IMG/VR virus record: IMGVR_UViG_3300032167_000006 | Reading direction: 5' to 3' (one strand) | DNA: 64,000 bases | Source of the DNA: a virus | Lineage: Duplodnaviria; Caudoviricetes | In this document: positions 1 through 64,000 of the stretch, in pieces | How the letters are laid out: every line of letters starts with the position of its first letter | How positions within the stretch are numbered: the stretch's first letter is position 1 | The notes under the pieces: generated by a model | Told to the model about the DNA's origin: nothing | Databases searched by the model: none | Seen by the model: the letters and a program-made list of their open reading frames with translations, nothing else | Made by a program: the position numbers and the translations under genes

Positions 1-408
1 GCAAAAGACTACGCAGATGGTCTTGCTGGTAACTACGATGCTGCTGGTTCAGCTGCTGATGCTCTCGCTGATGCTAAAGAGTACGCTGATGGTTTAAAGA
101 CAACTATCGATGCTGCTTATGCTGCTGCTGATACAGCTACACTTAACAGTGCTAAAGCTTATGCTGATGGTCTTGCTGGCAATTATGATGCTGCTGGTTC
201 GGCTGCTGATGCACTTCAGGATGCAAAAGACTACGCTGACGGTCTTGCTGGCAACTATGCTACAGCTGCACAGGGTACTAAGGCTGACACTGCACTTCAG
301 AAGATTGAAACAACTGCTAATGGTGGTCTCGTTGTAACTAATAATAATAAGATTGATATCGACGATACTGTTACATTCGTATTTGATTGTGGTAATGCTA
401 CCGTTTAA
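1..408 (+). CDS. 3' end of a repeat-rich fibre/decoration protein (partial, begins before the window)
   Basis: Frame 1 is open from base 1 to TAA at 406-408 (AKDYADGLAGNYDAAGSAADAL repeats, then AAQGTKADTALQ, ending FVFDCGNATV*). It is absent from the ORF track because it has no start. The track ORF 110..337 is an off-frame shadow. Confidence 0.75.
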   Translation, partial: AKDYADGLAGNYDAAGSAADALADAKEYADGLKTTIDAAYAAADTATLNSAKAYADGLAGNYDAAGSAADALQDAKDYADGLAGNYATAAQGTKADTALQKIETTANGGLVVTNNNKIDIDDTVTFVFDCGNATV

Positions 409-415
409 TAATATT

Positions 416-428
416 TACATTATATTAA
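416..428 (+). promoter_or_regulatory. Putative late promoter, TACA variant (TACA-ttatat-TAA)
   Basis: Matches the WACA-N6-TAA motif found ahead of most operons; 120-nt leader to ATG 547. Confidence 0.45.
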
Positions 429-430
429 AA

Positions 431-458
431 AAGAGGGATTATTAATTTAATCCCTCTT
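431..458 (+). terminator. Hairpin, 11-bp stem, TTAATT loop
   Basis: aagagggatta-ttaatt-taatccctctt after the stop at 408; only a weak U-tract, so it could be a 5' leader hairpin instead. Confidence 0.55.
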
Positions 459-481
459 ATCTATAAATTAGATATAAGATG

Positions 482-527
482 ATTTTGAAATGATAGATCG
501 TCTAGTTCTCCAAATTTTGAAATGATA
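482..527 (+). repeat. 14-bp direct repeat ATTTTGAAATGATA x2
   Basis: Identical copies at 482-495 and 514-527, just upstream of RBS AAGGAGG of ORF 547. Confidence 0.8.
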
Positions 528-546
528 AATTAAAGGAGGCATTAAA

Positions 547-783
547 ATGAAAAAAATAAAAGTCCGTATGAGCCAAAAACATGACACCGAAGCTAATTGG
601 TTAAAGGTGCCTACATTTATCCCTTCAGATGGAGAACTAATAATATACGACCCAGATGATAAAAATAAATATCCAAGAATGAAAGTTGGAGATAATAAGA
701 CTACTATAGTAAATCTTCCATTTATATCTGGTGCGGGTGAAATACTCTATAATGAAGATGGCGAAAAAATATTTCTAATGTAA
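547..783 (+). CDS. Small tail-fibre N-terminal-type adaptor (Mtd_N/hyaluronidase-N-like)
   Basis: QKHDTEANW...FIP..GELIIYD...RMKVGD.KT....LPF; paralogue of 1373..1681; RBS AAGGAGG. Confidence 0.65.
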   Translation: MKKIKVRMSQKHDTEANWLKVPTFIPSDGELIIYDPDDKNKYPRMKVGDNKTTIVNLPFISGAGEILYNEDGEKIFLM

Positions 784-852
784 TATTATTAGATGTATTT
801 ATATGGGATTTATATTTTAATAAATTTTATTCGCCTAGAAAGATATAAATTC

Positions 853-876
853 CCCTGTGAGAGCAATCTCACAGGG
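853..876. terminator. Hairpin between convergent genes, GCAA tetraloop
   Basis: ccctgtgaga-gcaa-tctcacaggg. Confidence 0.7.
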
Positions 877-884
877 ATTAATAT

Positions 885-1280
885 TTACTTTAATTCAGAA
901 TATAAATCTATTAGGATTTCTTTAAATCCATTAGCATATACAGTAATTTTTGGTTCAATATAAACGCTATAATCGTTTATTTCAATTATTTTTTTCATTG
1001 AGCTAAATATAGTGTATGAATTAGAGTTGTTATTATTTATAATATTATAACAAATAATATTTAAATTATTATCATCATCTACTTTATATTCTATTCTTGT
1101 CTCTTTTTCATCATAATCAAATTTTATATTAATTACTATATCAGTATTTAACTCATAAGAGTCTTGTAATGTAATTATAAATTTTGATTCTCTATCATTT
1201 CTAACTACTGCACTTTTTGATAAAATTTTTTTATATTTGTTATCTACGATAACATCACATGATATAGAAGTATGTTCCAT
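885..1280 (-). CDS. Hypothetical protein
   Basis: 131-aa ORF with RBS AAGGAGA; the only minus-strand gene inside the fibre cluster. Confidence 0.65.
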   Translation of the reverse strand: MEHTSISCDVIVDNKYKKILSKSAVVRNDRESKFIITLQDSYELNTDIVINIKFDYDEKETRIEYKVDDDNNLNIICYNIINNNNSNSYTIFSSMKKIIEINDYSVYIEPKITVYANGFKEILIDLYSELK

Positions 1281-1372
1281 ATTAAATATCTCCTTAAAAT
1301 TATTTTATCTTAAAGTATGTAATATTTTAAAAATTAATAAATAAAAATTCCTAAAAAGGAGGGATATAAATT

Positions 1373-1681
1373 ATGGCTGAAAAAACTATTAAAAGTAGAT
1401 CAATACAAAAGCATGATATTGAAGCTAATTGGATCAAAGCCACTAATTTTATACCTAAACAAGGCGAAATTATTGTTTATGATATTGAAGTAGACGCTAA
1501 TGGCAATAATTTGACTTTGCCATCTGGTAGAACTACTCCTTATACATATGAACGTTTTAAAATTGGTGATGGTAAAACTCTTGTAAGTTCATTACCTTTT
1601 GTTATGGAAAGTATCTCAGATGCTGAAATAGATGCTATTTGTGGTGCAACTATTTATGCAGCTAGCGAGGTGATCTTATAA
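1373..1681 (+). CDS. Small tail-fibre N-terminal-type adaptor (Mtd_N/hyaluronidase-N-like)
   Basis: QKHDIEANW..FIP..GEIIVYD...RFKIGDGKT..SLPF plus ISDAEIDAI tail; TAATG stop/start overlap with the next gene. Confidence 0.65.
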   Translation: MAEKTIKSRSIQKHDIEANWIKATNFIPKQGEIIVYDIEVDANGNNLTLPSGRTTPYTYERFKIGDGKTLVSSLPFVMESISDAEIDAICGATIYAASEVIL

Positions 1682-3945
1682 TGAGTGAATACGTTTTAAC
1701 GCCTCTATCTACTTTAAAAACAGTTGCAAATACTGTTAAAGAAATTGTCGGAGTTGATGAAATTCCGTTAACCAAGATTGACCAGACAGTTGCATCTGCT
1801 GTTACTAAACCACCAGAAATTTCTGTAAATTCATCTAATGGTTTAATTACAGCTACTGCTGGATCATCATCTACATATCAACTTGCATTTCAACCTGCTA
1901 AAACTATTACACCTGCAGCAACATCACAAACTGCTGTATCTTCTGGTTATTATACTGGTGGCGCAGTTACTGTTGAAGGTGATAGTAATTTAATTGCTGA
2001 TAATATTAAAAGTGGTGTTAGTATATTTGGTGTTAATGGAACTTATGAAGGTAGTGGTGGAGGTACGAACTCGGCAGATGAATTCATTACAAAAACTATA
2101 ACAAGTTATAGTGGCAATGTTTCTTATGTTGCCAGTCAAGCATTCTACGGTTGTACTAATCTTACAACGATAAATATGCCATATTGTACCGAAATTAGAA
2201 GTAATGCATTTCAATATTGTACAAAACTTACAGATATAAGCATACCAGTTTGTACTTCAATTGGCGGCGGAGCATTTTATCAGTGTTTAAATCTTACAAC
2301 TGTAAGTTTTCCGGCATGTACTTTGATTGGATATAGTGCATTTGCTTCTTGTTCAAATCTTACAACTATAAATCTTCCAACATGTAGGACAATTAGTGGT
2401 TATGCATTTGCTTCTTGTTCAAATCTTACTAATGTAAGTTTACCAGTTTGTACTAATATTAGTAATAATGCATTTCAATATTGTAAAAGTTTAACAGTAA
2501 TAGATTTGCCTAATTGCGAACATTTTGATTCTCGTGCATTTTTAGGTTGTACTGGTTTAACTAGTATAAGCATACCAGTTGCCCGTGGTTTTGGATATAG
2601 TGCATTTCAAGGTTGTACAGGTTTAACAAGTATAAATCTACCTGCTTGTACAGGTTTAACTAAGTATGTATTTATGAATTGTACAAACCTTTCAACAATA
2701 AATATGCCTAATTGTACAGTAATATGGGATTATGCATTTTCTTCTTGTTTAGCTCTTACTAGTATGCATTTTAAAAAATATATAGGCATATGTTCTAATG
2801 CATTTTTAAATTGCGCTAATCTATCTCAAATATACTTAGAACATTCAACAATATGTGGCTTATCTAATTCAAATGCGTTTACAAATACTATGATTACATC
2901 CACTACAGGTTCAATATTTGTACCACCATTATTAGTAGATACATATAAATCTGCAACAAACTGGGCGTATTTTTCAAATATAATATTTGTTATGCATGGA
3001 TTATATGACATAACTGAGAATACAATTTTAGTTAATAATACTAAAAACTTCACTATAACTACTGTATTTGATAGTATTCCAACGAATATTTCTATTACAC
3101 CTTTAACTAATGAGTGTATATCTATATCTAATATACAAGCAAATACATCTAATATTACTTTTGATATAACATCTTATAATATTGAAGGAGAAGTAGAAAT
3201 TGAAGTATGTGCTACTGAAAATGAAGAAATTTATAAAGATATTTTTACTATACAAATATTTAATCCTATTGGTAATTTAAATGAAAAAATAAATCCAAAT
3301 TCTACTAAAATAATTAATATACCATTAAATTGTAATGGCATTACTCCAGATGATGTAAGTGTTATTTCAAATGATAATAGCTTACTTACAATATCTGATA
3401 TTGTATACGATGCAGAAAATATTACTTTCCATATAACTTCTTATAATACAAAGGTGGGCGACAATATAGGAATTGATGTGTCTATTGTTTACAATGGTCG
3501 TATTTATAATAAAGCACTAACAATAGCAGCAGTGAATGAACCATATTATTTTATTGAAGATTTAGGTGATACTTATGGATTTATTATGAATTCTAATGGA
3601 TATTATGTAAGTAATAATAAAGGAATTTCTAGATCTTACGCATTATGCAAGCTAAAAATTTTCGCTCCATATGATTGTACAATGTATCTTGATTGCATTA
3701 ATTCAGGAGAAAATGATTATGATTATGGTATATTATCTAATCTTAATACCGAGTTATCATCATCACATTCAGCAGACAGTACTTCAAATGTTTATAAATC
3801 ATTTAAAGGTTTATCAAGCACAAGTATACAGACAATATCTTATGCAATACCTGCTGGCGAACATTTTATTTATATAAAATTTATAAAAGACGGTAGTGGT
3901 AATAATAACTATGATTCATTACAATTTAAAGTAAGATTTGAATAA
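1681..3945 (+). CDS. BspA-type leucine-rich-repeat (LRR_5) fibre/adhesin protein
   Basis: About ten 22-aa repeats AFxxCxxLTxIxLPxCTxI capped by IFVP..VDTYKSATNW; N-terminal KTITP...VSSGYY..G.VTV.GD fibre motif; C-terminal beta-rich domains. Confidence 0.8.
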   Translation: MSEYVLTPLSTLKTVANTVKEIVGVDEIPLTKIDQTVASAVTKPPEISVNSSNGLITATAGSSSTYQLAFQPAKTITPAATSQTAVSSGYYTGGAVTVEGDSNLIADNIKSGVSIFGVNGTYEGSGGGTNSADEFITKTITSYSGNVSYVASQAFYGCTNLTTINMPYCTEIRSNAFQYCTKLTDISIPVCTSIGGGAFYQCLNLTTVSFPACTLIGYSAFASCSNLTTINLPTCRTISGYAFASCSNLTNVSLPVCTNISNNAFQYCKSLTVIDLPNCEHFDSRAFLGCTGLTSISIPVARGFGYSAFQGCTGLTSINLPACTGLTKYVFMNCTNLSTINMPNCTVIWDYAFSSCLALTSMHFKKYIGICSNAFLNCANLSQIYLEHSTICGLSNSNAFTNTMITSTTGSIFVPPLLVDTYKSATNWAYFSNIIFVMHGLYDITENTILVNNTKNFTITTVFDSIPTNISITPLTNECISISNIQANTSNITFDITSYNIEGEVEIEVCATENEEIYKDIFTIQIFNPIGNLNEKINPNSTKIINIPLNCNGITPDDVSVISNDNSLLTISDIVYDAENITFHITSYNTKVGDNIGIDVSIVYNGRIYNKALTIAAVNEPYYFIEDLGDTYGFIMNSNGYYVSNNKGISRSYALCKLKIFAPYDCTMYLDCINSGENDYDYGILSNLNTELSSSHSADSTSNVYKSFKGLSSTSIQTISYAIPAGEHFIYIKFIKDGSGNNNYDSLQFKVRFE

Positions 3946-3983
3946 ATTACTGTTTTAAAACGGAACAAAAGGAGAAAACAAAA

Positions 3984-4964
3984 ATGAAATTACAAATATT
4001 AATCCCTCAATATAAAGAGACAGAAGATATAATCAAATCTCTTCTCGATAGTATTGAGGTTCAACAAAATATAGATTTAAAAAATGATATTGGCGTTATT
4101 ATCGTCAATGATGGCACCGATATTCATCTTAGCCAAGAATTCTTTAAAAGATACTCATTTCCAATAGAGTATCATCTTAACGAGCATAAAGGTGTTTCAG
4201 CAACTCGTAATGCTTGTCTTGACCATGCAACAGCAGATTATGTTATGTTCTGTGATGCTGATGATATGTTCTACAATGCTTGTGGAATGTATATCATATT
4301 CCGTGAAATAGACAATGGTGGCTTTGATAGTTTAGTATCTGCTTTTATTGAAGAGTCACGCATTCCAGAAACAAAAGAGGTAGTATATATTAATCACGAT
4401 ATGGATTCTACCTTTGTTCATGGTAAGGTTCATCGTAGACAATATCTTATTGATAATAATATTAGATGGAATGATAATCTTACAATTCACGAAGACAGTT
4501 ATTTCAACTGCCTATGCCAACGCTTGGCACGAGAATTAAAATACTCTCAAACATCATTCTATCTTTGGAAATGGCGTGATGCTTCAGTATGTCGCCATGA
4601 CCCCAAGTATATTTTAAAAACTTACAATAATATGCTTGATAGTAACGATGCTTTGGTCGAACAGTTCCTAAATCGTCGCAGAAAAGAAGATGCTATGTTT
4701 TATGCAGTCGGCATGATTTATGATGCTTATTTTACTATGAATAAAGATGAGTGGTTAAATCAAGAGAATAAAGATTATCGCTATGCTACAGAAAAACGCT
4801 TTAAAGAATATTGGTTGAAATATAAAACCTTGCACGATGAAATTCCTAAAGATGTAAAAACACAGATTATTATGGGAATTAAAAATCGTATGTATGGTGA
4901 AGGTATGGTATTAGAAACACTTACCTTTAATGAATGGATTAAACAAGTGGAGGCAATGGTATGA
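3984..4964 (+). CDS. Glycosyltransferase family 2 (GT-A fold)
   Basis: ILIPQYK, IIVNDG, GVSATRN, YVMFCDADD (DxD), HGKVHRR, HED. Confidence 0.9.
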   Translation: MKLQILIPQYKETEDIIKSLLDSIEVQQNIDLKNDIGVIIVNDGTDIHLSQEFFKRYSFPIEYHLNEHKGVSATRNACLDHATADYVMFCDADDMFYNACGMYIIFREIDNGGFDSLVSAFIEESRIPETKEVVYINHDMDSTFVHGKVHRRQYLIDNNIRWNDNLTIHEDSYFNCLCQRLARELKYSQTSFYLWKWRDASVCRHDPKYILKTYNNMLDSNDALVEQFLNRRRKEDAMFYAVGMIYDAYFTMNKDEWLNQENKDYRYATEKRFKEYWLKYKTLHDEIPKDVKTQIIMGIKNRMYGEGMVLETLTFNEWIKQVEAMV

Positions 4965-5194
4965 TAATAACTGAATCTTTAAATGATGGCGCTTTAATTA
5001 AACACTATAGTGATTCTGGATTTATGCTATTACAGAATGAAACTGGGGTAAAATATTCAGATCCTATAGATATTGTTCCTTGTCCTTATACATATACAGA
5101 AACAAATGAAAAAGTAGAATCTGAAGAAATAACAGATTCTAATGAAGAAATCACCGGTGATGAATTTCTTGATATGATTAAGGAGGTATTATAA
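4961..5194 (+). CDS. Small acidic phage protein
   Basis: HYSDSGFMLLQNETGVKYSDPID..PCPYTYTET; ATGA overlap with the GT gene and TAATG overlap with the next gene. Confidence 0.7.
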   Translation: MIITESLNDGALIKHYSDSGFMLLQNETGVKYSDPIDIVPCPYTYTETNEKVESEEITDSNEEITGDEFLDMIKEVL

Positions 5195-5586
5195 TGAAAA
5201 GAAGTGAAGCTAGAGCTTTTATAGATTCTTTAATTAATTTAAGAACCTCTGCAACAGATGCACAAGCTACTAATGCGCCTGCTGTATATCCTGAGTGGAA
5301 AACAGAAGTTGAGTATGCTGTTAATGATAGAGTTTTATATAATGATATTTTATATAAAGTTATTACTGCACATACTTCACAAGAAACTTGGACACCTGAT
5401 ACAGCAGTTAGTTTATTTGCAAAAGTTCTTATTCCTAATAATAATATTACTCCTGCATGGGAACAGCCTAATAGCACCAATCCTTATATGAATGGGGATA
5501 AAGTTACTCACAAAGATAAGACTTGGGTTTCTACAATAGATAACAATGTTTGGGAACCAGGTGTTTATGGCTGGAAAGAAGTATAA
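5194..5586 (+). CDS. CBM5/12 (chitin-binding-like) carbohydrate-binding protein
   Basis: Two repeats PEW....Y..ND.V.YN..LYK....HTS and PAW....Y..GDKVTH....W.S....NVWEPG...W. Confidence 0.75.
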   Translation: MKRSEARAFIDSLINLRTSATDAQATNAPAVYPEWKTEVEYAVNDRVLYNDILYKVITAHTSQETWTPDTAVSLFAKVLIPNNNITPAWEQPNSTNPYMNGDKVTHKDKTWVSTIDNNVWEPGVYGWKEV

Positions 5587-5631
5587 ATTTTAAATATAAT
5601 TCATCTTTAAATAAAGGAGGAATTAAAAAAT

Positions 5632-5826
5632 ATGTCTTTTTTAAATAAACAAGGCGTAGAACGACTATGGCAACATATAATTCTTAAACTTGGAAATAAA
5701 GTAGATAAAGTTGAAGGTAAGGGTTTATCTACAGAAGACTTTACTACAGAAGAAAAAACTAAATTAAGTAACCTCACTGAAGGCCAAATAAAAACAATAG
5801 ATGGTCAATCAGTATTTTTAATGTGA
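5632..5826 (+). CDS. Small fibre adaptor protein
   Basis: FLNKQGVERLW and KVDKVEGKGLSTEDFTTEEKTKL (shared with 5861..6736); RBS AAGGAGG. Confidence 0.65.
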   Translation: MSFLNKQGVERLWQHIILKLGNKVDKVEGKGLSTEDFTTEEKTKLSNLTEGQIKTIDGQSVFLM

Positions 5827-5860
5827 TAAAATAAAACTTTATAAAGGAGGTTAATCCTAT

Positions 5861-6736
5861 ATGGGACAACATAGAGTCGTATTGGCAAAGCAAATTAATG
5901 GACAGATAGAATATCTGTATCCAAAAACTTATGCCGATCAAATTATATTTAGCGATACAGATACAACAACTGTTAAAACTAAAATAGATGGTATTTTAGG
6001 TAATATTGCTAATCTTATCACTGCTGATACCAATATGCAAAAAGCTATTGATGAAAAAGTAGATAAGATTACTGGTAAGGGTTTATCTACTAACGATTAT
6101 ACAAATGATGAAAAAACTAAATTAGCTGGTATAGCAGCTGGAGCTAATAAAACTGTAGTAGATACAGAATTAAAATCAGATTCTACAAACCCTGTACAGA
6201 ATAAAGTAATAGCTGCAGCAATTGCTGAATTAGCTGATGATCCTGATGTTTATGTACAGAATGATGAACCTACAGATGCTGAAGATGGTTCTATCTGGAT
6301 TGATTTAGATGGTGAAGAATCTATAGGTTTAAATAATAAAATCGATATGCCTACAGATGAAACTGGCACTATATTAAAAGGTAGTGAGGGTCAAGTATTA
6401 CAGGCTAATGGCGATGGTACAACTTCATGGGTTGATTATGTGCCTGCAGCAGTAGCTACAATAGACCTTAAAGGTGGTATAGATAACTGGACAGAATATC
6501 CTGTAGAAGGTTCAACTGCAACTCGTTACGGTCAGGTAGTTACAGTAAAAAATGCTACAATCACTCCAAATAGCTCAGTTGATTTACGTATCGACTCTGA
6601 GCAAGTAGCAATCTTTCATGAAAAATGTCTTGCTTTTGTTGCTGAAAATGAAGATGGAATAGTTACAGTATTTTGTGTTGGTCAAATTCCTCAAAATGAT
6701 TACACTATCCAAGTTAAAGTTACTGAAGTGGCATAA
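5861..6736 (+). CDS. Fibre/appendage protein
   Basis: LYPKTYADQI, KVDK.TGKGLSTNDYT..EK.KL, VDTEL..DSTNPVQNKVI, YVQNDEP..AEDGSIWID: motifs typical of phage fibre proteins. Confidence 0.7.
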   Translation: MGQHRVVLAKQINGQIEYLYPKTYADQIIFSDTDTTTVKTKIDGILGNIANLITADTNMQKAIDEKVDKITGKGLSTNDYTNDEKTKLAGIAAGANKTVVDTELKSDSTNPVQNKVIAAAIAELADDPDVYVQNDEPTDAEDGSIWIDLDGEESIGLNNKIDMPTDETGTILKGSEGQVLQANGDGTTSWVDYVPAAVATIDLKGGIDNWTEYPVEGSTATRYGQVVTVKNATITPNSSVDLRIDSEQVAIFHEKCLAFVAENEDGIVTVFCVGQIPQNDYTIQVKVTEVA

Positions 6737-6754
6737 TAAAAAGGAGGATTTATA

Positions 6755-7006
6755 ATGGCTATTTTAAAAGTAAAAAATAATGGTGCATGGGATAATATAT
6801 TAGGAGTAGATACCTCCAATTTTGCAACTAAAATTCCAAAGTCTGCAGATAATAACGAACTTGATTTAAAAGATGTATATGATAAAATCCCAGTCATAGC
6901 ACAAAATACTGTTAATCAAGCAGTATCAAATAGCACTTTTAGACTTAAGATCACTTATGATGACGGTACAGTTAAGCAGATTAAAGTGTTAGGAGCTGAA
7001 GTATAA
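6755..7006 (+). CDS. Small fibre adaptor protein
   Basis: N-terminus MAILKVK resembles 16496; C-terminus LKITYDDGT...EV* resembles 12130; RBS AGGAGG. Confidence 0.65.
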   Translation: MAILKVKNNGAWDNILGVDTSNFATKIPKSADNNELDLKDVYDKIPVIAQNTVNQAVSNSTFRLKITYDDGTVKQIKVLGAEV

Positions 7007-7842
7007 TGGCTGAAATTACTAATTTCGAAATTGTTGGTTCTAATAAATCAATAGCTAAAGTTGAAGCTTCTTTAGATAATGGTAGAACTTATGGAACTAT
7101 TTGGGAAGCTGTTCAGCATACTTATACTTTGGTCCCAACAGAAGCAACTGATGTAAATGGTGATGGAACACAATATGCTTTAGAATATACTGCTACTGTT
7201 GAAAATATTGATAACTACTGGAATATTTATACACCTTTTGTTTTATATGAAGATGGTGTGGAAGTAGATACTAGTGATCTAGAACTTGAAGTAGAAGGTA
7301 AATTACCAATTATTCATCCAGATGGTTATTCAAATTATTTCGGTTATGTACCACCGGTAGGTGAATCGTATGTGTATGATGATATGTATTATATCGAAAT
7401 TGAATACAAAGGCAAAACTATCAGATCCAATCCAATACAGATACAAATAAATGCTCCAATTGAGCTCTTATCAAGAGACGTATCTATTATTGGTAGTAGT
7501 ATAAACTTAGAATATGATAGCTATGGATATGTATCTGAAACTTATGTAACACATGTAGCTACATATGAAAACATAGATTCTGATATGGAAATTTATTTCA
7601 AAGGAACAGAAGATGAAAATATGGATGGTATAACCATTGAAGATAGTGATGGTCATACTAGTATTCAGAGATGCTATCCATACGAATATATATCAGATAC
7701 AGAATGCAAATGGAAACTTTTATTAAAGCATGATGGTTATTATGAAGGAACAGATTCTGTTAGCCGTGAAATAATTGTAAATATCCCATCATCTTCAACT
7801 TATAAATCAGTTACATTAATTATTAATGAATCTATATATTAA
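7006..7842 (+). CDS. Acidic beta-rich putative appendage protein
   Basis: 278-aa ORF, translationally coupled (TAATG) to 6755..7006. Confidence 0.6.
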   Translation: MAEITNFEIVGSNKSIAKVEASLDNGRTYGTIWEAVQHTYTLVPTEATDVNGDGTQYALEYTATVENIDNYWNIYTPFVLYEDGVEVDTSDLELEVEGKLPIIHPDGYSNYFGYVPPVGESYVYDDMYYIEIEYKGKTIRSNPIQIQINAPIELLSRDVSIIGSSINLEYDSYGYVSETYVTHVATYENIDSDMEIYFKGTEDENMDGITIEDSDGHTSIQRCYPYEYISDTECKWKLLLKHDGYYEGTDSVSREIIVNIPSSSTYKSVTLIINESIY

Positions 7843-7875
7843 ATTAATTAAGACTATAAAGGAGGTTAACTCTAT

Positions 7876-8712
7876 ATGGCTAAGATTATTGGTAATATAG
7901 TCGGTGTTCCTAACCCTATATCTGACTGGAATGAAACCGACGAGAATAAAGCAAGTTTTATTAAAAACAAACCGAATCTTAATTATTCAAATAGCGATCC
8001 TCTGCTTAAAGATGTCGGAGGAATTTTAGCAAATAATCATAAAGATGGATTTGATAATGTACCGATTAGTGATCTTATAACAGAATTATTATACCCATAT
8101 ACAAAACCTGTTATTAATTCATTCTCTTTAAATCCTGCTGACGGTGCTAAAGAAAAGAATGTTTCGTTAACTGTTAAATCAGCTACAGTTAAAGTAACCA
8201 AAAAGACTAAAGCAATTCAGTCAGTCAGTTTATATAAAGGCACTGCATTAGTAGAGACCAAAACTGATACTATAACTTCAGCTGGAACTACTCTTACATT
8301 TAATATCAATGAAACATTGAATGGTACGGCTGATTCAGTTTCATATACAGTAAAAGTATTAGAGGCCGGAGAAACTACTCCTGCTGTAACATCTACAAAA
8401 ACTTATAATTTTGTATATCCATATTTATATGGAGTTGTTGCAAATGGAGCTTCAATTACTGCGGATCTTATATCAAAATTTACAGCAAAAGGTATTCGTG
8501 TTAAAGGTAATCATTCTTATGAATATACTACAAATAACACTTGTCCTGTAATTGCATATCCTAAATCATATGGTACATTAAGCTCAATTATAGATCCAAA
8601 TAACTTTACACAAGATTGGGCACAACACATCGTTACAATTTCTGGTGTAGAATATTATGTATACGTTGGTGGCGCTGCCACTGCAACTGCCGCATATACA
8701 TTTAATTATTAA
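7876..8712 (+). CDS. Fibre-associated Ig-like protein
   Basis: SDWNETD...FIKNKP linker, LLYPY.KP.I.SF motif, C-terminal IAYPKSYG.L; partly similar to 30806..31690. Confidence 0.65.
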   Translation: MAKIIGNIVGVPNPISDWNETDENKASFIKNKPNLNYSNSDPLLKDVGGILANNHKDGFDNVPISDLITELLYPYTKPVINSFSLNPADGAKEKNVSLTVKSATVKVTKKTKAIQSVSLYKGTALVETKTDTITSAGTTLTFNINETLNGTADSVSYTVKVLEAGETTPAVTSTKTYNFVYPYLYGVVANGASITADLISKFTAKGIRVKGNHSYEYTTNNTCPVIAYPKSYGTLSSIIDPNNFTQDWAQHIVTISGVEYYVYVGGAATATAAYTFNY

Positions 8713-8728
8713 TAGGAGGTAAAATATA

Positions 8729-9199
8729 ATGGGAAAAATATATAATAACCTCATAAATACAACTGCTGGCTTTAAATATAACGCTCAACAGCCATTAGAT
8801 GATAGAGAAGTTGTTCAAAGCTTTTCAGATTTAGCAGGACTTATATCTGCTAATACTGCATATGAAGGTATGAAAGTCTACGTGGTAGATGATAAAAAAT
8901 CATATGAATTAATAAATACAGAATGGAAAGCTTTAGCAACAGAAGATTATGTGAATACTGTAATTGGTAATTTAGACTTGGGTGATGGTACTAGTGGGGC
9001 TGTTGTAAATTCTGTATTATATACAGAGCAATCTTTAACAGAACCTCAGAAAGCTCAAGCTAGAACTAATATCGGTATTACTTTAGCTACTGATGAAGAT
9101 GTATTAGAAATATTATCTGTTATTGGTGCTGTAATACCAGTGACAACTTCTGATGGTAAAATATTAACAAGCAATACTGGAGCAATATACACTTTATAA
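8729..9199 (+). CDS. Fibre adaptor protein
   Basis: PLDDREVV...AYEGMKVYV...YEL domain and QSLTEPQKAQARTNIG motif. Confidence 0.65.
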   Translation: MGKIYNNLINTTAGFKYNAQQPLDDREVVQSFSDLAGLISANTAYEGMKVYVVDDKKSYELINTEWKALATEDYVNTVIGNLDLGDGTSGAVVNSVLYTEQSLTEPQKAQARTNIGITLATDEDVLEILSVIGAVIPVTTSDGKILTSNTGAIYTL

Positions 9200-9219
9200 T
9201 TTTTTAAGGAGAAACAAAA

Positions 9220-10017
9220 ATGATAAATGTTATTATACCTGCATATAACTGTACTGCTACTTTAGGTAGAACTCTTAGTTCACTGGTAGCACAAACAGAT
9301 CAGGATTTTATAGTCACTGTTGTAGATGATTGTTCTACTGAAGATATTAAATCTATAGTAGATGATTATAGTAATAAATTGAATATTAATTATATTCGTA
9401 ATGAGAAAAATCTTGGATGTGGCATGTCACGTCAAGTTGGAATTGATAATACAACACAAGATTTTATAACTTTCTTAGATTCTGATGATATGTTTATGCC
9501 ATATGCGGTAGAAACTTTTAATGAAGTTATTAAAGCAAATCCAAATACTGAATTTCTTCATACACATTTCTATGAACAAATTAAAATAAATGGTGAAGTT
9601 GCTTTAGTTTTAAGAGAAGATAATTTTACTGCATGTCATGGTAAATTATATAATGTATCATTACTAAGAAAATTTAATATAAGGAATTCTCCCGAAGTTA
9701 AATGGGCCGATGACTCATATTTCAATTCAATGTGTAATGCATTTATGAAGATAAGTACCATTAAAGTGATAACAATGTTATGGGCTTATAATGAGAATTC
9801 AGTTTTAAGAAAAAATGATAGCAATAGAGATAATAATAAAGTATATGATTTTCTCAATGCTATGTATTTATCAGTAAAATTCATCGTTGAAAATAACGGT
9901 GATTTAAAATTTATTAAACAAAATATACTTGATTTTCCAAATAGATTTAAAGATTTAAAAGGCAAAGAATTAGCCTTAATGAATAAAATATTAAATTACA
10001 TAAGGAGGAAGTCATAA
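9220..10017 (+). CDS. Glycosyltransferase family 2 (GT-A fold)
   Basis: VIIPAYN, VVDDCSTE, NLGCGMSRQ.G, ITFLDSDD, HGKLY, WADDSYFN. Confidence 0.9.
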   Translation: MINVIIPAYNCTATLGRTLSSLVAQTDQDFIVTVVDDCSTEDIKSIVDDYSNKLNINYIRNEKNLGCGMSRQVGIDNTTQDFITFLDSDDMFMPYAVETFNEVIKANPNTEFLHTHFYEQIKINGEVALVLREDNFTACHGKLYNVSLLRKFNIRNSPEVKWADDSYFNSMCNAFMKISTIKVITMLWAYNENSVLRKNDSNRDNNKVYDFLNAMYLSVKFIVENNGDLKFIKQNILDFPNRFKDLKGKELALMNKILNYIRRKS

Positions 10018-10784
10018 TGGCTTACGAATATACAAAATTAAGTGAAGTAGAAATACTTGAATCTCCATCATCTCCTAATATTCTTGTTGAGGATAATGGT
10101 GAAATCGTGAGGGTTCCCTCATCTAATTTAACTACATCGGCTGCACAGGTGCAGGCTGACTGGAATGAGACTGACTCTGATAGCCCTGCTTTCATTCTTA
10201 ATAAACCCGATTTAAGTTCATCTGGTGGTTCTGATTCTGGTGTTGAAACTATAAAATATTATTATGCTGGTCAATCAGATATAATAACTGTATATGCCGA
10301 TGCTGATCATACTACAATATTAGATAGCGGAAATCTCTACAATAATTTTATTTCAGGTAAAAGAGTAATACTTATAGGTGAAAGTAGCACTTCAGATGTA
10401 TTATCAGTTAGATATTATCAAACAACTTTTTCATACCACGTATATGCAACAATGTATCAGCCTCATAAAAGTAGAATACTTGATCTTGATCTTGGTTCTA
10501 CTGATATTCCATTGGGACAGATTTCTACTGGTGAAGTAGATACTAATACAGTTATATACACTGGAGATAGTAGTGGTAGTTGCTCATTTAACGGACATTC
10601 GCAAATTAACCTTAGCGATCTGGTAGAAAATATTAATAATAATTCACGTATACTTATTAACTATTCAGATACAAATACAACTTGTAGTGTAATAGCAACT
10701 TATACATTATCAAGCGGAACCTCAGCAAGTATGGTATTATTAGAACCTGGAACTACTAACCTGAAAACTGTTACTATAGAATAA
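10017..10784 (+). CDS. Fibre/appendage protein
   Basis: QADWNETDSDSPAFILNKP linker shared with 7876; TAATG coupling to the GT gene. Confidence 0.6.
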   Translation: MAYEYTKLSEVEILESPSSPNILVEDNGEIVRVPSSNLTTSAAQVQADWNETDSDSPAFILNKPDLSSSGGSDSGVETIKYYYAGQSDIITVYADADHTTILDSGNLYNNFISGKRVILIGESSTSDVLSVRYYQTTFSYHVYATMYQPHKSRILDLDLGSTDIPLGQISTGEVDTNTVIYTGDSSGSCSFNGHSQINLSDLVENINNNSRILINYSDTNTTCSVIATYTLSSGTSASMVLLEPGTTNLKTVTIE

Positions 10785-10804
10785 TAAAATTGAGGTGATT
10801 TATT

Positions 10805-12115
10805 ATGGCAAACAACAACTTAATTACAGTTGATGTTTTGACTTCAGTATTAAGTGCTTATAAAGAGTCATTATCTAATAATGACTCTTTATATACAATC
10901 GTTGAACCTCAGGACGATGATGTTCCTATGGTGTTTATTACTGGTTCTATTCCCACATCAAAAACATATGTAAATGGTGAGATAGAATACATCTCCAAAA
11001 CATCAACTTTTAAAGCATATACAAAAATTAGACTTCAAGGAAGTTCTACTTTATCTCTTCCTAAGAAAAATTATACTATTAAATTATTTAGTGATAATAA
11101 TCGTAGTAAATCTTTAAATAAAGATTTTAGAGATTGGGGAGCTAATGATACATTCACACTCAAGGCAGATTATAATGATATTCTCCATGCAAGAAATGTT
11201 GTAAGTTCTAGACTTTGGGGTAAAGTGGTAGCTAGTAGAAGTGATTATGATTCGCTTCCTGAAGGATTAAAAAATAGCCCTAATAATGGAGCTGTTAATG
11301 GTTTTCCTGTAAAGGTTTATATTAACGGCGAATATATTGGATTATATAATTTTGTAACTCATAAAGATGCAAAATTATTTGGTATGAATGAAAATAATCC
11401 TAATCATGCCGTACTTCAAGCTGAATTTAATGATAATGGTAACAGTTCGGTGCAAAATAATCCATGCAATTTTAATACTAATTGGGATGGTACAGATAAA
11501 TACTGGAGTATAGAAGTTGGTAATGATGCAGCATATATTAAAGATAGATTTTATGAATTATATGAAAATGTGCATGGTGCCTATATAAATAATACTCCTG
11601 ACGCCATTACAAGAAGTATAGATAAGCAGAGCTTGATAGATTATTATATCTTTCAGGATGTAATTTTAGGAACAGACGGTTTAGCTAAAAATATGCTTAT
11701 AGTTACTTATGATTTAGATAAATGGTTTTTAAGTGCTTATGACTTAGATTCTACTTTTGATTTATCTTGGGAAGGAAAATTACTTAATTCTGCTAAAGTG
11801 GCATTATATGATAGTAATGTTATAAGAGATCCGTATTTAAATCATTATAGCATTCTTCCTAGAATTATTGGTAGATATTATTTTGAAGAATATGTAGAGA
11901 GATATATTGAACTCAGACAATCTGTATTAAGTGACTCTTCAATAATACAAGAATTTGAGAATTGCATCAATAATTATGGCGGAGAAGATGAGTATATTAA
12001 AGATACTATAGCTAATCCTAATATTCCTTTAGTTACTACAAATACTTTACAGTATTTAAGAACCTTTATTAAAGAACATCTTGCATATTTAGATTCTATA
12101 TATCTTAGTTATTAA
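10805..12115 (+). CDS. CotH-like atypical protein kinase
   Basis: QGSST...KKNY.IKL, LKADY.D..HARN, NGFPV.VYINGEY.GLY, DG.AKN, YDLD.TF. Confidence 0.75.
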   Translation: MANNNLITVDVLTSVLSAYKESLSNNDSLYTIVEPQDDDVPMVFITGSIPTSKTYVNGEIEYISKTSTFKAYTKIRLQGSSTLSLPKKNYTIKLFSDNNRSKSLNKDFRDWGANDTFTLKADYNDILHARNVVSSRLWGKVVASRSDYDSLPEGLKNSPNNGAVNGFPVKVYINGEYIGLYNFVTHKDAKLFGMNENNPNHAVLQAEFNDNGNSSVQNNPCNFNTNWDGTDKYWSIEVGNDAAYIKDRFYELYENVHGAYINNTPDAITRSIDKQSLIDYYIFQDVILGTDGLAKNMLIVTYDLDKWFLSAYDLDSTFDLSWEGKLLNSAKVALYDSNVIRDPYLNHYSILPRIIGRYYFEEYVERYIELRQSVLSDSSIIQEFENCINNYGGEDEYIKDTIANPNIPLVTTNTLQYLRTFIKEHLAYLDSIYLSY

Positions 12116-12129
12116 AGGAGGGGATTTAA

Positions 12130-14673
12130 ATGGCTAAATATATTAAAACAGAAGAAGGATATAAGCTAGCCAGTGATTTTATTGGATCTGGCGGCGGTAT
12201 CAAAGAGATTGAATCTGTAAATGATATTACTGATGTAGGTATTTATAAAACTGACAAAGAAGTATATTCTGCTAGTTATGATAAAATAGAATCGTACGTC
12301 CCAGTAGCAAAGGGTTTAACCACAAAGGTTGGATTTAAGATTGAAACATATCCATCATCCTCAACTAGTAATTATATACAGCTTAGAGATTCAAAGTTGG
12401 GTACGGCATGGATTGAAGTAGATGCTAACGGTATCTATATTACTGGAACTACGACATATAACGACGAGGATATGCATTATAGTGTATCAAGCAATAGTGA
12501 GATAACACTTGATTCTACTCCTGTGGATGTTGATGGTGTAATTTATCCATCACTTAAATCTTTAGGTATAATATATTTTGAAGTCATCGATATAACGATG
12601 GAAACAGATGCAGTAGTGCATATGTATGCAACCTCTACGTATTCTGATAGTCTTACTATTAATGAGATTAGAGGTGGTATGGGAATCGAAGGCGACAATT
12701 ATAATTCTGAAATATTCAATGATCATTCAGAAGGAGCAGCCTTTGGCTCTTATGCACATTCAGAGGGTAGAACAACTCAGGCTGGCGCAAGAGCTTTTAG
12801 AGTACAATCTATTGATTATTCCACCAGAACATTTACACTTGATAGCACATCAGGATTGAAAAAAGATATGTATTGGTCTGCTCAAATCTATAATGGTGCA
12901 ACAGCATTAAATGTTAATAGATACAGCAAGATTGAATCTATAAGTGGTAATACTGTTACGGTTGTATCAATGCCTGATAATTTTAATACAACTATTGTAC
13001 CAATAGATGAGGTGCTTGATGGATTTGATAATGAAAATAATATTTTCTTCACTCCAGATAATCCTAAATTGGGAACACGTAATATAGGTTCTGCAGCACA
13101 TTCTGAAGGTAGAAATACAGTAGCAGCTAGAAAAAATGCCCATGCGGAGGGTAATAAGTCAAAAGCCCTTGGACACTCTTCTCATGCTGAAAATACAAGT
13201 ACAGTTTATGGTACTTATGCTCATGGTGAAGGTTCAAGTTATGTATATGGAAACTATGCTCACGGTGAAGGTGTAGATACATATGCTGTTGGTGAAGCAT
13301 CTCATGCTCAAGGAAGAAAAAACATTGCATATAGCTATGACTGCTATGCAGGTGGAGGAAGTTCTGTTGGGTACACACACTTATTAAACAAGGGTCTTAA
13401 TCCAACAGATAAAGATTCATGGACACAATTATGGACTAACGAAGAGCGTGATAGTTTAGAATTATTTAATGCAGCAGTAGGAAATAACTCATTTACTCAA
13501 GGTTCAAATAACTTAGTAACTGGTTTACGTGGTTCAGCCTTAGGTAAACAAAATCATGTTAGCGGTCAGGATGCAGTGGCAGTAGGTAGTTACAATACTG
13601 CAGCTGGTATGCATTCAGGTGCATTTGGTTATTCAAATGAAGTTAATACTGGTGAGTCTTTTGTAATAGGCCACTCTAATATTGTTAAATCGCCTTACAG
13701 ATCTATTGCGATTGGTAATGGTAATGAACTTGTTTCGGCTACAACAGAAGGTACTATTATTCTTGGTCGTTATGGTTCAGACGTAGAACATCCTGAAGCT
13801 ATTTTTCTTATAGGTAATGGTACTGCATCTAAGAAATCTAGTATTTTTGGTATTACTTCTAATAATGGTTTATTTCATGGTCCTGCTACTATAGTTACAG
13901 GACAATATTCTGGTGCATTAGGTTATACCAATAACGTTACAGGTGCACAAGCGTTTGCTATAGGTCATACTAATATAGTAGATCAGCATAAGGGTATTGC
14001 ATTAGGTTTAGGTAATACATTATCTAATGTTGCAGGTGATGTTAGTAGAGCTGTTGTGGGTTATTATAATGATGATACTAACAAACCTTTATTTGCAGTT
14101 GGTAATGGTACTATCACCAAAGATAAAGAAACAGGTGAAATAACTAAATATAATCGTAGTAATGCTTTAGAATTAACTACCGCTGGAGAATTAAAAATTT
14201 CACGTTTGAATTCTGGTACTCATAGCACTAATACTGTATCAGGTACTGGAGTTGGTGTTATTGGCGCAAAAAACAATGTATCTAAAAATTACAGCACTGC
14301 AATAGGATACAATAATAAAATAACCGCAGGAGATACTCATTTTGTAGTTGGACACACAAATCAAATTGTAGCTGGATATAAACACGTAGCTCTTGGATTA
14401 GGAAATAAAATTGGTAACAAGGGAGCCGGAGTACAGGGTAGAGTTGCTGTTGGTCATTGGAATGATGATACTAATCAACCTATATTTGCAGTAGGTAATG
14501 GTACAGGTACTATTGATGTTAATGGCGAAATTACCAGCGAAAATCGCAGTAATGCCTTTGCAGTATTTGATGATGGTACCATTAAAGCTCATAAAAATGC
14601 TACAGTAGATTTAGAAATAACTTATACAGATGGAACAAAATCCACATACCATTTAGTGAAGTCGGAGGTGTAA
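12130..14673 (+). CDS. Receptor-binding fibre with YadA-head-like beta-roll repeats
   Basis: Repeats AHSEG/AHGEG and about 14-aa A[IL]G..N.V units; FAVGNG...RSNA neck motifs. Confidence 0.75.
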   Translation: MAKYIKTEEGYKLASDFIGSGGGIKEIESVNDITDVGIYKTDKEVYSASYDKIESYVPVAKGLTTKVGFKIETYPSSSTSNYIQLRDSKLGTAWIEVDANGIYITGTTTYNDEDMHYSVSSNSEITLDSTPVDVDGVIYPSLKSLGIIYFEVIDITMETDAVVHMYATSTYSDSLTINEIRGGMGIEGDNYNSEIFNDHSEGAAFGSYAHSEGRTTQAGARAFRVQSIDYSTRTFTLDSTSGLKKDMYWSAQIYNGATALNVNRYSKIESISGNTVTVVSMPDNFNTTIVPIDEVLDGFDNENNIFFTPDNPKLGTRNIGSAAHSEGRNTVAARKNAHAEGNKSKALGHSSHAENTSTVYGTYAHGEGSSYVYGNYAHGEGVDTYAVGEASHAQGRKNIAYSYDCYAGGGSSVGYTHLLNKGLNPTDKDSWTQLWTNEERDSLELFNAAVGNNSFTQGSNNLVTGLRGSALGKQNHVSGQDAVAVGSYNTAAGMHSGAFGYSNEVNTGESFVIGHSNIVKSPYRSIAIGNGNELVSATTEGTIILGRYGSDVEHPEAIFLIGNGTASKKSSIFGITSNNGLFHGPATIVTGQYSGALGYTNNVTGAQAFAIGHTNIVDQHKGIALGLGNTLSNVAGDVSRAVVGYYNDDTNKPLFAVGNGTITKDKETGEITKYNRSNALELTTAGELKISRLNSGTHSTNTVSGTGVGVIGAKNNVSKNYSTAIGYNNKITAGDTHFVVGHTNQIVAGYKHVALGLGNKIGNKGAGVQGRVAVGHWNDDTNQPIFAVGNGTGTIDVNGEITSENRSNAFAVFDDGTIKAHKNATVDLEITYTDGTKSTYHLVKSEV

Positions 14674-14679
14674 TAGCCT

Positions 14680-16419
14680 ATGGCGCATGCTTATCCTAAG
14701 AGTTATCTAGAATATGGTACGAGCACCACTTTCATGCCAGACGATAGTTATGACTATATTGATTTTAAAATTGAAATTGATGATTTTTCATATAATTGTG
14801 GAAGCGGTAGTGGTGGTACTATTTATGTAACACCTAATGTTTATGTAGAAGAACTTGGTAGTGGAATTTGTATTAATAATTTTAATTCTAAAAGAGAGCA
14901 AACGGTAATAAATTTTACAGCTTATCGTAATGGATCACATCTAAAGTCTATGACGATAACTCTGGCTGCAAATCCAGATGGTTATTTAGATGAAGACTTT
15001 TCTTTATATGATACAAGTATAGATTATTTAAATACTAAAAGTATTTTTTATTTAAATAATACAGATATTTCTTTAAGTAAATTAGAAATTAAATTTGTTG
15101 ATAGATTTACTAATGTATTAAGCAGCGGAAATGGTGTAATATATGAAGATGAAGACTTTACTGTTGAAAATGCAACTGGAAAGACTTTAGAAGTTACTAA
15201 TAGAAATGAATCAACTCAAGATAAAAATATAACTGTAGAGCTTTATTATTATAGTGACAATGGTAAAATTCTAATAAATACAGCGACTTTAACATTGTCT
15301 GCTAATCAAAGTGGTAATGAACCATCAAATCCTTCTGATCCGTCAGATCCTTCTAACATATCAAGTGTTTTATTTGGTGGTAAAGATTTAACTAACGCAT
15401 TATCTTTAAAACTTAATAATAAATCTGTAGCTAGTATTAAATTAGGCGGAGTTGTAATTTGGCCTTTAGTAAATACCAATTATGTAGCATCATTTTATAA
15501 AATAGAAACATATGGTGCTTCTAGTTCATATAATGAAACTACTAAAACTCTGTCACTTATATATGGAGAATCAACTATTAAAATTTATTTCAGTGGTAAC
15601 TTACCAGAATATAATAGCATAAATTCAATATCGGATTTCTGTACAATTACTGCTTCGCCTTCTAATTTACTTAATCATATTGAATTTATACCTGAAGAAA
15701 CCAATTGTTATAATATTTTAAATTATAATACTACTATAGATGATATATCTGGTACTTTATATTTCAACTTCAATCATCCAGATTACGAACCAAATATTTT
15801 AAGTTTAAATATAGTTGCAAAAGCAAGAACCCTAGTTAAAATATCTAAACCTACTTTAACCCGCTCAGATATATTTGAATACACAGGAAGCGTTATAAAT
15901 ATTGCCGATTATTATTCTGAAGAGGTTAAGAATACAGTGGATATAACTGGAAGATGTGAAGGAACCAGTCCAGGCGGTTATACTTACTATATAACACCAA
16001 AGGATGGTTATTGTTGGGAAGATGGTAGTACATCCCCAATAACGCAGTCTTTTGTAATACAAGAACCACATTATAATTATACTTTAACCTACGTACTTAA
16101 TGATAACAGTGCAGACTTCTATTGGGATACTAATGATCCAAATCCTGGAACACCAGAAATATCAGCTTCCTTAGTAAGTGATTTTGATGTTTGGGATATA
16201 GGCTCAGCTGATATACAAGTTAATGGAAACTATGTAATGGCTTACAAATCAAGTGATGCTTGGGTGGAAGATGATTATGGTTCAGGCGCTTTAGATACTC
16301 CAAGCGGTCATTATAATACAGATCCAATGTATAATGTAGGAATTGAAGTGCGTGCAACTGATCCGAATGGAGGATCTCATGCAGAAACTATCTATTTAAC
16401 TGCATATAGCACAAGATAG
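14680..16419 (+). CDS. Beta-rich putative appendage protein
   Basis: 579 aa, PSNPSDPSDPS linker, internal NKSVASIKLGGVVIW motif, Ig-like C-terminal part. Confidence 0.6.
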   Translation: MAHAYPKSYLEYGTSTTFMPDDSYDYIDFKIEIDDFSYNCGSGSGGTIYVTPNVYVEELGSGICINNFNSKREQTVINFTAYRNGSHLKSMTITLAANPDGYLDEDFSLYDTSIDYLNTKSIFYLNNTDISLSKLEIKFVDRFTNVLSSGNGVIYEDEDFTVENATGKTLEVTNRNESTQDKNITVELYYYSDNGKILINTATLTLSANQSGNEPSNPSDPSDPSNISSVLFGGKDLTNALSLKLNNKSVASIKLGGVVIWPLVNTNYVASFYKIETYGASSSYNETTKTLSLIYGESTIKIYFSGNLPEYNSINSISDFCTITASPSNLLNHIEFIPEETNCYNILNYNTTIDDISGTLYFNFNHPDYEPNILSLNIVAKARTLVKISKPTLTRSDIFEYTGSVINIADYYSEEVKNTVDITGRCEGTSPGGYTYYITPKDGYCWEDGSTSPITQSFVIQEPHYNYTLTYVLNDNSADFYWDTNDPNPGTPEISASLVSDFDVWDIGSADIQVNGNYVMAYKSSDAWVEDDYGSGALDTPSGHYNTDPMYNVGIEVRATDPNGGSHAETIYLTAYSTR

Positions 16420-16429
16420 ATTAATTAAT

Positions 16430-16464
16430 ATACTAAGATGGGTAATTTAAACCCATCTTAGTAT
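16430..16464. terminator. Hairpin, 14-bp stem, AATTTAA loop
   Basis: atactaagatgggt-aatttaa-acccatcttagtat after the stop at 16419. Confidence 0.65.
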
Positions 16465-16495
16465 TATAAAAATATATAAAGGAGGTCTTTATACA

Positions 16496-19400
16496 ATGGG
16501 AATATTAAAAGTTAAAGATAAAGATGGAAATATAGTAAATCTTCCTGCAATTGGTAGTTCTATTAGTCATAAATGGAATGGTACAAAATTAACAGTGACT
16601 TCTAGTAGTGGCACAACAACTACTGATCTTCAAGGCGCACCTGGTAAAAATGGTAATGATTATGTTATAACTAGTGCTGATAAAGAAGAAATAGCTGGTA
16701 TGGTTCAACGTTCGGTTGAAGAAGGAATTCCTAGTTATATTTTAGAATCAGCAGAAGATTTTGCTCATAAAGTACAAAGCAGACAAAGTGGAGATAGCTT
16801 TACTTTTGCGTTTTTAAGTGATGCACATATAACAAAAAGTAGACCATATACTATTACATCTGCTTTGCATGCAAAACAAGCTTTACAAATAATCAATAAG
16901 CGCATACCTTTAGATTTTATTATACATGGTGGCGATTATACTTGGGGAGAGGATTCCGAAGATAAAAATACAACCTATGATGATTTTGAATTATATCAAG
17001 AATTAATTGGTTCAGCCATACCAAATGTGCCAAATATTCATGTTATTGGTAATCATGATGATTTACCATATCAGCCAACAGGAAAAAGATTAACACAATC
17101 AGAAACTTTTGGTATTATCGGAAGAAAAAATTTATTAGCAAATGCCGTTTGTAATATGGGTAAAAACTATGGTTATGTAGATATAGATAATAGAAAAATA
17201 AGAATTATATATCTTGACACAGAAGATAAAAGATGTTTAAAAACCCCAGATGCTGCCAATGGAGAACATCCGGACAATAAATATTATTTTTTAAATATAC
17301 ATCATATATCTAAAGAACAGCTTGATTTTATAGCATCTAATGCATTAAATTTTGAAAGTAAGCTTCCTATTAAACCAGATGAAACAGATACAGAAGCAAC
17401 AAAAAAATGGGATGAAGAATGCAAAAAAGAATTAGATAAATGGAGCATACTTTTTGTTTCGCATTGGGGTATAAATGGCCATGGGTATGATTGGTGGAAA
17501 TATCCAAGAATTGGTACAAATGCAGATGGTAATCCTATATATGATGATTTTAGATGTAATATAGGTACAATCGGTAAAATGTTAGAAGCATATAAAAGAG
17601 GTAAAAGCTTTAAAGATGATATAGAACACATGAATGATGATGGTACATCTACATTAAAAAGTGCATCTTATGATTTTAGTGATAGAATTTATAGGGTACA
17701 AAATATTTTTGCCGCACATGGTGATTCACATAATATTGATCATGAATTAATAACAGGTGAAGTATTATCTATTGGTATTCCTAATGTTGTAAATGGTAGA
17801 GAAACTGTTAGTAGGGATGGAGTTAAATATACCAAAACTGCAGATACTGAAAATGGTACAGCATTTACTATTATTACTATAGATAGAGAAAATCAAAAAG
17901 TTTATGCTGATTGTTATGGCGCTGGCTATGATATGGAATTTAATAGTAATAGCATATTAGATATGGCCGGTATAATGAAAGATAAATATTTAGCATATCC
18001 ATGGAATGATGTAGTGCAAGAAGATGGATCAATTAAAAAAGTTACACGTGTTGATATATATGATAAACCAGGATATAAAACTACTAATTATATACCTTTC
18101 CAACCTGGTGATGTTTTAAGAATTAAAGGTATTTCTATTAAAGACGATCTTGATAGAATTAATTTTTATAAATCTTATAACACTGCAAGTGTTAATGCAC
18201 CAATATCGCATGTTACTGGACCAAATAGTTTAAAAAATCAGTTTTTTGAAGTAACTATTAGTGAGGATGGATATTCTTGCGAAATTCTATTATCAAATTC
18301 AGATAGTAGTTTTAAAAATAATGCACGCTATTTACGTATATGCTCTAGCGATATTAAAGATGATGCCATTATCACAATAAATAAAGAAATTACAGGATCT
18401 GAAGTTCCAGAAATTCCTGAAGACTCAACTACTGAAGAGCCTGAAAATCCTACTCCAGATGATACTAATACTATTTACTATACTACAGAAGGTATGCTTA
18501 GTAAGAGCAAAAATATTGGTTATATAAAGGGTTATTATTTAGGTGAAGGCGGTGGAGATGCTGATGCTCAATTAGCAATACCAGAAAATAATGCAACTTA
18601 TTATGTAACTGGTTTTATTCCTTGCGTACAAAATGATGTATTGAGAATTAAAGGTATTACTTTTGATGATGCTTTAGATAGAATAGCTTTATATGGTAAA
18701 GATACAGATGGTAATTATATACCACTAAAACGTAGTTCTGGAGAGTATGATGCTATTTTTGCTCTTAATAAAGATGAAAATGATAACTATATAGATAATG
18801 GATTATTTAACACTTATAGTATTACTCCAAACGTAGAGAATGATATTATTACTATTGCTTTTAATGCGCCTACAGATATAGCAGCTGTACGTATTTGTGC
18901 AAGTTTAATTAATAATAATTCTACCGTAACTATCAATGAAAATATTGGTATAACTTATTATACCGAAGAAGGTATACTCAGTAAGAGTAACAATATAGGT
19001 TATAAACAAGGATATAGATTAGTAGATACTAAAGCTGGAAACCCTGAAGATTATGTAGATACTAATTATTTTGTAACAGGCTATATTCCTGTATCAAAAG
19101 GTGATAGTATTGTAATCAAGGGCATTAGTTTTAGCTCAGCTAATGATAGACTTGTTTGTTATACAGAAGAAAATGGTACTTATACTCGTCTTACTAGAAC
19201 TTCAGATGGAAAAACTGTAGATGTTATTCTTCAGGCAAATGACTCTAATGGTATAGCAAGACACTTCGGTACAATGAAAACTGAAACTATTGACGGTGCT
19301 TCAGTTATAACTATACGCGTCACAGAAGGTAGCGAAGCTACTTCTAAGGGAGTAGAGTATATTCGTATTTGTTCATCAAGCATTAATAATACTTCTGTTA

Positions 19401-19870
19401 TTACAGTTGCCCAGCCTCCTGTTCTTTATACCAACGAAGGTATACTTAGTGAGAGCAATAATATTGGATATAAATATGGTTATACGTTAGTTAATACTAA
19501 AAATAATAGCAATGATGAAGATTATATAGATGATACTCATTATATAACAGGTTATATCCCTTGTGTGAAAGGTAATACTATAACACTCAAAAATATTAGT
19601 TTCAGTGAATCTAGTGAAAGAATAGTTTGTTATACAGAAGAAAATGGCGTTTATACTCGTCTTTCACGTAGTACTGAATCTGATGCTATTATTTACGCAA
19701 ATGATGATGGTGCTATAACAGGACATCTTGGTACTATTAGCAGAGATATAGATAATAATACTGTAACTATAAATGTTACAGGTGGTACAAATGGAACAAC
19801 TAATTCAGTAGAGTATATCCGTATCTGCTCAAAGGATATTAATGAAAATTCTATTATAACTATTAATTAA
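16496..19870 (+). CDS. Calcineurin-like metallophosphoesterase fused to a fibre-type N-terminus and four C-terminal repeats
   Basis: SDAH, GGDY, GNHD, VSH, HGDSH metal-binding motifs; repeats Y.EEGILS.S.NIGY...TGYIP...IKGI.F...IRICS. Confidence 0.8.
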   Translation: MGILKVKDKDGNIVNLPAIGSSISHKWNGTKLTVTSSSGTTTTDLQGAPGKNGNDYVITSADKEEIAGMVQRSVEEGIPSYILESAEDFAHKVQSRQSGDSFTFAFLSDAHITKSRPYTITSALHAKQALQIINKRIPLDFIIHGGDYTWGEDSEDKNTTYDDFELYQELIGSAIPNVPNIHVIGNHDDLPYQPTGKRLTQSETFGIIGRKNLLANAVCNMGKNYGYVDIDNRKIRIIYLDTEDKRCLKTPDAANGEHPDNKYYFLNIHHISKEQLDFIASNALNFESKLPIKPDETDTEATKKWDEECKKELDKWSILFVSHWGINGHGYDWWKYPRIGTNADGNPIYDDFRCNIGTIGKMLEAYKRGKSFKDDIEHMNDDGTSTLKSASYDFSDRIYRVQNIFAAHGDSHNIDHELITGEVLSIGIPNVVNGRETVSRDGVKYTKTADTENGTAFTIITIDRENQKVYADCYGAGYDMEFNSNSILDMAGIMKDKYLAYPWNDVVQEDGSIKKVTRVDIYDKPGYKTTNYIPFQPGDVLRIKGISIKDDLDRINFYKSYNTASVNAPISHVTGPNSLKNQFFEVTISEDGYSCEILLSNSDSSFKNNARYLRICSSDIKDDAIITINKEITGSEVPEIPEDSTTEEPENPTPDDTNTIYYTTEGMLSKSKNIGYIKGYYLGEGGGDADAQLAIPENNATYYVTGFIPCVQNDVLRIKGITFDDALDRIALYGKDTDGNYIPLKRSSGEYDAIFALNKDENDNYIDNGLFNTYSITPNVENDIITIAFNAPTDIAAVRICASLINNNSTVTINENIGITYYTEEGILSKSNNIGYKQGYRLVDTKAGNPEDYVDTNYFVTGYIPVSKGDSIVIKGISFSSANDRLVCYTEENGTYTRLTRTSDGKTVDVILQANDSNGIARHFGTMKTETIDGASVITIRVTEGSEATSKGVEYIRICSSSINNTSVITVAQPPVLYTNEGILSESNNIGYKYGYTLVNTKNNSNDEDYIDDTHYITGYIPCVKGNTITLKNISFSESSERIVCYTEENGVYTRLSRSTESDAIIYANDDGAITGHLGTISRDIDNNTVTINVTGGTNGTTNSVEYIRICSKDINENSIITIN

Positions 19871-19917
19871 TATATTATTTAATAATATATTTAAATAATA
19901 AAAGGAGTTGAATAATA

Positions 19918-20904
19918 ATGACTAATTTACCTATTAGCGGTGAATTCAAAGTAACTGCAACATTTGGACAGCAAGGAAAATACTGGGCCAATGGCCATAA
20001 AGGTTTAGATATTGTTTGTTCGAATAAAAAAATCTATGCGACATGTGATGGTACAGTTCGTGTAGTTGCTTATGATGCAAATGGTTGGGGGCAGTATGTA
20101 TCTATTGGCGACGATAAAGGCAATAAACATCTTTTCTGCCATTTAGTAAAAGGTAGCGTAAAGGTAGTGGAAGGACAGAAAGTATCACGTACAACTGTTC
20201 TTGGTACAATGGGCACTACTGGTAATAGTACAGGCGTACATCTTCATTATCAGATTAATAACTCTAATAATACACCTATTAACCCATGTGATCATTTAGG
20301 TATTCCTAATGCTAAAGGTACTTATAATAGCAAAGATTTTCAGATCAGAGAATTATATAAAGATGATAAGAAGATTGCTTCTTGGGCTAAAGACGCTGTT
20401 TATAATCTTAAAGAAGTAAAGATTATGAATGGAGATACAGTTGGCAATTTTAATCCAACTAATAATATTACAAGACAGGAAATGGCTGTATTAGTTAATA
20501 GTTTATGTACTGTTAAAGGATATGCCTTCCCAGCTTCAACTGATCCTAATGCGTCTAAAAAATACGAAGACGATGCTACTATTGCAAGCTGGGCTAAGAA
20601 AGCTATATATGAATTAAAGAAAAAGAAACTCATGTCAGGTGATGGTACTAACTTTAATCCTAAAGCTAATATTACCCGTCAGGAAGCAGCAGTGCTTATT
20701 AATAATATTTATGCAAAACCAAATGCAGAAGCAGCAAAGTATGCTGATGATTCAAAGATTGCAAAATGGGCAAAAACAGCAGTTTATAATCTTAAACAAG
20801 CTGGTATAATGTCAGGTAAAGGATTTAATAAATTTGATCCTACAGGATATCTTACCAGACAGGAAGCTGCTGTACTTGTATCAGGTCTTATTAAGAAAAA
20901 ATAA
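19918..20904 (+). CDS. Endolysin: M23 peptidase plus three SLH domains
   Basis: HKGLD (HxxxD) and HLH zinc motifs; three repeats IASWAK.A...L....IM.G...F.P...ITRQE.AV. Confidence 0.9.
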   Translation: MTNLPISGEFKVTATFGQQGKYWANGHKGLDIVCSNKKIYATCDGTVRVVAYDANGWGQYVSIGDDKGNKHLFCHLVKGSVKVVEGQKVSRTTVLGTMGTTGNSTGVHLHYQINNSNNTPINPCDHLGIPNAKGTYNSKDFQIRELYKDDKKIASWAKDAVYNLKEVKIMNGDTVGNFNPTNNITRQEMAVLVNSLCTVKGYAFPASTDPNASKKYEDDATIASWAKKAIYELKKKKLMSGDGTNFNPKANITRQEAAVLINNIYAKPNAEAAKYADDSKIAKWAKTAVYNLKQAGIMSGKGFNKFDPTGYLTRQEAAVLVSGLIKKK

Positions 20905-20911
20905 TATTATT

Positions 20912-20935
20912 GGGGATGGTTTAATTACCATCCCC
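20912..20935 (+). terminator. Hairpin, TTAATT loop
   Basis: ggggatggt-ttaatt-accatcccc followed by ttattattttt. Confidence 0.75.
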
Positions 20936-20976
20936 TTATTATTTTTAAATATATTTTATGAAAGAAGGTATGAATA

Positions 20977-21831
20977 ATGACAAAAACAATTGGATTAGAC
21001 GCAGGGCATGGTTTACATACTGCAGGTAAACAAACACCAAATGGAATCAAAGAATGGATTTTAAATGATAAGGTTAGAGATAAGGTGGTAGAAATGCTCT
21101 CAGGGTATGATGTGAATATTATTCATACTGATAATGACGAAGGGACTGTAGATGAAGCTCTTAGAACACGTGTTAATATTTATAAAAATATTAAAGTCGA
21201 TGCATTTGTTTCAATACATCATAATGCTTATACTAGTAAATGGAATAATGCAACAGGCGTTGAAGTATTTACAGATAAAAATCCTACAAGTAAAGACAAT
21301 GAACTTGCAAATTGTATATATAGTAGATTAGTAAAATTTACTGGCCTTAAAGGTAGGGGTATAAAAAGAGAAGCTTTTACTGTAATAAATCAAAATACTA
21401 TTCCTGCTGTTTTAGTTGAAGGTGGGTTTATGGATAGTAATATAGATTATAAGGTTATCACTTCAGATTCTGGGCAAACTGCATATGCTAAAGCTGTGGC
21501 TGAAGGCTTAATAGAATTTTTAAATCTAAAAAAGAAAGTAAGTCTTACTAATAAATTATATAGGGTTCGTAAAACTTGGAATAATCCGTCCTCTCAAATA
21601 GGAGCATATTCTATTTTAGATAATGCTAAGAAAGCTTGTAAGAAAGGATATTCTGTATTTGATGATAATGGAAATATAGTATATTCAAATGCTTTAAAAT
21701 CAAATGAAGAAATCGCTAAAGAAGTATTAGCAGGAAAATGGGGTAATGATCCTGATCGTAAAAACAAGCTTAAAGCTGCTGGATATGATCATAAAGCTAT
21801 TCAAGCCATTGTAAATAAATTATATAAATAA
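20977..21831 (+). CDS. Endolysin: N-acetylmuramoyl-L-alanine amidase (Amidase_3) plus CW_7 domain
   Basis: LDAGHG, KE, SIHHNA, AVLVEGGF; C-terminal IAKEVLAGKWGN.PDRK.KL.AAGYD...IQ..VN. Confidence 0.9.
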   Translation: MTKTIGLDAGHGLHTAGKQTPNGIKEWILNDKVRDKVVEMLSGYDVNIIHTDNDEGTVDEALRTRVNIYKNIKVDAFVSIHHNAYTSKWNNATGVEVFTDKNPTSKDNELANCIYSRLVKFTGLKGRGIKREAFTVINQNTIPAVLVEGGFMDSNIDYKVITSDSGQTAYAKAVAEGLIEFLNLKKKVSLTNKLYRVRKTWNNPSSQIGAYSILDNAKKACKKGYSVFDDNGNIVYSNALKSNEEIAKEVLAGKWGNDPDRKNKLKAAGYDHKAIQAIVNKLYK

Positions 21832-21843
21832 AGCAAAAAATAT

Positions 21844-21867
21844 AGCAAGGGCAATTAAGCCCTTGCT
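21844..21867. terminator. Bidirectional hairpin between convergent genes (loop reads TTAATT on minus strand)
   Basis: agcaagggc-aattaa-gcccttgct with an A-tract before and a T-tract after. Confidence 0.8.
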
Positions 21868-21880
21868 TATTCTTTTTTAA

Positions 21881-22813
21881 TTAAAATTCATGAAAATCTA
21901 CATGATCACAATTATCACATTCATATCTATATTTTGGTGGATAAGATGTAAGAACCATAGTTAAGTTTTTACGCACATTTCCTCCACATTTAGGGCATTT
22001 ATATTTTGGTTCTGAAAATTCAACTTGCATATTTAAATTACTCTTAAATAAGTGAGCATGATTATTTATATATTCTTCTCTATCTGCTAAAGTAGCTTGA
22101 GGATAATCTCCAGTTAATATACAAGTACCTTCTAAATAAGTATCAGATACTGTTAATGAATTAGATATACCTTCAGTTATATTTATAGGTTCTTCTATTT
22201 TATCGGTACCTGTAATATCTTCATCATTAATAATTTCTTTTAATCTTTCATTTATTTTAATACCGCTATATAAATTAGGTGAAGTTCCAAAATGTACATG
22301 TTTATTATTAAATACACTAAATGCATAATGCATTAATCTCGCTACAACTCTTAAAGGTACTTTGCCAGTACAAGCTCCAAAAGCTGGTATTACAATTGCT
22401 TTAAGATGGCATGTTTTTGCTTTAGCTAAGCAAGCATACGTACAGTCATAAATTACACGAGGATCAATAATTTCTTCTGGTATTCTCATTGTAGGAGTAT
22501 GTAAGATTACATGTTTACCATAGCATACTGCCATACATGAACCAACAGGTTGATAACCATAATATTTTGCATCTAATATTGTAAATACATTAGTCTGAGT
22601 CATTTCTCCTAAATATTCTATAATAGCTGCATCATATCCTCCGCTCATAACACCATAACTATTTGCAGGAGATACTATACCATCTATATCTTTATGAGTA
22701 TCCATAAAATGCCTAAAATTATCGTTAACAATTTTAAGTTCAAATGTTTCATTAAATACTTTTTTCCATTCAGCCACCATATCAGGATTTTGATCTAATA
22801 AATAAATTTTCAT
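21881..22813 (-). CDS. Macrodomain (ADP-ribose processing) protein with C-terminal zinc ribbon
   Basis: IVSPANSYG.MSGGYDAAI, ILHTPTM, IVIPAFGACTG; CPKC...CDNC at the C-terminus. Confidence 0.85.
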   Translation of the reverse strand: MKIYLLDQNPDMVAEWKKVFNETFELKIVNDNFRHFMDTHKDIDGIVSPANSYGVMSGGYDAAIIEYLGEMTQTNVFTILDAKYYGYQPVGSCMAVCYGKHVILHTPTMRIPEEIIDPRVIYDCTYACLAKAKTCHLKAIVIPAFGACTGKVPLRVVARLMHYAFSVFNNKHVHFGTSPNLYSGIKINERLKEIINDEDITGTDKIEEPINITEGISNSLTVSDTYLEGTCILTGDYPQATLADREEYINNHAHLFKSNLNMQVEFSEPKYKCPKCGGNVRKNLTMVLTSYPPKYRYECDNCDHVDFHEF

Positions 22814-22838
22814 GCTAAATTTCCTCTTTTCTTTAATT

Positions 22839-22851
22839 TTATTTAATTGTA
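22839..22851 (-). promoter_or_regulatory. Putative late promoter TACA-attaaa-TAA
   Basis: Predicted +1 lies 27 nt upstream of the macrodomain gene start. Confidence 0.55.
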
Positions 22852-22903
22852 AAAGATTACATATTTTTATAAATTAATTAAAGACAGATATTTGAAATAG
22901 CCA

Positions 22904-22916
22904 AACAATCTAATAA
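22904..22916 (+). promoter_or_regulatory. Putative late promoter AACA-atctaa-TAA
   Basis: AR9-type consensus; +1 lies 19 nt before ATG 22934. Confidence 0.75.
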
Positions 22917-22933
22917 AAGGAAGGTGATATGAT

Positions 22934-25900
22934 ATGTCAATTAAAGTTCTTTCTAATATAGAACCAAAAAGACCAGATCTATATAAAGTTACTGATGGTG
23001 CATATGTTGGATACGAGAATGCAAAAATGGAAGGTGTAGATAATGTATCAGCTGCAATTGATAATATTTATGGTATTATTACAGCAGAGCCTACAATGGA
23101 ATATCATGCAGATTATCCAGAAAAACAATATTGGGCTTTGGATGATACACCAATAATAAATTTTATCTATAAAACAACTATACCTGGTAAATATACTATA
23201 AGTGTTACTCGTAATGGTATAGCAATACCAATAGCTGATAAACAACGTAGTGGTAGTGGTACAATAAGTATACAGTTACCAAAAGCTACAACTCAAGGTC
23301 TATTTGCATATGAAGTATCTATTGTAGATGGAATGGGTAATATTAATTCACTTAAATATACATTTATTTATGGTGGAGTTACAATCAGTTCTGATTTTAA
23401 TAATATTTTAAATAATAAAGTGTTTACTGTTGGAGATGATTTAACCTTTCCAATTAGTATATCATATGCGGAAGACGGTCAAAGAAATATTTCTTACTTT
23501 GTTTACGATTCTTCCGGTAAGGAAGTTAAAAAAGGTGTTAAAACTTTAGGCGATAAAGATGTAAATAATGAAACTATAGATACTGAATTTAAATTCACTA
23601 AAAAAGATTTATATACATTAAAATTAGAAGGTAATGTAAATAACGCATTATATTCAAACAAACTGGAATATTCATTTAATGTATTAAATCCTAATTCTAT
23701 AGCTGTAAGCATTACACAATGGCCTAAAAATAATCCAACAACAGATGATGCAATTTCTATAGGATATCGTGTTATTACAAATATAGATGAATTAAAAGAC
23801 AATAATGAATTATGCGCTATATTATCAATTTATAAAATAAATGATGATCTTACAGAAACAAGAATAAAATCGTTAACTACCCCACTTACTTCAGGCGATA
23901 TTAAAATGTGGAATATTGGACGTATATCATCTGATGGTAATTATAAATTAAAACTTGAAGGTGGTATAAATGGCGGTAGTATCACAGATGATATTATAGT
24001 AGACTCCATTCTATACAATTTAAGTATAGGTAAAGGCGGTAGTTCAAACTATTTAAATGATAGCCATTTAATAGCTTATTTTGATGCTAATGAAATGGAT
24101 AATGCTGATAAGGATCCATATATATGGGAATCATCTAAAAATTCTCAATACTATTTTAAATTACATGGATTGAATTATCAAACCAATGGATGGGTAACAG
24201 ATGAAAATGGGCAAAAAATGTTATCATTTACAGGCGATTCATACGGCGAAATGAGATACAAGTATACAGATGATAAAGGTAAATTACAAGATGAAGCATA
24301 TTGTCCTATGAATTATACTAATAACGGAAATACAATAGAAATATTATTCCGTAGTAAATGTATAGGTGAATTAGGCGCAAATGTTTTAACTTGTAGATAT
24401 GGCAACTCTACTGCATCTGGCGGATATATTTTAAAATATGATAATGTATCTATTGCTACTGTAGGAGATGAAAATATATCAAGAGTTATTTCAGAAGATC
24501 GTTGGACGCATGTATGTTTTGTAATCGATAATGATATTAGAGCAGAAGTAATAAAAGATAAAGTTAATTTAGAAGATTTAAATACATTTAATAGCATGAA
24601 GATATATATTGATGGATGCTTATCTGCATGTAACAGCATTGGTGATTGGAAATTTGCTGGTAATAATGATGAATCTTCAGCAAAGCAATTGTTACTCAAT
24701 GCTGCATATACAGGTTTAAATAGTTTTGGTGAATTCGGAACTTGTGATATTAAATTATTAAGAATATACGATAAAGCATTAACCTCTACAGAAGTTCTTG
24801 GTAATTATATTAGTAGTATAAGTGATATAGAAAAGAGAGTAGCAATACAAAATAAAAATAATATAGATTATGCTGATGTACCAGTCATTTATTTTATTAG
24901 AAATAAACAAGGCTATATTGGTGATACTGCTCCAGTAGAAAAAACATTTGCTACTTTAAATACCATTCAAAAGAAAGAAGGTTCTGGCCCTACATCAAAA
25001 AACTCATGGGTTAATTGTACCGTATGGTATAAGTACCATGATGATAGTGGTAACTGGTATACTGAAAAATATGAAGATGTAGATGTATATTTACAGGGTA
25101 CATCTTCATTAAAATATGCTGTTAAAAATTATAAAATTAAATTATATAAAAATTCAACAATAGAAGAAACTGGCGAATATGATGAAAATGGCAATCCTAT
25201 TATATTAAAAAAACACGGTGCAAAAAATAAAATAATACCACCTAATAAAGAAAATGATGCAACTTGGATTGTTCCGGATAGTACATATACTCTTAAATGT
25301 GATTATATGGAGCAATCTCATAAAAATAATACATGTACAGCCATTTTCTATGAAAATCTATTATCTGAAATTGTTAATACTGATGCAGTAAAAAATTATG
25401 GTGTTAATGATAAATATAGCGTTGCAAAACAACAAAAAACAACTTATTATGATGCTAATGGAGAAGAAATAACTGTAAATAAATTTAGAGATGCTATAAA
25501 TGGTTTTCCAGTAATATTATATTATAATGATAATTATATAAATGATAATACAATCGATCTTAATGAAACAGATGATTATGGCGGAAATACACAAGACGTA
25601 TATGCTGGAACTTATATGTTTAATGTAGATAAAGAAGGAAAACAATTAGGATTTGAAATAAATAGCGGTAGTAATACACCTTTAAGTTATACTGATGATG
25701 ATGGGAATGAAGTAGTATTAGATGATATTACATATGATATACTTCCATGTGTATCATTTGAAGGTACTACCAATATCGATACAAATGGTGCATGTGGATT
25801 TTATGACTACGATTTATTATCAGAAGACGATAAAAAGGGATTTTCTGATAAATATGCTTATATAGGTGCGACATTTGAACCTAGATTTACTTATGTCGAT

Positions 25901-28900
25901 GATTTAGAGAAAAAACTTGAAAAAAAATATAGAAATGAATTTATGTATGATGCTGAAGGTAATGAAACTAATGAGTATAAAACTTTAGTAGATGAAGTAA
26001 TTGCTAAATTTGTTGAAGAGGGAAAAGAATATACCGAAGATGATTTACAAACCGCTATAGATGATGCAGTAAACAATATCGTAACCCAAATTGTGGATAA
26101 TATAAAAAATCATGTAACTTTTGATAAAATGTACCAAACAATAAAATGGGTTAACGCAAATTGTAATAATGAGAAAAAGTTTAAAAATGAATTTAAAAAT
26201 TATTTTAGTTTTACATATTGTTTGGCTTATTATTTACAAATGATGGTATTTGCTCAAATAGACAATGCTGGTAAAAACGCTATGTTTGATACCTGGGGCG
26301 GTGTATTTTATCCACGTCCATATGATATGGATACACAGATGGGATTTAATAATATAGGAGAAGATGTAATTATACCATCTGCAGAAATAAATTGTTATAT
26401 GACTAAAGAGGAAATAACTGGTGATTTTAAATTATTTGCCTCTATTATTAGCGGATTGCCAGATGCGGATGGAAATGAATATGATCCAAATAAACATATA
26501 AGATTTAATTCATATAACACTCTTGTATCTAATTTATGGAATGCATTTGGTACATATTTCCATGAAGAAATAGCCAGTACGTATAAATATTTACGTGAAA
26601 AAGGAATATATAATGTAGATAATATATGTAGATTAGTAGATAGTTATACCACTGATATAATAGGGGAATCTTTTTATAATAAAGATGCAGTTTCTAAATA
26701 CATAAATGTGAATAAATACCTATTTGCTTGTCAGGGAAATAGAAGTAGTAGATATCGTAATTTTCTAGAGCAACGTATTATATTTTTAGATACCGTATAT
26801 AATTATGCTAAAAATAATTTAAATACAAATGCTGGTTTCCGTTCTGCTATAGTAAACGTTACAGGCGCTAATACTGGAGTGCTTGGTTTGACTACATATA
26901 CGCCTCAATATGTTAATATACGTGTAGGTGAAGAATGTGAAATAACTGTGTACATAGATCAAGACAGTAAATATAACTTAAATGGTACTGTTTATAACGG
27001 CGCTTTATTAACATTACCATTTGCAGGCCCTGATATATCTGTTATTATTTCTGGAGCTGGAAATATAAAAACTATTGATCATACTGCAGCATTATACCTC
27101 AAATCGTACGAAATAGAAAATTGTACAAAATTAAATAATATAGCAATTACAAATTCTTCTATGCTGGAATCTATTAAAACATTATCTAATACTTATTTAC
27201 GTAGCGTAAATTTAAGCGGTAATAGAAAATTAGTATCAGCTCTTACTTTGGCAGAATGTAAAAATCTTAAAGAAGTTGATATAAGCAATAGTGCTATATC
27301 AAGTATTTCTTTACCTGAAGGTGCTCCATTATCTTTAATAAATCTTAAAAATAGTAAAATAGGTTCATTAACTCTATCTGGATTACAATTTATTGATAAT
27401 GATGGTTTGAATCTTGAAGGATGTAATAATTTAACAACTTTAAAAATTTCAAATTGTCCAAATATAACAGAATTGGATATATCAAGTTTAATAAATCTTC
27501 AGGAATTAGTAATTGATAATATGCCAGGATTAGAGACATTAGATTTATCTTCAAGTAAATTAAATACTTTTAATATTACAAATTGTAATAATTTAAAAGA
27601 ACTTAAATTGGATGCTTGTTCTGGTAATGTGCTTAAAGACTTAAACTTGACTTCTTTGTATAGTTTGGAAAAATTATCTTTAAAAAATGCAACATGTTCT
27701 GACGGCATATTTATATCATTGCCGAAGTATATAAAAGAGTATGTTGATATGCCAAAAGACGAACAAGATAATCTAACTGAAGAAGAAAGAAAAGATTATT
27801 TATGGGGAGAGTCTTTAACCTATATAGATGTATCTGGTAGTAGTTTAAAAGAAATCAGATATGGTGGTCTTAAAAATGTAGATGATCCTGTTGCTGATAT
27901 GACTCAATTAACTAATTTAGAACGTACTACATGGGATAATTATAGTAATACGTTCAATAATTGTGGTATGATTCAAAAAATTATTAATTTTAATATTAAA
28001 GGTAGTTTGAGTGAAACATTTAGATATTGTAAGAGCTTAACATATGTTTCAGGTACTGTTGTAGATTGTACGTCTTTGGCTAGTAGCTTTTATGATTGTG
28101 AAAATATTGATGAAATTAATTTAACTTTTACTGATCCAAGACCTACAAATGCAGATAGTATATTTTACGCATGTTTTAATTTACCTGTAAGCTACATGAA
28201 TTCTATATTAGAAAGTAATACCACTATAACAAGTTTAAATAATGCATTTTATAAATGCTATAAAATAACAGGTGGTACAGTAGCTAAAGGCGGAATGCCA
28301 AATATAGCATGTTTACCAAAATTAAATTCAATGTATGGTGGATTTTTACGTTGCACTAATTTAAAATCAATACCGCAAGGATATCTTAATAATAATACTA
28401 AATTAACAAATCTAACTTATTGTTTTGGGGATTGTACTGCATTAGAATCAGTACCACATTCATTATTTAAAAATTGTACCGATCTTGAAGGATTAAGATC
28501 GTGCTTCACAGGATGCTCAGCATTATCATCATTTTTTGACAATGCAACTAATACGGAAATTAATCAGGAAGATTATAGTCCATATGATATTTTACCAGCA
28601 CCTGTATCAGGCACTAATAAAATAACAAATATATCATTTTTATTTAGCGAATGTAAAAATTTACAATTTCCTACAAACAAAAATGGAACCACTTATTCTT
28701 TATATGATTTCTTTAAAAATGCTAAAAATTTAACTCTTGCCGAAGGAACATTTATAGGATGCGGAAAGTTAACAGAAATACCAAATGGTGTTTTAAAAGA
28801 AAATACTAAATTAATATCTATTATTGGTATATTTAAAGCCACTGGATTGGAAAGTTTGCCAACCAATTTATTTGGTAATAAAACAGGAACCCATACATCT

Positions 28901-30760
28901 TTAACAAATGCTTCAGGTATATTTGCTAATTGTTTAAATATGACAGGTATAGCTTATAAATCATTATTTACTGGGGCTGAAAATATAACATCATTAGGAT
29001 ATAATAGATCTAGTCAGGCAATAATAGATAGTGCTATGTATTTATATACACTTGGAATATTTGCAAATACTAAAATTAGTGGTTATGCATCTGATTTGTT
29101 GAGTGATTTATCAAGTTTAATAAATGTATCTTGCTTATTTGCTAAGGGTACTTTATCTAATTTTAAAGGTACTAAAGATAACCCACCAACATTTACTCCA
29201 AGTTCGACTCATAGCAATTCGAATGTACTTAATACTACTTATTTTATATCTGAAGAGAAAACAGTACTAACACGCTGGTCTGATCAATTATTTATAAATA
29301 ATACCAATCTTAAATATGCTGATTATGTATTTGCTGGAAATACTGGAATGATTGGTTTTTGTGATGAAAATGGCAATGATACAAATGATGTACAATTGTT
29401 TTCAAAACAGGAAAACGATGAAGGTAAGTTTGTAAATAATACTGTAGAAAGTATAAATGGCATGTTCGCAGAGTGTTGTATTGCAAAAGAAGATACAGAT
29501 GGAGACATAACGTATATTGGTTTGCAAACGCCAATCCATAATACTATCTTTAAAGATTTAACTGCACTTGAAGATGCAAAAGATGTATTTATGAATTGCT
29601 ATGGCTTACCAGGTAAGCTTAATGCAGATATATTTGAAAATTGTCTATCTTTAGAAACAACAACAGGTATGTTTTATGGATGTAGTAATTTAGGTATAGA
29701 TGATGATAGTAATTCTATATCTATATCAAATAAGATATTTGATTATTGCAGAGATTCATTAATAGATGTATCGTATATGTTTACACAATGTGGTTTTGCT
29801 GGTAGAATCGGAATAGGAAGTGCTCCAACAAAAGATCCTGAAACTAATGAAATTATATCTTATGATAATAAAGGACTGCTTGCAGAATGTACATCACTGG
29901 TATCTGCTAAGGCCATGTTTGCTTTATGTAAAAATCTTAAAGGGGCTATACCTCAAGATCTATTCTATACTAGAGATCTTACTAGATTATATAGTAGCTT
30001 AAATAATATATCATACTTATTTAGTGGTTGTTGCGGATTAGGTAGATTTTATGGAGAACCTGCAGTAATAATAGGTGGTAATCCAGCTGTTATATATGAA
30101 GATTATATCAACAATGATGGTGATGTGGAATATAGACTTATACCAAGTAACTGGTTATCTAAATGCCCTGCTATAGCAGATATATCATATTTATTCTGTA
30201 ATATAGCTTCAAATAATAATATACCTCATATAAAAGAATCATCAGGTTTTAAAATAGATGATGATAATTATAGATTGGTACTTGATGAGTCCGTATTTTC
30301 AACTCAAATTTATATAACAAATGCTAAATTCGCATTTGCTAACATTAAGACATTAACAGGTAGTATTTCTAATGAATTTATGAAATATTGTTTATCTTTA
30401 TTAAAGGATGTTTCATTTATATTTGCAAAAAATATTAATTTAGAATCTGTTGGTGGTACTAGTGATACTGCAGTATTCCAATTATATTCTACATCTGAAG
30501 GTACTAATAATATTAATACAGCATTAAAAAATATTTCATATGCTTTTTACAGATGCGCAAATTTAACAGGATATGCTCCAGATAAAGATAAATTTAGATT
30601 TAATACATTTACAGGTATGGTGTATAATTGTCCTAATATAACTAATAAATCTATTTATGAAGGTACACAATACAGCCAAGTACCAGAAGAGTTATGGTCT
30701 GATTACTTTATTAATAGATGTGATACTCATACATGCAATTTTTCAAGAGTATTTAATTAA
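22934..30760 (+). CDS. Giant multidomain protein: Ig-like, LamG, CotH-like kinase, LRR and BspA/DUF285-like repeats
   Basis: LamG-like WTHVCF...IYIDG...IRIYDKALT; kinase QGTSS..YAVKNY, LKCDY, NGFPV, DNAGKN, YDMDT; long LxxLxLxxC and FxxCxxL repeat arrays. Confidence 0.75.
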   Translation: MSIKVLSNIEPKRPDLYKVTDGAYVGYENAKMEGVDNVSAAIDNIYGIITAEPTMEYHADYPEKQYWALDDTPIINFIYKTTIPGKYTISVTRNGIAIPIADKQRSGSGTISIQLPKATTQGLFAYEVSIVDGMGNINSLKYTFIYGGVTISSDFNNILNNKVFTVGDDLTFPISISYAEDGQRNISYFVYDSSGKEVKKGVKTLGDKDVNNETIDTEFKFTKKDLYTLKLEGNVNNALYSNKLEYSFNVLNPNSIAVSITQWPKNNPTTDDAISIGYRVITNIDELKDNNELCAILSIYKINDDLTETRIKSLTTPLTSGDIKMWNIGRISSDGNYKLKLEGGINGGSITDDIIVDSILYNLSIGKGGSSNYLNDSHLIAYFDANEMDNADKDPYIWESSKNSQYYFKLHGLNYQTNGWVTDENGQKMLSFTGDSYGEMRYKYTDDKGKLQDEAYCPMNYTNNGNTIEILFRSKCIGELGANVLTCRYGNSTASGGYILKYDNVSIATVGDENISRVISEDRWTHVCFVIDNDIRAEVIKDKVNLEDLNTFNSMKIYIDGCLSACNSIGDWKFAGNNDESSAKQLLLNAAYTGLNSFGEFGTCDIKLLRIYDKALTSTEVLGNYISSISDIEKRVAIQNKNNIDYADVPVIYFIRNKQGYIGDTAPVEKTFATLNTIQKKEGSGPTSKNSWVNCTVWYKYHDDSGNWYTEKYEDVDVYLQGTSSLKYAVKNYKIKLYKNSTIEETGEYDENGNPIILKKHGAKNKIIPPNKENDATWIVPDSTYTLKCDYMEQSHKNNTCTAIFYENLLSEIVNTDAVKNYGVNDKYSVAKQQKTTYYDANGEEITVNKFRDAINGFPVILYYNDNYINDNTIDLNETDDYGGNTQDVYAGTYMFNVDKEGKQLGFEINSGSNTPLSYTDDDGNEVVLDDITYDILPCVSFEGTTNIDTNGACGFYDYDLLSEDDKKGFSDKYAYIGATFEPRFTYVDDLEKKLEKKYRNEFMYDAEGNETNEYKTLVDEVIAKFVEEGKEYTEDDLQTAIDDAVNNIVTQIVDNIKNHVTFDKMYQTIKWVNANCNNEKKFKNEFKNYFSFTYCLAYYLQMMVFAQIDNAGKNAMFDTWGGVFYPRPYDMDTQMGFNNIGEDVIIPSAEINCYMTKEEITGDFKLFASIISGLPDADGNEYDPNKHIRFNSYNTLVSNLWNAFGTYFHEEIASTYKYLREKGIYNVDNICRLVDSYTTDIIGESFYNKDAVSKYINVNKYLFACQGNRSSRYRNFLEQRIIFLDTVYNYAKNNLNTNAGFRSAIVNVTGANTGVLGLTTYTPQYVNIRVGEECEITVYIDQDSKYNLNGTVYNGALLTLPFAGPDISVIISGAGNIKTIDHTAALYLKSYEIENCTKLNNIAITNSSMLESIKTLSNTYLRSVNLSGNRKLVSALTLAECKNLKEVDISNSAISSISLPEGAPLSLINLKNSKIGSLTLSGLQFIDNDGLNLEGCNNLTTLKISNCPNITELDISSLINLQELVIDNMPGLETLDLSSSKLNTFNITNCNNLKELKLDACSGNVLKDLNLTSLYSLEKLSLKNATCSDGIFISLPKYIKEYVDMPKDEQDNLTEEERKDYLWGESLTYIDVSGSSLKEIRYGGLKNVDDPVADMTQLTNLERTTWDNYSNTFNNCGMIQKIINFNIKGSLSETFRYCKSLTYVSGTVVDCTSLASSFYDCENIDEINLTFTDPRPTNADSIFYACFNLPVSYMNSILESNTTITSLNNAFYKCYKITGGTVAKGGMPNIACLPKLNSMYGGFLRCTNLKSIPQGYLNNNTKLTNLTYCFGDCTALESVPHSLFKNCTDLEGLRSCFTGCSALSSFFDNATNTEINQEDYSPYDILPAPVSGTNKITNISFLFSECKNLQFPTNKNGTTYSLYDFFKNAKNLTLAEGTFIGCGKLTEIPNGVLKENTKLISIIGIFKATGLESLPTNLFGNKTGTHTSLTNASGIFANCLNMTGIAYKSLFTGAENITSLGYNRSSQAIIDSAMYLYTLGIFANTKISGYASDLLSDLSSLINVSCLFAKGTLSNFKGTKDNPPTFTPSSTHSNSNVLNTTYFISEEKTVLTRWSDQLFINNTNLKYADYVFAGNTGMIGFCDENGNDTNDVQLFSKQENDEGKFVNNTVESINGMFAECCIAKEDTDGDITYIGLQTPIHNTIFKDLTALEDAKDVFMNCYGLPGKLNADIFENCLSLETTTGMFYGCSNLGIDDDSNSISISNKIFDYCRDSLIDVSYMFTQCGFAGRIGIGSAPTKDPETNEIISYDNKGLLAECTSLVSAKAMFALCKNLKGAIPQDLFYTRDLTRLYSSLNNISYLFSGCCGLGRFYGEPAVIIGGNPAVIYEDYINNDGDVEYRLIPSNWLSKCPAIADISYLFCNIASNNNIPHIKESSGFKIDDDNYRLVLDESVFSTQIYITNAKFAFANIKTLTGSISNEFMKYCLSLLKDVSFIFAKNINLESVGGTSDTAVFQLYSTSEGTNNINTALKNISYAFYRCANLTGYAPDKDKFRFNTFTGMVYNCPNITNKSIYEGTQYSQVPEELWSDYFINRCDTHTCNFSRVFN

Positions 30761-30769
30761 TACAATATT

Positions 30770-30801
30770 TATACCCATAGGGATTACTCCCTATGGGTAT
30801 A
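30770..30801. terminator. Hairpin between convergent genes (GTAA loop on minus strand)
   Basis: tatacccataggga-ttac-tccctatgggtata followed by ctttttatttt. Confidence 0.8.
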
Positions 30802-30805
30802 CTTT

Positions 30806-31690
30806 TTATTTTATTTGAAGGTTTTCAACTAATTCTAAACCAGGATAATCAGATCTATATACAGCGTATGTCAATGTTGTAGTAATATTAGTTGAATTTT
30901 CATCAGTTTTATTTATAATACTAACATCACCTAATTTATCTTTATCTTCTCTATTATCATTAGTTATTTCTTTAATTTTATTATTAGAATAATTAAATGA
31001 TCCATTTTTTTTATTATACGATATAGTTATATCTACTACACCTATTAAATTAAAACCAGCTGGAAAATTATCATATATAAATGTAGCTACATCATTTTTA
31101 TCTTTTAAAGGGTAACAAAAATAAATATAATTTCCCTCATCAGCATATATTGTCAGTGTCATTTCTCTATTAGGTTTAAGTTGGCTTATTGAATCAGGAT
31201 TATTAGCAATAGGTTTAATAAAAGATTCAAAATTTTCAGCAGTACCATATAATATTCTGCTCATAACATTAATATTTTTATTAGATGTAGTAGTATTATT
31301 TTTATTATCTTTTATAGTAAGATGACATGTAGTATTATCTCTAATATTAAGTCCATTTGCTTTATAAGTTCCTTGTAAACCTGTAATATCAGGATAATAA
31401 GTATTATCACCAATTTTAAGCTCTATTTCTTTAGGTTCTCTATTAAATGAATAATTAAACGTAATAGAAGTAATTTGACCGCCCTTTTCTAAGCTAATAG
31501 GACTACCAGTAAATGCTGTAATTTTTGTAGGCTCACGAACCATTTCGCTCATTTCTTCTAATATTTCATCTATTTTTTGTTTTACAGTTATACCTTTTTC
31601 TTCATCATACCATACTGCGTTTGCACAAGTTTCAGGATGAATAAATTCACCATCTTTTTTAGCTATTGCAGCTTTTGCGATAATAGCCAT
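30806..31690 (-). CDS. Fibre-associated protein
   Basis: N-terminal IHPETCANAV...TVKQKID resembles 5861; body PTKITAF...LEKG...YIYFCYP resembles 7876. Confidence 0.6.
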   Translation of the reverse strand: MAIIAKAAIAKKDGEFIHPETCANAVWYDEEKGITVKQKIDEILEEMSEMVREPTKITAFTGSPISLEKGGQITSITFNYSFNREPKEIELKIGDNTYYPDITGLQGTYKANGLNIRDNTTCHLTIKDNKNNTTTSNKNINVMSRILYGTAENFESFIKPIANNPDSISQLKPNREMTLTIYADEGNYIYFCYPLKDKNDVATFIYDNFPAGFNLIGVVDITISYNKKNGSFNYSNNKIKEITNDNREDKDKLGDVSIINKTDENSTNITTTLTYAVYRSDYPGLELVENLQIK

Positions 31691-31716
31691 AGTTATATCA
31701 CCTCATAATTTATATT

Positions 31717-31745
31717 TTCCAGGAGAGATTTATTCTCTCCTGGAA
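31717..31745. other. 12-bp hairpin between co-directional genes (terminator or processing site)
   Basis: ttccaggagaga-tttat-tctctcctggaa; no U-tract on the coding (minus) strand. Confidence 0.55.
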
Positions 31746-31753
31746 TAGTATAT

Positions 31754-34700
31754 TTATTTTTTCATATCTTCTTCATAAATTTCATGTATTGTTGGCCATT
31801 TAACTTCAAGTATATCACAGCACTTACGCCATAATTCTATCATAAGTTTATTAAGCCCACCAACAAGAATTGGAGAACATATCATACGTCCATCTATAGC
31901 AGAACAAGAACTTATTGCATCAATAGGTTCATTAGGTCTAAAATCAGTATAAGGGGCATCTTCATTAGAATATAACGATTTAATAATATTCTTATTAGCA
32001 TTAAGATTACTAATCTTATCTCCTACACTAAGCTTATCATGATATTCCATATAGATTTCTATTAATACACCGTCTACATGTTTAAGTTTACCAATAGGCG
32101 GAAGCACTCCGGCTTCAGTTAATTGAACTGTATCCGAGTTTGAGCAATCTTTAACTACTCTTTTAAGTCTATTAACATCACGTTCATAATCAGTAATAAT
32201 CTTTTTCATACTATCGCTCATATTTTCATCTATTTCGCAAGTACGATAAATTTTAATATCTGAAATACGTCCGGTTACTTTAGACTTAATCACATTACGT
32301 CCAATTTCACTTACATCTCCATCCTCATCATTAAGATTCTTAAGAAGAATATTAGCATCTTTTTCATCAAATGCATTTTGGAATATTAGTATAGGATCTC
32401 CCTCTGTAATAGCTTGACCCTTTTTAGCTATAAATAAAATATTGGTAGATGCAGGAAGAACTTTATCTTTACATACTACAATATTAGAAGACATTGCTTC
32501 GGTTAACCATTCGCTACATACACCTGAATCTTCAAAGCCATCTTCTGTTGTCATAATAGCAACTTTAGTAAGACAGCCTAAGTTATACGCAACTTGACCT
32601 GAACCAACTCTATTTGAGAATGATTTATAATCATATGCTAATATCTGACCTTCTTTAACAGAACTTCCAACTTTAAGGTCTGTTTTTAATTGAAGTGTGA
32701 TAAAGAAACCACCATCAGAGTTCTTCATAGTCTGTTGGTCTAGATTTATATATTCTTTAGTCTCATCCTTATACGTAACTATCATATATTTATCTGTAAT
32801 CTCTGTTACTTTGCCAGACTTCTTGGCTTTATGACAATACATATCTGAAGTTAAATAAGGTAATGCAGCATCAGCACCTGTGGTAACAAGAAGCGGTGTA
32901 CCATATTCAATAGGGGTTGTATGTTTAGAGGTCTGAACAAATGTCATATCATTACGGAACGGGTCATCAGAACTTACAGCATAAGGTGATAATGCTTCAG
33001 TCATACCAAGAGTATTAACAACATTCATTTCTTTCTCACCAGAACGTTTAAAATATCCTCTACCGCCTTCAATATTAGGATTGATAGTTGTCTGTCTATT
33101 AACACCAACTGTAGATGCGAAACCTGTAGATTGTGCAATAATATTTATCATACTATCATCATATCCACGTTTTTCAATCTTATATGCTCTTTCCTCATTC
33201 ATACCAGTAACACCTTTGGTAGAAATCATATTCTTAGATTCTACTTCAAGAAGTGGTTGGAATATAGATAAGTCTGATGTCGTATTTTGTTGTAAAATAA
33301 TATCAATCACAGCAGATTGTTTAATTGATATTGTTGCCTTTCTACCATGCTTATTCTGTAAAGCATAATCTTTATAAGCATCAGAAAGAACTCTATAAAA
33401 CTGTGCAGCTATAACTTCATTAGTTCTATAACGATTAGTACTTAAATCAGTATGAGTTGCATACTTATTATCAACAAGAAGATTAGATGCATATATTAAT
33501 GCTTCATGGTAATTATCAGGTAAATTATAATCTTTACAAATTTCTTTTGTAACTGGATCAAACATCAAATCTTTAAAGTTATCTAAACCGTCAGATTTAA
33601 TTCTTCCACCGAAATTATCCAATATATTCACCCATGTCATTTTAGAGTTAATATCAGCAACAGAGTAATCTTCTGTATTACAATCTTTAAGACCATTCAT
33701 AAGCATTAATGAAGAATAATTAATCTCATAATTAATATAACAATCGCTAAGTTTAATATAATCATATCCAAGATTTCTATTTTTCTTTTCAGAAATATCA
33801 TATTTAATACCAGCAAGATCCATAGCTTTAGTTAAACCTAAATCATGAGCTAATATAACAATTATTGGAATATAAGTATTAAGAATCTTAGCTCTACTAT
33901 AAGTAGATTTCTTAGCAGCACTTTGAGACTCAATTAACTCATTAAACTCTTTATCAAGAATAAGATTAATAATAAATTGGCTTAGAGTCAATCCATCTTC
34001 AGTTCCAGTATAATAAATTACTGTTCCGTCGCCTTTAACAGCTATAGGTAATCCCTTATTAGGATCTACGCCTTTAATAGCTCTAATCTCATCTTGATTA
34101 AAGTATATAGTTAGCGTATCTTTTATCATTTTATCATTAACTACAATTTTAGAATATGTATCTGCAAGATCTATATAGTCGATTGGTAATTCATACTTCT
34201 TAGAAATCTTACTATTATCACCAGTAGTTATAATAATATTTTTACCCTTATATTTTTTAAGAGCTTTATTTAAGATATCTGTATATGGGTTAGTTTTACC
34301 ACTAGAAGTATAATAAGTAAATACAAAAAGTTTATTATAAAAAGAGCATATCTGTACAGTATCAGCATCTGTTTTAGATATAGGGATAAGTGGCATTTCT
34401 ATAGAGAAAATCTTCTCATTACCACGAAGTCTCATAAATCTATCTTCTCTAAATTTAGGTATATCAAATTTAAGAGTAGAACGTTTACCAGAATAATCCT
34501 CACATTTTACAGTATATGTATAAACAGAATCTTCACTTGTAGAAGTATCTTCTTTTTGTATATCAAGAATACTTACAGGGAACTCTTTATTTACATCTGA
34601 TAATGAATTAAGGCATTTTACAATATCAGCATCAAGATCATATTCTTTCTCGAAATTAACTGCTTTAAGATGCTTCCATTCATCATTAATAGTTTTGATA

Positions 34701-36151
34701 GGTAATGCTTTCTCTGGTAATTCTTTTACTTTATTAGATTCATTAACCATATCTTTAACAGATTTACCTTCAAAATTCTTTTCCATAAACTGATCTTGAG
34801 CTTTAACTATACGACTAGCTCTAGCAGCATTAATTCTTCTACCATCATCCGGATTATCTTGTAAATCAGATATAATTCTTTTTAAATCATTATCAGCTTC
34901 AACTTTATTAAGAACTTCTTCTTCATCCTTAGCATTTTGAGAAGCGTCAACAATCTTCTTAACCATCTCAGCTTTCTTAGCTTCTTTTTCTTTATCTACT
35001 TTTTCTTCAGGTTCAGATTCTTCTTCTTTATTAGCTATATCTTGTTTAATCTTTTCTGGTACATCATCAGCATTACCTGTAAGGCTATGAACAACAATAC
35101 CTTTATTTGTTTCAAGCTTATTTATAATACTTGTAGCAATACCATTTGCAGAACTATCTGGTTCATCTGAATCATCAATAGTTTCATTTACATCATTAAG
35201 AACAGTAATAAATCTAATAAATTTAGTATAAGAATATTCATCAAGATTAGATGTATTTAATTTAAAATATCCATTTTTTCCAAAGAAAATAAAATCAATA
35301 CCATTAAATACTTTAAGATCTTCTAAAGATAATCTCATCTTTTTATAGAATACAGAAAGAGGATTAAGATTCTTAGTATAATCAAATATTTTAGTATTCT
35401 CTTTACCACCCCATCCATATACGGGAACAAATACTGTCTTTTTAGTATATCCTGCTTTATCTATACGCTTATCTAATATAAAACGTCTAATAAATTCAAA
35501 ATACATATCTACACTTTTAGTTATAGTAAATGTGTTGTTATTAAGATATACCTGATTATAATAATATAAATCAATAAAAGTATTAAGTGAATTATATCTA
35601 TCATAAGAAGTATATGTTTTCTTTATCCAAGGATTTTCTCCTTTAACTCTTTTATATAAATTAAGAACTTCTTTATTATTACGAATACGATCATTATAAA
35701 GAAGATTTCTATATTTTGTATTATAACCTGTTGCTTCATTATAAATTTCTTCATCATAAAGCTCATTAAAGAAAATAATTTTATTACCTAGCTTACAATA
35801 TACTTCATTAATAAGATCCTCATTAGGATTATCATAATTAAGCACATTTGTAGTTTCAGTAAATACTGTAGGTTGCTCGTTAATAAGTTGAGTGTAATCA
35901 TTATGATCTATTTCTAATAATCTAGATTCATTATTAATAGTATACATAATATCTCTTTCAATGTAATAAGAAATAAATGAATTATTTTTATTGACACAAA
36001 ACTTATTATTCATTAATTCTTTTGATATTTCGTAATTTGGAGTAAGTAACAAAATAGCAGAATTGTGCTTTTTATCTGTATAATCTATCGGTAAGTATAC
36101 ATTAGGCTTCTTATATAGCTTCATATACTTTAAATCATCAAAATAAAGCAT
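31754..36151 (-). CDS. Phage multisubunit DNA-directed RNA polymerase, beta-like subunit (probably the virion RNAP)
   Basis: Beta motifs QTSKH, PLLVTTG, GFEDSG, VGDKISNLNANK, PIDAI..SAIDGRM. Start moved to ATG 36151 (1465 aa) because AGGAGG lies just upstream of it. Confidence 0.85.
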   Translation of the reverse strand: MLYFDDLKYMKLYKKPNVYLPIDYTDKKHNSAILLLTPNYEISKELMNNKFCVNKNNSFISYYIERDIMYTINNESRLLEIDHNDYTQLINEQPTVFTETTNVLNYDNPNEDLINEVYCKLGNKIIFFNELYDEEIYNEATGYNTKYRNLLYNDRIRNNKEVLNLYKRVKGENPWIKKTYTSYDRYNSLNTFIDLYYYNQVYLNNNTFTITKSVDMYFEFIRRFILDKRIDKAGYTKKTVFVPVYGWGGKENTKIFDYTKNLNPLSVFYKKMRLSLEDLKVFNGIDFIFFGKNGYFKLNTSNLDEYSYTKFIRFITVLNDVNETIDDSDEPDSSANGIATSIINKLETNKGIVVHSLTGNADDVPEKIKQDIANKEEESEPEEKVDKEKEAKKAEMVKKIVDASQNAKDEEEVLNKVEADNDLKRIISDLQDNPDDGRRINAARASRIVKAQDQFMEKNFEGKSVKDMVNESNKVKELPEKALPIKTINDEWKHLKAVNFEKEYDLDADIVKCLNSLSDVNKEFPVSILDIQKEDTSTSEDSVYTYTVKCEDYSGKRSTLKFDIPKFREDRFMRLRGNEKIFSIEMPLIPISKTDADTVQICSFYNKLFVFTYYTSSGKTNPYTDILNKALKKYKGKNIIITTGDNSKISKKYELPIDYIDLADTYSKIVVNDKMIKDTLTIYFNQDEIRAIKGVDPNKGLPIAVKGDGTVIYYTGTEDGLTLSQFIINLILDKEFNELIESQSAAKKSTYSRAKILNTYIPIIVILAHDLGLTKAMDLAGIKYDISEKKNRNLGYDYIKLSDCYINYEINYSSLMLMNGLKDCNTEDYSVADINSKMTWVNILDNFGGRIKSDGLDNFKDLMFDPVTKEICKDYNLPDNYHEALIYASNLLVDNKYATHTDLSTNRYRTNEVIAAQFYRVLSDAYKDYALQNKHGRKATISIKQSAVIDIILQQNTTSDLSIFQPLLEVESKNMISTKGVTGMNEERAYKIEKRGYDDSMINIIAQSTGFASTVGVNRQTTINPNIEGGRGYFKRSGEKEMNVVNTLGMTEALSPYAVSSDDPFRNDMTFVQTSKHTTPIEYGTPLLVTTGADAALPYLTSDMYCHKAKKSGKVTEITDKYMIVTYKDETKEYINLDQQTMKNSDGGFFITLQLKTDLKVGSSVKEGQILAYDYKSFSNRVGSGQVAYNLGCLTKVAIMTTEDGFEDSGVCSEWLTEAMSSNIVVCKDKVLPASTNILFIAKKGQAITEGDPILIFQNAFDEKDANILLKNLNDEDGDVSEIGRNVIKSKVTGRISDIKIYRTCEIDENMSDSMKKIITDYERDVNRLKRVVKDCSNSDTVQLTEAGVLPPIGKLKHVDGVLIEIYMEYHDKLSVGDKISNLNANKNIIKSLYSNEDAPYTDFRPNEPIDAISSCSAIDGRMICSPILVGGLNKLMIELWRKCCDILEVKWPTIHEIYEEDMKK

Positions 36152-36174
36152 AATTTTCGTCCTCCTTTTCAATA

Positions 36175-36187
36175 TTATTAATTTGTT
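36175..36187 (-). promoter_or_regulatory. Putative late promoter AACA-aattaa-TAA
   Basis: +1 lies 25 nt upstream of the RNAP start at 36151. Confidence 0.75.
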
Positions 36188-36233
36188 CAGTGGCTCTTAA
36201 TATACGTATTTTGTATAATTTAAACATATGTAA

Positions 36234-36246
36234 AACAAAAGAATAA
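36234..36246 (+). promoter_or_regulatory. Putative late promoter AACA-aaagaa-TAA
   Basis: +1 lies 24 nt before ATG 36269; divergent from the RNAP promoter. Confidence 0.7.
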
Positions 36247-36268
36247 ATATTATTAAGGGGTAATTATT

Positions 36269-36553
36269 ATGAAAAAATATTTTTGTGCTTTATTTAAAAA
36301 TTTACAGTTGCAAATTGCTGTACAAATATGGGCTAAAGATAGAGGAACAGCTCAATTAACTTTAATGGAAAATTATATAGCCAGTATAAAAAATAATCCT
36401 GATCTTAAAGATATTAAGATTGAAGCTAAATATACCAAGATATATGCAGTTGAAATTACAAACGATAAAGATTTTGTAACATATGATGATATTAAACGTA
36501 TGATAGATGAAATAAAATTTATTAGAGGTGGAAGCGATGGCGAAAACTCATGA
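36269..36553 (+). CDS. Hypothetical protein
   Basis: 94-aa ORF, RBS AAGGGG. Confidence 0.65.
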   Translation: MKKYFCALFKNLQLQIAVQIWAKDRGTAQLTLMENYIASIKNNPDLKDIKIEAKYTKIYAVEITNDKDFVTYDDIKRMIDEIKFIRGGSDGENS

Positions 36554-36716
36554 TAAGAAGAGAGATTTTATTCAGTTATTAAGTATGATGAGTGATACTG
36601 AAATAAATGATTATATTAAAAGGCATGGCAAAGGTCCAAAACCTGTAGTCATGTGTGTTATAGTAGATAAAGAAAAAAATATACCATCGGAGGAAAATAA
36701 AAATGTTGCAGTATAA
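36537..36716 (+). CDS. Hypothetical protein
   Basis: ATG 36537 preceded by GAGGTG; overlaps both neighbours. Confidence 0.6.
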   Translation: MAKTHDKKRDFIQLLSMMSDTEINDYIKRHGKGPKPVVMCVIVDKEKNIPSEENKNVAV

Positions 36717-36936
36717 ACGTCCTAAGAAAATTAAAGGTGCTAGAAAGAAAGCAAGAGAAGAGATGATTGAAAGATTATCACTTGCTTATCCTATGTACTT
36801 TGAAGGCAAAACAGAAAGAGAAGTAATTCTTCTTGTTGGTGCTTTTAAAGGTACTGGAATGGCCGATGATCAATTTCCTAGCTTCTGTATTTCATATGAA
36901 GCTAAAATGGAACAGAAATTAACAGAAGGAGCTTAA
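36703..36936 (+). CDS. Hypothetical protein
   Basis: 77 aa, RBS GGAGG. Confidence 0.65.
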   Translation: MLQYKRPKKIKGARKKAREEMIERLSLAYPMYFEGKTEREVILLVGAFKGTGMADDQFPSFCISYEAKMEQKLTEGA

Positions 36937-36937
36937 T

Positions 36938-37219
36938 ATGATAAAAGTTAATAATAAATCTACTTACGATATAAAAGTATATCATGTTAAAAATTGTAAA
37001 GTGTCTAACAAATATGATTTTACTGGATGCGTATTAAATGTAGACGATGAACCTATAATAGAATCTATTAAAAGAAAACTTGGTCTTAAAGGTCATATGC
37101 TTCTTTGCGAGATGACAAATGAAGGATTTGACTACGATATTGTTGATTTATTTAAAGTACCTTTATCAGAATTATCTCTTGGTGATATTTTATTATTAGA
37201 TAGTAAAATAAAAGCCTAA
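36938..37219 (+). CDS. Hypothetical protein
   Basis: 93 aa, RBS AAGGAG. Confidence 0.65.
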   Translation: MIKVNNKSTYDIKVYHVKNCKVSNKYDFTGCVLNVDDEPIIESIKRKLGLKGHMLLCEMTNEGFDYDIVDLFKVPLSELSLGDILLLDSKIKA

Positions 37220-37257
37220 ACTCACGTAGATCGAATGTATAAAAATACACAGCGTAA

Positions 37258-37270
37258 TACATTTAAGTAA
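37258..37270 (+). promoter_or_regulatory. Putative late promoter TACA-tttaag-TAA
   Basis: +1 lies 32 nt before ATG 37301. Confidence 0.55.
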
Positions 37271-37300
37271 TAAATATTATTAGTCTGGGAGGACAAACTT

Positions 37301-37831
37301 ATGGCAAATAAAGTATTAGAATTAGTAAAAGAAATTGATGAGACAAGATCTCAGCGTTCTGCATCTGCTAAAGATGAAATTAGAGTTATGAGAGCAATGC
37401 TCAATGATCCTGATTTTGTAGTTGATGTATACGGTAAAGGCGGAGTAATTGGTCAGTATTGTCCATACGAAGATGCTCATGCAATGGCCGCTAATATCAT
37501 TAAGGGTGCTACAAAAATGAGCACTAAAGAAGCAGAACATCTTGCATCTACTTATGAATTCACTAAACAGGATGCAAATACGTTTATTAATATCTCTAAA
37601 GAGTTTATTAATACTTACGTAGAAACAGGTCGTAAACTTCCGTTAGGTGGAAGAGAGAAATCTAATATTTCACTTTCTAAGAAAGTTAAAGAAGAGAGAA
37701 GCAATAACTTTCCTAAGAAAGTTGGAGTTAATGATGATGGATCTGATAAATATGAGACATGTGGTGAGGGTACAATTCCGTCACATAACAGCTTGAGAGT
37801 ACATTCATCATGCCCCTCATGGTTGAAATAA
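37301..37831 (+). CDS. Hypothetical protein, possibly a divergent HU/IHF-like DNA-binding protein
   Basis: C-terminal half (IIKGATKMSTKEA...FINTYVETGRKLPLG...LSKKVKEER...TIPSHNSLRV) loosely parallels the HU pattern. Confidence 0.45.
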   Translation: MANKVLELVKEIDETRSQRSASAKDEIRVMRAMLNDPDFVVDVYGKGGVIGQYCPYEDAHAMAANIIKGATKMSTKEAEHLASTYEFTKQDANTFINISKEFINTYVETGRKLPLGGREKSNISLSKKVKEERSNNFPKKVGVNDDGSDKYETCGEGTIPSHNSLRVHSSCPSWLK

Positions 37832-37855
37832 TTTACTATTATTTAAGCATAAATT

Positions 37856-37883
37856 TAGGGTAAGGGTTAATTCCCTTACCCTA
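37856..37883 (+). terminator. Hairpin, TTAATT loop
   Basis: tagggtaaggg-ttaatt-cccttacccta. Confidence 0.7.
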
Positions 37884-37939
37884 TAAATTTTGCCTTAATT
37901 TAACGTAAATTGTAACTTCGGATATCTTTCTATACCTGA

Positions 37940-37952
37940 AACATATTAATAA
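37940..37952 (+). promoter_or_regulatory. Putative late promoter AACA-tattaa-TAA
   Basis: +1 lies 35 nt before ATG 37986. Confidence 0.75.
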
Positions 37953-37985
37953 ATCTAACGAAAAATGAAAGGAGGATGAAGATTT

Positions 37986-40900
37986 ATGGCAGTCAATTAT
38001 TTGAAAAATGTTATGAAATCTGTTGCATATGCAGCTTCTGATACATTTGATAATCTTACTCCGGCTTTAAAAGAATTCAAGGAAACCAATAGGGATTTTA
38101 CAACAGCTACTTATGCTACTTTAAAAAATCCAAAAGCCTTTGTTAAAAGACAAGTTAAAGCTGTACAAGAAAGCAAATTATATCAAGCAATCGAATACGG
38201 TGCAAGAAATATTGTTGAAGATCTTCGTACAGGTAATTTCTATAACAGAGAGCGTGAAGAACGTGATGAAGCTAAACTTGGCGGACTTGATGCTGATAGC
38301 TGGGATGATCTTTCAGAATTTGGTATAAGCGATAATTGGGAGAAAGATGTCAATAGTTCTAATGAAGGTATAACAGCTGGTGATAAAGCAGTAGTCAAAT
38401 CTATTGAAAAGTCAAATCAAGCTGTAGCTAATACTACAGTTAATGCTATTATAGCAACATCAGATAGAGAAGTTGCAACTAGTAAAGCTAATGCTGGTAT
38501 GGCTTATATTCAGAATGAAAGATTATTCGGTGGTTTGCATAAAGATATGACAATACTTGGCAATACTATGCATCAGATGTATAATCTTCAGGCCGCTTCA
38601 TTACAAAATATAGATAAGAATTTATCTGATTACTTTACGCAGGAATCAAAACTTAACGTAGAACGTAATAAGATTTTAGCAGAAATGCTAGAATTGCAAC
38701 GTAATATGTATAAGTCTGCTGATGAGAAAACTAAAGCAAATCAAAAACCCTCTACAAAATTACGTTGGGGGGATATCAATACTAATGGTATAATTGATAT
38801 TAATAAATATTTTGAAGTAGTTAAGAAAAATATTAATAATGAATTAGCAGCACATATGCCTGCCGGCTTTGGCGGAGATGATGGTAATATGCTTGCTGCA
38901 ATGATGACATCTCCACTAAAATTTGCAGTTCAATATGTCGTAGATGGTATTATTCCTGCTACGGTGAAACAAGCTTCTACAGAGCTTAATAATACTATTT
39001 CAGGTGTATTTGGTACTATCTTAAATCGTTTAAATAATGCTAAAGGTAAAAATGGTATCGCTGGATTTTTAGCTAAATTTTTAGGTGTTAATCTTGGAGT
39101 AAATGCAAATATTGATACGTCTAAATATGAAAAAGGACCTGTTCCATTTGACGGATTAACTCGTAAAGCTATTATAGATGTAATACCTGCTCATTTAAGA
39201 CGTATCGAAGCCGCTATTACGGGTAGACCAGAAGAAGTATTTGATTATCAAAATGGTAAATGGGTTACCATGGATAGTATCAAAAAACAATATAAAAATA
39301 TCAAAACCAATGCTGAAAAAAGTAGCACTGCAGATATTATTGATGAGATGTCTTCTGGTATAAAATCAGAACGTGCATCTATTGGTAAAGCAGATGGTTC
39401 AAGAGGCGAAAAAGATTTCGATAAAGCCATCGAAGAGTTTAGACAATATTTATATTTAGTCGGCGGAGATTTCAATCCAAGAGCATCTGCCTCTAAAAAT
39501 GGTATTAATGCTAGCAATTTTCCAATGCTTAATAAATACTATGATAGAATTGTATCTGTATTTAAGAATACCAAAATAAGTACTAGGATGCAGATAGCTA
39601 ATAGAGTTAATGATGCTAGAGAATCTGCTAATAGAATTTATAGAGGTGCAGAGACAGATCCTACAAATATCTATCAAACTTATTTTAGTTCACCAACAGC
39701 AGATACTCATGGTAAATGGAAAGATGATGGTAAGACTTTTGAAGCTTATAATCTTTTAAATAAAGAAGATAAGCGTGGAAATTCTGTTTATGATTACTTA
39801 TATAATATCAATAGAGCTCTCATTACAATTGGTTCAAACGGAGGTGGATTTGGTACTGCGTCCGGTGTAAAAAATTCAAGCATATCTGCTGAATTATTTA
39901 AGGACTTTGAGCCAAAAAATAATCTAAATAAAAAAAGTAATGACGAATGGAAACAAAGACAAGCTGCAGACGCGAAAGCAATGGAATCAGCTAAAAAATT
40001 AATAGAAAAAGGTATTGCAGTAGATGGTTTACTTTATGAACAAGATCCTGAAAGATATTTGGAAATTGTTGGTAATTTATATGAAGCTCAATTTACAGAT
40101 CGACAAATAATTGAATTACAAAATATTTCCAGTGAATCAGCACTTTCTAGATTTATGAATAAAAAAGTTTATAAAATAAATCCTAAAACTGCGAAAGAAT
40201 TAGAAGAAGCTACAAAGAAAGCAGAAAAAGAATCTGAAAAAGGAACTCTGGAAACGGAAAAGAATAAATCATTTCTTAAGAAAGTCTCTGAAAAGATTGT
40301 TGGAGAGAAATCTATTTTAGGAGGCATAGCAAGTGCTTCTGCTGAATCATTTACAAATATTCTTACTACAGCTAATAGAGCAATCTATGACATGATGTTT
40401 AAGTATGAAATGGATGCTGATGGCGATGGTAATAAAAAACACTATAATGGATTTGTTGAGGCTTTAGTTGGAAAAGCCACTGACAGTTTTAAAGCTATCG
40501 GTGAAAGATTTAAGAAAGATATCATTGATCCTTTTAAAGAAAAATTTGGTATTGGCGATGATTTCAAAGATAGATTTAAAAATAGCCTTACTGATAAGGG
40601 CGCCAAATTATGGAAAACATTTAAAGATTCTAATAAATCTGTATATGGGCCTATATTGGATCAGATGAAAGTTGAACTTGGTATGAAGCAAGGCGAAACC
40701 AAAGCTCAGCAACATCGTGCTAATAATAGAAAATCAATAAATTCTAAAATATATAAAGTTAATAATGCTGAAAATATATATGATAATGAATTTTATGAAA
40801 TTCTTAAAGATTATGGATTAAACCCAATAGATTTTGCAGATAATCCTGCAAAAGCAAAAGAAGCTATACTTCCTATTTTATATGCAGATTTATTGAAAAA

Positions 40901-43900
40901 TACTAATGGGTTAAGAGAAACTAATAGAGATAAAAATACCATAGATAATGCATTTAAAGGTATGGCTTCAAATCCTGAAGAGATGAAGAAATTTGCTGAT
41001 TCTATTGGATTTTCTATTAAAGGTAAAACCACTGATGAACAAATAGATTCTCTTAAAAGACGCTTTACTAAAATAATAGATAATGGCGAAGGTGAGAGAA
41101 GAAAACGTGAATCTGTATTAGGTATAAAAGGTGAAGAAGGAATCTCTGCAAGACAAAAATTTGCAGAAGAACTTGAATTTACCGGAAGCATAGAAGAAAA
41201 GCAAAAACAACTTGTTGCTCTTGCTAAGTATTATGGAGTACCTATTAAAGATATTTCTAAATATGATAATGACGATGCATTAAATAAATCATATATTAGA
41301 ATTATTGAAAAGAATAATGCTAGAGGCACTATGGGTAGCCCCTTAGCCCCTGGCTCTGTATCATATGTTAATAATCATGAGTTTGCATTAACTCCAAGTG
41401 GTATGCATAGACTTCCCACTGGTAAGGTTAGATTTAGTGAACCAACTCATATTATAAACTCTGAGCAGTCTCATGCTCTTGGACTTATAAGTGGCCCAAA
41501 ACGCACTAATGCTCAAGGATATGCTTTAGAAAAAGCTGCTGCTAGAGCTAATGGTGATACTATCGCTAGCCATGCTGATGGTACCAATATGAAAGTTGGC
41601 AAAGATGGTAATATGGATGCTAAAGAAATATTATCTGAAGCTAAGAAATTTATACCTGAGGCTGCAAGTGGTGGTCTTATAGGTGGTATTCTTTCTATGG
41701 TATTAGGATTAGCTGGCGGTCCTTTAGTTGGCGCTGCTCTTGGTGCCGGTGGTTCAATCTTAGCTAGCTCTGATACTCTTAAAGAAAAACTCTTTGGTAA
41801 AGCAGGAAAAGATGGAAAACGTGAAGGTGGTATTGTATCAAAAACCATCATGGATAAATTCCATAAATACTTCCCTGATATGACTAAATATGGTCTTGCT
41901 GGATTAATACCTGGTTTATTAACTCCTCTTGGTCCTATTGGCGGTATCATGGCTGGTGCTGCTTTTGGTTATTTAAAGAATAATGAAAAATTCACTAATA
42001 AATATTTTGGTGAAGAAGGCGCTTTCCATATTAAATCTAAAGATAAGAAAATTATAGAACAGTTAATGCCTGGAGCTGCTAAAGGCGCTGCTGCTGGTGC
42101 TATTGCTACATTATTATTACCGACTCCATTTGGTTTTCTTGGTAATGCTGTAATAGGTGCTGGTCTTGGTATGATGGCTTCTACTAATGATTTTAAAGAT
42201 TTAATACTTGGTAAAGAAGTTGATGGAGAACGCATGGGTGGTATTGTAGGTGCGTTTAAAGATGCATTTAAACCATTCGCTGATTCTATGAAAGAAGCTG
42301 GAAGTAAATTAAAAGATTCTTTCGAAGCAAATATAATAGACCCATTAGGTAAACTTATAAAACCTGCTATTCATGCATTGCCTATAGCACTTGGTTCATT
42401 ACCTAGACTTTTATCTAAAGCATTTGATAAATTCTTTGGTACTAGAATAGGCAGAACTATAGAAACTCGTGTTAAGGCTTTATTTAGTAAACCTGCTAAA
42501 GCATTAGGATGGGTTGGTAAGAAAGCAGCTGGATTAGGAAGTGGAATTATGTCATTAATCGGTGCTCCTATTAGGGGCGCTGGTGACAGGCTTAAAGCAT
42601 ACAATGTACGTCATGGGAACCTTATGGATGAAGATGCACGTGATATTGTAGGATGGATGGATACGCAACAGGAAAAGAAAAAGTTAGGCAAAAGAACTCC
42701 ATTATTTAAAAATAGATATAAAGTATCTTCAACTTTAAGAGCTGTTGCTGGAATTGGCGAAGAAGGCGGTATGGATATAGAAACTGCTGAAAGTTTAATG
42801 CGTAATTTAGAACGTATGAATGATACTGAAGCCACTGCTCAAACCAGATTTAATAAAGAAAAAAAGAGCATTAATAACTTATTAACAAGCTATGAATATC
42901 GTGAAGGTAAAAAGATATCTGATAAAGCTGTTAAGAATATTCTTAAAGCTGCTAATAAAAAAGATTATGATGAAATATCTAAAATATTACAAAAAGAAGG
43001 TCTTTCTAAAGAAGAATTTAATACCTTCATGGAAAAGGGCGGTTTAAAATCTGCTGTTTCAAATGTTGCAGATGCTCAATTTAGATTGAAAAATATAAAA
43101 AATATTACAGATAAAGATGCTGGCAAAGCTGCAGAAGAGCAATTACGTGCTCTAGGAATTGATCCTAAAGATCTTAAATTAAATGATAAAAGATCAAGAG
43201 CCGAGGCTGCACAATTAATTAAAAATCAATTACAGTTAGTTAATCCTGATAAAGTATTAGATTATGAAACTAAACTTGAAACAGAGAATAATGAAAATAT
43301 ATCAACTATTACTGAAAAAGTTGGTAGTATTGATGAAGCATTTAAACAAATGCTTGATATTCTTAGAGGTAAAGATGATAAAGTTAAAACTAATCAAGAA
43401 AAAATTGAAAGCAAACTAAATAAAGGTATAAATGCAGCAGATGAAAAATATACCGAAACTCAGCAAAAAGCAGAAGAAAAAATTGCTGAAGTTTTAGGTA
43501 AAGGTGAAGTTGAACAGTTAAGCAAAGAAGCTAAAGATAATTTAACTAGAACTACTAAAAAACGTAAACGTATTAAATCTTATACAAAATTCGGAGTTAA
43601 TGCTGCAAACGCAACTGCTGATGATTTTAAAAATGCTAGAAAAGCAACTTTCAATTTATTTAAAAGAATTCCTCAATACGTAGTACGTAGAATTACTCCT
43701 GAAGCTCATAAAGTTTTATCTAAATATACTGAAGCTAAAGCCAATAGAGTTAGTAAAGCATTAGGATCTAAATATATTAAGCATATGATTAAATATGGTA
43801 ATTATAATATAGATCCAGAAACTTTAGAGGTATTGAGTGATACTGCATATACTAGAGATTTAAATACTATAGGCCCTGTTTTAGTTAGAGCATATGAAAG

Positions 43901-46900
43901 TGGATATGTTGAGGTTTATAAACGTTATCCGTCTATAAAAGCAATTGCTACTATGAGGGATAAAGATATTTATGAGATTACTAAAATAATAGGACATAAG
44001 AAACCAATAGAAGATAATATTAAAACAGCAACTATTAATACAGTTAATGCTGTGAAAAATTCACCTAAAGCAGTAAAAGATTATACTGCCAAAACAGTTC
44101 ATAATGTTTCCGATAAGGTTCGTGGATATATTGATAATATGAAAGCCAATAGCGGAGTAGAAATAGTTGATGCTGATTTTGTAGATGATCAAGAAACTCC
44201 TTCAAATGCTTGGGGCACAGTATTAGCCACTATCGGTAAAACTGCTTTAAAAGGAGTTGGAGCTGCTGCTAAAGGCGCTGTAAAGTTAGCAGGAAAAGGT
44301 ATTAAAGCCGTTGGTAAAGGTATTGGCAGCGGTGTTAAATCTTTATTTGCTGGAAAAGACGAAATGGCTGCTGCTACTAGCGGAGGATTTTTAGGTAATT
44401 TATTTAATAAACTTAAAAATCATAAATCTGACGATGGCGGCAATTTAAATGAAACAGATAGAGCCGGTGATGGTAAAGATGTTGTTCATGTTGGCGGCGG
44501 AGACTTTATTCAAGTTGAACGTGGTACTGACGGTAGTGTTCAGCCAGATACTCAAGATTCTAATACCAAAACAGTTTTAAATAAACTTAGTTTAAAAGAA
44601 AAAATGAATGAGAAGTTCCAAGCTGCACAAATGAAAGTTAACGAACTTATTCATAATACTTTTGACACTTCAAAAGAAAAAGGTTCAAAAGGTGGTAAAT
44701 TAAGTTGGATTAGCCTTCTTTTAGGTGGTACTATATTAGCAAAATCAGGTATATTAAAAACATTATTTAATAATATTATAAAACCTGTATGGACTAATCA
44801 TATTCAACCTTGGTTAAAGAATACAGCAGTTCCATGGTTTACAGATTTTTGGACCAATAAAGCTGTTCCTGCATTAGAAAAAACTGCAGGATACTTAATA
44901 GGCGAACTTATTAAGAAATTACCAGATGCAATTATACAATCATTCACAGCATTACCTAGAATTATTGGTGGTATTTTCGATGCATTTACAGGAAATAAAA
45001 CCAATTCTGGCGGTAGCAATACAATAGATGCTAATTCAATATCTGAATCTAATGGTGGCGGTAATGTTAAAACCGGAATGACCGATGAAAATGGAAATGT
45101 TTTAACTACAAATGATATTGCTAATAATAATTTTGGGAAGATATACAATGCAGATGGTGTTGAAGGTACCGTTAATGAAGATGGCACAGTAACATTTAAA
45201 GATACTTCTTTTAAAGGATCTTCATATGTTAAAACTACTGCTAATGCAGCGGCTCATGGTTATGCTAAGGCAATGGCTAGAGGTAAAACAGCTAAATTAA
45301 CAACTACTGCTTTGAATGCTTCTAAAAAATTATCTAAACGCAAAGGTCTTGTAACTAAAGCTGCTGGAGTAACTGGTCAGGCAATATATAAACCAACAAC
45401 TATGAGTGAAAGTGCTGGTGCTGCTACTAGATCATTCTTAGATAAAAAAGTTGATGATGTTGCTTTAAAGATACTTGTTGATGCAGAAAATAAAGGTATT
45501 AAAGGTAAGGCTCTTGATGAGTTAACCGAACAGGTATTAACAAAAGGCGATGGTTCTAAAACATCTAAATTTGTACAAAAAATATCTGGTGCTAATGAAA
45601 ACGGCCTTATTAATAAGGTTAAAAGAGGCATTGAAGGAGCAAAATCTAAAGTTAAATCGGTAGCTGATAAAGCTAAAAATATATTTAGTAAAGGCGCTAA
45701 AGAGTCTGTGGAGGAAACTGTTGAAAAGACAGTTGCAAAAGGTGCCGCACAAACTGCAGAAGCTATTGTTAGTACTGCTACAAAAACTGGAGCTAAAGAA
45801 GCTACAGATCAAGCAGGTAAAGCAGTTACAAAAGCTGCCGCAAAAGTTGCAGATGGTGCAGTAGATGCTGCTACAAAAAATAAAGGATTATTGGCTAAAT
45901 TAGCAGCTAGAATGAAAGATGCTATAGCTAAACTTTGGGATAACTCTAAAGTACAAAAGGTTCTTTTAAAACTTGCTAAGGCTTTAGGCAAAACTAAGCC
46001 TGCGCAATTTGTAAAAGGTTTAAAAGAAAGCGTTGAAAAAATATTTAAAGAGGCTCTTGAAAAAGGTATTAAAAAAGCTGGTGCTTCTGTTGTTAAAAAC
46101 GTACTTGGTAAAGTGCTTTGGTGGGTAATGCTTATAGCCGACTTCCTTAGTGGTATGGATAAAGCAGAATCTATACTTGGTGTTACCGAGACAACAATTA
46201 TAGAAGAAGTAATTGCTGGTTTAATTAATGCTCTTTGTAATCTTTTAATTGTTCCTGCAATATTCCCTGGTGTTCCGTGGATTGCTAAATTCTTATTTAA
46301 GTTATTTGGACAAGATCTTGAAGAACGTCAGAAGAAAGCTGAAGAAGAAGCCAAGAAGTATAATGAAGAGAATGGTACTACTTTAACTACAGAAGAATAT
46401 CTTGAACAGCAATATTCTGTACAAGGTAAAGCAAAGAAAGGTATTAAAGATTTCTGGAAAAAAATTACTGGTAAATCTAAGAATAAAAAGAAAAATAGTG
46501 ATACCTCCCCTCCAAAATCTGTTGTTGCTTCAAATGCATCTGGTACATTAAATATATCAAGTGCAGGAGATGGAATAATAAGCGTTATAAGTGATAATCT
46601 TAATAATACTTATGATACAATTTCAGATTCAACAGCTACAATGAAAGACGATAAGAATTTAGAAAGAGTATTACAAAAATCTGCTGAAGGTAAAATTTCC
46701 ATTTTATCTAAAGAATATTGGGAAAAGGGTATTAATAATAAAGATACGTCACTTAGTGGCACATTAAAGAAATCCTATGGTATGCTTACAAAACTTACCA
46801 ATTTTCCAATATTGATGTTACAAAATATACTTAGTGGTATGACTGATTCTATAGTCGAAATAGGAGATACCTTATCTGGCGATAATAGTTTTTCTAATAA

Positions 46901-49346
46901 TAAATCTAATAATAAATCTAATAATAAATCATTCCTTGGTAAAATAAAGAATTTTTTTAAAGGAATTATATCTAAAATTAAAGGTATATTTGGCAAAGGT
47001 ACTGGAAGTTATAAGTATGGCAGAGGCGGTTATTCTAAACAAATAGATCCTTCCATCTCAAATGTAAGATTTAATAGTTCTGCAGATTCAGATTATCAAA
47101 CTATTGGTGATTCTGGATGTGGTCCAGCTGCCGCTGTAAATGTGATGGAATCTATGTATGGTAGAGGAAATCCTGTTACTTCTGCTGCTAAATTTGCTCT
47201 TAGAGGTGGATACAAAGAAATTAATGGCGGTACTGAACCTGGATTCTTTGGTGATTATTTTGCTGCTAATGGATATAATTCTCATACTTCATATAATAAG
47301 AATCAAATTGAGAGAAACATTAGAAAAGGAATGCCTACTGTTATTATGGGTAGAGATCCTGGTGGAGTTTCTTCATCATCTCCATTCGGAAGCAATCCTC
47401 ATTATGTAACTGTAACTGGTGTTGATAACAAAGGATATGCTATTGTGCAAGATCCAGAATCTAAGTATGATAATCAACGTTATCCTTTAAAAAATCTTAT
47501 GAATAAGACTTCTCTTGGAGTATCAGCATATGGACGTAGTGCATGGGGTAGAGCAACTGATAATCTTTTTAATGATACAACAGACAAAGTTTGGTGGTAT
47601 CTTAAAAATGAAATGGGATTAAGTGATGCAGGTGCTGCAGCCGTATTAGGTAATTTTAATCAGGAATCTAATGTTAATCCAATATTACTAGAATCTGGTA
47701 AATATAAAAATAATAATAAATATACCAATGAATCATATACTGCATTAGTTGATGATGGTTCAATTACTAGAAATCAGTTTATTAATGTACCAAGTTATAG
47801 AAATAAGGTAGGATATGGACTTGCTCAATGGACTTATTATACTAGAAGACAGGGATTATACGATCATGCTGTAGGCACAAATAAAGCATCTATTGGCGAT
47901 CTTACATCTCAGCTTCAATATTTTAATAAAGAAATAAGCGGTTATCCAAAATTATTAGAATCATTAAAAACTGATGGGGACGTAGGCGCTTTAACAGAAT
48001 CAATTTCTAATGAGTATCTTAAACCAGGCACACCAATGCTTGAAAATCGTAAGAGATTTGCAAATCAGTATTACGATAAGTATATGTGGTCAGAAGGAAC
48101 AGCTATTGATAGTAATACATCATCTACTTCTACAACAAGCACTGATAAAAAATCCGATACGGCATCTAATGGCGAAGAAACCAGTTCAAATAGTATATTT
48201 GATTATCTTTCAAATGAACTTTCTGCATTAGGACCTATTAAAAATGCTAATGCTCTTAGTGAAGCTATAAATGGGTTATCAGATCTAACCAATTTTATTA
48301 AAGGATTTAATATGACTGGCACTAATATCACAGACTCTAATAGCACAACAACTGATACTAGTGGTAATACTACTTCAACTACTGGATATTCCAAGTATGT
48401 AGAAAATATCACTAAATATGCTAAAGAAGAGTTAGATCTTGGTGTACAGGAAGATCCTATGGGTACTAATAAAATTAAATATAATGATTGGTACTATGGT
48501 GGAGCAGATAAATATGGTGATGAAGCTGCGTGGTGTGGTGCATTTGTATCATGGATTGCAAATAAAGCCGGCGTTCCAACTAGTATTATACCAAAATATA
48601 TTAATTGTAATGATGGATTAAATAAGTTAAAAACTAATGGAGCTACAATTATAACTGATCCGAAGAAGTCTCAGCCTGGAGATATTTTCTTTATAGACTA
48701 TGCCGATGAAAATGGTAAAAGAAATGGAACTCCTAATCACACTGGTATTGTATATAAAAACAATTCCGATGGTACTCCTGTAACTATTGAAGGTAACTAC
48801 GATAATAAAGTTGCATTAGTATCTCGTAGTTCAAACACTACAGATTATGCTGGTATTACATTAGCTCGTCCTAAATATGGTCAAGGTGGCGGTTCTAAAC
48901 CTTTATCTAAGTATGGTCAATTTAAGGATTCTATGTATGGAACTGGTTCTAATTGTGCTGGTGTTAAATGCATAAGTTCTAATGGTTATAATAACCTTAG
49001 AAGCAAGCCTGCTGGTAATCCCGCATATACTAATTCAGGCACAGGTACTATTGTATATGGAATGGGTAATAACCATGATTATAGTAATTTAATTAATGCT
49101 ATAATAAATATTTTAATGACTATAGCTGACAATACAGATAAGCTTAATACAATTGTGACAATATTGAATACTAAGCTCAATCTCAATATTAATGCTAATG
49201 ATGTAAGTAACGCCACATCAAATAAACAATCATTAAAATCTAAACTTGCTAATGCTTTAAATGGTATTAATCAAGCACAGCATAGTACCGAAGATAATTC
49301 TATTAGTTCAATTATCACTGCAATGAATGCTATTGCATCTGAATAA
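37986..49346 (+). CDS. Tape-measure-like tail protein with C39-like peptidase, phage tail lysozyme and CHAP domains
   Basis: 3786 aa, helical and K/A-rich, with glycine-zipper hydrophobic segments; SGCGPAAA..HYV..DP (about 47030-47530); LGNFNQES..GYGLAQWT (about 47580-48090); WCGAFVSW..HTGIV..IEGN (about 48400-48880). Confidence 0.85.
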   Translation: MAVNYLKNVMKSVAYAASDTFDNLTPALKEFKETNRDFTTATYATLKNPKAFVKRQVKAVQESKLYQAIEYGARNIVEDLRTGNFYNREREERDEAKLGGLDADSWDDLSEFGISDNWEKDVNSSNEGITAGDKAVVKSIEKSNQAVANTTVNAIIATSDREVATSKANAGMAYIQNERLFGGLHKDMTILGNTMHQMYNLQAASLQNIDKNLSDYFTQESKLNVERNKILAEMLELQRNMYKSADEKTKANQKPSTKLRWGDINTNGIIDINKYFEVVKKNINNELAAHMPAGFGGDDGNMLAAMMTSPLKFAVQYVVDGIIPATVKQASTELNNTISGVFGTILNRLNNAKGKNGIAGFLAKFLGVNLGVNANIDTSKYEKGPVPFDGLTRKAIIDVIPAHLRRIEAAITGRPEEVFDYQNGKWVTMDSIKKQYKNIKTNAEKSSTADIIDEMSSGIKSERASIGKADGSRGEKDFDKAIEEFRQYLYLVGGDFNPRASASKNGINASNFPMLNKYYDRIVSVFKNTKISTRMQIANRVNDARESANRIYRGAETDPTNIYQTYFSSPTADTHGKWKDDGKTFEAYNLLNKEDKRGNSVYDYLYNINRALITIGSNGGGFGTASGVKNSSISAELFKDFEPKNNLNKKSNDEWKQRQAADAKAMESAKKLIEKGIAVDGLLYEQDPERYLEIVGNLYEAQFTDRQIIELQNISSESALSRFMNKKVYKINPKTAKELEEATKKAEKESEKGTLETEKNKSFLKKVSEKIVGEKSILGGIASASAESFTNILTTANRAIYDMMFKYEMDADGDGNKKHYNGFVEALVGKATDSFKAIGERFKKDIIDPFKEKFGIGDDFKDRFKNSLTDKGAKLWKTFKDSNKSVYGPILDQMKVELGMKQGETKAQQHRANNRKSINSKIYKVNNAENIYDNEFYEILKDYGLNPIDFADNPAKAKEAILPILYADLLKNTNGLRETNRDKNTIDNAFKGMASNPEEMKKFADSIGFSIKGKTTDEQIDSLKRRFTKIIDNGEGERRKRESVLGIKGEEGISARQKFAEELEFTGSIEEKQKQLVALAKYYGVPIKDISKYDNDDALNKSYIRIIEKNNARGTMGSPLAPGSVSYVNNHEFALTPSGMHRLPTGKVRFSEPTHIINSEQSHALGLISGPKRTNAQGYALEKAAARANGDTIASHADGTNMKVGKDGNMDAKEILSEAKKFIPEAASGGLIGGILSMVLGLAGGPLVGAALGAGGSILASSDTLKEKLFGKAGKDGKREGGIVSKTIMDKFHKYFPDMTKYGLAGLIPGLLTPLGPIGGIMAGAAFGYLKNNEKFTNKYFGEEGAFHIKSKDKKIIEQLMPGAAKGAAAGAIATLLLPTPFGFLGNAVIGAGLGMMASTNDFKDLILGKEVDGERMGGIVGAFKDAFKPFADSMKEAGSKLKDSFEANIIDPLGKLIKPAIHALPIALGSLPRLLSKAFDKFFGTRIGRTIETRVKALFSKPAKALGWVGKKAAGLGSGIMSLIGAPIRGAGDRLKAYNVRHGNLMDEDARDIVGWMDTQQEKKKLGKRTPLFKNRYKVSSTLRAVAGIGEEGGMDIETAESLMRNLERMNDTEATAQTRFNKEKKSINNLLTSYEYREGKKISDKAVKNILKAANKKDYDEISKILQKEGLSKEEFNTFMEKGGLKSAVSNVADAQFRLKNIKNITDKDAGKAAEEQLRALGIDPKDLKLNDKRSRAEAAQLIKNQLQLVNPDKVLDYETKLETENNENISTITEKVGSIDEAFKQMLDILRGKDDKVKTNQEKIESKLNKGINAADEKYTETQQKAEEKIAEVLGKGEVEQLSKEAKDNLTRTTKKRKRIKSYTKFGVNAANATADDFKNARKATFNLFKRIPQYVVRRITPEAHKVLSKYTEAKANRVSKALGSKYIKHMIKYGNYNIDPETLEVLSDTAYTRDLNTIGPVLVRAYESGYVEVYKRYPSIKAIATMRDKDIYEITKIIGHKKPIEDNIKTATINTVNAVKNSPKAVKDYTAKTVHNVSDKVRGYIDNMKANSGVEIVDADFVDDQETPSNAWGTVLATIGKTALKGVGAAAKGAVKLAGKGIKAVGKGIGSGVKSLFAGKDEMAAATSGGFLGNLFNKLKNHKSDDGGNLNETDRAGDGKDVVHVGGGDFIQVERGTDGSVQPDTQDSNTKTVLNKLSLKEKMNEKFQAAQMKVNELIHNTFDTSKEKGSKGGKLSWISLLLGGTILAKSGILKTLFNNIIKPVWTNHIQPWLKNTAVPWFTDFWTNKAVPALEKTAGYLIGELIKKLPDAIIQSFTALPRIIGGIFDAFTGNKTNSGGSNTIDANSISESNGGGNVKTGMTDENGNVLTTNDIANNNFGKIYNADGVEGTVNEDGTVTFKDTSFKGSSYVKTTANAAAHGYAKAMARGKTAKLTTTALNASKKLSKRKGLVTKAAGVTGQAIYKPTTMSESAGAATRSFLDKKVDDVALKILVDAENKGIKGKALDELTEQVLTKGDGSKTSKFVQKISGANENGLINKVKRGIEGAKSKVKSVADKAKNIFSKGAKESVEETVEKTVAKGAAQTAEAIVSTATKTGAKEATDQAGKAVTKAAAKVADGAVDAATKNKGLLAKLAARMKDAIAKLWDNSKVQKVLLKLAKALGKTKPAQFVKGLKESVEKIFKEALEKGIKKAGASVVKNVLGKVLWWVMLIADFLSGMDKAESILGVTETTIIEEVIAGLINALCNLLIVPAIFPGVPWIAKFLFKLFGQDLEERQKKAEEEAKKYNEENGTTLTTEEYLEQQYSVQGKAKKGIKDFWKKITGKSKNKKKNSDTSPPKSVVASNASGTLNISSAGDGIISVISDNLNNTYDTISDSTATMKDDKNLERVLQKSAEGKISILSKEYWEKGINNKDTSLSGTLKKSYGMLTKLTNFPILMLQNILSGMTDSIVEIGDTLSGDNSFSNNKSNNKSNNKSFLGKIKNFFKGIISKIKGIFGKGTGSYKYGRGGYSKQIDPSISNVRFNSSADSDYQTIGDSGCGPAAAVNVMESMYGRGNPVTSAAKFALRGGYKEINGGTEPGFFGDYFAANGYNSHTSYNKNQIERNIRKGMPTVIMGRDPGGVSSSSPFGSNPHYVTVTGVDNKGYAIVQDPESKYDNQRYPLKNLMNKTSLGVSAYGRSAWGRATDNLFNDTTDKVWWYLKNEMGLSDAGAAAVLGNFNQESNVNPILLESGKYKNNNKYTNESYTALVDDGSITRNQFINVPSYRNKVGYGLAQWTYYTRRQGLYDHAVGTNKASIGDLTSQLQYFNKEISGYPKLLESLKTDGDVGALTESISNEYLKPGTPMLENRKRFANQYYDKYMWSEGTAIDSNTSSTSTTSTDKKSDTASNGEETSSNSIFDYLSNELSALGPIKNANALSEAINGLSDLTNFIKGFNMTGTNITDSNSTTTDTSGNTTSTTGYSKYVENITKYAKEELDLGVQEDPMGTNKIKYNDWYYGGADKYGDEAAWCGAFVSWIANKAGVPTSIIPKYINCNDGLNKLKTNGATIITDPKKSQPGDIFFIDYADENGKRNGTPNHTGIVYKNNSDGTPVTIEGNYDNKVALVSRSSNTTDYAGITLARPKYGQGGGSKPLSKYGQFKDSMYGTGSNCAGVKCISSNGYNNLRSKPAGNPAYTNSGTGTIVYGMGNNHDYSNLINAIINILMTIADNTDKLNTIVTILNTKLNLNINANDVSNATSNKQSLKSKLANALNGINQAQHSTEDNSISSIITAMNAIASE
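46893..46930 (+). repeat. 12-bp in-frame tandem repeat TCTAATAATAAA x3 (SNNK)
   Basis: Seen directly in the sequence. Confidence 0.9.
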
Positions 49347-49363
49347 TTTAAATTAAAAGTTGT

Positions 49364-49391
49364 TTAGGCAGGTCTTTTTAGACCTGCCTAA
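49364..49391. terminator. Hairpin after the tape-measure gene
   Basis: ttaggcaggtct-tttt-agacctgcctaa; the 3' arm overlaps the next promoter. Confidence 0.65.
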
Positions 49392-49402
49392 CAATTAAGT
49401 AA
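49390..49402 (+). promoter_or_regulatory. Putative late promoter AACA-attaag-TAA
   Basis: +1 lies 28 nt before ATG 49429. Confidence 0.75.
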
Positions 49403-49428
49403 AATTATGATAAAGGTGGCGATTATAA

Positions 49429-51678
49429 ATGAGTTGGAGTATACTTGGTAGAAGTACTTTTTTTGAAGTTATATATGAAGATGGAATTCCAATTATATGG
49501 ATAGATAAAAGTGGTACTCTTAGCACCGGTAAATACGTACCTAAAGGTACAATATTAAAAATTGAAAAATTCGAATATGAACAAGTCAAACGTAAATATG
49601 GAAAGATAATAGAAGCATACGATACAAAATTTTCTAGAATTACAACATATGATGGTTATTTAATCCCTGCAGAAACTATTAGCGGCCTATATGCTGATTG
49701 GTTAGTTATGTCAGCTTTACGTGCATTAACTGATAAAGAAATTAATGAAATCAATAAACAAATTACTAATAATAATAGCGGAAATACTGGTAGTGGCGAT
49801 AGTACCGGTAATACTGAACCAACTCCAACTTTAAAAAGATGGAACGATGATTTAATAAAAATAAAAGAATTTACTATAGTATCGCCAACTAAACTTTATT
49901 CTGCAAATAATGGTGCTCTTTCTAGCAGCCATAAAGTTACCATACCAAGTAGTCCTAGTGTAACTGTGACTGTAGAGTATGATGAAAAACTTGATGCTAT
50001 GAAAATTACAGGCCCAAATACAGATAATGTAAAAAAATATCTAGGTTATTATATAAAGGATCCTGCTACAGTAGTTAAACCGACTCAAGCAACAGCTCAG
50101 ACAACTACTGAAGCAAGACAAGAACAAATTAAAATACAAGCAGAAGCTGCAAAAGAAACAACAAAAGAAGAGAATGTAGTAACTGAAGAAATTGAAACTG
50201 ATGAATCTTTTAATTCTTTCACTACTGAACTAATTAGCGCTAACGAATATGAAAAACAATTAAGTGAAGGTCTTGACATTAAAGATCTTAGAGGTATAAT
50301 GGGCTTACCACACCAGTTTTTACCAGTGGCAGATCCAAGAATAACATCTTCTGCAGAAGGATCAAGTATTGGGGAAACTAATAAGTTTGGAAGGGTGTAT
50401 TCTGAAAAGGTACTTAAACATATACCATTATTACTTATGACTCCAGGTGTTCCTAAATTTATGTCTCAATATAATAAAAAATCACGAGAGTCAATGTTAA
50501 GTGCAATTTTTAATAACGACGGTCTTGATAATTATGCTCCATTAAAGAAAAAATTTGGATTAGATGGAATTTTTGGTGAAAAAATGGGTAAATTTTATTC
50601 TTTAATGTTTGCATATACTGAATATTATTACTACGTAAATGCTATGCTTAGAGCCGCTGCAGTTTTCTTAGGAATAAGCGGAAAAACAATAGATGGTAAA
50701 AAAATAGCAGCCTTAAACTGGGAAGATCAAACTGGCACTATGAGTAATGATGTACTTTATGATAATAAGTTTAGTAAGTTTTTAAAACCATACGCTAATG
50801 CTGTAGCATTTTATGTTGATGCTGGGACAACAGTAGATGATTCTTTTAGCAATGGTACAACAGAATCTAGCCTTGTTGCTGGTACAGTTAATGGATTAAG
50901 TGATAGTGCTAGAGAGTATAACTTCCTTTTAGGTTCTGTTGGTAGTAGTATTGGATTTCAATATGATGCGCTACAACAACAAGAAGCCACTAATAAAATA
51001 AATGATGTTATAACTAATATAGATAAAGCCTTAGGAAAGACTGGTATATTTAGTCGTATTTTAGGCAATGGTACAGCTATACTTGCAGGTGGTAGAATCA
51101 TATTCCCTGAGATATGGTCTGATTCATCATTCTCAAGATCTTATTCTTGTTCTATGAAATTAGTATCACCTAGCGGAGATAAACTCAGTGTATTTTGGAA
51201 TATATTAGTTCCGATATATCATCTTCTTGCATTTACATTACCAAGAGAAGCTACTGATCAGGCATACTTTTCACCATTCTTAGTAAGAGCCTATTATAAA
51301 GGATTATTTAATGTAGATATGGGAATTGTAACATCTTTAAATATAACTAAGGGTGAAGAAGGAGAATGGACTCCTGATGGTATACCAACTGTAGCGAATA
51401 TAAGTTTTGAAATAAAAGATCTTTATAATGGTATATATATGAGTAAGCAAAATAAAACAGGTGATGCTAGAGGTATATTGACTAATACAGCAGAATTAGA
51501 TTATATAGCAAACTCATGTGGTATTAATATAAATGATCAAGAAATTGGTAGAATGATTAAATTAGGTGCTATTTATTTTGGTACTACTATAACAGATGCT
51601 ATTTCATTAGGAATATTCACAAGAGTTGGTCAGTTCTTTAATCAAAAAATGAATAATATATTTGGTCGTTTTAAATAA
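49429..51678 (+). CDS. Putative virion structural (baseplate/tail-associated) protein
   Basis: 749 aa, follows the tape-measure gene; C-terminal FPEIW.DS.FSRSY...SPFLVRA...MGIVTSL.ITKG...W..DG.PT...ISFEI resembles tube/hub-fold proteins. Confidence 0.55.
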   Translation: MSWSILGRSTFFEVIYEDGIPIIWIDKSGTLSTGKYVPKGTILKIEKFEYEQVKRKYGKIIEAYDTKFSRITTYDGYLIPAETISGLYADWLVMSALRALTDKEINEINKQITNNNSGNTGSGDSTGNTEPTPTLKRWNDDLIKIKEFTIVSPTKLYSANNGALSSSHKVTIPSSPSVTVTVEYDEKLDAMKITGPNTDNVKKYLGYYIKDPATVVKPTQATAQTTTEARQEQIKIQAEAAKETTKEENVVTEEIETDESFNSFTTELISANEYEKQLSEGLDIKDLRGIMGLPHQFLPVADPRITSSAEGSSIGETNKFGRVYSEKVLKHIPLLLMTPGVPKFMSQYNKKSRESMLSAIFNNDGLDNYAPLKKKFGLDGIFGEKMGKFYSLMFAYTEYYYYVNAMLRAAAVFLGISGKTIDGKKIAALNWEDQTGTMSNDVLYDNKFSKFLKPYANAVAFYVDAGTTVDDSFSNGTTESSLVAGTVNGLSDSAREYNFLLGSVGSSIGFQYDALQQQEATNKINDVITNIDKALGKTGIFSRILGNGTAILAGGRIIFPEIWSDSSFSRSYSCSMKLVSPSGDKLSVFWNILVPIYHLLAFTLPREATDQAYFSPFLVRAYYKGLFNVDMGIVTSLNITKGEEGEWTPDGIPTVANISFEIKDLYNGIYMSKQNKTGDARGILTNTAELDYIANSCGININDQEIGRMIKLGAIYFGTTITDAISLGIFTRVGQFFNQKMNNIFGRFK

Positions 51679-51691
51679 ATATTATATATAT

Positions 51692-51704
51692 TACATATGA
51701 GTAA
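51692..51704 (+). promoter_or_regulatory. Putative late promoter TACA-tatgag-TAA
   Basis: +1 lies 43 nt before ATG 51746 and falls inside the 5' arm of a hairpin. Confidence 0.5.
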
Positions 51705-51724
51705 GTAGCGAAAGCTACTTACTC
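51699..51724 (+). terminator. Hairpin, GAAA tetraloop
   Basis: gagtaagtagc-gaaa-gctacttactc followed by ttgtattgtt. Confidence 0.65.
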
Positions 51725-51745
51725 TTGTATTGTTGAGGTTTACTT

Positions 51746-52456
51746 ATGAAGAACAAAAAACAAAAATTATTAGAATATGATTCTAAATATGGACATATTC
51801 CAAAAGATTATGAACAAAGATTAGAGTATTTATACCATACACTTAATATTGATGATAATAAATCAGATGAAATTATTCAAGCCAGAAATAATTTTATTTG
51901 TTCTACTTATTATCAAACAATTAGACTTGTTATATATGAGATACCTGAATATACCCCGAGACCAAGAGCCAGGTTAATACATCGTGCTGGTATTATAAAT
52001 GCTGTTACTGGAGGTCATGATTTTATTCAAGTTTATTCAATTACAGGTAGACAGAATCGTGAATTTATGAAAATGTATACTAAAGAGAATTTACAAGAAT
52101 TAGAACAGCTTCTTTGTACACCATGTGATATCGAATATAAAACATATTTTCCTACACCATCTTATTATAATAAAACACAAATATTTTTAGCAGAAATTGG
52201 TCTCGATAGACCAATTATTAAACCAGATTTTGATAATATTGAGAAATCATACAGTGACGCATTCACTGGTAATATTTGGATTGACGATATAATTGTAGTT
52301 GATGCTACAATTAGAAAATACTATTCTGTATTACCAAGAGTTGAAATTGATTTGAAATTTGCAAATCAATTATGTAATCATCACCAGTATAAAGCAATGA
52401 TAAAGAGGAAGGATTTTACCGATGAAATGAAAGTAAATTATTTCGGAGGTAAATAG
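51746..52456 (+). CDS. rusA: RusA-like Holliday junction resolvase
   Basis: PRPR near the N-terminal part of the domain, KPDFDNIEK...DA..G.IWIDD..V and PRVEI motifs. Confidence 0.75.
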   Translation: MKNKKQKLLEYDSKYGHIPKDYEQRLEYLYHTLNIDDNKSDEIIQARNNFICSTYYQTIRLVIYEIPEYTPRPRARLIHRAGIINAVTGGHDFIQVYSITGRQNREFMKMYTKENLQELEQLLCTPCDIEYKTYFPTPSYYNKTQIFLAEIGLDRPIIKPDFDNIEKSYSDAFTGNIWIDDIIVVDATIRKYYSVLPRVEIDLKFANQLCNHHQYKAMIKRKDFTDEMKVNYFGGK

Positions 52457-52735
52457 ATGAGTAAACTTAAAGAAGCTTATGATATTAGAAAAGAATTAAT
52501 TTCTAAAGATATCACTAAGCTTGGTAATATTCTTAAGAAAAATAATAATATAGAAACTATTAATATTAATCCTGACAATACAATATATTTAGAATCTGAA
52601 TGCGGTATAGATTCTATAAAAAATACTTTAGATTTAAGTGTGCAAAAATTGGTGAATAGGAAAATTAATGCTCCTATAAATATGGTATATAATACATTAC
52701 CTTTAACTAATAATACTTGTATTATTAGATTTTAA
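52457..52735 (+). CDS. Hypothetical protein
   Basis: 92 aa, RBS GGAGGT inside the end of rusA. Confidence 0.65.
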   Translation: MSKLKEAYDIRKELISKDITKLGNILKKNNNIETININPDNTIYLESECGIDSIKNTLDLSVQKLVNRKINAPINMVYNTLPLTNNTCIIRF

Positions 52736-52759
52736 AAGTTATTAAAAACAAAAAGTATG

Positions 52760-52783
52760 CCCGTAGGGAGTAATCCCTACGGG
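52760..52783. terminator. Bidirectional hairpin, GTAA tetraloop
   Basis: cccgtaggga-gtaa-tccctacggg between convergent genes. Confidence 0.8.
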
Positions 52784-52787
52784 TCTT

Positions 52788-52891
52788 TTCACGTTATTAA
52801 TGTGTGTATATTTAGTTGTCGTACGTCTGGGTTTTGTAATATTAAATTGTAATTTTTGATAATGTATATTATATATAGTTAATAACGTGAA
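52788..52891. repeat. Long intergenic inverted repeat (13-bp perfect arms)
   Basis: ttcacgttattaa (52788-52800) and ttaataacgtgaa (52879-52891). Confidence 0.8.
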
Positions 52892-52898
52892 CTATCTT

Positions 52899-53879
52899 TT
52901 AGAGATTGGTAAGATACTCATCTATGAATTCTTCATTTACATTAGCCATGTTAGTTGTATTTACCATCTCAAGCATAGTATATATTAATTGCGCAGAATT
53001 AACTATTCCATCCATATCTACTGCGCCTTCATGCATAAAATGAGACTTGAGAGCCTCATCTTTAAACACTGATGTTGTAAGAGCTTCAACCATATATCCA
53101 AATACAGAATTATCTCTAGTTGCTTTCTTCTCATTAATTTTACGTTTAGCTAAACTTAAATAAGATTCAGCTACTACATCATCACTACCATCAATAGCAT
53201 GAACTTTATCCTGTGCGTGCTTAATAATTTCTTCATATTCAATCTTATTAGCAGTATTAGTATCAATGAAATTAGTAATAGCATCAGCAACTCTATCTTT
53301 AATAGCTTTAGCAGCATCAGCAGCATCAACATCTTCGAGCTCTTTATAAAAATCATCAACAGTATTCTGATCTAATGTTTCTCCACCTATTTGGCCCCAG
53401 TTTTCAACACTGTCGTCACAGCAATCAAAACCTTCAAGAACTCTATCATAATATTTCTTAGTAATTCTGCTAAACTCAGAGAGAATTAAATTCTTTGTAG
53501 CAAATGAATTAATAAGATTTCCAGCACCATTCTCAACAACAAATTTATTTACAAGGTTACGAGAAACTACTTTATCTCTTGAAGTCATTGGGAATCCTAC
53601 TGATTCTTTATAAAGTTTATAAATACATTCTGCCATGAATGCTTCTTTAATTTTAGTCAATCTTTCAGATCTTGTTATAGATGAATTAATACGAGCTTCA
53701 TTATATTCTTTTTGCTGCTCAAAATAAGCTTCACGCTCACGCTGTTCAGCAGTCTGTTCAGCAATAATTTTATCTTGTTCAGATGCAAGTAAATCAGCTT
53801 GCTGCTCACGATACATACGATCAAGTTGAGAAGCACTAAGAAGCATATTATCTGTAGCTTTATTCATATTATAAATCAT
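52899..53879 (-). CDS. Putative virion (head-associated) protein
   Basis: 326 aa, acidic and helical, RBS AAGGAGG, own late-type promoter; function inferred from context only. Confidence 0.55.
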   Translation of the reverse strand: MIYNMNKATDNMLLSASQLDRMYREQQADLLASEQDKIIAEQTAEQREREAYFEQQKEYNEARINSSITRSERLTKIKEAFMAECIYKLYKESVGFPMTSRDKVVSRNLVNKFVVENGAGNLINSFATKNLILSEFSRITKKYYDRVLEGFDCCDDSVENWGQIGGETLDQNTVDDFYKELEDVDAADAAKAIKDRVADAITNFIDTNTANKIEYEEIIKHAQDKVHAIDGSDDVVAESYLSLAKRKINEKKATRDNSVFGYMVEALTTSVFKDEALKSHFMHEGAVDMDGIVNSAQLIYTMLEMVNTTNMANVNEEFIDEYLTNL

Positions 53880-53902
53880 TAGTTCGTACCTCCTTTATAG
53901 TC

Positions 53903-53915
53903 TTATTTAAATGTT
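53903..53915 (-). promoter_or_regulatory. Putative late promoter AACA-tttaaa-TAA
   Basis: +1 lies 25 nt upstream of the start at 53879. Confidence 0.75.
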
Positions 53916-53922
53916 TTGATAT

Positions 53923-56900
53923 TTAATAAACTGCAATAGTTATATCTGCAGTACCATCTGCTGTAGTAGATATATTTAAAAATTCAGGGCAAATATCTGC
54001 ACTAACTTGCTCATCAAGATATATATGCTGACAAGCAGCACCATAATTATTTACATCTAAGAATTCAAAATATGTTAATTGCTCTCTATAATTATTTGTA
54101 ATAAGTGTAATAATATTAGGAATATGAAGTTCATTAATCTCATTAATATCTTCGATATATTCTTTAACATCAATGACAATATCATCACTTATATACTTAT
54201 CTGCAGATGTGTTAGCTTCAAGAGCAAATTTCATTGATAATGCGACGTTATCAATATAATTAGTAACTTTAGTTGTATCTGCTAATTTAATCCAGCCTTC
54301 ATATGGCGATGTAATATAACCCCATTGACCTTTAACTTTAGTTATATTAATTTGATCACCTATAGATAAAGTTCCAACAACATTAGTGTCTTCTTCGCTC
54401 TCAGTATTTTTAAACACTTTAAGTTTTTTAGTAATAACACGAACTTTATACTCTTGAGAAGATGGAATGCTATAATAAAACATTTTAGACGGTCCATATG
54501 TATTAAAGAATTTAAAATCTATATCGAAAGTATCTTCTAATATATATAAGCATTCTTCAATATATTTACGTCTTGTTTCAAGATCATATACAAAATCTTG
54601 TACAAGTTCTTCGGTATTAAGATAATCATTTTTTATCAAAGGAATTCTTTTGATAGCATAATTATATACATAACCACCATCTTCATTTACTTCATATAAT
54701 GGTTTATATGATATAATTTCATTGCCATTGCTATCAAATCTTATAAATTTTTCACATTTAGGCGTATTATCAGAATCTAATAATGGTATCTGATCTACTG
54801 TAACAGTACTTCTCATCATAGAACTATAATCATAATAGAAATCAATACCGCCATCAACGGTCATTATATTACATAATGTATATCCAGTTAAATCTACAAA
54901 ACTATAGTTTTCAATAACACTGATTGATTTTGGATCTTTAAGTAATGTTTCTTGCACAAAGTCAGAATATCTGTTAGTTCTAAGATATCTAAGTATAGCA
55001 GTTTCATCTTTTGATTCATTGCCATTAAACTCTTGAACTTTTTTAATATATTCCTCTTCACCTTGTATTATACTAATTACATTTAGTCTTATTATCTCAC
55101 CATTATCAGTATATTCATAGTAAATATTATTTTTTAAGAAAGCGTCAATAACATCTTCTTTTGTTGGTAAAACATTATCAATACTAGTTCTATTATTTAC
55201 TGTAGATTCATTTAATAATGTAACTTCAGTCTTAGTACCATTAACATTTTCTATTATAGTTCCAATATTAGTTCCAAGATCAGCAAGAATAAATATTTTA
55301 GCAAAAGTATTCTTATTCATATAACCATGTGAATTCTCTATACTACCTTTATGCTGTAATTCTTCATTGCCACAGTTATAAATTCCAGTAATATTTATAC
55401 GATTATTTAAATCCATATAATCGTCTGTTCCCATATTAAATTTAAATGTATAAATAAATGATTTTGGATCATAGTCTGTTAGCTCTGCTTCAACGTATCT
55501 ATACGGATGAGTTTCTGTTTCATCTGTATAAAGAACCATTACCATACGAATGTATACATCTTCTTTATTCCAAATAACTTCACCATTAGAATCATAAGTA
55601 TGCTTAACTAATCCATAATCGGTATTAATATTATTCTGAGTCATAACGACTTCCATTGTATACTTATTATCTACTTCATGTGTGTTATCTTTATTAAATA
55701 CATAACCACGCTTCCAATTCATATTAGTTGCAATGAATTGTAAATCAGATTCAGTATTAATATTATCAAAAGCAAATGTTTTATTATCATTCATTATAGT
55801 AAGAAAATATGAAGATATTAAATCATCATCAATAGTAATAGCAAATGGTGTAGTATATTCAAATACTCTAACCATATTACCATCTTTATTAACTATCATA
55901 GGATATGGATATTCTTCTTTATCTAATCCTTCTATTAAATTAGATGGTGGTATTATAGTAGCAAAATCATTATCTACATCTGTACCATGGTCATAATAAT
56001 AAAACTTAGCTCCAGGTTTAATAACAAGATTATTATTACCAGAAAATCCTTCAAAATCAGTTTGTTTTATTCTTACATTTAGCGTATTAGTTGGATATAC
56101 ATTGCCATCTTTTCTCATAAGCATATATGTATAATACATACGCTCAAATTGATTATCTTTCTTTTTCTTAAAATATAATTTACATTCATCATCATTAATT
56201 GAATTAAAGAAATTATTAAGATCAGATGTGTTTATAATAGCCCCACGTGAAGATGCTTCTCTAGGAATTATTTTTCTAATATCTGCTATAGACTTTTTAT
56301 CTCTACCTGTTGTTGATATACCATCTAATAACGGATATATATAAGCGTACATGCCGTTGTAATTATTATAAGTTTCTGATTTAAGGCTGATTTTAAAATT
56401 ATTATTATAAGTGAAGTTACCACTAGCACCTTCAGATGTTTGTATATTAACCTTAACTACAGCATTCATTGACGGCATATATGAATCAGGTGAGAATAAT
56501 ACTCTTATAGTATTTTCATTAATAAAGCTGTAATAACACCAAGAACCATCTTGTATTGTATAATCTATAAGACCAGAATATACAGGGGTTAAGTGGGTGG
56601 TTACTCCATTTTCAATTACATCAACGTCAAATGCAGCTAACTGTCCTGTGAAGTCAAATGTAACTGCTTTATTTTCTATAGGGCTACTGGTAAGAATATT
56701 CTTTGATACTGTGGTTAGAGTAACCTGATGCAATCTTGCAGAGAATGCTACAAAATCAGTTCTATCTATAGTACATTGCATAACTGTAGTAATATATGGG
56801 TTTGTCATATCTGATATAGGATTACTTTGTTTAACCTCAGTAGTACCAGTTTTAAATAAATCATATATAGCAGTATATACGTATTTACCTTGAGGATTTT

Positions 56901-57363
56901 TTGTTCTTGTAAATATTACATCATAATCCAAATGAAATTCATGAGAACCAACCATTATTGGGCATTCTCTTGATAAAATAAATTTAGCTTTACCTGTGGT
57001 TTCATTTATCTCTGTAAAATTTGCTTCCATGTAAGTTATAGGTAAATATATCATCATGGTCATTACAGCAGGTTTAGCATATATATCAGAAATGCCAAGA
57101 TTCATTGCATGATTAATAACATTTTTACTAAATTTAGCCCTTGTTGGTATTGTTTCATTAACATTTTCGGATATTACAACAAGAGAGTTTTGTAATGTTT
57201 GTGAGAACATTTCGTTCATATATCCGAATATACCAACTGTCGAGGAGGTATTATCAATATCAGTTATATTATCGTGTCTTACTTGATCTAAGAATTCTGT
57301 TATTTCATAAATATCAGTACTTAATATATTTTGATTATCTGTATTTGTATTAGTAGATGCCAT
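53923..57363 (-). CDS. Baseplate wedge-like structural protein with an SH3b-like insertion
   Basis: N-terminal E..P.RAK...NV..HA..LG....AKPA pattern, TSEGASGN, DL..FF; SH3b-like segment near the C-terminus. Confidence 0.6.
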   Translation of the reverse strand: MASTNTNTDNQNILSTDIYEITEFLDQVRHDNITDIDNTSSTVGIFGYMNEMFSQTLQNSLVVISENVNETIPTRAKFSKNVINHAMNLGISDIYAKPAVMTMMIYLPITYMEANFTEINETTGKAKFILSRECPIMVGSHEFHLDYDVIFTRTKNPQGKYVYTAIYDLFKTGTTEVKQSNPISDMTNPYITTVMQCTIDRTDFVAFSARLHQVTLTTVSKNILTSSPIENKAVTFDFTGQLAAFDVDVIENGVTTHLTPVYSGLIDYTIQDGSWCYYSFINENTIRVLFSPDSYMPSMNAVVKVNIQTSEGASGNFTYNNNFKISLKSETYNNYNGMYAYIYPLLDGISTTGRDKKSIADIRKIIPREASSRGAIINTSDLNNFFNSINDDECKLYFKKKKDNQFERMYYTYMLMRKDGNVYPTNTLNVRIKQTDFEGFSGNNNLVIKPGAKFYYYDHGTDVDNDFATIIPPSNLIEGLDKEEYPYPMIVNKDGNMVRVFEYTTPFAITIDDDLISSYFLTIMNDNKTFAFDNINTESDLQFIATNMNWKRGYVFNKDNTHEVDNKYTMEVVMTQNNINTDYGLVKHTYDSNGEVIWNKEDVYIRMVMVLYTDETETHPYRYVEAELTDYDPKSFIYTFKFNMGTDDYMDLNNRINITGIYNCGNEELQHKGSIENSHGYMNKNTFAKIFILADLGTNIGTIIENVNGTKTEVTLLNESTVNNRTSIDNVLPTKEDVIDAFLKNNIYYEYTDNGEIIRLNVISIIQGEEEYIKKVQEFNGNESKDETAILRYLRTNRYSDFVQETLLKDPKSISVIENYSFVDLTGYTLCNIMTVDGGIDFYYDYSSMMRSTVTVDQIPLLDSDNTPKCEKFIRFDSNGNEIISYKPLYEVNEDGGYVYNYAIKRIPLIKNDYLNTEELVQDFVYDLETRRKYIEECLYILEDTFDIDFKFFNTYGPSKMFYYSIPSSQEYKVRVITKKLKVFKNTESEEDTNVVGTLSIGDQINITKVKGQWGYITSPYEGWIKLADTTKVTNYIDNVALSMKFALEANTSADKYISDDIVIDVKEYIEDINEINELHIPNIITLITNNYREQLTYFEFLDVNNYGAACQHIYLDEQVSADICPEFLNISTTADGTADITIAVY

Positions 57364-57380
57364 ATTTTAATATCCCTCCT

Positions 57381-58472
57381 TTAAATATTATTTGTCCATT
57401 TTAATTTATAAATTCGTGATTTTCCAGTGCCAGATTTACGTACATTTTGTAAATATTCTTCATCAGCAGTTGTCGGAACAATCACAGGCCATCTGACCCA
57501 GCTATTATCTACAGAAGATAAATCATAATTATAAGTATTTACAAAAGTAGGTCTTATAACATTACCATTAGAATCGACTTTATTTTTTGCAGGGGTTATT
57601 CTATTAAATTCACTTAAAATCATTGGATTATTATCCTCTACAAATTGAGCATGGAAAGATGCTGAATATTTAAATCCGTCATTTCCAGGATCTCCAAAAT
57701 CATTTCTTGGCACATCTGTAAAAAAGCAACCTGTTAATTTAGCATAATATAAAATAGTCTCTCCATCACTGCCTATTAAGAATTTATAAATAGAAAATTG
57801 TTCTGATAGTATTTTATTTATTATATAATCTTCAAATGGTGAAACTTCTCCCATTTTAAGCATTCTTATATATTCATCATATGCTTTAAGTAAAGTATAA
57901 ATTTCAAGTCGAGCAGTATCAGAAAAACTTAGTGAGAAATCATATCCATTATCTGATTTAAAACTATGACCCCTATATTGGATATTGACTCCCATAATAT
58001 TAGAGGTGGATTCTCTAGATTCAGATGATATAGATGGCAAATCTAATTTAGAAGTTACAGCATTTGATAACAAATACATAAATGGATTTTTTACTCCATT
58101 TCTATCTTTTAAAGAATATTGTAACTGCTTTAAAGCGTCTCCATGCCTATTATCAGCATCGACAAAAAATGGAATTACTGATAATTCTTTTCTAAGTGTA
58201 GATTGACTATAAGATTTTCCATCATAAATCCATAAATCTGGTTTTGTGAAGAATAAAAATTCTCTACTTATTTGATCTGTATTATATGGATCTACATATC
58301 CAAATCTACTAAACTTATCATACCACTCAATATCATCTCTAGAAAATATTTTATTTGAAGCTAAAACTTTATCAAGATCATTAATCTTGATTTGTCTATA
58401 ACTATCAGCATAATTTATTTTATTTTTATTTTTAGGATCACTTAATGGTTCCATAAAAGTATGTTGCGCCAT
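57381..58472 (-). CDS. Putative tail-tube/baseplate-fold structural protein
   Basis: FLFFTKPDL, FSLSFSD, IYKF...DGETILYYAKLTG.F..DVP; lies upstream of the wedge-like gene. Confidence 0.5.
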   Translation of the reverse strand: MAQHTFMEPLSDPKNKNKINYADSYRQIKINDLDKVLASNKIFSRDDIEWYDKFSRFGYVDPYNTDQISREFLFFTKPDLWIYDGKSYSQSTLRKELSVIPFFVDADNRHGDALKQLQYSLKDRNGVKNPFMYLLSNAVTSKLDLPSISSESRESTSNIMGVNIQYRGHSFKSDNGYDFSLSFSDTARLEIYTLLKAYDEYIRMLKMGEVSPFEDYIINKILSEQFSIYKFLIGSDGETILYYAKLTGCFFTDVPRNDFGDPGNDGFKYSASFHAQFVEDNNPMILSEFNRITPAKNKVDSNGNVIRPTFVNTYNYDLSSVDNSWVRWPVIVPTTADEEYLQNVRKSGTGKSRIYKLKWTNNI

Positions 58473-58498
58473 ATATTCTCACCTCTCTTATTAACTAA

Positions 58499-58511
58499 TT
58501 ATATCTATGTT
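58499..58511 (-). promoter_or_regulatory. Putative late promoter AACA-tagata-TAA
   Basis: +1 lies 28 nt upstream of the start at 58472. Confidence 0.75.
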
Positions 58512-58586
58512 TTGGGCATGTAAATATACCTAAACCTCTATAACAAAAGCAATTATAATTGCATAATATAATAGTAGAAACTTATG

Positions 58587-59060
58587 AAGAGATTGTAATT
58601 TACATAGCTTTTTACATTATATTTAAATCAAACCTGCACATTTATAGTTATTGAATTTAATTCAATTAAAGTTATTATCGAAAGGAATGATTTAAATATG
58701 GCTGAAAAATATTTGAAAACTGGAGCTCTTAACCCTGCTTGGTGTGACGAACAATATGTAGCACATCAAACTGAACGTATCATGGATGGATTGGAGGATT
58801 TTCTTAATGGTGATATAGATGCAAATCTTAGTTTAGATTTAGGAGATAATGTATCTTTAAATATATCTGGAAAAAGAACAAATAATAAATCCATGTGCGA
58901 ATTAGTTGGAATTGACGAAAAAGATTACGAAGCAAAATTTAATTTCATCAAGCAGCATAGTGATAATCCAGAAGATTTAAAATTAGCTAGAGAGATTATT
59001 GGATTAAATACTTGATAAAGTATATATTTGGCTTAAAGCCACGTAAAACTACAATCTCTT
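58587..59060. repeat. About 26-bp imperfect inverted repeat bracketing ORF 58698..59015
   Basis: aagagattgtaatttacatagcttt (58587-58611) versus aaagccacgtaaaactacaatctctt (59035-59060). Confidence 0.75.
58698..59015 (+). CDS. Hypothetical protein
   Basis: 105 aa, RBS AAAGGA. Confidence 0.7.
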   Translation: MAEKYLKTGALNPAWCDEQYVAHQTERIMDGLEDFLNGDIDANLSLDLGDNVSLNISGKRTNNKSMCELVGIDEKDYEAKFNFIKQHSDNPEDLKLAREIIGLNT

Positions 59061-59076
59061 TATTTTTTTGCTATAA

Positions 59077-59089
59077 AACATAATATTAA
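59077..59089 (+). promoter_or_regulatory. Putative late promoter AACA-taatat-TAA
   Basis: +1 lies 25 nt before ATG 59113. Confidence 0.75.
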
Positions 59090-59112
59090 ATATTGAAAGG
59101 AGGTCTATTAAG

Positions 59113-60432
59113 ATGAATCAATGTCAACAGCTGCACGAAACTATTGTGCGAGACATTCTTGATGTTTTTGATAACGTTAAGAACTTTGATCAAATTGAAT
59201 GGATTAGAAGTAGAAATAATGTAGGTTCGATTGCTAAAAGAGCAAGTAATTTAGTTTTAGTATTTCCTGTAATTTGCTCTACATCTATTAATATCCAAAC
59301 CGCATCTATTATTACTAAAGCTATAGAACGTAAATGTGTTTCACTTTTACAGATTCTTTTTAGCTCAATGCAATTAACAAGCGTTGATAACATGTATGAT
59401 TATCTCAGACAATTCCATAGCAATTTAGGTCTTAAAGGAAATCTTACCCTTGATGATTTTATAACTGTTATGGATAGAATGGTTGATGAGGGTGCTGCTC
59501 AAATTACAGACATGGAAGCATACCAAGCTGTTAAAGAAGATATGAAAAATATTAACTATCATCTTAGTACTGAAATTAATCCTACATCTATTAACGAGTA
59601 CGTAATTCGTAAAGATATGTATGGCGATTCTCATGTAGTTAGAGAAGATTATAAGAGTTTTCTTAATAAAAAGATTAATACTGCTGTAGATTCTTCTCTT
59701 GCTAAACGCTCTGAAGAAATTTACAATGCATCTAAAAAAGTTGACAAACAGGTTGATTACTTTAGAAATCAACTTTCTACAGGTGAAATTAATAAAGCTA
59801 ATGAGCTTATGCCTACAACAATGATTGTTAATTTTACTACTAAAGATGATAAAGGTTCTACATTTACAACTACTGGCGTAGTTGGTATTAAAGCTAAATT
59901 ATATCCTGTAGATTCTATGGATATATGTAATCGTATTGCATCTAAATATAAAGATTCTAATGGTTTATTTAATCTTGTTAGAGCATCTACAAGAGAAATT
60001 TCTTTCTTTAGAGATCTTGCATTTGCTATAGATAAAGCTAAACTTGATGCTGTTATGATGGCTAAGGAATCTAATAATGCTAAGATATTTAAAGTTCTGG
60101 AACGTAGAGCAGCTAAAAATAGATTCTCTGCTTTACTTAAGAAAAATGATGCTTCTCCTATAACATCATTAATTCTTTCACAGGATGAAGTTGAATATCT
60201 TAAGAAATATAATTCATTAGATATGGAAAAATCATATGTAACTAGAAAGATTCTTGAGAATTATAACTTAATGGATATTGTTATAGCTGATGAATCTCTT
60301 GAAGTTGCTAAGTTTCTTTTTGATGATGGCGATGGTGTATTTGAGACATTATCGTTTGATTCACTTGAGAAAGAAGCTAAAGATTCTTCATACAAAAAAG
60401 TTGTTAATCTTATGAGTAGAATAAATCGCTAA
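59113..60432 (+). CDS. Putative virion structural protein
   Basis: 439 aa, RBS AAGGAGG, late-type promoter, adjacent to head-type genes. Confidence 0.55.
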   Translation: MNQCQQLHETIVRDILDVFDNVKNFDQIEWIRSRNNVGSIAKRASNLVLVFPVICSTSINIQTASIITKAIERKCVSLLQILFSSMQLTSVDNMYDYLRQFHSNLGLKGNLTLDDFITVMDRMVDEGAAQITDMEAYQAVKEDMKNINYHLSTEINPTSINEYVIRKDMYGDSHVVREDYKSFLNKKINTAVDSSLAKRSEEIYNASKKVDKQVDYFRNQLSTGEINKANELMPTTMIVNFTTKDDKGSTFTTTGVVGIKAKLYPVDSMDICNRIASKYKDSNGLFNLVRASTREISFFRDLAFAIDKAKLDAVMMAKESNNAKIFKVLERRAAKNRFSALLKKNDASPITSLILSQDEVEYLKKYNSLDMEKSYVTRKILENYNLMDIVIADESLEVAKFLFDDGDGVFETLSFDSLEKEAKDSSYKKVVNLMSRINR

Positions 60433-60449
60433 GGAAGGAGGAAAGAAAG

Positions 60450-61571
60450 ATGTATACTTATACGAGACCAGATCCTATAAAGGAATCTGATGCTTCGTTT
60501 ACTGGATATATGGTAGATGAGACAAAAATGATTAAATCTTTTGATTATGCTTCTATATATCGTTCACAGCAATTTACTGAAGCTATGAAATATTTCGATA
60601 ATGATGATACAATGACAAGAAATATTTTATTATCTGTAAATGAAGCTGATCAGAATCTTGTTATGACTTCATTAGCTAATAAGTTATATGGTCATATTAC
60701 TGAAAAGGTAGATGAGATAGATTTTGGTACTATTCCTAATTCTAAAGGTGATATTACTAAGATTGATAATTATGAAAAACTTCTTGATTGCGTAAATATC
60801 ATTTCAGATATTCTTCAGCAATATCATCAGGATACTACTCCTGTAGAGACTGTTAGTCTTGCTATACAGAATATGGTTGATAGAACAGATATGTTTGAGA
60901 AAGCATACAAACTTAACGTAGAAATGCCTATTATTATTTATAATACTATAGTACTTTCTATCGTAAGTGCTGTATCATATATGATTTCATCATGCATCGA
61001 ATTTGTTAAGTTACCTGAAGATAAAGGCTTTGAAATTGCAATGGATAAAATTTCAGCAGTTAAAGTCAGAGACTCTATCTTATTTAACGATCTTAAGAAA
61101 TTCAATAAGATGTGTGCTGATGGTTCTTTTGATAAAGCAATGGATTATGTAATGAAACAGAACGCTAATAATTTTGCTGGAGCTTCATTCGCATTTGGCG
61201 CTAGTTCAATTGTAGTTGCTCTTGGACTTTTATTACTTATAATCCCTGTTATTAGAGAACTTATATTCTTCTTCTATTATTCGAAAGCTAAAGTATCTGA
61301 TTACTTTGATGCTCAATCATCTTTATTATTAATTAATGCTTATAATATTGAGAATAATTTATCTAGAGATGAAAAGACCAAGAAGCAGATATCAGGTAAA
61401 CAACGTAAAGTTGCTGATGTATTTAAAAAGATTTCTAATACTCTTAAAGTTAATTTAAAGACTGGAGAAAAGAAATCTAGTGACGAAATTAATAAATTAG
61501 ATAAACAGAAATTTAAGCATGATGAGGTATTAGATAAGATGCCTGATTCTTCTAATTCTGTATTATTCTAA
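60450..61571 (+). CDS. Putative virion protein with one hydrophobic segment
   Basis: 373 aa; FAFGASSIVVALGLLLLIIPVI hydrophobic stretch; RBS AAGGAGG. Confidence 0.55.
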   Translation: MYTYTRPDPIKESDASFTGYMVDETKMIKSFDYASIYRSQQFTEAMKYFDNDDTMTRNILLSVNEADQNLVMTSLANKLYGHITEKVDEIDFGTIPNSKGDITKIDNYEKLLDCVNIISDILQQYHQDTTPVETVSLAIQNMVDRTDMFEKAYKLNVEMPIIIYNTIVLSIVSAVSYMISSCIEFVKLPEDKGFEIAMDKISAVKVRDSILFNDLKKFNKMCADGSFDKAMDYVMKQNANNFAGASFAFGASSIVVALGLLLLIIPVIRELIFFFYYSKAKVSDYFDAQSSLLLINAYNIENNLSRDEKTKKQISGKQRKVADVFKKISNTLKVNLKTGEKKSSDEINKLDKQKFKHDEVLDKMPDSSNSVLF

Positions 61572-61584
61572 TTTTAATTAAATA

Positions 61585-61597
61585 AACATTCATATAA
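61585..61597 (+). promoter_or_regulatory. Putative late promoter AACA-ttcata-TAA
   Basis: 111-nt leader to ATG 61707. Confidence 0.65.
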
Positions 61598-61610
61598 ATT
61601 ATATAAAGAC

Positions 61611-61650
61611 ACTTTTTACCTTACTTTTTACTTATAATAAAACTTTTTAC
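61611..61650 (+). repeat. ACTTTTTAC x3 in the 5' leader
   Basis: Copies at 61611-61619, 61623-61631 and 61642-61650. Confidence 0.8.
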
Positions 61651-61706
61651 TTTATTCCTTAAAAAATTTAAATCAAAAATAAATATTTGTAAGGAGGATT
61701 ACAATA

Positions 61707-62990
61707 ATGATTTTTAATAGTAATACAACATCACTTGGTGCTAATACTACTATTCCTATGGCTGAAGGCTATGACGCTCATTGCGGTGTAGGTTTAGCTC
61801 TCGTTGAGTCTGCTCGTAATGATTACTCAATGTTCAAAGCTATGATTCAGGCTGATTATAAAGAACTTGCTATTTGTAAAGAGTCAACTGGCGTTGTTAT
61901 GGAGGGCGAAATTGCTGCTCTTCACGAGGCAGTTGGTGGCGGTATCTTCAAGAAGATCGTAGAGCTCTTCAAGAAGCTTGTTGCTAAAATTAAATCAATT
62001 TTCCACAATTTTGCTGCTAGACTTCAGGGTCTTTTCGGCAAGGATGCAGACCTCGTTAAGAAATATCAGACAGAGGTTCTTAGAAAGAGCAATATTAATA
62101 AGCTTGAAGTTAAATGGCGTAAAAAGGCTGATAACTTTGATTCAGTTGCATTTGATCTTATCGACCCCACTGCATTTGACGGTTATGCAAAAGCAAAGGG
62201 CGAAAATAAAGATATTGAAGGTTGGGCTGAAGACTCTTGGGAGCGTGTACAGTTCTTCCTTAAGAAATCTGGTATCGAGAAATGCGAATCAACAAGCGAA
62301 GTAGTAACTGAGTTTGTAAATAAGAATTTTGCTGATGAAGATACACTCACAATCGGTGATGTAGGCGGCGTTCGTGCAATCTGTGATTTCTTAAGTGGTT
62401 ATTCTAAGAAATTTGATACAATGCAGAAAAATATCAATAAGTCTACTACAAATCTTGAGAAGATTGTTAAGTCTTATAACGATAAAGCTAGCGAAGTAGC
62501 TGAGAAGTCAAATGATAAGGGCGTAGCTAATGTTGATGGTAAGTTTGTATCGATTAATCAGGCTAATCATATTTATGATATGGCAGTTGCTTATCAGACA
62601 GCTGTTCTTGCTATTATGCAGGCTACTACTGACTGTGCTAAGATCGATTACAAACAGAACAAAGCTGCTTTCATGAAGGCTGTTACTGTAAGTGAGAAGA
62701 AGCTTGAAGAGTCAACACTTCTTGCTGCTGTAGCTGAGGCTGCTGAAGAGGAAGTTGAAGAGGTTCTTGCTGGCGCTCTTGAGAAGGAAGAAATTTCAGA
62801 TGTAAGCGCAGCTTCTACAAATGTTAAGGATGCCGATGTTTCAGATGATCCTGATAAGCTTACTTATGGTCCTGATCAGTATACAGCTAACGCTAAGTTT
62901 GATGGTCCTGTTGATGGCGAGATCGATACAGACCCAAACAGCAAAGACTGTAAAGAAGAATCTGCTTTCTTCGGTAAATTATTCTATTAA
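61707..62990 (+). CDS. Internal-head-like virion protein (paralogue family)
   Basis: Acidic N-terminal segment ending LHEA, then amphipathic IFKKIVELFKKLVAKIKSIF; paralogous to 63023. Confidence 0.6.
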   Translation: MIFNSNTTSLGANTTIPMAEGYDAHCGVGLALVESARNDYSMFKAMIQADYKELAICKESTGVVMEGEIAALHEAVGGGIFKKIVELFKKLVAKIKSIFHNFAARLQGLFGKDADLVKKYQTEVLRKSNINKLEVKWRKKADNFDSVAFDLIDPTAFDGYAKAKGENKDIEGWAEDSWERVQFFLKKSGIEKCESTSEVVTEFVNKNFADEDTLTIGDVGGVRAICDFLSGYSKKFDTMQKNINKSTTNLEKIVKSYNDKASEVAEKSNDKGVANVDGKFVSINQANHIYDMAVAYQTAVLAIMQATTDCAKIDYKQNKAAFMKAVTVSEKKLEESTLLAAVAEAAEEEVEEVLAGALEKEEISDVSAASTNVKDADVSDDPDKLTYGPDQYTANAKFDGPVDGEIDTDPNSKDCKEESAFFGKLFY

Positions 62991-63022
62991 TTATAAATTA
63001 TCCAATAAAGGAGGATACAGTA

Positions 63023-64000
63023 ATGATTTTTAACGAGATGAAATCTAACACAGATTCTGATGTTATTGTTAATGAGAGCCCTTATGAACTTGGTATCGGC
63101 GGCGCTCTTATGCATGTATATGAAAATGAATGCAATTATAACGCTCTTATGAAAGCTGCTGCTCTCAGCGAGCTTAAATATTATAATGAAAATGGTGGCG
63201 ACCTCTTTGTTCAGGAAGCTGGTGCATTCTCAGGTTTCTTAGCTAAGATTAAGGCATTCTTCCTCAAGGTTATTGAGAAGATTAAGAGCATTGCTCATAA
63301 GTTCATGGCTAAGGTTAATCAGTACACAATGTCTGATAAGGACTTTGTTAAGAAATACCAGACAGAAATCCTTAGACGTGATCTTAAGGATTTTGAATTC
63401 ACTGGTTATAAATTCCCCAAATTCAATGCTGGCATTGAAAAAGATAATAAAGTATTAGTTAATGGTATTCCTGCTAAGGATGCAGATCAGGATACACTTA
63501 ATGAAGTTATTGAGAAGAATCGTGGTAAAATCGTTGGTGGTTCTGCAATGACAGAGTCTGAGTATCGTGATGCTCTTAAAGAAAAATTATACGGTGATAA
63601 GGATTCATTCCCTGTAGTTATTCGTGAGCAGTTTGATATTATTACTAAAACTAAAGATGATATTAAAGCTGTTGAGGATGATAAGAAATCTATCATTAAA
63701 GCTATCGAGGATATCATCAAGGCTACTGAGAATACATGGAAAGCTGATAATAAAGCTCTTAACGATACAGTTAAAGATTTAAAGGATGACGTTAAAGAAG
63801 AGAAAGAGGCTGCTCTTAAGCTTCTTGATCATCAGGTTTATGTATGGAAAGCATACTCAAATGACTTGACTGTATACTTTGGTGCTAAGGCTAAGTCACT
63901 TGTTGACAGAAACCGTCAGGCTAAAGCTATCTGTGTTAAGGCTCTTTCATACAAAGCTAAGAATGAATCTGCTTCTGTAGAAGAGAGTGCTTATGGCAAT
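63023..64000 (+). CDS. Internal-head-like virion protein, paralogue of 61707 (partial, runs off the window)
   Basis: RBS AAGGAGG; ATG 63023 is open to the window end: MIFN...VQEAGAFSGFLAKIKAFFLKVIEKIKSI...D.DFVKKYQTEILR; missing from the ORF track. Confidence 0.8.
   Translation, partial: MIFNEMKSNTDSDVIVNESPYELGIGGALMHVYENECNYNALMKAAALSELKYYNENGGDLFVQEAGAFSGFLAKIKAFFLKVIEKIKSIAHKFMAKVNQYTMSDKDFVKKYQTEILRRDLKDFEFTGYKFPKFNAGIEKDNKVLVNGIPAKDADQDTLNEVIEKNRGKIVGGSAMTESEYRDALKEKLYGDKDSFPVVIREQFDIITKTKDDIKAVEDDKKSIIKAIEDIIKATENTWKADNKALNDTVKDLKDDVKEEKEAALKLLDHQVYVWKAYSNDLTVYFGAKAKSLVDRNRQAKAICVKALSYKAKNESASVEESAYGN

Follow-up and report, generated by a model that had tools for sequence, protein, structure and literature searches.

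The window, a 64,000-nt stretch of DNA from an uncultured jumbo phage (Duplodnaviria; Caudoviricetes; IMG/VR record IMGVR_UViG_3300032167_000006), carries a short motif, WACA-N6-TAA, that an initial annotation had listed 13 times as a late promoter of the type found in Bacillus phage AR9. A check of the window recovered all 13 elements with their coordinates and strands; as had been proposed, each lies between open reading frames (ORFs), in the same orientation as the gene that follows it (13/13). Taking the first A after the T of the motif as the predicted +1 and counting leaders from it, we recomputed the reported distance of 19–43 nt to the start codon in 11 of the 13 and obtained the same result; the leaders of sites 416 and 61585 are longer, at 120 and 111 nt. 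Judged by position weight matrix (PWM) score, 12 of the 13 are credible promoters and site 416 is a doubtful, weak candidate.

The putative late promoters TACAATTAAATAA (22839..22851, minus strand; PWM 14.7; predicted +1 at 22840) and AACAATCTAATAA (22904..22916, plus strand; PWM 14.0; predicted +1 at 22915) precede, with leaders of 27 and 19 nt, a 310-aa tail-protein-like gene (21881–22813) and a 2608-aa gene (22934–30760), respectively. Near 36 kb, AACAAATTAATAA (36175..36187, minus strand; PWM 14.5; predicted +1 at 36176) lies upstream of a virion RNA polymerase (vRNAP) beta-like gene homologous to AR9 gp189 (ATG at 36151; leader 25 nt), and its divergent partner AACAAAAGAATAA (36234..36246, plus strand; PWM 13.0) faces a 94-aa gene (36269–36553; leader 24 nt). 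Upstream of the 36175 site we found a further candidate missing from the initial list, TACATATGTTTAA (36220..36232, minus strand; PWM 10.4), which may form a tandem promoter with that site or be a chance match. Three plus-strand sites follow: TACATTTAAGTAA (37258..37270; PWM 15.8) ahead of a 176-aa gene (37301–37831; leader 32 nt), AACATATTAATAA (37940..37952; PWM 14.9) ahead of a 3786-aa tape-measure-like gene homologous to AR9 gp204 (leader 35 nt), and AACAATTAAGTAA (49390..49402; PWM 17.9, the top score in the window) ahead of a 749-aa virion structural protein gene homologous to AR9 gp205 (leader 28 nt). Within the 3786-aa gene and on its strand lies a possible internal promoter, CACAATTAATTAA (43210..43222, plus strand; PWM 12.1); 13 of the AR9 late promoters are internal (PMC5312081).

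Further downstream, TACATATGAGTAA (51692..51704, plus strand; PWM 10.7) precedes a 236-aa gene (51746–52456) by a 43-nt leader with a hairpin at its start; this gene matches AR9 DNA at 175796–176050, inside the annotated RusA gene gp208. The minus-strand sites AACATTTAAATAA (53903..53915; PWM 10.6) and AACATAGATATAA (58499..58511; PWM 11.7) serve as predicted promoters of a 326-aa gene (52899–53879; leader 25 nt) and of a 363-aa virion structural protein gene homologous to AR9 gp213 (leader 28 nt), and AACATAATATTAA (59077..59089, plus strand; PWM 11.0) stands before a 439-aa virion structural protein gene homologous to AR9 gp214 (leader 25 nt). The probable late promoter AACATTCATATAA (61585..61597, plus strand; PWM 10.0) has a long leader to its 427-aa gene (61707–62990), an arrangement also seen at the major capsid gene, where 92 nt separate motif and ATG. 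Site 416, TACATTATATTAA (416..428, plus strand), is doubtful because its PWM score is below 9 and because, read on the other strand, it forms the T-tail of a minus-strand terminator (hairpin 431–458, −16.1 kcal/mol, z −4.3). No GACA-type site occurs within the window.

Across the whole genome (259 kb) the consensus of the late motif is D-ACA-N4-A-R-TAA. A scan of positions −58..−9 upstream of 259 genes revealed 54 sense matches to [AGT]ACA-N6-TAA, 14–41 nt ahead of start codons, against 6.96 ± 2.72 expected from a first-order Markov model (z 17.3); antisense matches numbered 7. The enrichment upstream of genes that the initial annotation had named as a check is borne out, with about 7 of the 54 sites, chiefly of the TACA class, expected to be chance matches. 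The spacing is equally specific, with 56 upstream ACA-Nx-TAA sites at x = 6 and 3–22 at every other spacing. Relaxing single positions indicated that A, C, A, T and A are each constrained, in the geometry ACA(−10 to −8)-N6-T(−1)-purine(+1), and AR9 run through the same pipeline gave an equivalent positional and spacing pattern. When upstream regions were searched for gapped k-mers without prior choice of a word, ACAT-N5-TAA ranked first (34 versus 2.4, z 22). At PWM ≥10 there were 54 intergenic and 13 coding matches, an approximately 45-fold higher density in intergenic DNA. The whole-window count of WACA-N6-TAA (30 observed versus 60.6 expected) is misleading, since TAA is avoided in coding DNA; 14 of those 30 matches fall inside the non-coding 3.74% of the window (binomial p 9e-13). 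The earlier view that −10 is fixed and −11 relaxed holds on both counts, and −11 is looser than the proposed A/T, with G used too: A/G/T/C = 27/13/14/2 at strict sites genome-wide and 31/15/22/4 at loose sites. Position +2 is fixed as A (56/64 sites).

Among AR9 orthologues, the motif stands upstream of genes for virion proteins, the tape measure, portal, terminase and prohead protease, and of all four vRNAP subunit genes. In the same survey of AR9 orthologues it was not found before the genes for DnaB, RecD, gyrase A, ligase, primase, GroEL, the DNA polymerase catalytic subunit, the gp226-like protein, betaN or beta'C. A 21-kb gene block of the window (1373–21831) has no consensus late site, so the motif does not explain all late transcription. 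In relatives with <30% protein identity the motif is kept at orthologous positions. Footprinting revealed that the capsid-gene site AACAATATARTAA is retained in 17 relatives despite diverged flanks and protein identities as low as 26%, that RACATTT-N3-TAA is conserved ahead of a virion protein gene, and that the gp226 gene in relatives keeps an early motif rather than the late one. Orthologous promoters vary solely at −11.

The early motif is of AR9 type as well. T[GA]TATAWTAT-N6-G, compared against the AR9 early consensus of PMC5312081, occurs 18 times in sense orientation in the genome versus 4.6 ± 2.0 expected, ahead of the gp226-like gene, the gene for beta'C of the non-virion RNA polymerase (nvRNAP) and several replication genes; none lies within the window. 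The initial annotation had predicted that a similar nvRNAP is encoded elsewhere, and the genome indeed contains all four of the split core subunits, with AR9-type beta/beta' genes at genome positions 165885–167834, 172196–173983, 122331–123863 (minus strand) and 203261–205456, and a full-length gene for a sigma-like gp226 homologue at 224028–225593. The latter matches AR9 gp226 directly (BLASTP 4e-19); a clade profile searched against the PDB had 7S01_A (AR9 gp226) as its sole match (E 3.2e-23, residues 36–485), and Foldseek with a structural model (mean pLDDT 76, low confidence in the helix 2.1bis segment) ranked 7S01_A and 7UM0_A at the top (E 4e-14, probability 1.00), with phiKZ gp68 (8QUE_B) third (E 3e-4). 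Motif statistics, N6 spacing, placement at virion genes and the nvRNAP and gp226 genes together support the identification of an AR9-type late promoter.

What these promoters imply for the base composition of the phage DNA is a separate question, on which the initial annotation had raised the possibility that T is replaced by U. The gene content argues against this. The genome encodes dUTPase (motifs PRSS, GIIDNDY, GDKFAQ and RHGGMGSTG), ThyA, dihydrofolate reductase (DHFR; 147 bits) and dTMP kinase (Tmk, passing TIGR00041); enzymes of this set lower dUTP and raise dTTP (PMC8150378). ThyA scores 206 bits and retains both the catalytic Cys and the uracil-specifying Asn; its nearest phage matches, at ~45% identity, are annotated thymidylate synthases. 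With phmmer, ThyA, DHFR, Tmk and dUTPase were undetected in AR9, S6, LPJP1 and phiR1-37, and a Pfam search detected no ThyA, DHFR or Tmk in BpSp. Conversely, AR9, S6, LPJP1 and phiR1-37 share a dCMP deaminase, a HAD 5'(3')-deoxyribonucleotidase and a GK-like kinase, which AR9 queries find in the other three phages at E 1e-10 to 1e-48; the same phmmer queries found none of the three in this genome, nor is there a PF00383 match. No homologue of AR9 Ugi was detected here, but this absence is uninformative because Ugi is equally undetectable in S6, LPJP1 and phiR1-37. ThyA or ThyX is encoded by 19 of 22 near-complete relatives. Thymine DNA is most likely, given the full set for dUTP removal and dTTP synthesis and the lack of every enzyme shared by the uracil-containing relatives; gene content predicts base composition, short of proof, and on this footing we consider it likely that the phage DNA, unlike that of AR9, contains thymine.

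If U did replace T, the same late promoters would be read by uracil-specific pockets like those of AR9, and some observations agree with this: a gp226 homologue is encoded, and every phage-database match of the window proteins belongs to the AR9/PBS1, S6, LPJP1 and phiR1-37 group, home of the known dU phages. Helix 2.1bis reads D-K-I-L-W-E-K-N here and D-x-V-I-W-x-[YF]-L on the AR9 side; three independent alignments agree that D238 and W242 are retained and that V206, I207 and Y210 are replaced by I240, L241 and K244, so that both the uracil-selective V206 and Y210, which stacks on −9G in AR9, are absent. Ile240 is beta-branched like Val206 and could still clash with the thymine methyl, and since betaN Arg363 of AR9 is conserved here as R408, a uracil-type pocket remains compatible with the sequence. 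However, the Val206-equivalent residue is I, P, L, V, Q, K or others across 82 homologues and I, K, V, R, G or deleted in IMG/VR loci, a position that thus appears hypervariable and free to vary in this clade. Moreover, an A at −11 (U in the template strand) is obligatory in AR9, but this position is A, G or T here, and the thymine-pathway genes absent from the tested dU-clade phages are present while the dCMP deaminase, HAD nucleotidase and GK-like kinase are missing. We therefore regard uracil DNA as improbable.

About equally improbable is that the promoters lie in DNA whose thymine is a dUMP-derived modified form (5-hydroxymethyl-dU or a hypermodified base), ThyA being a hydroxymethylase of the SPO1 type. 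ThyA-family enzymes in some phages do yield 5-hydroxymethyl-dUMP, hmU phages also carry dUTPase, PF00303 covers both dUMP and dCMP hydroxymethylases, and the ThyA found here falls slightly under the NF002495 equivalog cut-off (295.6 versus 327). Yet it passes TIGR03284, its best structure match is B. subtilis ThyA and its closest matches include Bacillus siphophage thymidylate synthases; in addition, the phage encodes a dTMP-kinase equivalog and a DHFR, an enzyme required only where folate is oxidised, that is, in true methyl transfer.

Reading of the motif by the host RNA polymerase, with A-R-TAA as part of a TATAAT-like −10 element, is very unlikely: the A/T-rich 3' half bears a loose likeness to a −10 hexamer and sigma-70-type scans give many weak matches in AT-rich DNA, but those matches are as frequent as in shuffled sequence (11 versus 10.9), the information lies in ACA at a fixed N6 with no −35 element, experiments have mapped this word as the nvRNAP promoter in AR9 (PMC5312081), and the phage has two RNA polymerases of its own. 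Equally remote is a role at the RNA level, in processing or stabilising polycistronic late transcripts, for although the sites occupy gene junctions, in many cases directly after terminator-like hairpins, and TAA might double as a stop signal, the back-to-back divergent pairs 22839/22904 and 36175/36234 suit promoters rather than processing of a single transcript, the word is identical to that at mapped AR9 transcription start sites, and positions after terminators are where new initiation is needed.

That the elements function as promoters is thus very likely, and the reading as a whole, promoters of the phage's own nvRNAP in ordinary thymine DNA, is probable. We infer the start site and the polymerase as follows. 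By analogy with AR9, injected virion RNAP would read the early promoters, including those of the gp226-like and beta'C genes, and the resulting nvRNAP holoenzyme would recognise two blocks set 4 nt apart, D-ACA at −11 to −8 and A-R-T-A-A at −3 to +2, with the template strand as the probable target. Initiation would occur at the A directly following the T, 19–43 nt ahead of the virion and vRNAP genes, whose ribosome sites are strong AGGAGG sequences. Because the DNA probably contains thymine, the gp226-type holoenzyme is probably able to read thymine at −10.

Among known systems, phiKZ, a thymine-DNA phage whose late promoter is also short and near the start site (TATG, with G as +1; PMC5312081), resembles this phage in having a five-subunit RNA polymerase with a sigma-like fifth subunit (gp68), but its promoter word differs and the similarity of gp68 is remote and structural only, undetected in sequence. 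Staphylococcus phage S6, Listeria phage LPJP1, Yersinia phage phiR1-37 and Bacillus phage BpSp, in which uracil DNA is demonstrated or presumed (for S6, across its group), share the virion, vRNAP, nvRNAP and gp226 genes at ~20–35% identity, and the AR9-related reference phages all show the ACA-N6-TA spacing peak; the enzyme set of AR9, S6, LPJP1 and phiR1-37 is the reverse of that found here, where thymine genes are present and the dCMP deaminase, HAD and GK-like genes absent. At −11, A makes up 43% here versus 65–80%, with almost no G, in AR9, LPJP1, S6 and phiR1-37 (178/241 in the four references, differing from this phage at p 3e-6 and 1e-4), and at +2, where A is fixed here, S6 and LPJP1 prefer T, phiR1-37 prefers G and AR9 has no preference. 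The closest counterpart is the AR9/PBS1 late promoter, AACA-N6-T-A/G(+1), read in AR9 by a holoenzyme of gp270, gp154, gp105 and gp089 with gp226 (PMC5312081, PMC5449584, PMC9209446). AR9 is a uracil-DNA phage, whereas gene content here indicates thymine, and −2 is a purine here versus A/T in AR9; the two share ACA at −10 to −8, N6 to T(−1)A(+1), a favoured A at −3, the lack of a −35 element and a location upstream of virion genes. Each of the five holoenzyme subunits has a homologue here, and the early promoters are nearly identical, N6-G geometry included. The late motif is a variant of that of AR9, relaxed at −11 (A/G/T) and with a fixed A at +2.

The window corresponds to positions 16618-80617, on the reverse strand, of a 258,973-bp contig with a G+C content of 29.6% and a completeness of 96% (IMG/VR-type metadata). 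At the nucleotide level, 20 kb of the window had no megablast match among 50,697 phage records, and the matches of a 1146-aa protein encoded in the window were confined to the AR9/PBS1 group of Bacillus phages, the S6 group of Staphylococcus phages, Listeria phage LPJP1 and Yersinia phage phiR1-37, at approximately 23-26% identity. Genome-wide, 51 of 259 predicted proteins matched AR9 at E<1e-4; the few AR9 matches and the distant, protein-level similarity argue for an uncultured, deep-branching relative of the AR9-type jumbo phages. The window covers a late-gene region, in which we found homologues of the AR9 virion proteins gp213, gp214 and gp205, the tape-measure protein gp204 and the virion RNA polymerase (vRNAP) beta subunit gp189, together with endolysin and peptidase genes.

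The initial annotation had read 13 WACA-N6-TAA elements in the window (416-61597) as AR9-type late promoters, and each of them was found where it had been placed, in an intergenic position and in the orientation of the gene that follows. Over the whole window the motif appeared depleted (30 matches against 60.6 expected) because coding DNA avoids TAA; non-coding DNA makes up 3.74% of the window, yet it holds 14 of the 30 matches (p 9e-13). We then called genes genome-wide, assigning their starts from ORFs and Shine-Dalgarno sites by a simple heuristic. When 140 upstream regions were scanned for gapped k-mers, with no use of the annotated pattern, ACAT-N5-TAA ranked first (34 against 2.4 expected, z 22), ahead of AACA-N6-TAA, GACA-N6-TAA and related words. 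The genome-wide enrichment proposed as a check was confirmed: between -58 and -9 of all genes, [AGT]ACA-N6-TAA occurred 54 times in sense orientation against 6.96 +/- 2.72 expected under a first-order Markov null, and 7 times in antisense, with approximately 7 of the 54 expected by chance, mainly in the TACA class. In the same interval the CACA variant stayed at background level. The spacing was sharply defined (56 sites at N6 versus 3-22 at others), and the resulting position matrix read D-ACA-WWWW-A-R-T-A-A, where D is A, G or T and D-ACA occupies -11 to -8, the T -1 and the following A the predicted +1. Matches scoring at least 10 numbered 54 in intergenic and 13 in coding DNA, an approximately 45-fold difference in density.

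Twelve of the 13 annotated window sites reached this score. The site at 416 is doubtful, because its score lies below 9, the next ATG is 120 nt away and the T-tail of a minus-strand terminator, read on the opposite strand, gives the same sequence; the hairpin of that terminator lies beside the site (431-458, -16.1 kcal/mol, z -4.3). This strong hairpin and a second of terminator type at 853-876 sit between convergent or antisense small ORFs; the terminator call was restricted to the minus strand for the former and covered both strands for the latter. The site at 61585 is a good match with a long leader of 111 nt, comparable to the major capsid gene, in which 92 nt separate the motif from the ATG; the leader after the 61585 site carries ACTTTTTAC three times (61605-61655), and its structure as a whole is not unusual (z +0.8). 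One further intergenic match, on the minus strand at 36220, had been overlooked. A 131-aa ORF at 885-1280 runs antisense to the surrounding late genes, and a 21-kb plus-strand block at 1373-21831, with genes of the tail-fibre-like, glycosyltransferase-like, M23 peptidase and endolysin types, lacks a consensus promoter of either class, late or early, inside it or directly before it (1281-1372 included); it may depend on a non-consensus promoter or on read-through from upstream.

To compare orthologous upstream regions, we took 62 loci around gp226 homologues from IMG/VR by an alignment-based search; a single-protein query for related loci had returned two relatives only. Ahead of the major capsid gene (genome 216320-216423, outside the window; relatives' loci L071-L132), the 13-mer AACAATATA(A/G)TAA, its "spacer" bases included, is near-identical in 17 relatives whose capsid N-termini range from 74% down to 26% identity and whose flanks are unalignable. 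It is followed by a leader of approximately 45-95 nt that often opens with a TTAGG...CCTAA hairpin, an arrangement that suggests an optimal strong promoter with a conserved leader element. Upstream of the gene for an AR9 gp165-like virion protein, (A/G)ACATTT-N3-TAA is kept after a terminator and similarly close to the start codon, and orthologous sites ahead of a vRNAP subunit gene differ essentially at the first base alone (G, A, C or T). Conservation of this kind would be expected of a functional promoter in which -11 is loosely read.

AR9 late promoters have the form AACA-N6-T-A/G, the last base being the start, as derived from 94 mapped starts, and its early promoters the form AAATATATATTAT-N6-G (PMC5312081); the late class is served by a five-subunit enzyme whose specificity subunit, gp226, contacts the template strand (PMC9209446). 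The genome encodes homologues of all four core subunits of this non-virion RNAP (nvRNAP) and of vRNAP subunits, and the gp226-like subunit that had been predicted to lie elsewhere in the genome is present as a 521-aa homologue (BLASTP 4e-19). A profile built from 22 members of its clade gave a single match in the PDB, AR9 gp226 (7S01_A), over nearly the full length (E 3.2e-23), and the AlphaFold model (mean pLDDT 76) matched the folds of 7S01_A and 7UM0_A best (E 4e-14), followed by phiKZ gp68. The LPJP1 homologue (L010, MZ422438.1 216484-218106) is annotated as two adjacent ORFs of 383 and 132 aa, which might stem from a frameshift or a sequencing error, or mean that the subunit is genuinely split.

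A second word, T[GA]TATA[ACT]TAT, which corresponds to the early promoter of AR9, occurs at 18 sense sites upstream of genes against 4.6 +/- 2.0 expected genome-wide, none of them in the window; it is preceded by a T-rich tract and, in 14 of the 18, followed by exactly six bases and a G. It stands ahead of the genes for the gp226-like subunit, nvRNAP beta'C and several replication proteins; AR9 likewise has an early promoter ahead of its gp226 gene, and this placement is kept in relatives. The late motif precedes orthologues of virion proteins, the tape measure, the portal, the terminase, the prohead protease and all four vRNAP subunits, and also some replication genes, as in the continuously expressed class of AR9. 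It is missing from the genes for DnaB, RecD, gyrase A, ligase, primase and the polymerase catalytic subunit, and from those for GroEL, the gp226-like subunit, betaN and beta'C. Two promoter classes, a homologue of the specificity subunit and this distribution over genes together support the late-promoter reading, in which start sites and template-strand recognition are assigned by analogy with AR9.

The initial annotation had further suggested that the DNA may contain uracil, and here the gene content pointed the other way: four enzymes of the thymidylate route are encoded and the enzymes of uracil-DNA (dU) phages were not found. The thymidylate synthase ThyA (PF00303, 206 bits; TIGR03284 passed; best structure B. 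subtilis ThyA, E 2e-41) retains the catalytic Cys and the uracil-specifying Asn, and its nearest phage matches are annotated thymidylate synthases of Bacillus siphophages at approximately 45% identity. Dihydrofolate reductase (DHFR, 147 bits) and dTMP kinase (TIGR00041 passed) accompany it. The fourth enzyme is a 290-aa protein (genome 232-1104, outside the window) with a dUTPase domain at residues 153-288, which was missed in a fast genome search with PF00692 and PF08761 and detected by direct hmmscan; its N-terminal 150 residues have no Pfam match. A dCTP deaminase was ruled out as the identity of the PF00692 domain, since all NCBIfam and PDB matches are dUTPases and motif V is present among the motifs PRSS, GIIDNDY, GDKFAQ and RHGGMGSTG. 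Such enzymes exclude uracil from DNA, and U-DNA phages are expected to counteract them (PMC8150378). ThyA, DHFR and dTMP kinase were absent from AR9, phiR1-37, S6, LPJP1 and the Bacillus phage BpSp in Pfam searches; because the fast search had missed the dUTPase of this genome, we re-checked such negatives by phmmer over all six-frame ORFs, which detected none of these three enzymes and no dUTPase in AR9, phiR1-37, S6 and LPJP1.

Conversely, the AR9 dCMP deaminase, HAD 5'(3')-deoxyribonucleotidase and guanylate-kinase-like protein were matched in S6, LPJP1 and phiR1-37 (E 1e-10 to 1e-48), and phmmer, with these dU phages as positive controls, found none of the three in this genome. Searches by tblastn with the AR9 uracil-DNA glycosylase inhibitor (Ugi), dCMP deaminase and deoxyribonucleotidase also gave no match here; the result for Ugi is uninformative, because AR9 Ugi is undetectable in other dU phages too. 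A holin was the only Pfam match among 20 proteins scanned around ThyA and at genome 96-116 kb. Among 22 near-complete relatives, ThyA was found in 6 and ThyX in 13, the three closest relatives tested being among them. Three of the 22 lack a synthase, two of which have a dCMP deaminase: G005 (L080) and G007 (L084; IMGVR_UViG_3300029305_004606, 200,990 bp). The latter has neither ThyA nor ThyX and a dU-type V-I-W in its gp226 helix (N-N-A-V-I-W), making it a candidate new uracil-DNA phage.

In AR9, template thymine at -10 or -11 abolishes activity; at -10, its C5 methyl would run into V206 of gp226, a clash relieved by V206G. V206 was reported to be absolutely conserved among gp226 homologues of dU phages (PMC9209446). 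We found D-x-V-[IM]-W-x-[YF] in all seven reference phages aligned or searched. In the present protein, three independent alignments agree that helix 2.1bis retains both invariant residues, D and W, without an intervening gap and that V206 corresponds to Ile240, I207 to Leu241 and the -9G-stacking Y210 to Lys244; the AlphaFold model has low confidence in this segment. BetaN retains R363 (as R408); K375 lies opposite T420 in the alignment, and lysines follow two and three residues further on. Across 82 full-length homologues the flanks of V206 are near-invariant (S-K-N-P-D-K-x-L-W-E-K-N-x-I-R-G), and the position itself is I in 17, P in 15, L in 13, V in 12, Q in 7, K in 6 and other residues in the remainder; among the IMG/VR loci the position holds I, K, V, R, G, T, M, A, P, H or L, or is deleted. 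In a helix that is otherwise conserved, the one hypervariable position is thus the residue responsible for enforcing uracil in AR9.

On this evidence the phage likely has thymine DNA, although gene content does not prove base composition. Uracil DNA is unlikely, with the caveat that Ile240 is beta-branched like Val and could still clash with a thymine methyl. A modified thymine derived from dUMP is a minor alternative, against which the DHFR gene speaks. A reading of the motif by host sigma-70 was rejected. In the mechanism that we propose for thymine DNA, the elements established in the genome are two predicted promoter words with AR9 geometry, split between genes of early and late type, the coding sequences of both RNAPs and of the sigma-like subunit, a late word conserved at orthologous sites, and a gene set for making dT and removing dU. 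By analogy with AR9, the early word would be read by vRNAP and the late word, in the template strand, by nvRNAP with the gp226-like subunit, starting at the A after the T; gene content and the variability of the V206 position suggest that the -10 pocket tolerates thymine.

The AR9 nvRNAP is the textbook case of a polymerase that recognizes its promoter only with uracil in the template, and reviews present uracil DNA as the way in which such phages direct transcription to their own genome. A 2026 jumbo-phage review still gives uracil as the device promoting viral transcription initiation, and full-text literature searches found no description of gp226-type promoters in thymidylate-encoding phages. 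We detected 751 gp226 relatives of this phage, and 19 of the 22 near-complete genomes encode a thymidylate synthase; together, these show that this promoter and its specificity subunit occur widely among phages predicted from gene content to make thymine DNA. An AACA-N6-TA motif or a gp226 homologue alone is therefore insufficient to infer uracil DNA. The homologues offer a natural variant series for testing how base discrimination arises and is lost, and D-ACA-N4-AR-TAA and T[GA]TATAWTAT-N6-G could be used to annotate temporal gene classes across this large uncultured group.

Run through the same pipeline, AR9, LPJP1, S6 and phiR1-37 also showed the N6 peak, whereas the bases at -11 and +2 set this phage apart. 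The four references carry A at -11 in 65-80% of their sites and G in only 2-5 sites apiece, compared with 43% A, 21% G and 31% T in this phage (G in 15/72 versus 12/241, p 1.2e-4; A, p 3e-6). The relaxed -11 proposed initially thus held, with a base set wider than the A/T envisaged, since G is used as well. At +2, A is found in 56 of 64 sites, whereas AR9 is unconstrained, LPJP1 and S6 have T and phiR1-37 has G. Both features recur in the pooled loci of uncultured relatives, and the motif represents a lineage-specific variant of the AR9 promoter. According to the 2017 AR9 paper, no late consensus had yet been identified for phiR1-37; the whole genome of this phage (L029-L042, AJ972879.2) has 70 ACA-N6-TA sites upstream of genes, where other spacings give 23-35. 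A stands at -11 in 48/66 sites and G at +2 in 51/66, giving the candidate consensus AACA-N6-TAG. We lean towards the view that dependence on uracil evolved secondarily as a speciality of the small cultured AR9/S6/phiR1-37 group and that most gp226-type polymerases, this one included, read ACA-N6-TA in the template strand of thymine DNA. The "uracil gate" residue (AR9 V206) would then be free to vary, and the looser recognition of -11 might, more speculatively, follow from the compact U-U-G stack of AR9, whose U(-11)/G(-9) contact has no space for the C5 methyl of thymine.

Follow-up and report, generated by a model that had tools for sequence, protein, structure and literature searches.

Modular fibre genes and candidate tail-to-head joints in the receptor-binding gene cluster of an uncultured phage

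Introduction

The long tail fibre of phage T4 consists of separately encoded subunits, gp34, gp35, gp36 and gp37, joined end to end. The gene cluster described here may be organised along similar lines, with subunits that would follow each other end to end in the order of their genes and small connectors between long rods, but it differs in that subunits of only 64-120 aa occur, several types of joint appear to be in use, and the phages concerned have genomes of 30-260 kb and hosts in both Bacillota and Bacteroidota. Neither Pfam nor PHROG gave a match to gp34, gp35, gp36 or gp37. Short docking elements are better known from the anchor-branch systems of receptor-binding proteins (RBPs), i.e., those of phages K1-5/SP6 and G7C and of the Klebsiella phages KP32, KP34, Menlow and PhiK64-1, in which conserved N-terminal docking peptides are found (PMC6872550), the binding between the conserved peptide and the branching domain having been validated experimentally (PMC13352976). 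Our locus resembles these systems in that RBPs with no other relation to each other begin with a short conserved element, and in that the cargo is exchangeable. However, the anchor-branch systems attach via a T4 gp10-like branching domain, whereas the putative partner here is a tail at the C-terminus of the protein encoded by the gene before, together with free-standing mini-adaptors, and a sequence-level Pfam scan of all cluster proteins (E<=0.01) revealed no branching family of the T4_gp9_10 type.

Two further systems are relevant. The N-terminal domain of Mtd from Bordetella phage BPP-1, trimers of which are located at tail-fibre ends (PMC2408619), and of the streptococcal phage hyaluronidase HylP resembles the head of genes 547 and 1373 of our cluster. 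This head, which is also found in three upstream genes, matched 6x3m (E 1.1e-4) and 2c3f (E 0.12) in an HMM comparison against PDB. The Mtd_N profile (PF18454) scored 16.7 bits for 1373, against a cut-off of 26.3, and gave no match for 547, while PF18454 is present in the precomputed annotation of five close homologues; based on the latter annotation and the profile match to HylP structures, the relationship to Mtd_N is likely but distant. Unlike in Mtd or HylP, a lectin or lyase body is lacking here, and the head often makes up the whole protein bar a short tail. Finally, the podophages GP4, VP1 and A1002 have chain-like fibres of dimers threaded on a "rope" protein (PMC13730344). As may be the case here, these fibres consist of many copies of small subunits, which beta-sheet augmentation attaches to another protein, but they share no sequence similarity with the proteins reported here, among which a rope candidate was not identified.

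Results and discussion

The DNA studied here derives from an uncultured jumbo phage of 259 kb, whose host is Gram-positive and probably clostridial. Positions 547-19870 of the window (i.e., the whole stretch of 64,000 nucleotides that was analysed) make up the distal half of a cluster of more than 30 genes for tail fibres and receptor binding. In window coordinates, this cluster begins at about -20.5 kb and ends at about +19.9 kb, with some 20 kb lying ahead of the window (Table 1; genes are named by their first position). Cluster proteins carry domains of the fibre or adhesin type (LRR_5, CBM5/12, YadA_head) and PHROG matches to tail and tail-fibre families, and lysins are encoded directly downstream. 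The 1681 product is a candidate distal adhesin.

Table 1. Features of the distal half of the fibre cluster (window coordinates)
Position	Strand	Length (aa)	Description
547..783	+	78	Mini-protein; Mtd_N/HylP-like head, tail ending DGEKIFLM
1373..1681	+	102	Adaptor; Mtd_N/HylP-like head, helical tail ISDAEIDAIC..EVIL (ITNxEID type) at the end
1681..3945	+	754	BspA-type LRR protein; LRR_5 5.9e-47; start overlaps 1373 stop
3984..4964	+		GT2 glycosyltransferase; Pfam 2.5e-13; paralogue of 9220
4961..5194	+	77	Mini-protein; degenerate helical tail EEITGDEFLDMIKEVL at the end
5194..5586	+	130	CBM5/12 carbohydrate-binding protein; Pfam 9e-15
5632..5826	+	64	Mini-protein; FLN..GVERLW helical head, KVDK-GKGLS shaft module, tail ending TIDGQSVFLM
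5861..6736	+	291	Fibre; YPKT.AD head, KVDK-GKGLS, EP..G.IWID motif, tip domain ending ..YTIQVKVTEVA
6755..7006	+	83	Start MAILKVKNNGAW; C-terminal domain of ~50 aa in common with 12130
7006..7842	+	278	Beta-rich protein, next after 6755; weakly related to 14680 (E 0.012-0.024)
7876..8712	+	278	Fibre protein; DWNETD..FIKNKP module at residues 17-33
8729..9199	+	156	PLD head; extended tail ending ATDEDVLEIL..PV..DGKILT..G.IYTL
9067..10237	+		Mosaic block in common with phage G002, 76.5% nt identity (blastn)
9220..10017	+		GT2 glycosyltransferase; 77% identical to G002 homologue
10017..10784	+	255	Fibre protein; head and DWNETD..NKP conserved, body diverged (42% identity to G002)
10805..12115	+		CotH-family kinase-like protein; 75-76% identical in G002
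12130..14673	+	847	Fibre; YadA-head-like repeats
14680..16419	+	579	Beta-rich protein
16496..19870	+	1124	Calcineurin-like phosphoesterase domain (Pfam 4.1e-6); start MGILKVKDKDG

Comparison of relatives revealed the region to be hypervariable. Specifically, the genes that flank the cluster on its upstream side are retained in relative G001 (36-55% identity), as is the RNAP (75% identity), but nearly the entire fibre set is replaced, with head modules only in common. The block shared with G002 takes in the GT2 gene in full, together with 44 codons from the end of 8729 and 73 from the start of 10017, and its edges coincide with module borders, position 9067 lying seven residues ahead of the 8729 tail and position 10237 just past DWNETD..NKP. 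Smaller pieces are also shared: an unrelated 565-aa protein of G002 ends in a stretch with 65% identity to the last 37 aa of 8729; residues 629-751 of 1681 are 50% identical to part of a 531-aa G002 protein, with which 12130 has its N-terminus, MAKYIKTEEGYK, in common; and residues 232-476 of 14680 are homologous to an entire 215-aa G002 protein that comes after a 12130-type gene (E 5e-13 and 0.003). The proteins are mosaics whose small modules are in circulation among gut phages and prophages, and the modular fibre kit proposed by the first-pass annotation of this DNA is borne out, its module families being common there. It is possible that mosaicism is all there is to explain. That is, recombination may shuffle domains, gene blocks being inherited and exchanged together at domain borders, with heads that bind common baseplate or fibre sockets and tails that act as folding or trimerisation nuclei (a foldon or a C-terminal chaperone-like segment), and with no docking between neighbours. 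The replaced fibre set of G001 and the borders of the G002 block fit this alternative, which we nonetheless regard as rather unlikely in view of the junctions described below.

The first-pass annotation listed eight motifs shared between neighbouring genes, read them as plug-and-socket pairs, and placed them at or near protein ends. All eight were located in the translations where it had put them, and five pairs exceeded chance. In all-against-all BLASTP of the window, E values were 1.7e-17 for the Mtd_N-like domain of 547/1373, 8.6e-11 for KVDK..GKGLS of 5632/5861, 1.5e-4 for DWNETD..NKP of 7876/10017, 8e-4 for 5861/30806, and 0.033 for the C-termini of 6755/12130 (3e-5 as a lone pairwise comparison). 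When the termini of the 240 predicted proteins of the genome were compared in register against shuffles, the last 20 residues of 6755/12130 scored 42 (shuffle maximum, 41). The FLM ending, which no protein of the genome besides 547 and 5632 has, was the top C-terminal 8-mer pair but borderline, with a score of 32 vs. shuffle maxima averaging 25.8 and reaching 33. The remaining two motifs were at chance level within the genome and had support from outside it: M[AG]ILKVK scored 23 (mean of the shuffle maxima, 24.8), and three other phage proteins start with M.[IV]LK[IV]K..G.W; NKS[IV]A is a 5-mer of a kind that 74% of shuffles have in common, and the G002 homologue of 14680 begins with it (second HSP, E 0.003). 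Most of the listed items, however, are one domain common to two proteins rather than the two halves of a joint.

On sequence grounds, three kinds of modules should be separated. Shaft modules, namely KVDK..GKGLS.ND.T..EK.KL and DWNETD..FIKNKP, are mostly internal (53 of 80 and 49 of 54 occurrences, respectively), contrary to the terminal placement just mentioned, and often lie at recombination boundaries; their internal and repeated occurrence also fits mosaicism. Other motifs are strictly terminal. N-terminal heads comprise the Mtd_N/HylP-like domain, the YLD..GL..LW.KIK helix, YPKT.AD (the 5861 head, common to 30806 and two upstream genes), PLD and M.ILKVK..G.W; at least four of these families are represented by 2-5 paralogues each, and in other phages they occur strictly at the N-terminus. 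C-terminal tails comprise the ITNxEIDxIL helix, LILDGGxA, ..DG..[IV]FLM, and the 50-aa domain ending ..ITY.DGT..EV, found in 6755, which has only three close homologues, and (as ..LEITYTDGT..EV) in 12130. The tip domain of 5861 has homologues in the tips of three other loci (L298, L312 and L314). After an FLM tail, an ILKVK head follows in one outside case (L298) and a YPKT head in about three looser cases.

Proteins of 60-120 aa that hold two or three modules are a real class that recurs, in agreement with the first-pass annotation's tiny proteins of few motifs. Mini-proteins such as 547, 1373 and 5632 retain one head and exchange their tails. For instance, the head of 547 is retained in homologues of 79-125 aa, whose tails differ. 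In this genome, 547 forms a unit of its own: its RBS is strong, and hairpin terminators lie at 431-458 and 853-876. The FLM tail of 5632 is exact in two homologues (75-78% identical) while others carry other tails. The adaptor class of 1373 is conserved in homologues P0029-P0035; its tail (HMM E 0.0011) is the sole clear one of the ITNxEID type in this genome, and the AF2 model (pLDDT 66) has a helix at 83-90. The likeness of the 4961 tail to this family is by eye only, the HMM being not significant. In another locus (L324), a 1373-like adaptor stands directly ahead of a 5632-like gene. In this genome, 1373 and 5632, the latter with the sole YLD-type head, are separated by 4 kb and four genes, and this non-adjacency is again in line with mosaicism.

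The best supported of the candidate joints are two that the first-pass annotation did not list: an ITNxEID tail followed by a YLD head, and a GG tail followed by an Mtd_N-like head. For the former, we surveyed 80 viral loci. The YLD head is N-terminal in 126 of 127 HMM-located cases and the ITNxEID tail C-terminal in 98 of 103, and 86 of 98 genes with the ..ITNxEIDxIL tail have directly after them one with the M..YLD..GL..LW.KIK head. Among adjacent ORF pairs, both elements were present in 103; 34 had just the tail, 32 just the head, and 2519 had neither of the two. For both joints, the counts are not independent events since loci were selected via one member of each pair and many are related. 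The ITNxEID-YLD pattern was seen again in prophages of Oscillospiraceae, Lachnospiraceae, Fumia and Bacteroides. For the second joint, four junctions occur in this genome, and the same five-gene chain occurs in three other loci. Tails of the ..LILDGGxA type were followed by an Mtd_N/HylP-like head in 27 of 46 non-redundant cases with a strict pattern (in several of the misses, a head was recognised by eye), against a background of 0.9% of all ORFs. About half of the Mtd_N-like heads come after a large protein without a GG tail; hence, the heads may also bind other sites, as mosaicism would have it.

Several aspects of these junctions argue against mosaicism as the whole explanation. The same ITNxEID-YLD junction is found with at least nine unrelated upstream and at least 11 unrelated downstream body clusters, and heads and tails are almost never internal. 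Third-codon identity is 0.33-0.42, near random, and more than 50% of conserved residues use different codons; conservation, and with it selection, is at the protein level. Mini-proteins consisting of a head and an interchangeable tail alone are also poorly explained as folding nuclei. G002 provides similar cases: the 8729 tail and the 10017 head are co-inherited with the GT2 gene while the bodies differ, a C-terminal domain of the 12130 type, there on a different upstream body, again stands ahead of a homologue of 14680, in a repeat of the pairing first proposed for 12130 and 14680, and the homologue of the giant protein 22934 has an Mtd_N-like head and comes after a GG tail. Accordingly, the earlier claim of paired termini in adjacent genes with varying cargo holds in that specific tails precede specific heads in many phages, but not for most of the pairs originally listed. 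The regularity with which tails precede matching heads suggests that the subunits may plug into each other. In a single-chain model of a natural read-through product, in which tail and head are fused, pLDDT was 49 and pTM 0.22.

The first-pass annotation further proposed, by loose analogy with a cellulosome, that the docking code assembles a branched appendage that displays the kinase and phosphoesterase, in addition to adhesins, on the virion; the glycosyltransferases are considered here along with them. The CotH, GT2 and phosphoesterase genes do lie inside the fibre operon, 16496 starts with MGILKVK like 6755, and BLAST against 10805 shows a CotH-like region in the giant protein 22934, whose G002 homologue carries an Mtd_N-like head behind a GG tail. 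However, the two GT2s and 10805 have no head or tail motif, and the only such element on the phosphoesterase is the chance-level N-terminal heptamer of 16496, a gene missing from both relatives (no match in G001; not in the G002 gene order). While 10805 itself matches the CotH kinase profile well (PF08757; Pfam 1.3e-25, 91 bits vs. a cut-off of 23.8, profile positions 1-322), Pfam calls no CotH in the giant of either phage, and it finds no cohesin or dockerin family in any cluster protein. Further, the GT2 and CotH genes move with the fibre ends as one conserved block and are 75-77% conserved, vs. 42% for the fibre gene between them, which fits accessory enzymes and not variable cargo on display. 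Hence, displayed enzyme cargo is quite improbable, and the GT2 and CotH products are probably co-inherited accessory enzymes that act on the fibres or the host surface. Finally, that heads and tails are signals for translation-order assembly or for a shared chaperone, with neighbours on one mRNA meeting during synthesis and no permanent joint, draws on the very short or overlapping tail-to-head gene gaps (-4 to ~30 nt) and on a strictly N-terminal head emerging first, but is very improbable given that a candidate chaperone with a matching distribution is absent and the pairs outlast inserted genes (e.g., the GT2 gene between 8729 and 10017 in two phages).

Conclusions

We favor, as the probable explanation, modular fibres jointed by tail-head docking between subunits, presumably in the virion; the physical docking, the partners in this phage and virion presence are inferred from gene and protein sequences. 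Specifically, the tail of one trimer would dock onto the head of another, mostly the product of the next gene, and the particle would bear jointed or branched fibres made of many short subunits, with the mini-proteins of 60-120 aa (547, 1373, 5632, and the 91- and 119-aa products of upstream genes) serving as adaptors that convert joint types. The likely chain would run -5542 > -5263 > -4926 > -3546 > -1121 > 547 or 1373 (minus denotes upstream of the window), with 1373 > 5632, 8729 > 10017, 6755 > 7006 and 12130 > 14680 as likely further links. A more specific and more tentative proposal, possible but somewhat doubtful at present, is that gut phages of 30-260 kb infecting Bacillota and Bacteroidota share at least four orthogonal joints and 60-120-aa "type-converter" adaptors, which would wire trimers into branched fibres; in this phage, the joints would link GG tails with Mtd_N-like heads, 1373 with 5632, 8729 with 10017, and 6755/12130 with 7006/14680. 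If this is true, fibre architecture would be readable from protein termini and gene order.

Results

The region 547-19870 belongs to a real, richly modular fibre cluster and holds 19 tightly packed genes on the plus strand (genes are named by their start in the window, minus signs denoting genes upstream of it). The window has a G+C content of about 30% and is located within one virus record of 258,973 bp, on the minus strand. The first-pass annotation had placed its appendage kit at 547-19870; the fibre cluster does not start at 547, as the genome read upstream of the window contains fibre-type genes back to about -20.5 kb, with five more proteins with Mtd_N-like or 'YPKT' starts in that upstream part. 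Lysins of the kind usual in phages that infect Gram-positive hosts come immediately downstream: an M23 peptidase that has three SLH domains, and an amidase carrying a CW_7 repeat. Gene 547 is a free-standing unit, flanked by two hairpin terminators and preceded by a strong ribosome-binding site. A minus-strand ORF wedged between the two Mtd_N-like mini-genes 547 and 1373 shares a bidirectional hairpin terminator with 547 and looks like an inserted moron.

Features of the fibre region and corresponding segments in related loci
Position	Strand	Feature	Basis or remark
853-876		Bidirectional hairpin terminator	Common to 547 and the ORF 885-1280
885-1280	-	131-aa ORF	Own ribosome-binding site
1681-3945	+	BspA-type LRR protein	Pfam
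3984	+	GT2 glycosyltransferase	Pfam
5194	+	CBM5/12 protein	Pfam
9220	+	GT2 glycosyltransferase	Pfam
10805	+	CotH kinase-like protein	Pfam
12130	+	YadA-head repeats	Pfam
16496-19870	+	Calcineurin-like phosphoesterase, 1124 aa	Pfam
22934-30760		Giant protein, 2608 aa
9067-10237		Segment shared with G002	L296 5566-6743, 76-77% nucleotide identity
10794-11726		Segment shared with G002	L296 7335-8267, 76-77% nucleotide identity
L340 7070 onward, continuing into L296 2-2749		G002 homologue of giant 22934
L339 1752-3344		G002 protein with 12130-type start
L298 3465-3662		Conserved 65-aa gene	Also in L300 and L314
L001, about 64.3 kb (joined segment)	reverse	339-aa ORF of G001

All eight motifs on which the first-pass annotation had built a plug-and-socket appendage were found in place in the translations. 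In an all-against-all comparison, five of the motif pairs were well above chance. MxILKVK and NKS[IV]A did not exceed chance level within this genome; a reading of NKS[IV]A as pure chance had to be softened, since a 215-aa homologue of 14680 in the relative G002 starts with the same motif. The FLM* ending, confined to 547 and 5632 within the genome, forms the best C-terminal 8-mer pair among the 240 predicted proteins but is only borderline against shuffles. For 6755, three homologues, all short, were found in ENA, and neither 6755 nor 7006 has close relatives in viral contigs or the phage collection. A reading of 6755 as a single copy of a repeat unit was rejected because, in the giant repeat proteins that it matched in the full HMMER search, each repeat scored just 2-6 bits and the total was a sum artefact.

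Three of the motifs are pieces of module families common far beyond this phage. KVDK..GKGLS.ND.T..EK.KL turns up in genes annotated as tail fibres from Pseudomonas, Clostridium, Bacillus, crAss-like and archaeal viruses; of its 80 occurrences in prophage loci, 53 are internal. DWNETD..FIKNKP is carried by more than 117 viral contigs, in up to three copies per protein, and 49 of 54 complete ORFs have it at an internal position. These two are shaft modules, not the end motifs they had been taken for. The Mtd_N-like start is similar to the domain at the N-terminus of structurally characterised phage hyaluronidases (6x3m, E 1.1e-4). A full-text literature search for the GKGLS motif turned up no phage paper. 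In the PDB, the sequences of 5861 and 7876 and the head profile A1 found nothing usable, and 'Pizza' matches of the A2 profile were repeat artefacts; tblastn of the 7876 N-terminus against cultured phages gave no match.

The mini-proteins of the cluster are a real class. Homologues of 5632 (64 aa) are 64-110 aa long and share its 'FLN..G.ERLW' start and KVDK module but differ in their ends: two that are 75-78% identical keep the FLM tail exactly, with a varying linker before it, some have a DW.QTD..FIKNKP module and, behind it, an 8729-like tail, and others end otherwise. The head of 547 and 1373 was likewise found on proteins of 79-125 aa, where at least four types of tail occur, among them the 1373 type, '..PVTEADIEEICGASI..EV..*'. 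Another small gene, conserved and 65 aa long ('M.I.GN[ML]VG....GKTF..(E/V)DE(D/N)G.E'), overlaps the stop of fibre-tip genes ending '..TEV..V*' in three loci and may encode a tip chaperone or cap; 6755, placed after 5861, sits in the equivalent position.

Two recurrent junctions between adjacent genes emerged from the comparison across loci. The first was assessed in the 80 viral loci returned by a scan with the 5632-family head. There, the head 'M..[YFW]L[DN]..G[LV]..[LF]W.K[IL]K' was N-terminal in 126 of 127 matches, apparent internal heads being start-codon miscalls, and the tail '[IL][TS]N.[ED][IL][DE]..[LI]..*' was C-terminal in 98 of 103. In 86 of the 98 cases the next gene after the tail carried the head, the exceptions mostly having degenerate heads, and the junction unites at least nine unrelated upstream and at least 11 unrelated downstream bodies. 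Third-codon identity across these junctions was 0.33-0.42; therefore, it is the protein that is under selection, and this codon analysis rules out a DNA-level 'linker' as the cause of the junction. Prophages in named Clostridia and Bacteroidota show this arrangement as well, one of them being a prophage of Fumia xinanensis NSJ-33 (L098); no fused ('Rosetta stone') tail-head forms were found. A natural read-through fusion of tail, linker and head folded poorly in AF2 (pLDDT 49, pTM 0.22), though both motifs were predicted to be helical.

In the second junction, a GG tail ('[LIV][LIV][FLD][DNF][GC]G.A..*') precedes an Mtd_N-like head. It occurs four times in this genome, and its five-gene chain is equally present in 56-66-kb phages. 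Under the strict pattern, 27 of 46 non-redundant tails are followed by such a head, several of the misses visibly having one as well, compared to a frequency of only 0.9% among all ORFs. The AF2 model of 1373 was moderate (pLDDT 66), with a helical tail and the last eight residues disordered; in a Foldseek search with it, HylP ranked first, at E about 1 only.

The likely upstream chain -5542, -5263, -4926, -3546, -1121 and then 547 or 1373 follows the GG-tail junction. The genome's only clear ITNxEID tail (1373) and its only YLD-type head (5632) are separated by 4 kb. Because consecutive homologues of -3546, -1121, 1373 and 5632 are kept in locus L324, the comparison suggests that 1681-5586 (LRR, GT2, a 77-aa gene and CBM), as well as 547 with the minus-strand ORF, are insertions into the chain. 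In L298, a '..TIDANGVVSM*' tail is followed by 'MPVLKIKKTDGTW', which would pair the two FLM tails here with the two ILKVK starts. In three large phages, YPKT heads instead come after looser 'DLYFLEITA'-type tails; the alignment of YPKT heads (A4) proved too varied for scanning, and a smaller alignment returned only six loci.

The relative G001 (249 kb) has an RNA polymerase 75% identical to that of this phage and keeps the genes flanking the cluster upstream at 36-55%, with an almost entirely different fibre set. Among its fibre genes is an ORF ending in a tyrosine-recombinase-like motif ('..HSNIETTMIYAKTS..'), a hint that the variable region may harbour an element that is integrated or can invert. 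G002 (93 kb, estimated 42% complete) is nearer in the fibre region than G001. At the DNA level, the two phages match at 76.5% from the final 44 codons of 8729 through the GT2 gene to codon 73 of 10017; the match ends right behind DWNETD..NKP and restarts over CotH (77%). The upstream body differs, as does that of 10017, and the fibre gene between GT2 and CotH is down to 42% protein identity. This pattern suggests that GT2 and CotH form an enzyme block that has been exchanged, or is strongly conserved, amid variable fibre genes.

The pair 12130/14680, singled out by the first-pass annotation, recurs in G002 with an altered upstream body, since a 531-aa protein with a 12130-type start, a body like the end of 1681 and a 12130/6755-type C-terminal domain precedes the 14680 homologue (E 5e-13), the N-terminus of which aligns with 14680 residues 232-263, the site of NKS[IV]A..IW. 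Residues 629-751 of the LRR protein 1681 are 50% identical to residues 53-175 of the 12130-type-start protein; the C-terminal domain of the one is thus internal in the other, which clearly shows that domains have been shuffled among fibre genes. The phosphoesterase protein 16496 is missing from both relatives and looks like a lineage-specific insertion because the 14680 homologue of G002 abuts the lysin gene. In addition, the G002 homologue of giant 22934 lies behind a GG-tailed gene and opens with an Mtd_N-like head plus some 500 aa of coiled coil; the window giant is without this head and apart from the chain.

Discussion

Plug-and-socket docking between the cluster proteins is plausible and partly supported by the comparative evidence, although mostly through pairs other than those originally proposed. 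In sober terms, the outcome is a modular fibre cluster, now annotated, in which two sub-blocks are shared horizontally and the accessory enzymes GT2 and CotH travel with fibre ends. The end-to-end T4 long tail fibre, encoded in gene order, is established. [quoted passage not shown] None of these families was matched by sequence in this cluster. The principle itself is familiar from anchor-branch RBP systems and the T4 long tail fibre; should the tail-head pairs prove to be real joints, the novelty would lie in these specific joints, in mini-adaptors that stand alone and in their distribution among gut phages. In that case, sequence could serve to predict how the complex fibres of uncultured phages are built, many small 'hypothetical' proteins beside fibre genes would gain a role as adaptors, and the joints would provide natural break points for exchanging receptor-binding parts in laboratory phages.
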